From Eledone cirrhosa (Eukaryota): a stretch of DNA of 64,000 bases. This document shows positions 1 through 64,000 of the stretch, piece by piece. Position numbers and translations under genes: made by a program. Position 1 is the first letter of the stretch, and each line of letters starts with the position of its first letter. The notes beneath the pieces were generated by a model. It worked only from the letters and a program-made list of their open reading frames with translations. It did not search any database and had not been told where the DNA came from. Location: contig CAXHJY010000031.1 of the NCBI GenBank assembly GCA_964016885.1, positions 1-64,000 on the forward strand, in the 5' to 3' direction.

Positions 1-799
1 AGAAGGGAAGCAGAGGAAATAAAGTTCAAGCATGTTCTACAACGCGAGGACCAAAAAGGTGAGGTGTTCAGGATTGCTAGGCAATGTGTCAAGGAAAACC
101 GTGATATTGTCGGGGACAAGTGTGCCCGTAATGATGATGGTATACTTGTCATCACTAATACAGATAAGAAGGTAGCTTGGAAGTGTCATTACGAGAGGCT
201 ACTAAATGAGGAGAATAAATGGGAAAAAGATAGTCTGCCCCAAATCGATCCAATAGAGGAACTAGCAGTGCAAGTTGAAGGTTGTATAATAAGTAAGGCA
301 ATCAAAGATATGGAGACAGGCAAAGCAGCTGGGCCTTCAGAGATAGTTGCTGAAATGTTGAAAGCATCTGGATCGGTGGGACACACTATGGTCACCCGGA
401 TAGTAAACCATGTCATACAGAATGCTACAAGGGTAAAGGAGATGCCCTATATAGGGGAAACTATAGAGGCATTAAATTAATTGACCAGGTCATGAAGGTC
501 ACAGAAAGAGTTATAGCGTAATTAATAAGAGAGCGAATTGATCTAGACGAAATGCAGTTTGGGTTTGTGTCAGGTAAAAGTACCACAGACGCTCTTTTCC
601 TTGTACGACAACTACAGGAGAAGTACCTAGCTAAAAGTAAACCCCGATACCTAGCTTTTGTTGACTTGGAGAAAGCCTTTGACAGAGTCCCCCGCTCCAT
701 TATCTGGTGGACTCTTAGAAAACTAAGTGATGATGAATTGCTTGTCAGAGCTATACAAGCCATGTATACAGAAATAGTCAGCAAGGTTAGAATTAACAA

Positions 800-1166
800 C
801 AAATCATCATCATTTTACGTCCGCTTTTCCCTGTTTGCAAGGGTGGGACGGGAACTGATTCTGGCTTGATTTCTACAGCTGGATGCTCTTCCTAACACCA
901 ACCTCATTTACAGTGAGTGCTGGGTGCTTTTTTTCCGTGGCGCCTACACGTACACTTTACACTGTGGGCTGGGTGCTTTTTTGCCGTGGCACCTCCACGA
1001 CCACTTTGCAGTGGAATGATAGGGACCCCTTTCCTATCATCTCATTTCTACAGCTGAGTAAACTGGAGCAATGTCTTGCTCAAGGACACAACACATCACC
1101 CGGTCTGAGAATTGAACTCACAACGATTGCAAGGCCAATGCTCTAACCACTAAGCCATGTGCCTCC
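800..1166 (-). mobile_element. tRNA-derived SINE with CORE-like central domain and RTE-LINE-derived 3' tail
   Basis: Minus strand starts GGAGGCACA-TGGCTTAGTGG (Pol III A box, 1157-1147), then GAGTTCAATTC (B-box-like, 1119-1109) and GTGTCCTTGAGCAAGACA (CORE-like, 1089-1072). The tail GGTTGGTGTTAGGAAGAGCATCCAGCTGTAGAAA...GGACGTAAAATGATGATGAT matches the host LINE 3' end at 2523-2670. The RT reading frame resumes immediately after 1166. Confidence 0.85.
1109..1157 (-). promoter_or_regulatory. RNA polymerase III internal promoter (A and B boxes) of the SINE
   Basis: TGGCTTAGTGG fits A-box TRGCNNARYGG; GAGTTCAATTC approximates B-box GGTTCRANNCC; spacing is about 27 nt. Confidence 0.7.
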
Positions 1167-2290
1167 ATGAATATAGTGAAGAATTTAGTGTAAAAGTTGT
1201 TCATCAGGGCTCTGTCTTAGCCCCCTCCGATTTATTATTTCCCTTCAGGCTATAACAGAGAAGTTCAAGCCCATGGGAACTCTTATAGCTAAAATTAACC
1301 TGTCTAAGACTAAAGTTCTAGTATGTAGGAATGAAAATAGGGTACTGGTCCCATCTGGGAAATGGCCGTGCTCAGTGTGTAGGAAAGGAGTAGGCAGAAA
1401 CTCCATTTTATGTCCCAAATGCAAAGTACGGGTGCATAAAAGATGTAGTGGCGTCACAGGTAAGGTAACTAAGAATATAGATTATATATGTGGCCAGTGC
1501 TTAGGTGCAATAAGTAGCAGCAAGTGCCCACCGAATACTAGCTCATTCCATTGCACAGATGGTTCTATAGAAATAGTGGACACCTTCCGTTACCTGGGTG
1601 ACAAATTAAGCAGTGGTGGAGGGTGCTCTGAAAGTACAGTAGCTAGAGTCAGAACGGGATGGAAAAAGTTCAGAGAGCTTATACCACTATTGGCCGCTAA
1701 AGGTTTCTCTCTAAAAATGAAAGGCAGGCTGTATGATGCCTGCATACGAACAGCAATGTTGCATGGCAGTGAGACTTGGGCATTGTGTGCAGAGGATCTA
1801 AGCAGACTGGAGAGGAACGAAGCTTGCATGCTCCATTGGATGTGTAATAGTAAAATATGTGAACGGCAAAGCATAAATGAACTAAGTGAGAAATTAGGAA
1901 TAAAAGGGATCAAATGCTGTTTACTCGAAAGAAGACTACGTTGGTATGGTAACGTGATGCGCATGAAAGACGACAGCTGTATAAAAAAGTGCAGGGCGAT
2001 AAAAATAGACGGTAGCCACAGAGTAGGCAGACCCAGAAAAACCTGGGACGACTTGATAAATTCCGACCTCACACACTTACACCTCTCCAAGACAATGTCA
2101 CTGGACAGAGATCTTTGGCGCTACGCAGTAATACAGAAGACTCGCCTACAGAAGTGCAAAGCGAAACCTACAGTCAGTAGGCACCTCTTACCAAAATACA
2201 CACCCGTCCCACTACGCCCACCCCATCCACACCACCCCCTTAAATGTGAAGTTGGTACCACAACATCCAGTCCAAAACAAATGAGGTCAT

Positions 2291-2563
2291 GTAGGTGTCA
2301 CGACAAAAAAACATCCAGTCCACGCTGTAATGTGGCCGTGTAGGTAACACGGTAAAAACCTCCCAGTACACACTGTAAACGTGGTTGGTGTTGGGAAGGG
2401 CACCCAGCCGTAGAAAACCCGCCACACGTGTAGGTGTCACGACAAAAAAACACACAGTCCACGCTGTAATATGGTCGTGTAGGTAACACGGTAAAAACTT
2501 CCCAATCCACACTGTAAACGTGGTTGGTGTTAGGAAGGGCATCCAGCCGTAGAAAACCCGCCA
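2291..2563 (+). repeat. Tandem duplication (period 139 bp) in the LINE 3' UTR
   Basis: GTAGGTGTCACGACAAAAAAA...CCAGCCGTAGAAAACCCGCCA begins at both 2291 and 2430 with few differences. Confidence 0.9.
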
Positions 2564-2669
2564 GACAGTCCTATACGAGCAGGACAACCAATCTTGCCTC
2601 AAGTGGGAAAACTCTCGTCCAGACCCATGCAAGCGTGGAAGATGGACGTTAAACGATGATGATGATGAT

Positions 2670-2860
2670 GTATATATATGTATGTATGTATATGTATATA
2701 TGTATGTATATGTATATATGTATGTATGTATATATAATATATGTATGTATATATGAATATGTATATATATATGTATACGTATATATATGTATTTATATGT
2801 ATATATGTATGTATGTATATATATATATATGTATATATATATGTATATATGTATGTATAT
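2670..2860. repeat. (TA)/(TATG) compound microsatellite
   Basis: Direct reading; similar tracts at 3369-3481, 3750-3787 and 5141-5176 separate the element fragments. Confidence 0.95.
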
Positions 2861-3368
2861 CTATGTTGGGTCACTCTTGAGTGCTACTGGTTACATGTAA
2901 CCCAGTACAACCTGTCGCATGGTCGAGTCGTCGGCGACTAAACCGGTGAGGAGGGTGATTTTGGACACCCTGCAGGACAAAAAACAAAACCTGACAAAGG
3001 GTGAAAGAACTCATGAGAGTCGAGGGCCATCCAAAAGTGTGTAAATATGTATATACACATGTAAACCACTGGGAGTGAAGGACCCATAGCCTTTGTCAGG
3101 GCATTCTTCTAGGAGAAGGCAACTCAGGAAACTGGGATAACTCCGATATAAAACCTGATGCTCAGTAGTTACCGATGATGTTGATCTTCTCTTCTTTTCG
3201 GGTTATAGCTACTGTTACTCAGAGAGTGGGATTGGCTCTGTGCACAGTCTTTCCTCACTTTAAAAAATATCTTCACTCACAGGCATTGACGATAGAATTA
3301 GTTAATAATTATTAATAATGTTATATTGTGCAATGGCCATATTCGATAACGAGGGGGCAGCTATCATC
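2861..3368 (+). mobile_element. Interspersed-repeat fragment resembling an RTE 5' UTR or non-autonomous RTE derivative
   Basis: Higher-GC island bounded by TA microsatellites. Contains GTCGTCGGCGACTAAA and CTAGGAGAAGGCAACTC...ATAAAACC, which resemble motifs I recall from RTE 5' UTRs. No ORF support. Confidence 0.35.
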
Positions 3369-3481
3369 TATGTATATGTATGTATATATGTATAGGTATG
3401 TATATGTATATATGTATGGTATATATGTATGTGCATATATGTATACATATGTATATGTATATATATATATATATATATATA

Positions 3482-3747
3482 CATTATGAAGAGAGAAGAA
3501 ACATTTAGATATAATTAGTAATAAAATGTATCATACCTAAACTGCTCCTAGATTCCTCGACTACGTAGTTTCGTGGCATAAACAAAAACAATACATCATA
3601 AAGATATAGAGTCTTTGCGAGGTCTGCCGACTTATCAAGAGGATACCTCATTTTACTAGCTTCAAGAACGCGTCTACACGACGTGAGAAAGAATCCCAAA
3701 AGGGGGAGATAGTCACGCGATAACGGTCGAGAAACAGAGCTAAGCCT

Positions 3748-3749
<2 letters not shown>
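3482..3749 (-). mobile_element. Probable solo pseudo-LTR fragment of a Penelope-like element
   Basis: Short unique segment between (TA)n tracts containing a type I hammerhead fold with a palindromic stem III, a known feature of Penelope-like pLTRs. Confidence 0.55.
3554..3643 (-). ncRNA. Type I hammerhead ribozyme, U3-A8 core variant
   Basis: Minus strand: stem I UCCUC / core UUGAUAA / stem II GU(C)GGCA...UGCCAC / GAAA / palindromic CUACGUAG / UC (GUC triplet) / GAGGA closing stem I. Confidence 0.68.
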
Positions 3750-3789
<40 letters not shown>

Positions 3790-3816
3790 TCAAAAGATGG
3801 TTAAATGAGTTCCATG

Positions 3817-3887
3817 TATTTTATTATGCGCATTTCAAAAACAAACATCATCATGCAATAATATTTGTGTTTTCATCAGATAAAACA
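3817..3887 (-). ncRNA. Type I hammerhead ribozyme (canonical core)
   Basis: Minus strand: UGUUUUAU - CUGAUGA - AAACACAAAU...GUUUGUUUUU (stem II, 9 of 10 pairs) - GAAA - UGCGCA (palindrome) - UA - AUAAAAUA (stem I, 8 bp including one G-U). AUA cleavage triplet; predicted cut between 3825 and 3824. Confidence 0.85.
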
Positions 3888-4203
3888 GGAGAACATGATA
3901 TGAAGGCTAAAAAACACTTGTGGATAGTGCATTTTTAAATCAACATATGAAAAGTAGTTTTAGATTGATGTGATATTGGGAAAAATATTTTATTTAGAGA
4001 GGGGGGGTGGAGAGGATGAAAAAAGGGGAGGAGATGAGAGTGAAGGTGGAGAGGGAGAGATGGGTGATAGAGAGAAAGAGATAGTTTTTATAACTGAGAG
4101 AAGATATATTGTTTTACATAGAGAGGTTGAAAACCGTTGGAAGATAATGTATAAATTAAAAGAATTTGAAAATTAACGAAGGGAAAAAATATGTACGAGG
4201 AAA

Positions 4204-4690
4204 GAGAGGGAGTTGATATGTATTGAGATTAAAAATTGAGATTAAAAAGTTTGAAGATAGAGAGAAAAAATAATAATTGCGGATGAATATTCTAACGTCA
4301 AAAAGGTGTATGTTTATAAGTATTATGGCAATTTCAAAATTAATGAAGAGAAAAAATTATTAAGGTTTGCGTGTTGAAGGATTTGAGAAAAATAATGTGA
4401 AATTAAAGTTTGTATATTGAAGGAATTGATAATATGTGCGAAGAAAGAGTTAATATGTATTAAAAAATTATTAAGGTTTGTGTATTAGATGATTTGAGAA
4501 AAATAATGTGAAGTTAAGGTTTGTATATTGAAGGAATTGATAATATGTGCGAAGAAAGAGTTAATATGTATTAAGAATGAATATTCTAGCGTCAAAAGAA
4601 GGAGAGGGAGTTAATGTATTGAGATTAAAAAGTTTGATGATGGAGAGAAAAAAATAATAATTGCGGATGAATATTCTAACGTCAAAAAAA
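4204..4690. repeat. Internal duplications in the Penelope-like UTR
   Basis: A ~111-bp tandem pair (4351-4462 and 4463-4573) nested between two copies of a ~90-100-bp block (4204-4305 and 4602-4690, GAGAGGGAGTT...GATGAATATTCTAACGTCAAAAA). Confidence 0.85.
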
Positions 4691-4868
4691 CAAATGTATA
4701 TGTTATGAAGGATTTTACAAGGTGGAGATAGAATGAGGGTAATGAGTAAACAAGTATTATAGAGTGTATAATGCCCTTTGAAGTAAGGTAGGAAGATGGG
4801 TATAATTTAAAGAGGTGTATGTATATGTGCCTTTGAGAAAAGATTTTAAATTGATAAAGAATTGAATA

Positions 4869-5141
4869 TTAGCTGTATACTTTGTGAAAAGTCCTATGGA
4901 ATTTATGCAGGCAGATAGAAAACAAATCTGTACGTCTATTTATTATAGAATCTAGATTAGAGATAATGGTAAATTTTTCATTTAGGCAGAGATTACAGAT
5001 TTTAGATAGAGAGCTGTTGAAGTATGAGGACGCAGAAGAAACCTTCTTCCAAAAGATGGTATATTTAATGTTTTTGTCTTTCAAGGACCATATGAGTTCT
5101 GAGAGAGCCGTGTTGGTTCTTTTAAGTTTGTATTTAAAAGA
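4869..5141 (-). pseudogene. C-terminal fragment of a Penelope-like GIY-YIG endonuclease
   Basis: SFKYKLKRTNTALSELIWSLKDKNIKYTIFWKKV...CNLCLNEK...INRRTDLFSICLH matches the pattern TxLSxxIWxLK...W...CxLCLxEK...NxRxE/D...CxH that I recognise from Penelope-like endonuclease C-termini. The ORF-track N-terminus (5186-5142) is only microsatellite. Confidence 0.75.
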
Positions 5142-5327
5142 TATATATATATATGTATATACATGTATGTATATGTAGCACAACAATTAAGGGGCCGTAT
5201 ATATATATCCAAAATTAAATTAAATTAAGGGTGTCATGTCAGAGAGACATGCGCCATATCCTCCAAGATTCCAATGAATAGATCCGAGCATCTTATATCA
5301 ACTACAAATTGATTGACATATACTGTA

Positions 5328-5663
5328 TAATTTAATTTAATTTAATTTAATTTAATTTAATTGAAATAAAATGAATTAAATTAAATTAAATTAAATTTGA
5401 TTAAATTAAATATAAATTAAATTAAATTATATATTTTTTTATTTTATTTATTTTTACTTTTTTATTAATTACTTTCATAATTAATTAATTATGTTAATTC
5501 ATTTTATTTCAATTTAATTTAATTTAATATAATTCATTTTATTTCAATTAAATTAGATTAAATTAAATTAAATTAAATTAAATTATATATTTTTTTATTT
5601 TATTTATTTTTACTTTTTTATTAATTACTTTCATAATTAATTAATTATGTTAATTCATTTTAT
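5328..5663. repeat. AT-only pentamer tracts (TTTAA)n/(TTAAA)n with internal inverted and direct duplications
   Basis: AATTGAAATAAAATGAATTAA (~5359) is the reverse complement of TTAATTCATTTTATTTCAATT (~5494); block ~5395-5510 is repeated at ~5552-5665. Confidence 0.85.
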
Positions 5664-5842
5664 TTCGGCTCGGCTCGGCTCGGCTCGGCTCGGCTCGGCT
5701 CGGCTCGAACCCGAACCCGAACCCGAACCTTACCTTACCTTACCTTACCTTACCTTACCTTACCTTACCTTACCTTACCTTACCTTACCTTACCTTACCT
5801 TACCTTACCTTACTTTACTTTACTTTACTTTACTTTACTTTT
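5664..5842. repeat. Compound microsatellite (TCGGC)n-(CGAACC)n-(CTTAC)n-(TTTAC)n
   Basis: Direct reading; four pure tracts abut with no spacer. Confidence 0.95.
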
Positions 5843-8800
5843 TTATTTAACTTAGTTATTTGACTTAGTTATTTGACTTAGTTATTTGACTTAGTTATTT
5901 GACTTAGTTATTTGACACATTTATTTAACACATTTATTTAACACATTTATTTAACACATTTATTTAACACATTTATTTAACACATTTATTTAACACATTT
6001 ATTTAACACATTTATTTAACACATTTATTTAACACATTTATTTAACACATTTATTTAACACATTTATTTAACACATTTATTTAACACATTTATTTAACAC
6101 ATTTATTTAACACATTTATTTAGCACATTTATTTAGCACATTTATTTAGCACATTTATTTAGCACATTTATTTAGCACATTTATTTAGCACATTTATTTA
6201 GCACATTTATTTAGCACATTTATTTGGCACATTTATTTGGCACATGTATTTGGCACATGTATTTGGCACATGTATTTGGCACATTTATTTGGCACATTTA
6301 TTTGGCACATTTATTTGGCACATTTATTTGGCACATTTATTTGGCACATTTATTTGGCACATTTATTTGGCACATTTATTTGGCACATTTATTTGGCACA
6401 TTTATTTGGCACATTTATTTGGCACATTTATTTGGCACATTTATTTGGCACATTTATTTGGCCCATTTATTTGGCCCATTTATTTGGCCCATTTATTTGG
6501 CCCATTTATTTGGCACATTTATTTGGCACATTTATTTGGCACATTTATTTGGCACATTTATTTGGCACATTTATTTGGCACATTTATTTGGCACATTTAT
6601 TTGGCACATTTATTTGGCACATTTATTTGGCCCATTTATTTGGCCCATTTATTTGGCCCATTTATTTGGCCCATTTATTTGGCCCATTTATTTGGCCCAT
6701 TTATTTGGCCCATTTATTTGGCCCATTTATTTGGCCCATTTATTTGGCCCATTTATTTGGCCCATTTATTTGGCCCATTTATTTGGCCCATTTATTTGGC
6801 CCATTTATTTGGCCCATTTATTTGGCCCATTTATTTGGCCCATTTATTTGGCCCATTTATTTAGCCCATTTATTTAGCCCATTTATTTAGCCCATTTATT
6901 TAGCCCATTTATTTAGCCCATTTATTTAGCCCATTTATTTAGCACATTTATTTAGCACATTTATTTAGCACTTTTATTTAACGCATTTATTTAACGCATT
7001 TATTTAGCGCATTTATTTAGCGCATTTATTTAGCGCATTTATTTAGCGCATTTATTTAACGCATTTATTTAGCGCATTTATTTAGCGCATTTATTTAACG
7101 CATTTATTTAACGCATTTATTTAACGCATTTATTTAACGCACTTATTTAACACACTTATTTAACATATTTATTTAACACATTTATTTAACGCACTTATTT
7201 AACGCATTTATTTAACACACTTATTTAACACACTTATTTAACACACTTATTTAACACACTTATTTAACACACCTATTTAACACACTTATTTAACACACTT
7301 ATTTAACACACTTATTTAACACATTTATTTAACACATTTATTTAGCGCATTTATTTAGCGCATTTATTTAGCGCATTTATTTAACGCATTTATTTAACGC
7401 ATTTATTTAACGCACTTATTTAACACACTTATTTAACACATTTATTTAACACATTTATTTAACGCACTTATTTAACTTATTTAACGCATTTATTTAACAC
7501 ATTTATTTAACACACTTATTAAACACACTTATTTAACACACTTATTTAACACACTTATTTAACACACTTATTTAACACACTTATTTAACACACTTATTTA
7601 ACACATTTATTTAACACATTTATTTAACACATTTATTTAACACATTTATTTAACACATTTATTTAACGCATTTATTTAACGCATTTATTTAACGCATTTA
7701 TTTAACGCATTTATTTAACGCATTTATTTAACGCACTTATTTAACTCACTTATTTAACGCATTTATTTAACGCATTTATTTAACGCACTTATTTAACGCA
7801 TTTATTTAACGCATTTATTTAACACACTTATTTAACGCATTTATTTAACACATTTATTTAACACACTTATTTAACACATTTATTTAACACATTTATTTAA
7901 CACACTTATTTAACACATTTATTTAACACATTTATTTAACACATTTATTTAACACATTTATTTAACACATTTATTTAACATTTATTTAACACATTTATTT
8001 AACACATTTATTTAACACATTTATTTAACACATTTATTTAACACATTTATTTAACACATATATTTAACACATTTATTTAACACATTTATTTAACACATTT
8101 ATTTAACACATTTATTTAACACATTTATTTAACACATTTATTTGGCACATTTATTTGGCACATTTATTTGGCACATTTATTTGGCACATTTATTTGGCAC
8201 ATGTATTTGGCACATGTATTTGGCACATTTATTTGGCACATTTATTTGGCACATTTATTTGGCACATTTATTTGGCACATTTATTTGGCACATTTATTTG
8301 GCACATTTGTTTGGCACATTTATTTGGCACATTTATTTGGCACATTTATTTGGCACATTTATTTGGCACATTTATTTGGCCCATTTATTTGGCCCATTTA
8401 TTTGGCCCATTTATTTGGCCCATTTATTTGGCCCATTTATTTGGCCCATTTATTTGGCCCATTTATTTGGCCCATTTATTTGGCCCATTTATTTGGCCCA
8501 TTTATTTGGCCCATTTATTTGGCCCATTTATTTGGCCCATTTATTTGGCCCATTTATTTGGCCCATTTATTTGGCCCATTTATTTGGCCCATTTATTTGG
8601 CCCATTTATTTGGCCCATTTATTTGGCCCATTTATTTAGCCCATTTATTTAGCCCATTTATTTAGCCCATTTATTTAGCACATTTATTTAGCACATTTAT
8701 TTAGCACATTTATTTAGCACATTTATTTAGCACATTTATTTAGCACATTTATTTAGCACATTTATTTAGCGCTTTTATTTAACGCATTTATTTAACGCAT

Positions 8801-11800
8801 TTATTTAGCGCATTTATTTAGCGCATTTATTTAGCGCATTTATTTAGCGCATTTATTTAACGCATTTATTTAGCGCATTTATTTAGCGCATTTATTTAAC
8901 GCATTTATTTAACGCATTTATTTAACGCATTTATTTAACGCACTTATTTAACACACTTATTTAACATATTTATTTAACACATTTATTTAACGCACTTATT
9001 TAACGCATTTATTTAACACACTTATTTAACACACTTATTTAACACACTTATTTAACACACTTATTTAACACACCTATTTAACACACTTATTTAACACACT
9101 TATTTAACACATTTATTTAACACATTTATTTAGCGCATTTATTTAGCGCATTTATTTAGCGCATTTATTTAACGCATTTATTTAACGCATTTATTTAACG
9201 CATTTATTTAACGCACTTATTTAACACACTTATTTAACACATTTATTTAACACATTTATTTAACGCACTTATTTAACTTATTTAACGCATTTATTTAACA
9301 CATTTATTTAACACACTTATTTAACACACTTATTTAACACACTTATTTAACACACTTATTTAACACACTTATTTAACACACTTATTTAACACACTTATTT
9401 AACACATTTATTTAACACATTTATTTAACACATTTATTTAACACATTTATTTAACACATTTATTTAACGCATTTATTTTACGCATTTATTTAACGCATTT
9501 ATTTAACGCATTTATTTAACGCATTTATTTAACGCACTTATTTAACTCACTTATTTAACGCATTTATTTAACGCATTTATTTAACGCACTTATTTAACGC
9601 ATTTATTTAACGCATTTATTTAACACACTTATTTAACGCATTTATTTAACACATTTATTTAACACACTTATTTAACACATTTATTTAACACATTTATTTA
9701 ACACACTTATTTAACACATTTATTTAACACATTTATTTAACACATTTATTTAACACATTTATTTAACATTTATTTAACACATTTATTTAACACATTTATT
9801 TAACACATTTATTTAACACATTTATTTAACACATTTATTTAACACATATATTTAACACATTTATTTAACACATTTATTTAACACATTTATTTAACACATT
9901 TATTTAACACATTTATTTAACACATTTATTTAGCACATTTATTTAGCACATTTATTTAACACATTTATTTAACACATTTATTTAGCACATTTATTTAGCA
10001 CATTTATTTAGCACATTTATTTAGCACATTTATTTAGCACATTTATTTAGCACATTTATTTAACACATTTATTTAACGCATTTATTTAACGCATTTATTT
10101 AACGCATTTATTTAACGCACTTATTTAACGCACTTATTTAACACACTTATTTAACACATTTATTTAACACATTTATTTAACACACTTATTTAACGCACTT
10201 ATTTAACACATTTATTTAACACACTTATTTAACACACTTATTTAACACATTTATTTAACACACTTATTTAACACACTTATTTAACACATTTATTTAACAC
10301 ATTTTTTAACACATTTATTTAACACATTTATTTAACGCATTTATTTAACACATTTATTTAACATTTATTTAACACATTTATCTAACACATTTATTTAACA
10401 CATTTATTTAGCACATTTATTTAACACATTTATTTAGCACATTTATTTAACGCATTTATTTAACGCATTTATTTAACGCACTTATTTAACACACTTATTT
10501 AACGCATTTATTTAACGCATTTATTTAACACACTTATTTAACGCATTTATTTAACACATTTATTTAACACACTTATTTAACGCATTTATTTAACACATTT
10601 ATTTAACACACTTATTTAACACATTTATTTAACACATTTATTTAACACATTTATTTAACACATTTATTTAACACATTTATTTAACATTTATTTAACACAT
10701 TTATCTAACACATTTATTTAACACATTTATTTAGCACATTTATTTAACACATTTATTTAGCACATTTATTTAGCACATTTATTTAACACATTTATTTAAC
10801 ACACTTATTTAACGCACTTATTTAACGCACTTATTTAACACATTTATTTAACACTTATTTAACACACTTATTTAACACATTTATTTAACACATTTATTTA
10901 ACACACTTATTTAAAACACTTATTTAACACATTTATTTAACACATTTATTTAACACATTTATTTAACACATTTATTTAACACATTTATTTAACACACTTA
11001 TTTAACACATTTATTTAACACATTTATTTAACACACTTATTTAAAACACTTATTTAACACATTTATTTAACACATTTATTTAACACATTTATTTAACACA
11101 TTTATTTAACACATTTATTTAACGCATTTATTTAACGCATTTATTTAACGCATTTATTTAACGCATTTATTTAACGCACTTATTTAACTCACTTATTTAA
11201 CGCATTTATTTAACGCATTTATTTAACACACTTATTTAACGCATTTATTTAACACATTTATTTAACACACATATTTAACGCATTTATTTAACACATTTAT
11301 TTAACAAACTTATTTAACACATTTATTTAACACACTTATTTAACACATTTATTTAACACATTTATTTAACACATTTATTTAACATTTATTTAACACATTT
11401 ATTTAACACATTTATTTAGCACATTTATTTAACACATTTATTTAACACATTTATTTAGCACATTTATTTAGCACATTTATTTAACACATTTATTTAACAC
11501 ATTTATTTAACACATTTATTTAACACATTTATTTAACACATTTATTTAACACATTTATTTAGCACATTTATTTAGCACATTTATTTAACACATTTATTTA
11601 ACACATTTATTTAGCACATTTATTTAACACATTTATTTAGCACATTTATTTAGCACATTTATTTAACGCATTTATTTAGCGCATTTATTTAACGCATTTA
11701 TTTAACGCATTTATTTAACGCATTTATTTAACGCACTTATTTAACGCACTTATTTAACGCACTTATTTAACACATTTATTTAACACATTTATTTAACACA

Positions 11801-14800
11801 CTTATTTAACGCACTTATTTAACACACTTATTTAACACACTTATTTAACACACTTATTTAACACATTTATTTAACACACTTATTTAAAACACTTATTTAA
11901 CACATTTATTTAACACATTTATTTAACACATTTATTTAACACATTTATATAACGCATTTATTTAACGCATTTATTTAACGCACTTATTTAACACACTTAT
12001 TTAACGCATTTATTTAACGCATTTATTTAACACACTTATTTAACGCATTTATTTAACACATTTATTTAACACACTTATTTAACACATTTATTTAACACAT
12101 TTATTTAACATTTATTTAACACATTTATTTAACACATTTATTTAACACATTTATTTGGCACATTTATTTGGCACATTTATTTGGCACATTTATTTGGCAC
12201 ATTTATTTGGCCCATTTATTTGGCCCATTTATTTGGCCCATTTATTTGGCCCATTTATTTGGCCCATTTATTTGGCCCATTTATTTGGCCCATTTATTTG
12301 GCCCATTTATTTGGCCCATTTATTTGGCCCATTTATTTGGCCCATTTATTTGGCCCATTTATTTGGCCCATTTATTTGGCCAATTTATTTGGCCCATTTA
12401 TTTGGCCCATTTATTTGGCCCATTTATTTGGCCCATTTATTTGGCCCATTTATTTGGCCCATTTATTTGGCCCATTTATTTAGCCCATTTATTTAGCCCA
12501 TTTATTTAGCCCATTTATTTAGCCCATTTATTTAGCACATTTATTTAGCAGATTTATTTAGCACATTTATTTAGCACATTTATTTAGCACATTTATTTAG
12601 CACATTTATTTAGCGCATTTATTTAGCGCTTTTATTTAACGCATTTATTTAACGCATTTATTTAGCGCATTTATTTAGCGCATTTATTTAGCGCATTTAT
12701 TTAGCGCATTTATTTAACGCATTTATTTAGCGCATTTATTTAGCGCATTTATTTAACGCATTTATTTAACGCATTTATTTAACGCATTTATTTAACGCAC
12801 TTATTCAACACACTTATTTAACATATTTATTTAACACATTTATTTAACGCACTTATTTAACGCATTTATTTAACACACTTATTTAACACACTTATTTAAC
12901 ACACTTATTTAACACACTTATTTAACACACCTATTTAACACACTTATTTAACACACTTATTTAACACATTTATTTAACACATTTATTTAGCGCATTTATT
13001 TAGCGCATTTATTTAGCGCATTTATTTAACGCATTTATTTAACGCATTTATTTAACGCATTTATTTAACGCACTTATTTAACACACTTATTTAACACATT
13101 TATTTAACACATTTATTTAACGCACTTATTTAACTTATTTAACGCATTTATTTAACACATTTATTTAACACACTTATTTAACACACTTATTTAACACACT
13201 TATTTAACACACTTATTTAACACACTTATTTAACACACTTATTTAACACACTTATTTAACACATTTATTTAACACATTTATTTAACACATTTATTTAACA
13301 CATTTATTTAACACATTTATTTAACGCATTTATTTAACGCATTTATTTAACGCATTTATTTAACGCATTTATTTAACGCACTTATTTAACTCACTTATTT
13401 AACGCATTTATTTAACGCATTTATTTAACGCACTTATTTAACGCATTTATTTAACGCATTTATTTAACACACTTATTTAACGCATTTATTTAACACATTT
13501 ATTTAACACACTTATTTAACACATTTATTTAACACATTTATTTAACACACTTATTTAACACATTTATTTAACACATTTATTTAACACATTTATTTAACAC
13601 ATTTATTTAACATTTATTTAACACATTTATTTAACACATTTATTTAACACATTTATTTAACACATTTATTTAACACATTTATTTAACACATATATTTAAC
13701 ACATTTATTTAACACATTTATTTAACACATTTATTTAACACATTTATTTAACACATTTATTTAACACATTTATTTAGCACATTTATTTAGCACATTTATT
13801 TAACACATTTATTTAACACATTTATTTAGCACATTTATTTAGCACATTTATTTAGCACATTTATTTAGCACATTTATTTAGCACATTTATTTAGCACATT
13901 TATTTAACACATTTATTTAACGCATTTATTTAACGCATTTATTTAACGCATTTATTTAACGCACTTATTTAACGCACTTATTTAACACACTTATTTAACA
14001 CATTTATTTAGCACATTTATTTAACACACTTATTTAACGCACTTATTTAACACATTTATTTAACACACTTATTTAACACACTTATTTAACACATTTATTT
14101 AACACACTTATTTAACACACTTATTTAACACATTTATTTAACACATTTTTTAACACATTTATTTAACACATTTATTTAACGCATTTATTTAACACATTTA
14201 TTTAACATTTATTTAACACATTTATCTAACACATTTATTTAACACATTTATTTAGCACATTTATTTAACACATTTATTTAGCACATTTATTTAACGCATT
14301 TATTTAACGCATTTATTTAACGCACTTATTTAACACACTTATTTAACGCATTTATTTAACGCATTTATTTAACACACTTATTTAACGCATTTATTTAACA
14401 CATTTATTTAACACACTTATTTAACGCATTTATTTAACACATTTATTTAACACACTTATTTAACACATTTATTTAACACATTTATTTAACACATTTATTT
14501 AACACATTTATTTAACACATTTATTTAACATTTATTTAACACATTTATCTAACACATTTATTTAACACATTTATTTAACGCACTTATTTAACGCATTTAT
14601 TTAACACACTTATTTAACACACTTATTTAACACACTTATTTAACACACTTATTTAACACACCTATTTAACACACTTATTTAACACACTTATTTAACACAC
14701 TTATTTAACACATTTATTTAACACATTTATTTAGCGCATTTATTTAGCGCATTTATTTAGCGCATTTATTTAACGCATTTATTTAACGCATTTATTTAAC

Positions 14801-17800
14801 GCATTTATTTAACGCACTTATTTAACACACTTATTTAACACATTTATTTAACACATTTATTTAACGCACTTATTTAACTTATTTAACGCATTTATTTAAC
14901 ACATTTATTTAACACACTTATTAAACACACTTATTTAACACACTTATTTAACACACTTATTTAACACACTTATTTAACACACTTATTTAACACACTTATT
15001 TAACACATTTATTTAACACATTTATTTAACACATTTATTTAACACATTTATTTAACACATTTATTTAACGCATTTATTTAACGCATTTATTTAACGCATT
15101 TATTTAACGCATTTATTTAACGCATTTATTTAACGCACTTATTTAACTCACTTATTTAACGCATTTATTTAACGCATTTATTTAACGCACTTATTTAACG
15201 CATTTATTTAACGCATTTATTTAACACACTTATTTAACGCATTTATTTAACACATTTATTTAACACACTTATTTAACACATTTATTTAACACATTTATTT
15301 AACACACTTATTTAACACATTTATTTAACACATTTATTTAACACATTTATTTAACACATTTATTTAACACATTTATTTAACATTTATTTAACACATTTAT
15401 TTAACACATTTATTTAACACATTTATTTAACACATTTATTTAACACATTTATTTAACACATATATTTAACACATTTATTTAACACATTTATTTAACACAT
15501 TTATTTAACACATTTATTTAACACATTTATTTAACACATTTATTTGGCACATTTATTTGGCACATTTATTTGGCACATTTATTTGGCACATGTATTTGGC
15601 ACATGTATTTGGCACATTTATTTGGCACATTTATTTGGCCCATTTATTTGGCCCATTTATTTGGCCCATTTATTTGGCCCATTTATTTGGCCCATTTATT
15701 TGGCCCATTTATTTGGCCCATTTATTTGGCCCATTTATTTGGCCCATTTATTTGGCCCATTTATTTGGCCCATTTATTTGGCCCATTTATTTGGCCCATT
15801 TATTTGGCCCATTTATTTGGCCCATTTATTTGGCCCATTTATTTGGCCCATTTATTTGGCCCATTTATTTAGCCCATTTATTTAGCCCATTTATTTAGCC
15901 CATTTATTTAGCACATTTATTTAGCACATTTATTTAGCACATTTATTTAGCACATTTATTTAGCACATTTATTTAGCACATTTATTTAGCGCTTTTATTT
16001 AACGCATTTATTTAACGCATTTATTTAGCGCACTTATTTAGCGCATTTATTTAGCGCATTTATTTAGCGCATTTATTTAACGCATTTATTTAGCGCATTT
16101 ATTTAGCGCATTTATTTAACGCATTTATTTAACGCATTTATTTAACGCATTTATTTAACGCACTTATTCAACACACTTATTTAACATATTTATTTAACAC
16201 ATTTATTTAACGCACTTATTTAACGCATTTATTTAACACACTTATTTAACACACTTATTTAACACACTTATTTAACACACTTATTTAACACACCTATTTA
16301 ACACACTTATTTAACACACTTATTTAACACATTTATTTAACACATTTATTTAGCGCATTTATTTAGCGCATTTATTTAGCGCATTTATTTAACGCATTTA
16401 TTTAACGCATTTATTTAACGCATTTATTTAACGCACTTATTTAACACACTTATTTAACACATTTATTTAACACATTTATTTAACGCACTTATTTAACTTA
16501 TTTAACGCATTTATTTAACACATTTATTTAACACACTTATTTAACACACTTATTTAACACACTTATTTAACACACTTATTTAACACACTTATTTAACACA
16601 CTTATTTAACACACTTATTTAACACATTTATTTAACACATTTATTTAACACATTTATTTAACACATTTATTTAACACATTTATTTAACGCATTTATTTAA
16701 CGCATTTATTTAACGCATTTATTTAACGCATTTATTTAACGCATTTATTTAACGCACTTATTTAACTCACTTATTTAACGCATTTATTTAACGCATTTAT
16801 TTAACGCACTTATTTAACGCATTTATTTAACGCATTTATTTAACACACTTATTTAACGCATTTATTTAACACATTTATTTAACACACTTATTTAACACAT
16901 TTATTTAACACATTTATTTAACACACTTATTTAACACATTTATTTAACACATTTATTTAACACATTTATTTAACACATTTATTTAACATTTATTTAACAC
17001 ATTTATTTAACACATTTATTTAACACATTTATTTAACACATTTATTTAACACATTTATTTAACACATATATTTAACACATTTATTTAACACATTTATTTA
17101 ACACATTTATTTAACACATTTATTTAACACATTTATTTAACACATTTATTTAGCACATTTATTTAGCACATTTATTTAACACATTTATTTAACACATTTA
17201 TTTAGCACATTTATTTAGCACATTTATTTAGCACATTTATTTAGCACATTTATTTAGCACATTTATTTAGCACATTTATTTAACACATTTATTTAACGCA
17301 TTTATTTAACGCATTTATTTAACGCATTTATTTAACGCACTTATTTAACGCACTTATTTAACACACTTATTTAACACATTTATTTAACACATTTATTTAA
17401 CACACTTATTTAACGCACTTATTTAACACATTTATTTAACACACTTATTTAACACACTTATTTAACACATTTATTTAACACACTTATTTAACACACTTAT
17501 TTAACACATTTATTTAACACATTTTTTAACACATTTATTTAACACATTTATTTAACGCATTTATTTAACACATTTATTTAACATTTATTTAACACATTTA
17601 TCTAACACATTTATTTAACACATTTATTTAGCACATTTATTTAACACATTTATTTAGCACATTTATTTAACGCATTTATTTAACGCATTTATTTAACGCA
17701 CTTATTTAACACACTTATTTAACGCATTTATTTAACGCATTTATTTAACACACTTATTTAACGCATTTATTTAACACATTTATTTAACACACTTATTTAA

Positions 17801-20800
17801 CGCATTTATTTAACACATTTATTTAACACACTTATTTAACACATTTATTTAACACATTTATTTAACACATTTATTTAACACATTTATTTAACACATTTAT
17901 TTAACATTTATTTAACACATTTATCTAACACATTTATTTAACACATTTATTTAGCACATTTATTTAACACATTTATTTAGCACATTTATTTAGCACATTT
18001 ATTTAACACATTTATTTAACACACTTATTTAACGCACTTATTTAACGCACTTATTTAACACATTTATTTAACACTTATTTAACACACTTATTTAACACAT
18101 TTATTTAACACATTTATTTAACACTTATTTAACACACTTATTTAACACATTTATTTAACACATTTATTTAACACACTTATTTAAAACACTTATTTAACAC
18201 ATTTATTTAACACATTTATTTAACACATTTATTTAACACATTTATTTAACACATTTATTTAACACACTTATTTAACACATTTATTTAACACATTTATTTA
18301 ACACACTTATTTAAAACACTTATTTAACACATTTATTTAACACATTTATTTAACACATTTATTTAACACATTTATTTAACACATTTATTTAACGCATTTA
18401 TTTAACGCATTTATTTAACGCATTTATTTAACGCACTTATTTAACTCACTTATTTAACGCATTTATTTAACGCATTTATTTAACACACTTATTTAACGCA
18501 TTTATTTAACACATTTATTTAACACACTTATTTAACGCATTTATTTAACACATTTATTTAACAAACTTATTTAACACATTTATTTAACACACTTATTTAA
18601 CACATTTATTTAACACATTTATTTAACACATTTATTTAACATTTATTTAACACATTTATTTAACACATTTATTTAGCACATTTATTTAACACATTTATTT
18701 AACACATTTATTTAGCACATTTATTTAGCACATTTATTTAACACATTTATTTAACACATTTATTTAACACATTTATTTAACACATTTATTTAACACATTT
18801 ATTTAACACATTTATTTAGCACATTTATTTAGCACATTTATTTAACACATTTATTTAACACATTTATTTAGCACATTTATTTAACACATTTATTTAGCAC
18901 ATTTATTTAGCACATTTATTTAACGCATTTATTTAGCGCATTTATTTAACGCATTTATTTAACGCATTTATTTAACGCATTTATTTAACGCACTTATTTA
19001 ACGCACTTATTTAACGCACTTATTTAACACATTTATTTAACACATTTATTTAACACACTTATTTAACGCACTTATTTAACACACTTATTTAACACACTTA
19101 TTTAACACACTTATTTAACACATTTATTTAACACACTTATTTAAAACACTTATTTAACACATTTATTTAACACATTTATTTAACACATTTATTTAACACA
19201 TTTATTTAACGCATTTATTTAACGCATTTATTTAACGCACTTATTTAACACACTTATTTAACGCATTTATTTAACGCATTTATTTAACACACTTATTTAA
19301 CGCATTTATTTAACACATTTATTTAACACACTTATTTAACACATTTATTTAACACATTTATTTAACATTTATTTAACACATTTATTTAACACATTTATTT
19401 AACACATTTATTTAGCACATTTATTTAACGCATTTATTTAGCACATTTATTTAACACATTTATTTAACACACTTATTTAACGCACTTATTTAACACATTT
19501 ATTTAACACACTTATTTAGCACATTTATTTAGTACATTTATTTAGCACATTTATTTAGCACATTTATTTAACACTTTTATTTAACACACTTATTTAACGC
19601 ATTTATTTAACACATTTATTTAACACACTTATTTAACACATTTATTTAACACATTTATTTAACATATTTATTTAACATTTATTTAACACATTTATTTAAC
19701 ACATTTATTTAACACATTTATTTAACACATTTATTTAACACATTTATTTAACACATTTATTTAACACATTTATTTAACACATTTATTTAGCACATTTATT
19801 TAGCACATTTATTTAGCACATTTATTTAGCACATTTATTTAGCACATTTATTTAACGCATTTATTTAACGCATTTATTTAACGCATTTATTTAACGCACT
19901 TATTTAACGCACTTATTTAACACACTTATTTAACACATTTATTTAACACATTTATTTAACACACTTATTTAACGCACTTATTTAACACATTTATTTAACA
20001 CACTTATTTAACACACTTATTTAACACATTTATTTAACACACTTATTTAACACACTTATTTAACACATTTATTTAACACATTTTTTTAACACATTTATTT
20101 AACACATTTATTTAACGCATTTATTTAACGCATTTATTTTAAGCATTTATTTAACACACTTATTTAACGCATTTATTTAACACATTTATTTAACACACTT
20201 ATTTAACGCATTTATTTAACACATTTATTTAACACACTTATTTAACACATTTATTTAACACATTTATTTAACACATTTATTTAACACATTTATTTAACAC
20301 ATTTATTTAACTCATTTATCTAACACATTTATTTAACACATTTATTTAGCACATTTATTTAACACATTTATTTAGCACATTTATTTAGCACATTTATTTA
20401 ACACATTTATTTAACACACTTATTTAACGCACTTATTTAACACATTTATTTAACACACTTATTTAACACACTTATTTAACACATTTATTTAACACACTTA
20501 TTTAACACACTTATTTAACACATTTATTTAACACATTTTTTTAACACATTTATTTAACACATTTATTTAACGCATTTATTTAACGCATTTATTTAACGCA
20601 TTTATTTAACGCTCTTATTTAACACACTTATTTAACGCATTTATTTTAAGCATTTATTTAACACACTTATTTAACGCATTTATTTAACACATTTATTTAA
20701 CACACTTATTTAACGCATTTATTTAACACATTTATTTAACACACTTATTTAACACATTTATTTAACACATTTATTTAACACATTTATTTAACACATTTAT

Positions 20801-23800
20801 TTAACACATTTATTTAACATTTATTTAACACATTTATCTAACACATTTATTTAACACATTTATTTAGCACATTTATTTAACACATTTATTTAGCACATTT
20901 ATTTAGCACATTTATTTAACACATTTATTTAACACACTTATTTAACGCACTTATTTAACACATTTATTTAACACTTATTTAACACTTATTTAACACATTT
21001 ATTTAACACATTTATTTAACACACTTATTTAAAACTTATTTAACACATTTATTTAACACATTTATATAACACATTTATTTAACACATTTATTTAGCACAT
21101 TTATTTAGCACATTTATTTAGCACATTTATTTAGCACATTTATTTAGCACATTTATTTAGTACATTTATTTAGCACATTTATTTAGCACATTTATTTAAC
21201 ACTTTTATTTAGCGCATTTATTTAACGCATTTATTTAGCGCATTTATTTAGCGCATTTATTTAGCGCATTTATTTAACGCATTTATTTAACGCATTTATT
21301 TAACGCACTTATTTAACACACTTATTTAACACATTTATTTAACACATTTATTTAACGCATTTATTTAGCGCATTTATTTAACGCATTTATTTAACGCATT
21401 TATTTAACGCACTTATTTAACACACTTATTTAACACATTTATTTAACACATTTATTTAACGCACTTATTTAACGCACTTATTTAACGCATTTATTTAACA
21501 CACTTATTTAACACACTTATTTAACACACTTATTTAACACACTTATTTAACACACTTATTTAACGCATTTATTTAACGCATTTATTTAACGCCTTTATTT
21601 AACGCATTTATTTAACGCATTTATTTAACACACTTATTTAACGCATTTATTTAACACATTTATTTAACACACTTATTTAACACATTTATTTAACACATTT
21701 ATTTAACACATTTATTTAACATTTATTTAACACATTTATTTAACACATTTATTTAACACATTTATTTAACACATTTATTTAACACATTTATTTAACACAT
21801 TTATTTAGCACATTTATTTAGCACATTTATTTAACACATTTATTTAACACATTTATTTAGCACATTTATTTAGCACATTTATTTAGCACATTTATTTAGC
21901 ACATTTATTTAGCACATTTATTTAACGCATTTATTTAACGCATTTATTTAACGCATTTATTTAACGCATTTATTTAACGCACTTATTTAACACACTTATT
22001 TAACACATTTATTTAACACATTTATTTAACACACTTATTTAACGCACTTATTTAACACATTTATTTAACACACTTATTTAACGCATTTATTTAACACATT
22101 TATTTAACACACTTATTTAACACATTTATTTAACACATTTATTTAACATTTTTTTAACACATTTATCTAACACATTTATTTAACACATTTATTTAGCACA
22201 TTTATTTAACACATTTATTTAGCACATTTATTTAACACACTTATTTAACACACTTATTTAACACATTTATTTAACACACTTATTTAACACACTTATTTAA
22301 CACATTTATTTAACACATTTTTTTAACACATTTATTTAACACATTTATTTAACGCATTTATTTAACGCATTTATTTAACGCATTTATTTAACGCTCTTAT
22401 TTAACACACTTATTTAACGCATTTATTTTAAGCATTTATTTAACACACTTATTTAACGCATTTATTTAACACATTTATTTAACACACTTATTTAACGCAT
22501 TTATTTAACACATTTATTTAACGCATTTATTTAACGCATTTATTTAACGCATTTATTTAACGCACTTATTTAACTCACTTATTTAACGCATTTATTTAAC
22601 GCACTTATTTAACGCATTTATTTAACACATTTATTTAACACACTTATTTAACGCATTTATTTAACACATTTATTTAACAAACTTATTTAACACACTTATT
22701 TAACGCACTTATTTAACGCATTTATTTAACACATTTATTTAACAAACTTATTTAACACATTTATTTAACACACTTATTTAACACATTTATTTAACACATT
22801 TATTTAACACATTTATTTAACATTTATTTAACACATTTATTTAACACATTTATTTAGCACATTTATTTAACACATTTATTTAACACATTTATTTAGCACA
22901 TTTATTTAGCACATTTATTTAACACATTTATTTAACACATTTATTTAACACATTTATTTAACACATTTATTTAACACATTTATTTAACACATTTATTTAG
23001 CACATTTATTTAGCACATTTATTTAACACATTTATTTAACACATTTATTTAGCACATTTATTTAACACATTTATTTAGCACATTTATTTAGCACATTTAT
23101 TTAACGCATTTATTTAGCGCATTTATTTAGCGCATTTATTTAACGCATTTATTTAACGCATTTATTTAACGCATTTATTTAACGCACTTATTTAACGCAC
23201 TTATTTAACGCACTTATTTAACACATTTATTTAACACATTTATTTAACACACTTATTTAACGCACTTATTTAACACACTTATTTAACACACTTATTTAAC
23301 ACACTTATTTAACACATTTATTTAACACACTTATTTAAAACACTTATTTAACACATTTATTTAACACATTTATTTAACACATTTATTTAACACATTTATT
23401 TAACGCATTTATTTAACGCATTTATTTAACGCACTTATTTAACACACTTATTTAACGCATTTATTTAACGCATTTATTTAACACACTTATTTAACGCATT
23501 TATTTAACACATTTATTTAACACACTTATTTAACACATTTATTTAACACATTTATTTAACATTTATTTAACACATTTATTTAACACATTTATTTAACACA
23601 TTTATTTAGCACATTTATTTAACGCATTTATTTAGCACATTTATTTAACACATTTATTTAACACACTTATTTAACGCACTTATTTAATACATTTATTTAA
23701 CACACTTATTTAGCACATTTATTTAGTACATTTATTTAGCACATTTATTTAGCACATTTATTTAACACTTTTATTTAACACATTTATTTAACGCATTTAT

Positions 23801-26800
23801 TTAGCGCATTTATTTAGCGCATTTATTTAGCGCATTTATTTAGCGCATTTATTTAACGCATTTATTTAGCGCATTTATTTAGCGCATTTATTTAGCGCAT
23901 TTATTTAACGCATTTATTTAACGCATTTATTTAACGCACTTATTTAACACACTTATTTAACACATTTATTTAACACATTTATTTAACGCACTTATTTAAC
24001 GCACTTATTTAACGCACTTATTTAACGCATTTATTTAACACACTTATTTAACACACTTATTTAACACACTTATTTAACACACTTATTTAACACACTTATT
24101 TAACACACTTATTTAACACACTTATTTAACACACTTATTTAACGCATTTATTTGACACATTTATTTAACACACTTATTTAACACATTTATTTAACACATT
24201 TATTTAACACATTTATTTAACATTTATTTAACACATTTATTTAACACATTTATTTAACACATTTATTTAACACATTTATTTAACACATTTATTTAACACA
24301 TTTATTTAACACATTTATTTAACACATTTATTTAGCACATTTATTTAGCACATTTATTTAGCACATTTATTTAGCACATTTATTTAGCACATTTATTTAA
24401 CGCATTTATTTAACGCATTTATTTAACGCATTTATTTAACGCATTTATTTAACGCATTTATTTAACGCACTTATTTAACACACTTATTTAACACATTTAT
24501 TTAACACATTTATTTAACACACTTATTTAACGCACTTATTTAACACATTTATTTAACACACTTATTTAACACACTTATTTAACACATTTATTTAACACAC
24601 TTATTTAACACACTTATTTAACACATTTATTTAACACATTTTTTTAACACATTTATTTAACACATTTATTTAACGCATTTATTTAACGCATTTATTTTAA
24701 GCATTTATTTAACACACTTATTTAACGCATTTATTTAACACATTTATTTAACACACTTATTTAACGCATTTATTTAACACATTTATTTAACACACTTATT
24801 TAACACATTTATTTAACACATTTATTTAACACATTTATTTAACACATTTATTTAACACATTTATTTAACACATTTATCTAACACATTTATTTAACACATT
24901 TATTTAGCACATTTATTTAACACATTTATTTAGCACATTTATTTAGCACATTTATTTAACACATTTATTTAACACACTTATTTAACGCACTTATTTAACA
25001 CATTTATTTAACACACTTATTTAACACACTTATTTAACACATTTATTTAACACACTTATTTAACACACTTATTTAACACATTTATTTAACACATTTTTTA
25101 ACACATTTATTTAACACATTTATTTAACGCATTTATTTAACGCATTTATTTAACGCATTTATTTAACGCTCTTATTTAACACACTTATTTAACGCATTTA
25201 TTTTAAGCATTTATTTAACACACTTATTTAACGCATTTATTTAACACATTTATTTAACACACTTATTTAACGCATTTATTTAACACATTTATTTAACACA
25301 CTTATTTAACACATTTATTTAACACATTTATTTAACACATTTATTTAACACATTTATTTAACACATTTATTTAACATTTATTTAACACATTTATCTAACA
25401 TATTCATTTAACACATTTATTTAGCACATTTATTTAACACATTTATTTAGCACATTTATTTAGCACATTTATTTAACACATTTATTTAACACACTTATTT
25501 AACGCACTTATTTAACACATTTATTTAACACTTATTTAACACTTATTTAACACATTTATTTAACACATTTATTTAACACACTTATTTAAAACTTATTTAA
25601 CACATTTATTTAACACATTTATATAACACATTTATTTAACACATTTATTTAGCACATTTATTTAGCACATTTATTTAGCACATTTATTTAGTACATTTAT
25701 TTAGCACATTTATTTAGCACATTTATTTAACACTTTTATTTAGCGCATTTATTTAACGCATTTATTTAGCGCATTTATTTAGCGCATTTATTTAGCGCAT
25801 TTATTTAACGCATTTATTTAACGCATTTATTTAACGCACTTATTTAACACACTTATTTAACACATTTATTTAACACATTTATTTAACGCACTTATTTAAC
25901 GCACTTATTTAACGCATTTATTTAACACACTTATTTAACACACTTATTTAACACACTTATTTAACACACTTATTTAACACACTTATTTAACACATTTATT
26001 TAACACATTTATTTAACACATTTATTTAACGCATTTATTTAACGCATTTATTTAACGCATTTATTTAACGCACTTATTTAACTCACTTATTTAACGCATT
26101 TATTTAACGCATTTATTTAACGCCTTTATTTAACGCATTTATTTAACGCATTTATTTAACACACTTATTTAACGCATTTATTTAACACACTTATTTAACA
26201 CATTTATTTAACACATTTATTTAACATTTATTTAACACATTTATTTAACACATTTATTTAACACATTTATTTAACACATTTATTTAGCACATTTATTTAG
26301 CACATTTATTTAACACATTTATTTAGCACATTTATTTAGCACATTTATTTAGCACATTTATTTAGCACATTTATTTAACGCATTTATTTAACGCATTTAT
26401 TTAACGCATTTATTTAACGCATTTATTTAACGCATTTATTTAACGCACTTATTTAACACTTATTTAACACATTTATTTAACACATTTATTTAACACACTT
26501 ATTTAACGCACTTATTTAACACATTTATTTAACACACTTATTTAACACATTTATTTAACACATTTATTTAGCACATTTATTTAACACATTTATTTAGCAC
26601 ATTTATTTAGCACATTTATTTAACACATTTATTTAACGCATTTATTTAACGCATTTATTTAACGCACTTATTTAACTCACTTATTTAACGCATTTATTTA
26701 ACGCACTTATTTAACGCATTTATTTAACACATTTATTTAACACACTTATTTAACGCATTTATTTAACACATTTATTTAACACACTTATTTAACACATTTA

Positions 26801-29800
26801 TTTAACACATTTATTTAACACATTTATTTAACATTTATTTAGCACATTTATTTAACACATTTATTTAACACATTTATTTAGCACATTTATTTAGCACATT
26901 TATTTAACACATTTATTTAACACATTTATTTAACACATTTATTTAGCACATTTATTTAGCTAATTTATTTAACACATTTATTTAACACATTTATTTAGCA
27001 CATTTATTTAGCACATTTATCTAGCACATTTATTTAACGCATTTATTTAACGCATTTATTTAACGCATTTATTTAACGCTCTTCTTTAACACACTTATTT
27101 AACACATTTATTTAACGCATTTATTTAACACATTTATTTAACACACTTATTTAACGCATTTATTTAACACATTTATTTAACACACTTAATTAACACATTT
27201 ATTTAACACATTTATTTAACACATTTATTTAACACATTTATTTAACATTTATTTAACACATTTATCTAACACATTTATTTAACACATTTATTTAGCACAT
27301 TTATTTAACACATTTATTTAGCACATTTATTTAGCACATTTATTTAACACATTTATTTAACACACTTATTTAACACATTTATTTAACACACTTATTTAAC
27401 ACATTTTTTTAACACATTTATTTAACACATTTATTTAACGCATTTATTTAACGCATTTATTTAACGCATTTATTTAACGCTCTTATTTAACACACTTATT
27501 TAACGCATTTATTTTAAGCATTTATTTAACACACTTATTTAACGCATTTATTTAACACATTTATTTAACACACTTATTTAACGCATTTATTTAACACATT
27601 TATTTAACACACTTATTAAACACATTTATTTAACACATTTATTTAACACATTTATTTAACACATTTATTTAACACATTTATTTAACATTTATTTAACACA
27701 TTTATCTAACACATTTATTTAACATTTATTTAGCACATTTATTTAACACATTTATTTAGCACATTTATTTAGCACATTTATTTAACACATTTATTTAACG
27801 CATTTATTTAACGCATTTATTTAACGCACTTATTTAACTCACTTATTTAACGCATTTATTTAACGCACTTATTTAACGCATTTATTTAACACATTTATTT
27901 AACACACTTATTTAACGCATTTATTTAACACATTTATTTAACACACTTATTTAACACATTTATTTAACACATTTATTTAACACATTTATTTAACATTTAT
28001 TTAGCACATTTATTTAACACATTTATTTAACACATTTATTTAGCACATTTATTTAGCACATTTATTTAACACATTTATTTAACACATTTATTTAACACAT
28101 TTATTTAGCACATTTATTTAGCTAATTTATTTAACACATTTATTTAACACATTTATTTAGCACATTTATTTAGCACATTTATTTAGCACATTTATTTAGC
28201 ACATTTATTTAACGCATTTATTTAGCGCATTTATTTAGCGCATTTATTTAACGCATTTATTTAACGCACTTATTTAACGCACTTATTTAACACACTTATT
28301 TAACACATTTATTTAACACATTTATTTAACACACTTATTTAACGCATTTATTTAACGCACTTATTTAACACACTTATTTAACGCATTTATTTAACGCACT
28401 TATTTAACACACTTATTTAACGCATTTATTTAACGCATCTATTTAACACATTTATTTAACACATTTATTTAACACTTATTTAACACATTTATTTAACACA
28501 CTTATTTAACACATTTATTTAACACTTATTTAACACATTTATTTAACACATTTATTTAACACATTTATTTAGCACATTTATTTAACACATTTATTTAGCA
28601 CATTTATTTAACACATTTATTTAACACACTTATTTAACGCACTTATTTAACACATTTATTTAACACACTTATTTAACACATTTATTTAACACATTTATTT
28701 AACACACTTATTTAACACACTTATTTAACACATTTATTTAACACATTTATTTAACACTTATTTAACACATTTATTTAACACACTTATTTAACACATTTAT
28801 TTAACACATTTATTTAACATTTATTTAACACATTTATTTAACACATTTATTTAACACACTTATTTAACACATTTATTTAAGACATTTATTTAACACATTT
28901 ATTTAACACATTTATTTAACACATTTATTTAACACATTTATTTAACACATTTATTTAACGCATTTATTTAACGCATTTATTTAACGCATTTATTTAACGC
29001 ATTTATTTAACGCACTTATTTAACTCACTTATTTAACGCATTTATTTAACGCATTTATTTAACGCACTTATTTAACGCATTTATTTAACGCATTTATTTA
29101 ACACACTTATTTAACGCATTTATTTAACACATTTATTTAACACACTTATTTAACACATTTATTTAACACATTTATTTAACACACTTATTTAACACATTTA
29201 TTTAACACATTTATTTAACACATTTATTTAACACATTTATTTAACATTTATTTAACACATTTATTTAACACATTTATTTAACACATTTATTTAACACATT
29301 TATTTAACACATTTATTTAACACATATATTTAACACATTTATTTAACACATTTATTTAACACATTTATTTAACACATTTATTTAACACATTTATTTAACA
29401 CATTTATTTAGCACATTTATTTAGCACATTTATTTAACACATTTATTTAACACATTTATTTAGCACATTTATTTAGCACATTTATTTAGCACATTTATTT
29501 AGCACATTTATTTAGCACATTTATTTAGCACATTTATTTAACACATTTATTTAACGCATTTATTTAACGCATTTATTTAACGCATTTATTTAACGCACTT
29601 ATTTAACGCACTTATTTAACACACTTATTTAACACATTTATTTAGCACATTTATTTAACACACTTATTTAACGCACTTATTTAACACATTTATTTAACAC
29701 ACTTATTTAACACACTTATTTAACACATTTATTTAACACACTTATTTAACACACTTATTTAACACATTTATTTAACACATTTTTTAACACATTTATTTAA

Positions 29801-32800
29801 CACATTTATTTAACGCATTTATTTAACACATTTATTTAACATTTATTTAACACATTTATCTAACACATTTATTTAACACATTTATTTAGCACATTTATTT
29901 AACACATTTATTTAGCACATTTATTTAACGCATTTATTTAACGCATTTATTTAACGCACTTATTTAACACACTTATTTAACGCATTTATTTAACGCATTT
30001 ATTTAACACACTTATTTAACGCATTTATTTAACACATTTATTTAACACACTTATTTAACGCATTTATTTAACACATTTATTTAACACACTTATTTAACAC
30101 ATTTATTTAACACATTTATTTAACACATTTATTTAACACATTTATTTAACACATTTATTTAACATTTATTTAACACATTTATCTAACACATTTATTTAAC
30201 ACATTTATTTAACGCACTTATTTAACGCATTTATTTAACACACTTATTTAACACACTTATTTAACACACTTATTTAACACACTTATTTAACACACCTATT
30301 TAACACACTTATTTAACACACTTATTTAACACACTTATTTAACACATTTATTTAACACATTTATTTAGCGCATTTATTTAGCGCATTTATTTAGCGCATT
30401 TATTTAACGCATTTATTTAACGCATTTATTTAACGCATTTATTTAACGCACTTATTTAACACACTTATTTAACACATTTATTTAACACATTTATTTAACG
30501 CACTTATTTAACTTATTTAACGCATTTATTTAACACATTTATTTAACACACTTATTAAACACACTTATTTAACACACTTATTTAACACACTTATTTAACA
30601 CACTTATTTAACACACTTATTTAACACACTTATTTAACACATTTATTTAACACATTTATTTAACACATTTATTTAACACATTTATTTAACACATTTATTT
30701 AACGCATTTATTTAACGCATTTATTTAACGCATTTATTTAACGCATTTATTTAACGCATTTATTTAACGCACTTATTTAACTCACTTATTTAACGCATTT
30801 ATTTAACGCATTTATTTAACGCACTTATTTAACGCATTTATTTAACGCATTTATTTAACACACTTATTTAACGCATTTATTTAACACATTTATTTAACAC
30901 ACTTATTTAACACATTTATTTAACACATTTATTTAACACACTTATTTAACACATTTATTTAACACATTTATTTAACACATTTATTTAACACATTTATTTA
31001 ACACATTTATTTAACATTTATTTAACACATTTATTTAACACATTTATTTAACACATTTATTTAACACATTTATTTAACACATTTATTTAACACATATATT
31101 TAACACATTTATTTAACACATTTATTTAACACATTTATTTAACACATTTATTTAACACATTTATTTAACACATTTATTTGGCACATTTATTTGGCACATT
31201 TATTTGGCACATTTATTTGGCACATGTATTTGGCACATGTATTTGGCACATTTATTTGGCACATTTATTTGGCCCATTTATTTGGCCCATTTATTTGGCC
31301 CATTTATTTGGCCCATTTATTTGGCCCATTTATTTGGCCCATTTATTTGGCCCATTTATTTGGCCCATTTATTTGGCCCATTTATTTGGCCCATTTATTT
31401 GGCCCATTTATTTGGCCCATTTATTTGGCCCATTTATTTGGCCCATTTATTTGGCCCATTTATTTGGCCCATTTATTTGGCCCATTTATTTGGCCCATTT
31501 ATTTAGCCCATTTATTTAGCCCATTTATTTAGCCCATTTATTTAGCACATTTATTTAGCACATTTATTTAGCACATTTATTTAGCACATTTATTTAGCAC
31601 ATTTATTTAGCACATTTATTTAGCGCTTTTATTTAACGCATTTATTTAACGCATTTATTTAGCGCACTTATTTAGCGCATTTATTTAGCGCATTTATTTA
31701 GCGCATTTATTTAACGCATTTATTTAGCGCATTTATTTAGCGCATTTATTTAACGCATTTATTTAACGCATTTATTTAACGCATTTATTTAACGCACTTA
31801 TTCAACACACTTATTTAACATATTTATTTAACACATTTATTTAACGCACTTATTTAACGCATTTATTTAACACACTTATTTAACACACTTATTTAACACA
31901 CTTATTTAACACACTTATTTAACACACCTATTTAACACACTTATTTAACACACTTATTTAACACATTTATTTAACACATTTATTTAGCGCATTTATTTAG
32001 CGCATTTATTTAGCGCATTTATTTAACGCATTTATTTAACGCATTTATTTAACGCATTTATTTAACGCACTTATTTAACACACTTATTTAACACATTTAT
32101 TTAACACATTTATTTAACGCACTTATTTAACTTATTTAACGCATTTATTTAACACATTTATTTAACACACTTATTTAACACACTTATTTAACACACTTAT
32201 TTAACACACTTATTTAACACACTTATTTAACACACTTATTTAACACACTTATTTAACACATTTATTTAACACATTTATTTAACACATTTATTTAACACAT
32301 TTATTTAACACATTTATTTAACGCATTTATTTAACGCATTTATTTAACGCATTTATTTAACGCATTTATTTAACGCATTTATTTAACGCACTTATTTAAC
32401 TCACTTATTTAACGCATTTATTTAACGCATTTATTTAACGCACTTATTTAACGCATTTATTTAACGCATTTATTTAACACACTTATTTAACGCATTTATT
32501 TAACACATTTATTTAACACACTTATTTAACACATTTATTTAACACATTTATTTAACACACTTATTTAACACATTTATTTAACACATTTATTTAACACATT
32601 TATTTAACACATTTATTTAACATTTATTTAACACATTTATTTAACACATTTATTTAACACATTTATTTAACACATTTATTTAACACATTTATTTAACACA
32701 TATATTTAACACATTTATTTAACACATTTATTTAACACATTTATTTAACACATTTATTTAACACATTTATTTAACACATTTATTTAGCACATTTATTTAG

Positions 32801-35800
32801 CACATTTATTTAACACATTTATTTAACACATTTATTTAGCACATTTATTTAGCACATTTATTTAGCACATTTATTTAGCACATTTATTTAGCACATTTAT
32901 TTAGCACATTTATTTAACACATTTATTTAACGCATTTATTTAACGCATTTATTTAACGCATTTATTTAACGCACTTATTTAACGCACTTATTTAACACAC
33001 TTATTTAACACATTTATTTAACACATTTATTTAACACACTTATTTAACGCACTTATTTAACACATTTATTTAACACACTTATTTAACACACTTATTTAAC
33101 ACATTTATTTAACACACTTATTTAACACACTTATTTAACACATTTATTTAACACATTTTTTAACACATTTATTTAACACATTTATTTAACGCATTTATTT
33201 AACACATTTATTTAACATTTATTTAACACATTTATCTAACACATTTATTTAACACATTTATTTAGCACATTTATTTAACACATTTATTTAGCACATTTAT
33301 TTAACGCATTTATTTAACGCATTTATTTAACGCACTTATTTAACACACTTATTTAACGCATTTATTTAACGCATTTATTTAACACACTTATTTAACGCAT
33401 TTATTTAACACATTTATTTAACACACTTATTTAACGCATTTATTTAACACATTTATTTAACACACTTATTTAACACATTTATTTAACACATTTATTTAAC
33501 ACATTTATTTAACACATTTATTTAACACATTTATTTAACATTTATTTAACACATTTATCTAACACATTTATTTAACACATTTATTTAGCACATTTATTTA
33601 ACACATTTATTTAGCACATTTATTTAGCACATTTATTTAACACATTTATTTAACACACTTATTTAACGCACTTATTTAACGCACTTATTTAACACATTTA
33701 TTTAACACTTATTTAACACACTTATTTAACACATTTATTTAACACATTTATTTAACACTTATTTAACACACTTATTTAACACATTTATTTAACACATTTA
33801 TTTAACACACTTATTTAAAACACTTATTTAACACATTTATTTAACACATTTATTTAACACATTTATTTAACACATTTATTTAACACATTTATTTAACACA
33901 CTTATTTAACACATTTATTTAACACATTTATTTAACACACTTATTTAAAACACTTATTTAACACATTTATTTAACACATTTATTTAACACATTTATTTAA
34001 CACATTTATTTAACACATTTATTTAACGCATTTATTTAACGCATTTATTTAACGCATTTATTTAACGCACTTATTTAACTCACTTATTTAACGCATTTAT
34101 TTAACGCATTTATTTAACACACTTATTTAACGCATTTATTTAACACATTTATTTAACACACTTATTTAACGCATTTATTTAACACATTTATTTAACAAAC
34201 TTATTTAACACATTTATTTAACACACTTATTTAACACATTTATTTAACACATTTATTTAACACATTTATTTAACATTTATTTAACACATTTATTTAACAC
34301 ATTTATTTAGCACATTTATTTAACACATTTATTTAACACATTTATTTAGCACATTTATTTAGCACATTTATTTAACACATTTATTTAACACATTTATTTA
34401 ACACATTTATTTAACACATTTATTTAACACATTTATTTAACACATTTATTTAGCACATTTATTTAGCACATTTATTTAACACATTTATTTAACACATTTA
34501 TTTAGCACATTTATTTAACACATTTATTTAGCACATTTATTTAGCACATTTATTTAACGCATTTATTTAGCGCATTTATTTAACGCATTTATTTAACGCA
34601 TTTATTTAACGCATTTATTTAACGCACTTATTTAACGCACTTATTTAACGCACTTATTTAACACATTTATTTAACACATTTATTTAACACACTTATTTAA
34701 CGCACTTATTTAACACACTTATTTAACACACTTATTTAACACACTTATTTAACACATTTATTTAACACACTTATTTAAAACACTTATTTAACACATTTAT
34801 TTAACACATTTATTTAACACATTTATTTAACACATTTATTTAACGCATTTATTTAACGCATTTATTTAACGCACTTATTTAACACACTTATTTAACGCAT
34901 TTATTTAACGCATTTATTTAACACACTTATTTAACGCATTTATTTAACACATTTATTTAACACACTTATTTAACACATTTATTTAACACATTTATTTAAC
35001 ATTTATTTAACACATTTATTTAACACATTTATTTAACACATTTATTTAGCACATTTATTTAACGCATTTATTTAGCACATTTATTTAACACATTTATTTA
35101 ACACACTTATTTAACGCACTTATTTAACACATTTATTTAACACACTTATTTAGCACATTTATTTAGTACATTTATTTAGCACATTTATTTAGCACATTTA
35201 TTTAACACTTTTATTTAACACACTTATTTAACGCATTTATTTAACACATTTATTTAACACACTTATTTAACACATTTATTTAACACATTTATTTAACATA
35301 TTTATTTAACATTTATTTAACACATTTATTTAACACATTTATTTAACACATTTATTTAACACATTTATTTAACACATTTATTTAACACATTTATTTAACA
35401 CATTTATTTAACACATTTATTTAGCACATTTATTTAGCACATTTATTTAGCACATTTATTTAGCACATTTATTTAGCACATTTATTTAACGCATTTATTT
35501 AACGCATTTATTTAACGCATTTATTTAACGCACTTATTTAACGCACTTATTTAACACACTTATTTAACACATTTATTTAACACATTTATTTAACACACTT
35601 ATTTAACGCACTTATTTAACACATTTATTTAACACACTTATTTAACACACTTATTTAACACATTTATTTAACACACTTATTTAACACACTTATTTAACAC
35701 ATTTATTTAACACATTTTTTTAACACATTTATTTAACACATTTATTTAACGCATTTATTTAACGCATTTATTTTAAGCATTTATTTAACACACTTATTTA

Positions 35801-38800
35801 ACGCATTTATTTAACACATTTATTTAACACACTTATTTAACGCATTTATTTAACACATTTATTTAACACACTTATTTAACACATTTATTTAACACATTTA
35901 TTTAACACATTTATTTAACACATTTATTTAACACATTTATTTAACTCATTTATCTAACACATTTATTTAACACATTTATTTAGCACATTTATTTAACACA
36001 TTTATTTAGCACATTTATTTAGCACATTTATTTAACACATTTATTTAACACACTTATTTAACGCACTTATTTAACACATTTATTTAACACACTTATTTAA
36101 CACACTTATTTAACACATTTATTTAACACACTTATTTAACACACTTATTTAACACATTTATTTAACACATTTTTTTAACACATTTATTTAACACATTTAT
36201 TTAACGCATTTATTTAACGCATTTATTTAACGCATTTATTTAACGCTCTTATTTAACACACTTATTTAACGCATTTATTTTAAGCATTTATTTAACACAC
36301 TTATTTAACGCATTTATTTAACACATTTATTTAACACACTTATTTAACGCATTTATTTAACACATTTATTTAACACACTTATTTAACACATTTATTTAAC
36401 ACATTTATTTAACACATTTATTTAACACATTTATTTAACACATTTATTTAACATTTATTTAACACATTTATCTAACACATTTATTTAACACATTTATTTA
36501 GCACATTTATTTAACACATTTATTTAGCACATTTATTTAGCACATTTATTTAACACATTTATTTAACACACTTATTTAACGCACTTATTTAACACATTTA
36601 TTTAACACTTATTTAACACTTATTTAACACATTTATTTAACACATTTATTTAACACACTTATTTAAAACTTATTTAACACATTTATTTAACACATTTATA
36701 TAACACATTTATTTAACACATTTATTTAGCACATTTATTTAGCACATTTATTTAGCACATTTATTTAGCACATTTATTTAGCACATTTATTTAGTACATT
36801 TATTTAGCACATTTATTTAGCACATTTATTTAACACTTTTATTTAGCGCATTTATTTAACGCATTTATTTAGCGCATTTATTTAGCGCATTTATTTAGCG
36901 CATTTATTTAACGCATTTATTTAACGCATTTATTTAACGCACTTATTTAACACACTTATTTAACACATTTATTTAACACATTTATTTAACGCATTTATTT
37001 AGCGCATTTATTTAACGCATTTATTTAACGCATTTATTTAACGCACTTATTTAACACACTTATTTAACACATTTATTTAACACATTTATTTAACGCACTT
37101 ATTTAACGCACTTATTTAACGCATTTATTTAACACACTTATTTAACACACTTATTTAACACACTTATTTAACACACTTATTTAACACACTTATTTAACGC
37201 ATTTATTTAACGCATTTATTTAACGCCTTTATTTAACGCATTTATTTAACGCATTTATTTAACACACTTATTTAACGCATTTATTTAACACATTTATTTA
37301 ACACACTTATTTAACACATTTATTTAACACATTTATTTAACACATTTATTTAACATTTATTTAACACATTTATTTAACACATTTATTTAACACATTTATT
37401 TAACACATTTATTTAACACATTTATTTAACACATTTATTTAGCACATTTATTTAGCACATTTATTTAACACATTTATTTAACACATTTATTTAGCACATT
37501 TATTTAGCACATTTATTTAGCACATTTATTTAGCACATTTATTTAGCACATTTATTTAACGCATTTATTTAACGCATTTATTTAACGCATTTATTTAACG
37601 CATTTATTTAACGCACTTATTTAACACACTTATTTAACACATTTATTTAACACATTTATTTAACACACTTATTTAACGCACTTATTTAACACATTTATTT
37701 AACACACTTATTTAACGCATTTATTTAACACATTTATTTAACACACTTATTTAACACATTTATTTAACACATTTATTTAACATTTTTTTAACACATTTAT
37801 CTAACACATTTATTTAACACATTTATTTAGCACATTTATTTAACACATTTATTTAGCACATTTATTTAACACACTTATTTAACACACTTATTTAACACAT
37901 TTATTTAACACACTTATTTAACACACTTATTTAACACATTTATTTAACACATTTTTTTAACACATTTATTTAACACATTTATTTAACGCATTTATTTAAC
38001 GCATTTATTTAACGCATTTATTTAACGCTCTTATTTAACACACTTATTTAACGCATTTATTTTAAGCATTTATTTAACACACTTATTTAACGCATTTATT
38101 TAACACATTTATTTAACACACTTATTTAACGCATTTATTTAACACATTTATTTAACGCATTTATTTAACGCATTTATTTAACGCATTTATTTAACGCACT
38201 TATTTAACTCACTTATTTAACGCATTTATTTAACGCACTTATTTAACGCATTTATTTAACACATTTATTTAACACACTTATTTAACGCATTTATTTAACA
38301 CATTTATTTAACAAACTTATTTAACACACTTATTTAACGCACTTATTTAACGCATTTATTTAACACATTTATTTAACAAACTTATTTAACACATTTATTT
38401 AACACACTTATTTAACACATTTATTTAACACATTTATTTAACACATTTATTTAACATTTATTTAACACATTTATTTAACACATTTATTTAGCACATTTAT
38501 TTAACACATTTATTTAACACATTTATTTAGCACATTTATTTAGCACATTTATTTAACACATTTATTTAACACATTTATTTAACACATTTATTTAACACAT
38601 TTATTTAACACATTTATTTAACACATTTATTTAGCACATTTATTTAGCACATTTATTTAACACATTTATTTAACACATTTATTTAGCACATTTATTTAAC
38701 ACATTTATTTAGCACATTTATTTAGCACATTTATTTAACGCATTTATTTAGCGCATTTATTTAGCGCATTTATTTAACGCATTTATTTAACGCATTTATT

Positions 38801-41800
38801 TAACGCATTTATTTAACGCACTTATTTAACGCACTTATTTAACGCACTTATTTAACACATTTATTTAACACATTTATTTAACACACTTATTTAACGCACT
38901 TATTTAACACACTTATTTAACACACTTATTTAACACACTTATTTAACACATTTATTTAACACACTTATTTAAAACACTTATTTAACACATTTATTTAACA
39001 CATTTATTTAACACATTTATTTAACACATTTATTTAACGCATTTATTTAACGCATTTATTTAACGCACTTATTTAACACACTTATTTAACGCATTTATTT
39101 AACGCATTTATTTAACACACTTATTTAACGCATTTATTTAACACATTTATTTAACACACTTATTTAACACATTTATTTAACACATTTATTTAACATTTAT
39201 TTAACACATTTATTTAACACATTTATTTAACACATTTATTTAGCACATTTATTTAACGCATTTATTTAGCACATTTATTTAACACATTTATTTAACACAC
39301 TTATTTAACGCACTTATTTAATACATTTATTTAACACACTTATTTAGCACATTTATTTAGTACATTTATTTAGCACATTTATTTAGCACATTTATTTAAC
39401 ACTTTTATTTAACACATTTATTTAACGCATTTATTTAGCGCATTTATTTAGCGCATTTATTTAGCGCATTTATTTAGCGCATTTATTTAACGCATTTATT
39501 TAGCGCATTTATTTAGCGCATTTATTTAGCGCATTTATTTAACGCATTTATTTAACGCATTTATTTAACGCACTTATTTAACACACTTATTTAACACATT
39601 TATTTAACACATTTATTTAACGCACTTATTTAACGCACTTATTTAACGCACTTATTTAACGCATTTATTTAACACACTTATTTAACACACTTATTTAACA
39701 CACTTATTTAACACACTTATTTAACACACTTATTTAACACACTTATTTAACACACTTATTTAACACACTTATTTAACGCATTTATTTGACACATTTATTT
39801 AACACACTTATTTAACACATTTATTTAACACATTTATTTAACACATTTATTTAACATTTATTTAACACATTTATTTAACACATTTATTTAACACATTTAT
39901 TTAACACATTTATTTAACACATTTATTTAACACATTTATTTAACACATTTATTTAACACATTTATTTAGCACATTTATTTAGCACATTTATTTAGCACAT
40001 TTATTTAGCACATTTATTTAGCACATTTATTTAACGCATTTATTTAACGCATTTATTTAACGCATTTATTTAACGCATTTATTTAACGCATTTATTTAAC
40101 GCACTTATTTAACACACTTATTTAACACATTTATTTAACACATTTATTTAACACACTTATTTAACGCACTTATTTAACACATTTATTTAACACACTTATT
40201 TAACACACTTATTTAACACATTTATTTAACACACTTATTTAACACACTTATTTAACACATTTATTTAACACATTTTTTTAACACATTTATTTAACACATT
40301 TATTTAACGCATTTATTTAACGCATTTATTTTAAGCATTTATTTAACACACTTATTTAACGCATTTATTTAACACATTTATTTAACACACTTATTTAACG
40401 CATTTATTTAACACATTTATTTAACACACTTATTTAACACATTTATTTAACACATTTATTTAACACATTTATTTAACACATTTATTTAACACATTTATTT
40501 AACACATTTATCTAACACATTTATTTAACACATTTATTTAGCACATTTATTTAACACATTTATTTAGCACATTTATTTAGCACATTTATTTAACACATTT
40601 ATTTAACACACTTATTTAACGCACTTATTTAACACATTTATTTAACACACTTATTTAACACACTTATTTAACACATTTATTTAACACACTTATTTAACAC
40701 ACTTATTTAACACATTTATTTAACACATTTTTTAACACATTTATTTAACACATTTATTTAACGCATTTATTTAACGCATTTATTTAACGCATTTATTTAA
40801 CGCTCTTATTTAACACACTTATTTAACGCATTTATTTTAAGCATTTATTTAACACACTTATTTAACGCATTTATTTAACACATTTATTTAACACACTTAT
40901 TTAACGCATTTATTTAACACATTTATTTAACACACTTATTTAACACATTTATTTAACACATTTATTTAACACATTTATTTAACACATTTATTTAACACAT
41001 TTATTTAACATTTATTTAACACATTTATCTAACATATTCATTTAACACATTTATTTAGCACATTTATTTAACACATTTATTTAGCACATTTATTTAGCAC
41101 ATTTATTTAACACATTTATTTAACACACTTATTTAACGCACTTATTTAACACATTTATTTAACACTTATTTAACACTTATTTAACACATTTATTTAACAC
41201 ATTTATTTAACACACTTATTTAAAACTTATTTAACACATTTATTTAACACATTTATATAACACATTTATTTAACACATTTATTTAGCACATTTATTTAGC
41301 ACATTTATTTAGCACATTTATTTAGTACATTTATTTAGCACATTTATTTAGCACATTTATTTAACACTTTTATTTAGCGCATTTATTTAACGCATTTATT
41401 TAGCGCATTTATTTAGCGCATTTATTTAGCGCATTTATTTAACGCATTTATTTAACGCATTTATTTAACGCACTTATTTAACACACTTATTTAACACATT
41501 TATTTAACACATTTATTTAACGCACTTATTTAACGCACTTATTTAACGCATTTATTTAACACACTTATTTAACACACTTATTTAACACACTTATTTAACA
41601 CACTTATTTAACACACTTATTTAACACATTTATTTAACACATTTATTTAACACATTTATTTAACGCATTTATTTAACGCATTTATTTAACGCATTTATTT
41701 AACGCACTTATTTAACTCACTTATTTAACGCATTTATTTAACGCATTTATTTAACGCCTTTATTTAACGCATTTATTTAACGCATTTATTTAACACACTT

Positions 41801-44570
41801 ATTTAACGCATTTATTTAACACACTTATTTAACACATTTATTTAACACATTTATTTAACATTTATTTAACACATTTATTTAACACATTTATTTAACACAT
41901 TTATTTAACACATTTATTTAGCACATTTATTTAGCACATTTATTTAACACATTTATTTAGCACATTTATTTAGCACATTTATTTAGCACATTTATTTAGC
42001 ACATTTATTTAACGCATTTATTTAACGCATTTATTTAACGCATTTATTTAACGCATTTATTTAACGCATTTATTTAACGCACTTATTTAACACTTATTTA
42101 ACACATTTATTTAACACATTTATTTAACACACTTATTTAACGCACTTATTTAACACATTTATTTAACACACTTATTTAACACATTTATTTAACACATTTA
42201 TTTAGCACATTTATTTAACACATTTATTTAGCACATTTATTTAGCACATTTATTTAACACATTTATTTAACGCATTTATTTAACGCATTTATTTAACGCA
42301 CTTATTTAACTCACTTATTTAACGCATTTATTTAACGCACTTATTTAACGCATTTATTTAACACATTTATTTAACACACTTATTTAACGCATTTATTTAA
42401 CACATTTATTTAACACACTTATTTAACACATTTATTTAACACATTTATTTAACACATTTATTTAACATTTATTTAGCACATTTATTTAACACATTTATTT
42501 AACACATTTATTTAGCACATTTATTTAGCACATTTATTTAACACATTTATTTAACACATTTATTTAACACATTTATTTAGCACATTTATTTAGCTAATTT
42601 ATTTAACACATTTATTTAACACATTTATTTAGCACATTTATTTAGCACATTTATCTAGCACATTTATTTAACGCATTTATTTAACGCATTTATTTAACGC
42701 ATTTATTTAACGCTCTTCTTTAACACACTTATTTAACACATTTATTTAACGCATTTATTTAACACATTTATTTAACACACTTATTTAACGCATTTATTTA
42801 ACACATTTATTTAACACACTTAATTAACACATTTATTTAACACATTTATTTAACACATTTATTTAACACATTTATTTAACATTTATTTAACACATTTATC
42901 TAACACATTTATTTAACACATTTATTTAGCACATTTATTTAACACATTTATTTAGCACATTTATTTAGCACATTTATTTAACACATTTATTTAACACACT
43001 TATTTAACACATTTATTTAACACACTTATTTAACACATTTTTTTAACACATTTATTTAACACATTTATTTAACGCATTTATTTAACGCATTTATTTAACG
43101 CATTTATTTAACGCTCTTATTTAACACACTTATTTAACGCATTTATTTTAAGCATTTATTTAACACACTTATTTAACGCATTTATTTAACACATTTATTT
43201 AACACACTTATTTAACGCATTTATTTAACACATTTATTTAACACACTTATTAAACACATTTATTTAACACATTTATTTAACACATTTATTTAACACATTT
43301 ATTTAACACATTTATTTAACATTTATTTAACACATTTATCTAACACATTTATTTAACATTTATTTAGCACATTTATTTAACACATTTATTTAGCACATTT
43401 ATTTAGCACATTTATTTAACACATTTATTTAACGCATTTATTTAACGCATTTATTTAACGCACTTATTTAACTCACTTATTTAACGCATTTATTTAACGC
43501 ACTTATTTAACGCATTTATTTAACACATTTATTTAACACACTTATTTAACGCATTTATTTAACACATTTATTTAACACACTTATTTAACACATTTATTTA
43601 ACACATTTATTTAACACATTTATTTAACATTTATTTAGCACATTTATTTAACACATTTATTTAACACATTTATTTAGCACATTTATTTAGCACATTTATT
43701 TAACACATTTATTTAACACATTTATTTAACACATTTATTTAGCACATTTATTTAGCTAATTTATTTAACACATTTATTTAACACATTTATTTAGCACATT
43801 TATTTAGCACATTTATTTAGCACATTTATTTAGCACATTTATTTAACGCATTTATTTAGCGCATTTATTTAGCGCATTTATTTAACGCATTTATTTAACG
43901 CACTTATTTAACGCACTTATTTAACACACTTATTTAACACATTTATTTAACACATTTATTTAACACACTTATTTAACGCATTTATTTAACGCACTTATTT
44001 AACACACTTATTTAACGCATTTATTTAACGCACTTATTTAACACACTTATTTAACGCATTTATTTAACGCATCTATTTAACACATTTATTTAACACATTT
44101 ATTTAACACTTATTTAACACATTTATTTAACACACTTATTTAACACATTTATTTAACACTTATTTAACACATTTATTTAACACATTTATTTAACACATTT
44201 ATTTAGCACATTTATTTAACACATTTATTTAGCACATTTATTTAACACATTTATTTAACACACTTATTTAACGCACTTATTTAACACATTTATTTAACAC
44301 ACTTATTTAACACATTTATTTAACACATTTATTTAACACACTTATTTAACACACTTATTTAACACATTTATTTAACACATTTATTTAACACTTATTTAAC
44401 ACATTTATTTAACACACTTATTTAACACATTTATTTAACACATTTATTTAACATTTATTTAACACATTTATTTAACACATTTATTTAACACACTTATTTA
44501 ACACATTTATTTAAGACATTTATTTAACACATTTATTTAACACATTTATTTAACACATTTATTTAACTTA
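5843..44570 (+). repeat. 13-bp satellite array, left arm (consensus ACACATTTATTTA), roughly 3000 monomers
   Basis: Continuous 13-bp periodicity. Variants AACGC, AGCAC, AGCGC, GGCAC, GGCCC, AGCCC and CACTTA, plus 11- and 9-bp deletion monomers. Confidence 0.98.
13260..44527 (+). repeat. 15,634-bp tandem duplication within the satellite (about 13260-28893 and 28894-44527)
   Basis: Rare marker variants recur at a constant offset of 15634: ACTC 13389/29023, GG block 15544/31178, TGACAC 24154/39788, TATTCA 25401/41035, GCTAAT 26959/42593, AAGACA 28881/44515. Confidence 0.92.
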
Positions 44571-45508
44571 TTTTACTTACTTTACTTTACTTATTTTACT
44601 TACTTATTTACTTAACTTACTTAACTTACTTATTTACTTAATTTACTTTGTAATTTTTGAATGAAATTTGGATATATTGTATTGAATTTTTAACTGAATT
44701 GGTTAGAACTTAAATGAATTGAATTGTATTGAATTGAGTTGAAATTCACTGCACTTCACTTGGATTCGATTGAATTGGGATTAACTTTCACTTCACTTCA
44801 CTTCACCTCACTTGGATTCGATTGAATTGAAATTAATTGAATTGAAAAGAATTGAATTGAATTGGAATTCACTTCACTTAACTTGCATTGATTGGATTGA
44901 ATTGAATTGAATTGAATTGAATTGAAATTCACTTCACTTAATTTGGATTGGATTCGATTGAATTGAATTGAATTGAATTGTATTGAATTGGAATTCACTT
45001 CACTTCACTTCACTTGGATTGGATTCGATAAAATTGAATTGAATTAAATTGGAATTCACTTCAGTTCACTTCACTTCACTTCACTTCACTTCACTTAACT
45101 TGGATTGAATTGAATTGGATTGAATTGAATTGAAAAGAATTGAATTGAATTGGAATTCACTTCACTTAACTTGCATTGATTGGATTGAATTGAATTGAAT
45201 AGAATTGAATTGAATTGAATTGCAATTCACTTTACTTCACTTCACTTCATTACACTTCACTTTACTTCACTTGGATTGGATTCGATTAAATTGAATTGAA
45301 TTGGATTGAATTGAATTGAATTGAATTGAATTGAATTGAATTGAATTGAATTCTATTAAATTGAAATTCACTACATTTCATTCCACTTCAGTTGGATTCG
45401 ATTGAATAGAATTGAATTGAATTGAATTGAATTGAATCGAATTGAATTGAATTGATTTAAATTGAATTGGAATTCACTTCACCTCCCTTCACTTCACCTC
45501 ACTTCACT
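44571..45508. repeat. Hinge microsatellites: (TTAC/TTTAC)n, then alternating (TTGAA)n and (TTCAC)n blocks
   Basis: Direct reading; blocks are repeatedly joined by GGAATTCAC or GAAATTCAC and by TTGGATT(CGA) junctions. Confidence 0.93.
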
Positions 45509-46943
45509 GAATACTGAGTGGTGAATACTGATCTACAACAGGTTTATTAGGTTTTTCGAAAAATAATGATATTGTGTTGAAAAATTAATTTCTCAACGAG
45601 TGGTGATGCGAAATATTATTTTTCGAAATACGGTCTAAAAAGATCGATTTATGAATGACACGAGGAAAATTTGTAAAAAGATCAATTTATGAACGCTTGT
45701 TTGAATCGATTTTCGAAAAACATAAAAGAATAAAATTTTGAAAAAAAAATATTTTAGAAATAATATTTTAGAAAAAGTAATATTTTAGAGAATACGTTTA
45801 TTTTAGAAAAAATAGTTTATTCTCAATCAATTTTCGAAAAACCTAAAAAAATAAAATTTTAAAAATCAGAAGTAAATATTTCGAAAGGTATAAAAAAATT
45901 GATTATTGTACGTTTTTAAAAAGTAATTCCTTACATAAGTTCTAAAATATTCTTCAAAATTTGAAATCAGAAAGTAAAAATTAAGAATTGCATTTATATA
46001 CGAACGTAAAAGAGTCAAAATAAAAATTAAATTTTATTATAACTTTCGAATCAAAATTTAATCTTTTTAGGTTAAGTCCTAAAAGTATGACTATCCTGAT
46101 TGATTTTGAAATATCAATCTGTGAAAGTATTCCGTACAAATAAACGTAAAGAATTCATTTTTGGACATTTTGGTTTTACAAGGTAAAAATTTTCATTCGA
46201 AATATTTACTTTCTTATTACAAATTTTGAAGAGTAAACATTTACATTCTCGAAATCTCTACTTTGGTATTTACAAATTAAAGGTAATTTGAAATCATTTA
46301 CAAAATACAGTAATATGCGTTTTTAAAGTTGCAATTGTCGAAATATTAGCTATCAATAGAATTAATATGGATGAATATACATTAAAGATTAATATTTAGT
46401 TCTAGTATTTTTGAAAATGTATGAGTTTTGTATCTTTCTAATATAGTTTTTCGCAAACAATGTTCCTTACATTTAAAAATTCATATTTTTACACCTTTCG
46501 AAATACTTAAATAAATTTTCAAATTGATTTTAAAAAAATTTACTTTTAGTTTTGCGTTTTCAAATGAAACCTGCCTTCTTTTACAAATATCTTTTACATT
46601 TTTCGAAATCTTTACTTTTAAATCATTTTTGGATTTTGAAGTCAATTTGAAATATAATTTTATTTCGTCAAAAATTAATTCTTTTAGATTTATCTAAACA
46701 GAATCTATATTAGTTCACAAATTGATGATTTTACACAGTATTTCTAAAGATATTACTTTAAGATGGATTTTCTTTATGTAAATATAAATATAAATCCATC
46801 TTGACAGATAGATAGTAGAAACATAAACGCATAAACGCATTTTTTCCAAATACCGTGAAAGATGATCAATTTGTGAAAAACCTAAAAAAATCAATTTTAT
46901 AAGTCAGAAGTAGATAAAAAAGTATAAAAAAATTGATTATTTT
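45509..46943. other. AT-rich non-coding spacer at the satellite inversion point, built from degenerate direct and inverted repeats rich in TCGAA
   Basis: No ORF in the track; about 11 TCGAA motifs; direct repeat 45837-45907 / 46876-46940; inverted repeats 45548-45562 / 45831-45845 and 46713-46744 / 46848-46878. Confidence 0.8.
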
Positions 46944-49900
46944 AGTGTTAAATAAATGTGTTAAGTAAGTGTGTTAAACAAAAGTGTTAAACAAAACTGT
47001 TAAACAAATGTGTTAAATAAATGTGTTAAATAAATGTGTTGTTGAATAAATGTGTTGAATAAATGTGTTGAATAAATGTGTTCAATTAATGTGTTGAATA
47101 AATGTGTTAAACAAATGTGTTAAACAAATGTTTTAAACAAATGTGTTAAACAAATGTGTTGAATAAAAGTGTTGAATAAAAGTATTAAATAAATGTGTTA
47201 AGTAAATGTGTTAAATAAATGTGTTAAATAAATGTGTTAAATAAATGTGTTGAATAAATGTGTTAAACAAAAGTGTTAAACAAAAGTGTTAAACAAAAGT
47301 GTTAATCAAATGTGTTAAACAAATGTGTTGAATAAATGTGTTGAATAAATAAATGTGTTGAATAAATGTGTTGAATAAATGTGTTGAATAAATGTGTTGA
47401 ATAAATGTGTTGAATAAATGTGTTGAATAAATGTGTTGAATAAATATGTTGAATAAATGTGTTGAATAAATGTGTTGAATAAATGTGTTAAGTAAGTGTG
47501 TTAAATAAAAGTGTTAAATAAATGTGTTAAACAAAAGTGTTAAACAAAAGTGTTAAACAAAAGTGTTAAACAAAAGTGTTAAACAAAAATGTTAAACAAA
47601 AGTGTTAAACAAAAGTGTTAAACAAAAGTGTTAAACAAAAGTGTTAAACAAAAGTGTTAAACCAATGTGTTGAATAAATGTGTTGAATAAATGTGTTGAA
47701 TAAATGTGTTGAATAAATGTGTTAAGTAAATGTGTTAAATAAATGTGTTAAATAAATGTGTTAAATAAATGTGTGTGTTAAATAAAAGTGTTAAATAAAA
47801 GTGTTAAATAAATGTGTTAAATAAAAGTGTTAAATAAATGTGTTAAATAAAAGTTTTAAATAAATGTGTTAAATAAAAGTGTTAAATAAATGTGTTAAAT
47901 AAATGTGTTAAATAAATGTGTTAAGTAAATGTGTTAAATAAATGTGTTAAATGAATGTGTTAAGTAAATGTGTTAAGTAAATGTGTTAAATAAAAGTGTT
48001 AAATAAAAGTGTTTGTTAAACAAAAGTGTTGAACAAAAGTGTTAAACAAAAGTGTTAAACAAAAAAAAGTGTTAAACAAAAGTGTTAAACAAAAGTGTTA
48101 AACAAAAGTGTTGAATAAATTTGTTGAATAAATGTGTTGAATAAATGTGTTGAATAAATGTGTTGAATAAATGTGTTGAATAAATGTGTTTAATAAATGT
48201 GTTGAATAAATGTGTTAAATAAAAGTTTTAAACAAATGTGTTAAATAAAAGTGTTGAATAAAAGTATTAAATAAATGTGTTAAGTAAATGTGTTAAATAA
48301 ATGTGTTGAATAAATTTGTTGAATAAATGTGTTGAATAAATGTGTTAAACAAATGTGTTAAACAAATGTTTTAAACAAATGTGTTACACAAATGTGTTGA
48401 ATAAAAGTGTTGAATAAAAGTATTAAATAAATGTGTTAAGTAAATGTGTTAAATAAATGTGTTAAATAAATGTGTTGAATAAATGTTTTAAACAAAAGTG
48501 TTAAACAAAAGTGTTAAACAAAAGTGTTAAACAAAAGTGTTAATCAAATGTGTTAAACAAATGTGTTGAATAAATGTGTTGAATAATTAAATGTGTTGAA
48601 TAAATGTGTTGAATAAATGTGTTGAATAAATGTGTTGAATAAATGTGTTGAATAAATGTGTTGAATAAATGTGTTAAGTAAGTGTGTTAAATAAAAGTGT
48701 TAAATAAATGTGTTAAACAAAAGTGTTAAACAAAAGTGTTAAACAAAAGTGTTAAACAAAAGTGTTAAACAAAAGTGTTAAACAAAAATGTTAAACAAAA
48801 GTGTTAAACAAAAGTGTTAAACAAGTGTTAAACAAAAGTGTTAAACAAAAGTGTTAAACCAATGTGTTGAATAAATGTGTTGAATAAATGTGTTGAATAA
48901 ATGTGTTGAATAAATGTGTTGAATAAATGTGTTGAATAACTGTGTTGAATAAATGTGTTAAATAAAAGTGTTAAATAAATGTGTTAAGTAAATGTGTTAA
49001 ATAAATGTGTTAAATAAATGTGTTAAATAAATGTGTGTGTTAAATAAAAGTGTTAAATAAAAGTGTTAAATAAATGTGTTAAATAAATGTGTTAAATAAA
49101 AGTGTTAAATAAATGTGTTAAATAAAAGTTTTAAATAAATGTGTTAAATAAAAGTGTTAAATAAATGTGTTAAATAAATGTGTTAAATAAATGTGTTAAG
49201 TAAATGTGTTAAATAAATGTGTTAAATAAATGTGTTAAGTAAATGTGTTAAGTAAATGTGTTAAATAAAAGTGTTAAATAAAAGTGTTTGTTAAACAAAA
49301 GTGTTGAACAAAAGTGTTAAACAAAAGTGTTAAACAAAAAAAAGTGTTAAACAAAAGTGTTAAACAAAAGTGTTAAACAAAAGTGTTGAATAAATGTGTT
49401 GAATAAATGTGTTGAATAAATGTGTTGAATAAATGTGTTGAATAAATGTGTTTAATAAATGTGTTGAATAAATGTGTTAAATAAAAGTGTTAAACAAATG
49501 TGTTAAATAAAAGTGTTGAATAAAAGTATTAAATAAATGTGTTAAACAAAAGTGTTAAACAAAAGTGTTAAACAAATGTGTTAAATAAATGTGTTAAATA
49601 AATGTGTTAAATAAATGTGTTAAATAAATGTGTTAAATAAATGTGTTAAACAAAAGTGTTAAACAAAAGTGTTAAATAAAAGTGTTAAACAAAAGTGTTA
49701 AACAAATGTGTTAAACAGATGTGTTAAACAAATGTGTTAAATAAATGTGTTGAATGAATGTGTTGAATGAATGTGTTGAATAAATGTGTTGAATAAATGT
49801 GTTGAATAAATGTGTTAAACCAATGTGTTGAATAAATGTGTTGAATAAATGTGTTGAATAAATGTGTTGAATAGATGTGTTGAATAAATGTGTTGAATGA

Positions 49901-52900
49901 ATGTGTTGAATAAATGTGTTGAATAAATGTGTTGAATAAATGTGTTAAACCAATGTGTTGAATAAATGTGTTGAATAAATGTGTTGAATAAATGTGTTGA
50001 ATAAATGTGTTGAATAAATGTGTTGAATAAATGTGTTGAATAAATGTGTTATATAAAAGGGTTAAATAAAAGTGCTAAATAAATGTGTTAAATAAATGTG
50101 TTAAGTAAATGTGTTAAATAAATGTGTTAAATAAATGTAAGTAAATGTGTTAAGTAAATGTGTTAAATAAAAGTGTTAAATAAAAGTGTTTCTTAAACAA
50201 AAGTGTTAAACAAAAGTGTTAAACAAAAGTGTTAAACAAACAAAAGTGTTAAGCAAAAGTGTTAAACAAAAGTGTTGAATAAATGTGTTGAATAAATGTG
50301 TTAAACAAATGTGTTAAACAAATGTTTTAAACAAATGTGTTAAACAAATGTGTTGAATAAAAGTGTTGAATAAAAGTATTAAATAAATGTTTTAAGTAAA
50401 TGTGTTGAATAAATGTGTTAAACAAAAGTGTTAAACAAAAGTGTTAAACAAAAGTGTTAAATAAAAGTGTTAAACAAAAGTGTTAAACCGATGTGTTGAA
50501 TAAATGTGTTGAATAAATGTGTTGAATAAATGTGTTGAATAAATGTGTTGAATAAATGTGTTGAATAAATGTGTTGAATAAATGTGTTGAATAAATGTGT
50601 TGAATAAATGTGTTGAATAAATGTGTTGAATAAGTGTGTTGAATAAATGTGTTGAATAAATGTGTTAAATAAAAGTGTTAAATAAATGTGTTAAATATAT
50701 GTGTTAAATAAATGTGTGTGTTAAATAAAAGTGTTAAATAAAAGTGTTAAATAAATGTGTTAAATAAAAGTGTTAAATAAATGTGTTAAATAAAAGTTTT
50801 AAATAAAAGTGTTAAATAAATGTGTTAAATAAATGTGTTAAATAAATGTGTTAAGTAAATGTGTTAAATAAATGTGTTAAATAAATGTGTTAAGTAAATG
50901 TGTTAAGTAAATGTGTTAAATAAAAGTGTTAAATAAAAGTGTTTGTTAAACAAAAGTGTTGAACAAAAGTGTTAAACAAAAGTGTTAAACAAAAGTGTTA
51001 AACAAAAGTGTTAAACAAAAGTGTTGAATAAATGTGTTGAATAAATGTGTTTAATAAATGTGTTGAATAAATGTGTTAAATAAAAGTGTTAAACAAAAGT
51101 GTTAAACAAAAGTGTTAAACAAATGTGTTAAATAAATGTGTTGTTGAATAAATGTGTAGAATAATTGTGTTGAATAAATGTGTTGAATAAATATGTTGAA
51201 TAAATGTGTTGAATAAATGTGTTAAACAAATGTGTTAAACAAATGTTTTAAACAAATGTGTTAAACAAATGTGTTGAATAAAAGTGTTGAATAAAAGTAT
51301 TAAATAAATGTTTTAAGTAAATGTGTTAAATAAATGTGTTAAACCAATGTGTTGAATAAATGTGTTAAATAAAAGTGTTAAATAAAAGTGTTAAATAAAA
51401 GGGTTAAATAAAAGTGTTAAATAAATGTGTTAAATAAATGTGTTAAATAAATGTGTTAAATAAATGTGTTAAATAAATGTGTTAAATAAAAGTGTTAAAT
51501 AAATGTGTTAAATAAATGTGTTAAATAAATGTGTTAAATAAATGTGTTAAATAAATGTGTTAAATAAAAGTGTTAAATAAAAGTGTTAAATAAAAGTGTT
51601 AAATAAAAGTGTTAAATAAAAGTGTTAAATAAATGTGTTAAATAAATGTGTTAAATAAATGTGTTAAATAAATGTGTTAAACAAATGTGTTAAACAAAAG
51701 TGTTAAACAAAAGTGTTAAACAAAAGTGTTAAACAAAAGTGTTAAACAAATGTGTTAAATAAATGTGTTAAATAAATGTGTTAAATAAATGTGTTAAATA
51801 AATGTGTTAAATAAATGTGTTAAATAAAAGTGTTAAATAAATGTGTTAAATAAATGTGTTAAATAAATGTGTTAAATAAAAGTGTTAAATAAAAGTGTTA
51901 AATAAATGTGTTAAATAAATGTGTTAAATAAATGTGTTAAATAAATGTGTTAAATAAATGTGTTAAATAAATGTTAAATAAATGTGTTAAATAAATGTGT
52001 TAAATAAATGTGTTAAATAAATGTGTTAAATAAATGTGGTAAATAAATGTGGTAAATAAATAAATATGTTAAATAAATGTGTTAAATAAAAGTGTTAAAT
52101 AAATGTGTTAAATAAAAGTGTTAAATAAATGTGTTAAATAAATGTGTTAAATAAAAGTGTTAAATAAATGTGTTAAATAAAAGTGTTAAATAAAAGTGTT
52201 AAATAAAAGTGTTAAATAAATGTGTTAAATAAATGTGTTAAATAAATGTGTTAAATAAATGTGTTAAATAAAAGTGTTAAATAAAAGTGTTAAATAAAAG
52301 TGTTAAATAAAAGTGTTAAATAAATGTGTTAAATAAATGTGTTAAATAAATGTGTTAAATAAAAGTGTTAAATAAATGTGTTAAATAAATGTGTTAAATA
52401 AAAGTGTTAAATAAAAGTGTTAAATAAATGTGTTAAATAAATGTGTTAAATAAATGTGTTAAATAAATGTTAAATAAATGTGCTAAATAAATGTGTTAAA
52501 TAAATGTGTTAAATAAATGTGGTAAATAAATGTGGTAAATAAATGTGTTAAATAAATGTGTAAAATAAATGTGTTAAATAAATGTGTTAAATAAATGTGT
52601 TAAATAAAAGTGTTAAATAAAAGTGTTAAATAAAAGTGTTAAATAAAAGTGTTAAATAAAAGTGTTAAATAAATGTGTTAAATTAATGTGTTAAATTAAT
52701 GTGTTAAATAAATGTGTTAAATAAATGTGTTAAATAAATGTGTTAAATAAATGTGTTAAATAAAAGTGTTAAATAAAAGTGTTAAATAAAAGTGTTAAAT
52801 AAAAGTGTTAAATAAAAGTGTTAAATAAATGTGTTAAATAAATGTGTTAAATAAATGTGTTAAATAAATGTGTTAAATAAATGTGGTAAATAAATAAATG

Positions 52901-55900
52901 TGTTAAATAAATGTGTTAAATAAATGTGTTAAATAAAAGTGTTAAATAAAAGTGTTAAATAAATGTGTTAAATAAATGTGTTAAATAAATGTGTTAAATA
53001 AATGTGTTAAATAAATGTGTTAAATAAAATAAATGTGTTAAATAAATGTGTTAAATAAATGTGTTAAATAAAAGTGTTAAATAAAAGTGTTAAATAAAAG
53101 TGTTAAATAAATGTGTTAAATAAATGTGTTAAATAAAAGTGTTAAATAAAAGTGTTAAATAAAAGTGTTAAATAAAAGTGTTAAATAAAAGTGTTAAATA
53201 AAAGTGTTAAATAAAAGTGTTAAATAAAAGTGTTAAATAAAAGTGTTAAATAAAAGTGTTAAATAAATGTGTTAAATAAATGTGTTAAATAAATGTGTTA
53301 AATAAATGTGTTAAATAAATGTGTTAAATAAAAGTGTTAAATAAAAGTGTTAAATAAAAGTGTTAAATAAAAGTGTTAAATAAAAGTGTTAAATAAATGT
53401 GTTAAATAAATGTGTTAAATAAATGTGTTAAATAAAAGTGTTAAATAAAAGTGTTAAATAAAAGTGTTAAATAAATGTGTTAAATAAATGTGTTAAATAA
53501 ATGTGTTAAATAAATGTGTTAAATAAATGTGTTAAATAAATGTGTTAAATAAAATAAATGTGTTAAATAAATGTGTTAAATAAATGTGTTAAATAAATGT
53601 GTTAAATAAATGTGTTAAATAAATGTGTGTGTTAAATAAAAGTGTTAAATAAAAGTGTTAAATAAAAGTGTTAAATAAAAGTGTTAAATAAAAGTGTTAA
53701 ATAAAAGTGTTAAATAAAAGTGTTAAATAAAAGTGTTAAATAAATGTGTTAAATAAATGTGTTAAATAAATGTGTTAAATAAATGTGTTAAATAAATGTG
53801 TTAAATAAAATAAATGTGTTAAATAAATGTGTTAAATAAATGTGTTAAATAAATGTGTTAAATAAATGTGTTAAATAAATGTGTTAAATAAAAGTGTTAA
53901 ATAAAAGTGTTAAATAAAAGTGTTAAATAAAAGTGTTAAATAAAAGTGTTAAATAAAAGTGTTAAATAAATGTGTTAAATAAATGTGTTAAATAAATGTG
54001 TTAAATAAAAGTGTTAAATAAAAGTGTTAAATAAATGTGTTAAATAAATGTGTTAAATAAATGTGTTAAATAAATGTGTTAAATAAATGTGTTAAATAAA
54101 TGTGTTAAATAAATGTGTTAAATAAATGTGTTAAATAAATGTGTTAAATAAATGTGTTAAATGAATGTGTTAAATGAATGTGTTAAATAAATGTGTTAAA
54201 TAAATGTGTTAAATAAAAGTGTTAAATAAAAGTGTTAAATAAAAGTGTTAAATAAAAGTGTTAAATAAATGTGTTAATTAAATGTGTTAATTAAATGTGT
54301 TAATTAAATGTGTTAAATAAATGTGTTAAATAAATGTGTTAAATAAAAGTGTTAAATAAAAGTGTTAAATAAAAGTGTTAAATAAATGTGTTAAATAAAT
54401 GTGTTAAATAAATGTGTTAAATAAATGTGTTAAATAAATGTGTTAAATAAATGTGTTAAATAAATATGTTAAATAAATGTGTTAAATAAATGTGTTAAAT
54501 AAATGTGTTAAATAAATGTGTTAAATAAATGTGTTAAATAAATGTGTTAAATAAATGTGTTATATAAATGTGTTATATAAATGTGTTATATAAATGTGTT
54601 ATATAAATGTGTTAAATAAATGTGTTAAATAAATGTGTTAAATAAATGTGTTAAATAAATGTGTTAAATAAATGTGTTAAATAAATGTGTTAAATAAATG
54701 TGTTAAATAAATGTGTTATATAAATGTGTTATATAAATGTGTTATATAAATGTGTTAAATAAATGTGTTAAATAAATGTGTTAAATAAATGTGTTAAATA
54801 AATGTGTTAAATAAATGTGTTAAATAAATGTGTTAAATAAATGTGTTAAATAAATGTGTTAAATAAATGTGTTAAATAAATGTGTTAAATAAATGTGTTA
54901 AATAAAAGTGTTAAATAAAAGTGTTAAATAAAAGTGTTAAATAAATGTGTTAAATAAATGTGTTAAATAAATGTGTTAAATAAATGTGTTAAATAAATGT
55001 GTTAAATAAATGTGTTAAATAAATGTGTTAAATAAATGTGTTAAATAAATGTGTTATATAAATGTGTTAAATAAATGTGGTAAATAAATGTGTTAAATAA
55101 ATGTGTTAAATAAATGTGGTAAATAAATAAATGTGTTAAATAAATGTGTTAAATAAATGTGTTAAATAAATGTGTTAAATAAATGTGTTAAATAAATGTG
55201 TTAAATAAATGTGGTAAATAAATAAATGTGTTAAATAAATGTGTTAAATAAATGTGTTAAATAAATGTGTTAAATAAATGTTAAATAAATGTGTTAAATA
55301 AATGTGTTAAATAAATGTGTTAAATAAATGTGGTAAATAAATGTGTTAAATAAATGTGGTAAATAAATGTGGTAAATAAATAAATGTGTTAAATAAATGT
55401 GTTAAATAAATGTGTTAAATAAAAGTGTTAAATAAAAGTGTTAAATAAAAGTGTTAAATAAAAGTGTTAAATAAAAGTGTTAAATAAAAGTGTTAAATAA
55501 ATGTGTTAAATAAATGTGTTAAATAAATGTGTTAAATAAATGTGTTAAATAAATGTGTTAAATAAATGTGTTAAATAAATGTGTTAAATAAATGTGTTAA
55601 ATAAATGTGTTAAATAAAAGTGTTAAATAAATGTGTTAAATAAAATAAATGTGTTAAATAAATGTGTTAAATAAATGTGTTAAATAAATGTGTTAAATAA
55701 ATGTGTTAAATAAATGTGTTAAATAAAAGTGTTAAATAAAAGTGTTAAATAAATGTGTTAAATAAATGTGTTAAATAAATGTGTTAAATAAATGTGTTAA
55801 ATAAATGTGTTAAATAAATGTGTTAAACAAAAGTATTAAACAAAAGTGTTAAACAAAAGTGTTAAACAAATCTGTTAAATAAATGTGTTAAATAAATGTG

Positions 55901-58900
55901 TTAAATAAATGTGTTAAATAAAAGTGTTAAATAAAAGTGTTAAATAAAAGTGTTAAATAAATGTGTTAAATAAATGTGTTAAATAAAAGTGTTAAATAAA
56001 AGTGTTAAATAAATGTGTTAAATAAATGTGTTAAATAAAAGTGTTAAATAAAAGTGTTAAATAAATGTGTTAAATAAATGTGTTAAATAAATGTGTTAAA
56101 TAAATGTGTTAAATAAATGTTAAATAAATGTGTTAAATAAATGTGTTATATAAATGTGTTAAATAAATGTGGTAAATAAATGTGTAAAATAAATGTGTAA
56201 AATAAATGTGTTAAATAAATGTGTTAAATAAATGTGTTAAATAAAAGTGTTAAATAAAAGTGTTAAATAAAAGTGTTAAATAAAAGTGTTAAATAAATGT
56301 GTTAAATAAATGTGTTAAATAAATGTGTTAAATAAATGTGTTAAATAAATGTGTTAAATAAATGTGTTAAATAAATGTGTTAAATAAATGTGTTAAATAA
56401 ATGTGTTAAATAAATGTGTTAAATAAATGTGTTAAATAAATGTGTTAAATAAATGTGTTAAATAAATGTGTTAAATAAAAGTGTTAAATAAAAGTGTTAA
56501 ATAAATGTGTTAAATAAATGTGTTAAATAAATGTGTTAAATAAATGTGTTAAATAAATGTGTTAAATAAATGTGTTAAATAAATGTGTTAAATAAAAGTG
56601 TTAAATAAAAGTGTTAAATAAAAGTGTTAAATAAAAGTGTTAAATAAATGTGTTAAATAAATGTGTTAAATAAATGTGTTAAATAAATGTGTTAAATAAA
56701 TGTGTTAAATAAATGTGTTAAATAAATGTGTTAAATAAGCGTGGTAAATAAGCGTGGTAAATAAATGTGGTAAATAAATAAATGTGTTAAATAAATGTGT
56801 TAAATAAATGTGTTAAATAAAAGTGTTAAATAAAAGTGTTAAATAAATGTGTTAAATAAATGTGTTAAATAAATGTGTTAAATAAATGTGTTAAATAAAT
56901 GTGTTAAATAAATGTGTTAAATAAATGTGTTAAATAAAATAAATGTGTTAAATAAATGTGTTAAATAAATGTGTTAAATAAATGTGTTAAATAAATGTGT
57001 TAAATAAATGTGTTAAATAAATGTGTTAAATAAATGTGTTAAATAAATGTGTTAAATAAAATAAATGTGTTAAATAAAATAAATGTGTTAAATAAAATAA
57101 ATGTGTTAAATAAATGTGTTAAATAAATGTGTTAAATAAATGTGTTAAATAAATGTGTTAAATAAATGTGTTAAATAAATGTGTTAAATAAATGTGTTAA
57201 ATAAATGTGTTAAATAAATGTGTTAAATAAAAGTGTTAAATAAAAGTGTTAAATAAATGTGTTAAATAAATGTGTTAAATAAATGTGTTAAATAAATGTG
57301 TTAAATAAATGTGTTAAATAAATGTGTTAAATAAATGTGTTAAATAAAAGTGTTAAATAAAAGTGTTAAATAAAAGTGTTAAATAAAAGTGTTAAATAAA
57401 TGTGTTAAATAAATGTGTTAAATAAATGTGTTAAATAAATGTGTTAAATAAATGTGTTAAATAAATGTGTTAAATAAATGTGTTAAATAAATGTGTTAAA
57501 TAAATGTGTTAAATAAATGTGTTAAATAAATGTGTTAAATAAATGTGTTAAATAAATGTGTTAAATAAATGTGTTAAATAAATGTGTTAAATAAAAGTGT
57601 TAAATAAAAGTGTTAAATAAAAGTGTTAAATAAAAGTGTTAAATAAATGTGTTAAATAAATGTGTTAAATAAATATGGTAAATAAATGTGGTAAATAAAT
57701 AAATGTGTTAAATAAATGTGTTAAATAAATGTGTTAAATAAATGTGTTAAATAAATGTGTTAAATAAATGTGTTAAATAAATGTGTTAAATAAAAGTGTT
57801 AAATAAATGTGTGTGTTAAATAAATGTGTTAAATAAATGTGTTAAATAAAAGTGTTAAATAAATGTGTTAAATAAAAGTGTTAAATAAATGTGTTAAATA
57901 AATGTGTTAAATAAAAGTGTTAAATAAATGTGTTAAATAAATGTGTTAAATAAAAGTGTTAAATAAAAGTGTTAAATAAAAGTGTTAAATAAAAGTGTTA
58001 AATAAAAGTGTTAAATAAAAGTGTTAAATAAAAGTGTTAAATAAAAGTGTTAAATAAATGTGTTAAATAAATGTGTTAAATAAATGTGTTAAATAAATGT
58101 GTTAAATAAATGTGTTAAATAAATGTGTTAAATAAATGTGTTAAATAAATGTGTTAAATAAATGTGTTAAATAAATGTGTTAAATAAATGTGTTAAATAA
58201 ATGTGTTAAACAAAAGTGTTAAACAAAAGTGTTAAACAAAAGTGTTAAACAAATGTGTTAAATAAATGTGTTAAATAAATGTGTTAAATAAAAGTTGTTA
58301 AATAAATGTGTTAAATAAAAGTGTTAAATAAATGTGTTAAATAAATGTGTTAAATAAAGTGTTAAATAAAAGTGTTAAATAAATGTGTTAAATAAATGTG
58401 TTAAATAAATGTGTTAAATAAATGTGTTAAATAAATGTGTTAAATAAAAGTGTTAAATAAAAGTGTTAAATAAAAGTGTTAAATAAATGTGTTAAATAAA
58501 TGTGTTAAATAAATGTGTTAAATAAATGTGTTAAATAAATGTGTTAAATAAATGTGTTAAATAAATGTGTTAAATAAATTTGGTAAATAAATGTGTTAAA
58601 TAAATGTGGTAAATAAATGTGGTAAATAAATAAATGTGTTAAATAAATGTGTTAAATAAATGTGTTAAATAAATGTGTGTGTTAAATAAATGTGTTAAAT
58701 AAATGTGTTAAATAAAAGTGTTAAATAAAAGTGTTAAATAAAAGTGTTAAATAAAAGTGTTAAATAAAAGTGTTAAATAAAAGTGTTAAATAAAAGTGTT
58801 AAATAAAAGTGTTAAATAAAAGTGTTAAATAAATGTGTTAAATAAATGTGTTAAATAAAAGTGTTAAATAAAGTGTTAAATAAAAGTGTTAAATAAAAGT

Positions 58901-61900
58901 GTTAAATAAAAGTGTTAAATAAAAGTGTTAAATAAAGTGTTAAATAAAAGTGTTAAATAAAAGTGTTAAATAAAGTGTTAAATAAAAGTGTTAAATAAAG
59001 TGTTAAATAAAAGTGTTAAATAATGTGTAAATAAAGTGTTAAATAAAAGTGTTAAATAAAGTGTTAAATAAAAGTGTTAAATAAAAGTGTTAAATAAAAG
59101 TGTTAAATAAAAGTGTTAAATAAATGTGTTAAATAAATGTGTTAAATAAAAGTGTTAAATAAAGTGTTAAATAAAAGTGTTAAATAAAAGTGTTAAATAA
59201 AAGTGTTAAATAAAAGTGTTAAATAAAGTGTTAAATAAAAGTGTTAAATAAAAGTGTTAAATAAAGTGTTAAATAAAAGTGTTAAATAAAAGTGTTAAAT
59301 AAAAGTGTTAAATAAATGTGTTAAATAAATGTGTTAAATAAAAGTGTTAAATAAAGTGTTAAATAAAAGTGTTAAATAAAAGTGTTAAATAAAAGTGTTA
59401 AATAAAAGTGTTAATTAAATGTGTTAATTAAATGTGTTAAATAAATGTGTTAAATAAATGTGTTAAATAAAAGTGTTAAATAAAAGTGTTAAATAAAAGT
59501 GTTAAATAAAAGTGTTAAATAAAAGTGTTAAATAAATGTGTTAATTAAATGTGTTAAATAAATGTGTTAAATAAATGTGTTAAATAAATGTGTTAAATAA
59601 ATGTGTTAAATAAATGTGTTAAATAAATGTGTTAAATAAAATAAATGTGTTAAATAAAATAAATGTGTTAAATAAATGTGTTAAATAAATGTGTTAAATA
59701 AATGTGTTAAATAAATGTGTTAAATAAATGTGTTAAATAAATGTGTTAAATAAATGTGTTAAATAAATGTGTTAAATAAATGTGTTAAATAAATGTGTTA
59801 AATAAATGTGTTAAATAAAAGTGTTAAATAAAAGTGTTAAATAAATGTGTTAAATAAAAGTGTTAAATAAATGTGTTAAATAAATGTGTTAAATAAATGT
59901 GTTAAATAAAAGTGTTAAATAAAAGTGTTAAATAAAAGTGTTAAATAAAAGTGTTAAATAAATGTGTTAAATAAATGTGTTAAATAAATGTGTTAAATAA
60001 ATGTGTTAAATAAATGTGTTAAATAAATGTGTTAAATAAATGTGTTAAATAAATGTGTTAAATAAAAGTGTTAAATAAATGTGTTAAGTAAATGTGTTAA
60101 ATAAAAGTGTTAAATAAATGTGTTAAATAAAAGTGTTAAATAAAAGTGTTAAATAAATGTGTTAAATAAAAGTGTTAAATAAAAGTGTTAAATAAAAGTG
60201 TTAAATAAAAGTGTTAAATAAAAGTGTTAAATAAAAGTGTTAAATAAAAGTGTTAAATAAAAGTGTTAAATAAAAGTGTTAAATAAATGTGTTAAATAAA
60301 TGTGTTAAATAAATGTGTTAAATAAATGTGTTAAACAAATGTGTTAAACAAAAGTGTTAAACAAAAGTGTTAAACAAAAGTGTTAAACAAATGTGTTAAA
60401 TAAATGTGTTAAATAAATGTGTTAAATAAATGTGTTAAATAAAAGTGTTAAATAAATGTGTTAAATAAATGTGTTAAATAAATGTGTTAAATAAAAGTGT
60501 TAAATAAATGTGTTAAATAAATGTGTTAAATAAATGTGTTAAATAAAAGTGTTAAATAAATGTGTTAAATAAAAGTGTTAAATAAAAGTGTTAAATAAAA
60601 GTGTTAAATAAATGTGTTAAATAAATGTGTTAAATAAATGTGTTAAATAAATGTGTTAAATAAATGTGTTAAATAAATGTGTTAAATAAATGTGTTAAAT
60701 AAATGTGTTAAATAAATGTGTTAAATAAATGTGGTAAATAAATGAGGTAAATAGATGTGGTAAATAAATAAATGTGTTAAATAAATGTGTTAAATAAATG
60801 TGTTAAATAAAAGTGTTAAATAAAAGTGTTAAATAAAAGTGTTAAATAAAAGTGTTAAATAAAAGTGTTAAATAAAAGTGTTAATTAAATGTGTTAAATA
60901 AATGTGTTAAATAAATGTGTTAAATAAATGTGTTAAATAAAAGTGTTAAATAAAAGTGTTAAATAAAAGTGTTAAATAAAAGTGTTAAATAAAAGTGTTA
61001 AATAAAAGTGTTAAATAAAAGTGTTAAATAAATGTGTTAAATAAATGTGTTAAATAAATGTGTTAAATAAATGTGTTAAATAAATGTGTTAAATAAATGT
61101 GTTAAATAAATGTGTTAAATAAAAGTGTTAAATAAAAGTGTTAAATAAATGTGTTAAATAAATGTGTTAAATAAATGTGTTAAATAAAAGTGTTAAATAA
61201 AAGTGTTAAATAAAAGTGTTAAATAAAAGTGTTAAATAAAAGTGTTAAATAAAAGTGTTAAATAAAAGTGTTAAATAAATGTGTTAAATAAATGTGTTAA
61301 ATAAATGTGTTAAATAAATGTGTTAAATAAATGTGTTAAATAAATGTGTTAAATAAATGTGTTAAATAAATGTGTTAAATAAATGTGTTAAATAAATGTG
61401 TTAAATAAAAGTGTTAAATAAAAGTGTTAAATAAAAGTGTTAAATAAAAGTGTTAAATAAATGTGTTAAATAAATGTGTTAAATAAATGTGTTAAATAAA
61501 TGTGTTAAATAAATGTGTTAAATAAATGTGTTAAATAAATGTGTTAAATAAGCGTGGTAAATAAGCGTGGTAAATAAATGTGGTAAATAAATAAATGTGT
61601 TAAATAAATGTGTTAAATAAATGTGTTAAATAAAAGTGTTAAATAAAAGTGTTAAATAAATGTGTTAAATAAATGTGTTAAATAAATGTGTTAAATAAAT
61701 GTGTTAAATAAATGTGTTAAATAAATGTGTTAAATAAATGTGTTAAATAAAATAAATGTGTTAAATAAATGTGTTAAATAAATGTGTTAAATAAATGTGT
61801 TAAATAAATGTGTTAAATAAATGTGTTAAATAAATGTGTTAAATAAATGTGTTAAATAAATGTGTTAAATAAAATAAATGTGTTAAATAAAATAAATGTG

Positions 61901-64000
61901 TTAAATAAAATAAATGTGTTAAATAAATGTGTTAAATAAATGTGTTAAATAAATGTGTTAAATAAATGTGTTAAATAAATGTGTTAAATAAATGTGTTAA
62001 ATAAATGTGTTAAATAAATGTGTTAAATAAATGTGTTAAATAAAAGTGTTAAATAAAAGTGTTAAATAAATGTGTTAAATAAATGTGTTAAATAAATGTG
62101 TTAAATAAATGTGTTAAATAAATGTGTTAAATAAATGTGTTAAATAAATGTGTTAAATAAAAGTGTTAAATAAAAGTGTTAAATAAAAGTGTTAAATAAA
62201 AGTGTTAAATAAATGTGTTAAATAAATGTGTTAAATAAATGTGTTAAATAAATGTGTTAAATAAATGTGTTAAATAAATGTGTTAAATAAATGTGTTAAA
62301 TAAATGTGTTAAATAAATGTGTTAAATAAATGTGTTAAATAAATGTGTTAAATAAATGTGTTAAATAAATGTGTTAAATAAATGTGTTAAATAAATGTGT
62401 TAAATAAAAGTGTTAAATAAAAGTGTTAAATAAAAGTGTTAAATAAAAGTGTTAAATAAATGTGTTAAATAAATGTGTTAAATAAATATGGTAAATAAAT
62501 GTGGTAAATAAATAAATGTGTTAAATAAATGTGTTAAATAAATGTGTTAAATAAATGTGTTAAATAAATGTGTTAAATAAATGTGTTAAATAAATGTGTT
62601 AAATAAAAGTGTTAAATAAATGTGTGTGTTAAATAAATGTGTTAAATAAATGTGTTAAATAAAAGTGTTAAATAAATGTGTTAAATAAAAGTGTTAAATA
62701 AATGTGTTAAATAAATGTGTTAAATAAAAGTGTTAAATAAATGTGTTAAATAAATGTGTTAAATAAAAGTGTTAAATAAAAGTGTTAAATAAATGTGTTA
62801 AATAAATGTGTTAAATAAAAGTGTTAAATAAAAGTGTTAAATAAAAGTGTTAAATAAAAGTGTTAAATAAAAGTGTTAAATAAAAGTGTTAAATAAAAGT
62901 GTTAAATAAAAGTGTTAAATAAAAGTGTTAAATAAATGTGTTAAATAAATGTGTTAAATAAATGTGTTAAATAAATGTGTTAAATAAATGTGTTAAATAA
63001 ATGTGTTAAATAAATGTGTTAAATAAATGTGTTAAATAAATGTGTTAAATAAATGTGTTAAATAAATGTGTTAAATAAATGTGTTAAACAAAAGTGTTAA
63101 ACAAAAGTGTTAAACAAAAGTGTTAAACAAATGTGTTAAATAAATGTGTTAAATAAATGTGTTAAATAAAAGTGTTAAATAAATGTGTTAAATAAATGTG
63201 TTAAATAAATGTGTTAAATAAAAGTGTTAAATAAATGTGTTAAATAAATGTGTTAAATAAATGTGTTAAATAAATGTGTTAAATAAAAGTGTTAAATAAA
63301 AGTGTTAAATAAAAGTGTTAAATAAAAGTGTTAAATAAATGTGTTAAATAAATGTGTTAAATAAATGTGTTAAATAAATGTGTTAAATAAATGTGTTAAA
63401 TAAATGTGTTAAATAAATGTGTTAAATAAATTTGGTAAATAAATGTGTTAAATAAATGTGGTAAATAAATGTGGTAAATAAATAAATGTGTTAAATAAAT
63501 GTGTTAAATAAATGTGTTAAATAAATGTGTGTGTTAAATAAATGTGTTAAATAAATGTGTTAAATAAAAGTGTTAAATAAAAGTGTTAAATAAAAGTGTT
63601 AAATAAAAGTGTTAAATAAAAGTGTTAAATAAAAGTGTTAAATAAAAGTGTTAAATAAAAGTGTTAAATAAAAGTGTTAAATAAATGTGTTAAATAAATG
63701 TGTTAAATAAAAGTGTTAAATAAAAGTGTTAAATAAAAGTGTTAAATAAAAGTGTTAAATAAAAGTGTTAATTAAATGTGTTAATTAAATGTGTTAAATA
63801 AATGTGTTAAATAAATGTGTTAAATAAAAGTGTTAAATAAAAGTGTTAAATAAAAGTGTTAAATAAAAGTGTTAAATAAAAGTGTTAAATAAATGTGTTA
63901 ATTAAATGTGTTAAATAAATGTGTTAAATAAATGTGTTAAATAAATGTGTTAAATAAATGTGTTAAATAAATGTGTTAAATAAATGTGTTAAATAAAATA
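46944..64000 (-). repeat. 13-bp satellite array, right arm in inverted orientation (TAAATAAATGTGT on +), roughly 1300 monomers, runs off the window end
   Basis: Exact reverse complement of the left-arm consensus. Variants TTGAATAAATGTG, TTAAACAAAAGTG, TTAAATAAAAGTG and GTGGTAAA. Confidence 0.98.

What the first reader, a model, noticed from the sequence alone, without database searches (positions are those of the whole stretch)
5843..64000. Giant inverted satellite pair (>55 kb) around a 2.4-kb non-satellite hinge
Seen: one 13-mer runs on + for ~38.7 kb, switches strand across 44571-46943, and continues on - for >17 kb. The switch is not a simple break, because a complex spacer with its own repeated motif sits at the centre. 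Known: foldback-type transposons such as Drosophila FB have inverted arms made of tandem repeats, and fission-yeast centromeres have an AT-rich core between inverted repeats. Inference: this may be a hugely expanded foldback-like element seeding a satellite, or a centromere/heterochromatin-organising locus. Read-through transcription would yield long dsRNA.
Basis: partly seen in the sequence, partly recalled or inferred. Interest (0 to 1): 0.75.

Follow-up and report, generated by a model that had tools for sequence, protein, structure and literature searches.

The report
Inverted satellite around candidate centromeric relic
Near one chromosome end, two long arrays of the same 13-letter repeat face each other across a short, decayed piece of another repeat family that is likely centromere-associated; the flip is likely an old rearrangement of a common kind rather than a jumping gene.

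Summary
The strand switch is real. The window opens a gap-free 261-kb contig ending in (TTAGGG)n. The 13-mer runs 38.7 kb on + and 77.8 kb on −. It is not a foldback element: the arms carry different variant sets, are not mirror images, and have no symmetric outer ends or target duplication. The hinge is itself repeat-derived: about 0.9 kb of compound pentamers, then a 1.43-kb core, 72% of which aligns to an AT-rich, quasi-palindromic TTCGAA satellite family. That family forms one cluster on each of the 11 large contigs where it was found, five of them within 49–56% of contig length, so it is likely centromere-associated (untested). Such blocks sit inside simple satellites elsewhere, with inverted flanks in 3 of 7 cases, and strand switches are frequent in other arrays here. 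Best reading: an old inversion at a decayed satellite island, after which each arm expanded independently. A side finding is more striking. The left flank is a 97–99% identical duplicate on two other contigs, where the same microsatellite seed steps into different giant satellites. Earlier scan notes did not describe this locus or family.

The parts
1..5330 (+). Left flank: LINE fragments (RT, PHD finger), dispersed repeats and TA microsatellites; part of a segmental duplication also found on C16 and C15
   Evidence: Pfam RVT_1 above cut-off at 522-866; PHD match just below cut-off. 98.6% over 5,330 nt on C16; 97-98% on C15
5328..5666 (.). (TAATT)n seed region with a 156-bp duplication; also present in the C15 and C16 duplicates
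5665..5842 (+). Stepwise microsatellite walk (TCGGC)8 (CGAACC)4 (TTACC)16 (TTACT)6 leading into the array
   Evidence: the paralogs walk differently
5843..5916 (+). Five copies of a related 13-mer (TTATTTGACTTAG), a possible precursor unit
   Evidence: the step to the main unit needs 3 changes, so origin in place is inferred, not shown
5908..44567 (+). Left arm: about 2,990 copies of the 13-mer, 34% consensus, with its own variants (…AACGCAT, …AGCACAT, …GGCCCAT)
13309..44567 (+). Perfect 15,634-bp tandem duplication inside the left arm (0 mismatches in 15,625 nt): a very recent unequal exchange or an assembler loop
44559..44648 (+). TTACT / TTACTTAAC transition, like the pentamers at the arm's outer edge
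44650..45510 (.). Compound minisatellite of alternating (ATTGA)n and (TTCAC)n runs; hairpin-prone
   Evidence: DNA fold z = -7.7 against 20 shuffles; related (ATTGA)n array of about 40 kb on C21
45510..46943 (.). Core: decayed mosaic member of the AT-rich TTCGAA satellite family (277-bp unit on C7 and C10, 91-bp unit on C1, C2 and C4), with family pieces in both orientations
   Evidence: 1,034 of 1,434 nt covered; best pieces 87-89% over 106-130 nt. No start-independent frame over 70 aa; no Rfam hit near a gathering score
46945..64000 (-). Right arm (continues to contig 124,745): about 5,935 copies, 60% consensus, with its own variants (…AACACTT, TTGTTT…, TTATTC…); joined abruptly to the core

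Best explanation
Two 13-mer satellite arrays point towards each other across a decayed island of an AT-rich, quasi-palindromic repeat family near a chromosome end, and they likely result from one old inversion followed by independent growth of each arm. Shown: the opposite strands, the separate variant sets, the repeat origin of the hinge, the telomere array 124 kb beyond the right arm, and frequent strand switches in other satellites of this genome. Inferred: a short run of 13-mers was turned round or copied across the island by recombination or template switching between its oppositely oriented sub-repeats. Each arm then expanded by unit-to-unit slippage and larger unequal exchanges (15.6-kb and about 35-kb periods) until no hinge-side symmetry remained. 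The island's family is likely centromere-associated, but this 1.4-kb copy is likely a relic and the pair likely has no function as a unit.
For: The arms share no exact 260-mer. Mirrored monomer identity is 0.185 against 0.203 for shuffles. Variants at 15.6%, 10.3% and 5.9% in the left arm are at 0-0.03% in the right; the right arm's 23% variant is at 0.27% in the left. The core is 72% covered by the family against at most 10% for shuffles, with TTCGAA at 6.3/kb against 10-21/kb in intact arrays. C7 arrays match their own reverse complement at 66-81%, and the core holds the family motif in both orientations. Strand switches occur elsewhere: 7 in the sampled parts of a 176-kb C8 domain, a 0.83-kb inversion on C15 and one in the C1 array. 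Family islands sit inside simple satellites, with inverted flanks on C58, C18 and C8 and direct flanks on C4, C13, C21 and C916. Neighbouring monomers are identical in 47.5% of pairs against 19% shuffled (left arm). Inversions in satellite arrays are documented in human T2T centromeres (10.1101/2021.07.12.452052, passages).
Against: No contig or read bridges the right junction. The middle of the core (about 45960-46570) is absent from the contigs of the three best-holding runs, although reads from three other samples cover parts of it at depth 1-3. The left junction is supported only indirectly. The order of events and the exact mechanism cannot be read from today's sequence. The right junction shows only 1-2 nt of microhomology. 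Centromere association rests on position and composition only, from searches that scored 8-40 of 23-630 candidates.
Confidence: 0.7

Rival explanations
1. The core is the active, minimal centromere of a telocentric or acrocentric chromosome, and the inverted arms are its pericentromeric heterochromatin.
For: The core belongs to a family found once per large contig, five of them at 49-56% of length and C1 at 57% (with lengths). It is 78% AT and dyad-symmetric. The telomere array lies 202 kb from the core. The inverted-flank layout recurs on C18. Drosophila centromeres form on complex islands within satellite (PMC6516634, abstract).
Against: The core is 1.4 kb and decayed, whereas clusters elsewhere are homogenised and span tens to hundreds of kb. 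Inverted flanks are 3 of 7, as chance would give. The arms are not mirror repeats, and no tRNA genes were found.
Confidence: 0.1
2. A single hairpin-primed fold-back duplication made the inverted pair, with the hinge as the unpaired spacer, and later turnover erased the symmetry.
For: The hinge pentamer block folds strongly (z = -7.7). An inverted duplication around a single-copy spacer is the expected product (recalled knowledge).
Against: The hinge-side parts of the two arms share no diagnostic variants. The two junctions differ: graded pentamers on the left, an abrupt join on the right.
Confidence: 0.1
3. Assembly artefact: two separate arrays misjoined, or the left arm inflated.
For: A perfect 15.6-kb duplication. 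A left-arm-type fragment begins a contig at a scaffold gap on C27. No bridging piece for the right junction, and no core middle in runs X1-X3.
Against: The contig has no gaps and the hinge is only 2.4 kb. The arms have distinct variant sets. In three runs of one sample, a contig extends exactly 111 nt left of 44650, which would carry it about 30 nt into the arm if collinear (letters not shown). Core sequence occurs in reads of other samples.
Confidence: 0.07
4. A hugely expanded foldback (Tetris- or FB-like) transposon, or a two-armed Penelope-type insertion.
For: Inverted tandem arms around a non-coding middle resemble Tetris (PMC4079207, passages). AI notes report two-armed hammerhead insertions in this genome (unchecked).
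Against: No inverted outer domain, no credible TSD, a single copy, and no hammerhead hit in the hinge. The left flank and seed exist in paralogs that lack the rest.
Confidence: 0.03

Closest known systems
Strand switches (inversions) within satellite arrays, as in human T2T-CHM13 (10.1101/2021.07.12.452052; passages on 'inversion' read)
   Same: An orientation switch inside a homogeneous satellite domain, with other repeat families interleaved; the paper reports a 1.7-Mb inversion in the chr1 active array and over 200 breakpoints in HSat3 and beta satellite.
   Different: Here there is one switch, at an island of a second family, in a locus-specific subtelomeric 13-mer; the arms have fully diverged variant sets.
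Drosophila centromeric islands of complex DNA within satellite (PMC6516634; abstract and outline only)
   Same: A more complex island, shared in type across chromosomes, flanked by large simple-satellite arrays.
   Different: The Drosophila islands are retroelement-rich and CENP-A-validated; this one is a 1.4-kb decayed AT-rich satellite with no chromatin data.
Foldback transposon Tetris of Drosophila virilis (PMC4079207; 12 passages read)
   Same: Inverted arms of tandem repeats around a non-coding middle; proposed to seed a satellite.
   Different: Tetris has outer and inner TIR domains, 8-10 bp TSDs and several copies; none of these is present here.
Fission-yeast central domain, cnt flanked by imr (PMC6538654; 10 passages read)
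   Same: A central core between inverted elements unique to the locus.
   Different: There the imr are inverted repeats with tRNA gene clusters and CENP-A shown; here the arms are unequal (38.7 vs 77.8 kb), non-mirror simple satellite with no tRNA genes.

Membership tests
Foldback transposon (Tetris/FB type) | Inverted tandem-repeat arms around a non-coding middle | tested here: met
Foldback transposon (Tetris/FB type) | Matching inverted outer (flanking) domains | tested here: not met
   BLAST of 4000-5950 against 124,601-135,000 finds only 13-mer and AT/TA low-complexity matches
Foldback transposon (Tetris/FB type) | 8-10 bp target-site duplication | tested here: not met
   14 boundary pairs with +/-6 nt offsets. 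The best is a 9-nt low-complexity match (5665/126218), 4 nt inside a flank repeat whose paralog at 131,695 has the same letters
Foldback transposon (Tetris/FB type) | Further copies of the element in the genome | tested here: not met
   Junction unique with up to 1 mismatch; no other full-length core match among the candidates scored
Foldback transposon (Tetris/FB type) | Arms are mirror copies | tested here: not met
Fission-yeast-type centromere | Core flanked by locus-specific inverted repeats | tested here: inconclusive
   Inverted and nearly locus-specific but not mirror copies
Fission-yeast-type centromere | tRNA gene clusters at the boundaries | tested here: not met
   ARAGORN found 0 genes in the window and 0 in contig 114,001-144,000
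Any active centromere | CENP-A chromatin on the core | not testable with these tools
   needs CUT&Tag, ChIP or DiMeLo-seq
Centromere-associated satellite family (TTCGAA family) | One cluster per chromosome | tested here: inconclusive
   One region on each of 11 large contigs seen (C1, C2, C4, C6, C7, C8, C10, C13, C18, C21, C25); searches scored only 8-40 candidates each, and the other large contigs were not shown either way
Satellite array with internal strand switch | Same consensus on opposite strands in one contiguous locus, without transposon ends | tested here: met
Satellite array with internal strand switch | Confirmed by spanning long reads | tested here: inconclusive
   No listed piece spans the hinge

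The most novel reading that the evidence does not exclude
The TTCGAA family is the centromere DNA of this (probably octopod) genome, and the C58 hinge is a minimal, still CENP-A-bound core of a telocentric chromosome end, set between inverted satellite arms like a fission-yeast central domain; the much larger C18 cluster repeats the layout.
Probability: 0.1. Interest if true: 0.8.

Novelty: new member of a known kind. Interest (0 to 1): 0.4.

Why it matters
The inversion itself is ordinary. Its value lies in what the hinge leads to. First, it gives a concrete candidate for centromere-associated DNA in a genome that looks octopod (my recall of the repeat content plus unchecked scan notes; one search gave no organism names). 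Four literature searches and keyword passages of two octopod papers showed no sequence description of octopod centromeres, so a CENP-A experiment now has named targets on 11 contigs. Second, three 97-99% identical copies of one seed lead into three unrelated giant satellites, a natural replicate for studying how satellites are born.

Tried and rejected
Outer-end symmetry and TSD: none credible. Coding or structured RNA in the hinge: six stop-to-stop frames of 55-70 aa, low complexity; three Rfam miRNA hits at 24-27 bits against gathering scores of 80-90. tRNA boundaries: none. An idea that telomerase-like addition built both arms outward: it fits C58 and C8, but C6 and C18 have G-rich strands pointing inward, and C4, C13, C21 and C916 have direct flanks. 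An idea that the right arm sits between a core and 16-mer pair as on C2: the C2 junction is a different sequence. Origin of the 13-mer from the 277-bp unit (a 10 of 13 match seen by eye): not distinguishable from chance, not pursued. Inverted arms at the C15 and C16 paralogs: none; those arrays end in a 44-mer satellite and in unrelated non-satellite sequence. The C21 match to the pentamer block is a plain (ATTGA)n array, not a hinge copy. Organism name: not obtained (Atlas unavailable). Scan notes by sequence and by nearby place returned nothing. Supplements of the cited papers were not read.

Full report
Observation. The 13-mer TTATTTAACACAT runs on + from 5908 to 44567 and on − from 46945. 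The window is the first 64 kb of contig G000:C58. The contig is 261,000 bases with no N. The right arm ends at 124,745 and is followed by a 1.5-kb 16-mer array, retroelement-rich tandem duplications and about 12 kb of (TTAGGG)n at 248,689-260,824. The pair is therefore subtelomeric and unequal: 38.7 kb against 77.8 kb. The satellite is almost locus-specific. Of 1,941 exact four-unit matches in the genome, 1,929 are on C58, 5 are on C27 and 7 were not located.

The arms are not mirror images. Of 54 left and 120 right monomer types, 14 are shared. The arms share no exact 260-mer, and monomers paired outward from the hinge match in 18.5% of cases against 20.3% after shuffling. Each arm has its own higher-order history. 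The left arm holds a perfect 15,634-bp tandem duplication, and the right arm a roughly 35.3-kb period with differences. Neighbouring units are alike far above chance: in the left arm 47.5% are identical against 19% shuffled, and 75.5% of differing neighbours differ by one base against 47%. This is what unit-to-unit slippage plus larger unequal exchange would give (inference).

The hinge is repeat-derived. Its left part is TTACT pentamers followed by alternating (ATTGA)n and (TTCAC)n runs that fold better than all 20 shuffles (z = −7.7). Its right part, 45510-46943, aligns over 1,034 of 1,434 bases to an AT-rich TTCGAA satellite family, against 0-144 bases for 20 shuffles. The nearest relatives are 277-bp arrays on C7 and C10 (87-89% over about 120 nt) and a small island on C8. 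Motif density is about half that of intact arrays, so this copy is decayed. The family is quasi-palindromic: a C7 dimer matches its own reverse complement at 66-81%. The core joins the right arm abruptly, and that junction occurs once in the genome.

Where the family lies. It was found in one region on each of 11 large contigs, given here as a share of contig length: C1 57%, C2 50%, C4 55%, C6 49%, C7 31-32%, C8 51%, C10 68%, C13 56%, C18 29-30%, C21 99%, C25 68%. It is also on unplaced C916 (lengths). This is the pattern expected of centromere-associated DNA. One octopus preprint infers metacentric large chromosomes from recombination maps (PMC13174406, one passage). The inference is limited. 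Each search scored only 8-40 of 23-630 candidates, the other large contigs are untested, and no chromatin data were available.

Is inversion around the island special? Seven family blocks had simple-satellite flanks seen on both sides. Three are inverted: C58; C18, with the same 32-mer on opposite strands around about 220 kb; and C8, with telomere-type arms. Four are direct: C4, C13, C21 and C916. C7 and C10 were left out because one or both flanks are not simple satellite; C1, C2, C6 and C25 were left out because both flanks were not resolved. Strand switches also occur without any spacer. There are 7 switches in the sampled parts of the C8 domain, one of them with a gap of about 16 nt, and a clean 0.83-kb inversion on C15. 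One switch in 119 kb is thus unremarkable in this genome, as in human satellites (10.1101/2021.07.12.452052, passages).

Foldback test. Tetris-type elements have inverted outer domains, 8-10 bp TSDs and several copies (PMC4079207, passages). The outer ends here do not match. The best direct repeat among 14 boundary pairs is a 9-nt AT-rich match that belongs to a flank repeat also present at 131,695. The left flank and its microsatellite seed exist on C15 and C16 without the 13-mer. It is not a member of this family.

Assembly check. Three runs of one sample hold 25-30% of the hinge words. Each has a contig over 44650-44778 that extends exactly 111 nt further left, which fits crossing the left junction, but those letters were not shown. 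These runs show no depth over most of 45960-46570, which the tool says may be a filter effect. Reads from three other samples cover parts of that stretch at depth 1-3. Nothing bridges the right junction. The best holder may be the source sample and is not independent. A left-arm-type fragment starts a contig at a gap on C27, so more 13-mer array is probably unassembled. I put the risk of a misjoin at about 7%; the perfect 15.6-kb duplication is more doubtful than the switch itself.

Mechanism. Most likely (0.7), a short run of 13-mers was inverted or copied across the decayed, dyad-symmetric island, and the two arms then grew separately. The rivals are an active minimal centromere (0.1), a single fold-back duplication with total later turnover (0.1), an artefact (0.07) and a transposon (0.03). 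The opposite strands, divergence of the arms, family membership of the core and telomeric position are shown. The inversion mechanism, its age and any centromere role are inferred.

Side finding at the left edge. Bases 1-5330 are duplicated at 98.6% on C16 and 97-98% on C15. Only these 3 of the 30 listed copies of the upstream dispersed repeat carry the (TAATT)n seed. Downstream, each copy passes through short runs of successively changed units. On C58 the order is TCGGC, CGAACC, TTACC, TTACT, then the 13-mer. On C15 it is CGGCT, CGAAC, AACGG, AACGA, AAGCC, TAAGC, then a 25-mer array of about 118 kb. On C16 it is TCGAG, TCGGG, TCGGC x170, CCGGC, CCGCA, then, with an abrupt step, a 24-kb 17-mer array. 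The C15 walk is continuous into its satellite; on C58 the last step needs three changes. One search found no paper describing such a replicate set, which is weak evidence of absence.

Verdict. A real but ordinary strand switch, and a new member of a known kind. Interest is 0.4 because the hinge exposes a testable candidate centromeric family and the flank exposes replicate satellite births. The organism is probably an octopod; this rests on recall and on unchecked scan notes, not on a named database hit.

Noticed in passing
window 5328-5916; L146/L161 (C16:418.8-444.8 kb); L147/L166 (C15:43.099-43.217 Mb): Three 97-99% identical copies of one segment carry the same microsatellite seed, and each steps through different short repeats into a different giant satellite (13-mer, 17-mer, 25-mer).
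   Followed up: partly
L255, L256 (C18:12.843-13.080 Mb): About 220 kb of the TTCGAA family is flanked by the same 32-mer satellite on opposite strands: a larger second case of the window's layout.
   Followed up: partly
L072/L106 (C8:31,025,670-31,027,010): A 1.3-kb family island has 150-bp, 88% inverted ends, with CCCTAA-type repeats on the left and 6.4 kb of degenerate TTAGGG on the right, mid-chromosome; C6 and C7 clusters also abut interstitial telomere-like arrays.
   Followed up: partly
window 13309-44567: Perfect 15,634-bp tandem duplication (0 mismatches): a very recent event or an assembler loop.
   Followed up: partly
L092/L093 (C27:17,687,900-17,688,244): A fragment with the left arm's variant order starts a contig right after a scaffold gap, suggesting a second, unassembled 13-mer array or another allele.
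   Followed up: partly
L037 (C58:124,746-126,218); L135 (C2:209.2 Mb): The 16-mer closing the right arm is abundant (28,524 exact three-unit matches) and forms part of a 520-bp composite satellite directly beside the family cluster on C2.
   Followed up: partly
L037-L045 (C58:133-211 kb): Subtelomeric tandem duplications of 10.07 kb (about 4 copies) and 3.36 kb (about 9 copies), over 99% identical, built from retroelement fragments.
   Followed up: no
L098 (C8:31,033,700-31,036,000): A composite repeat of about 1.5 kb with 27-bp units containing GCGCATGCGC, alternating with (TTAAA)n.
   Followed up: no
window 1189-2343: A LINE-derived 384-aa frame with a PHD-like finger; 30 unnamed relatives at E <= 1e-60, most carrying RT and PHD domains.
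   Followed up: partly
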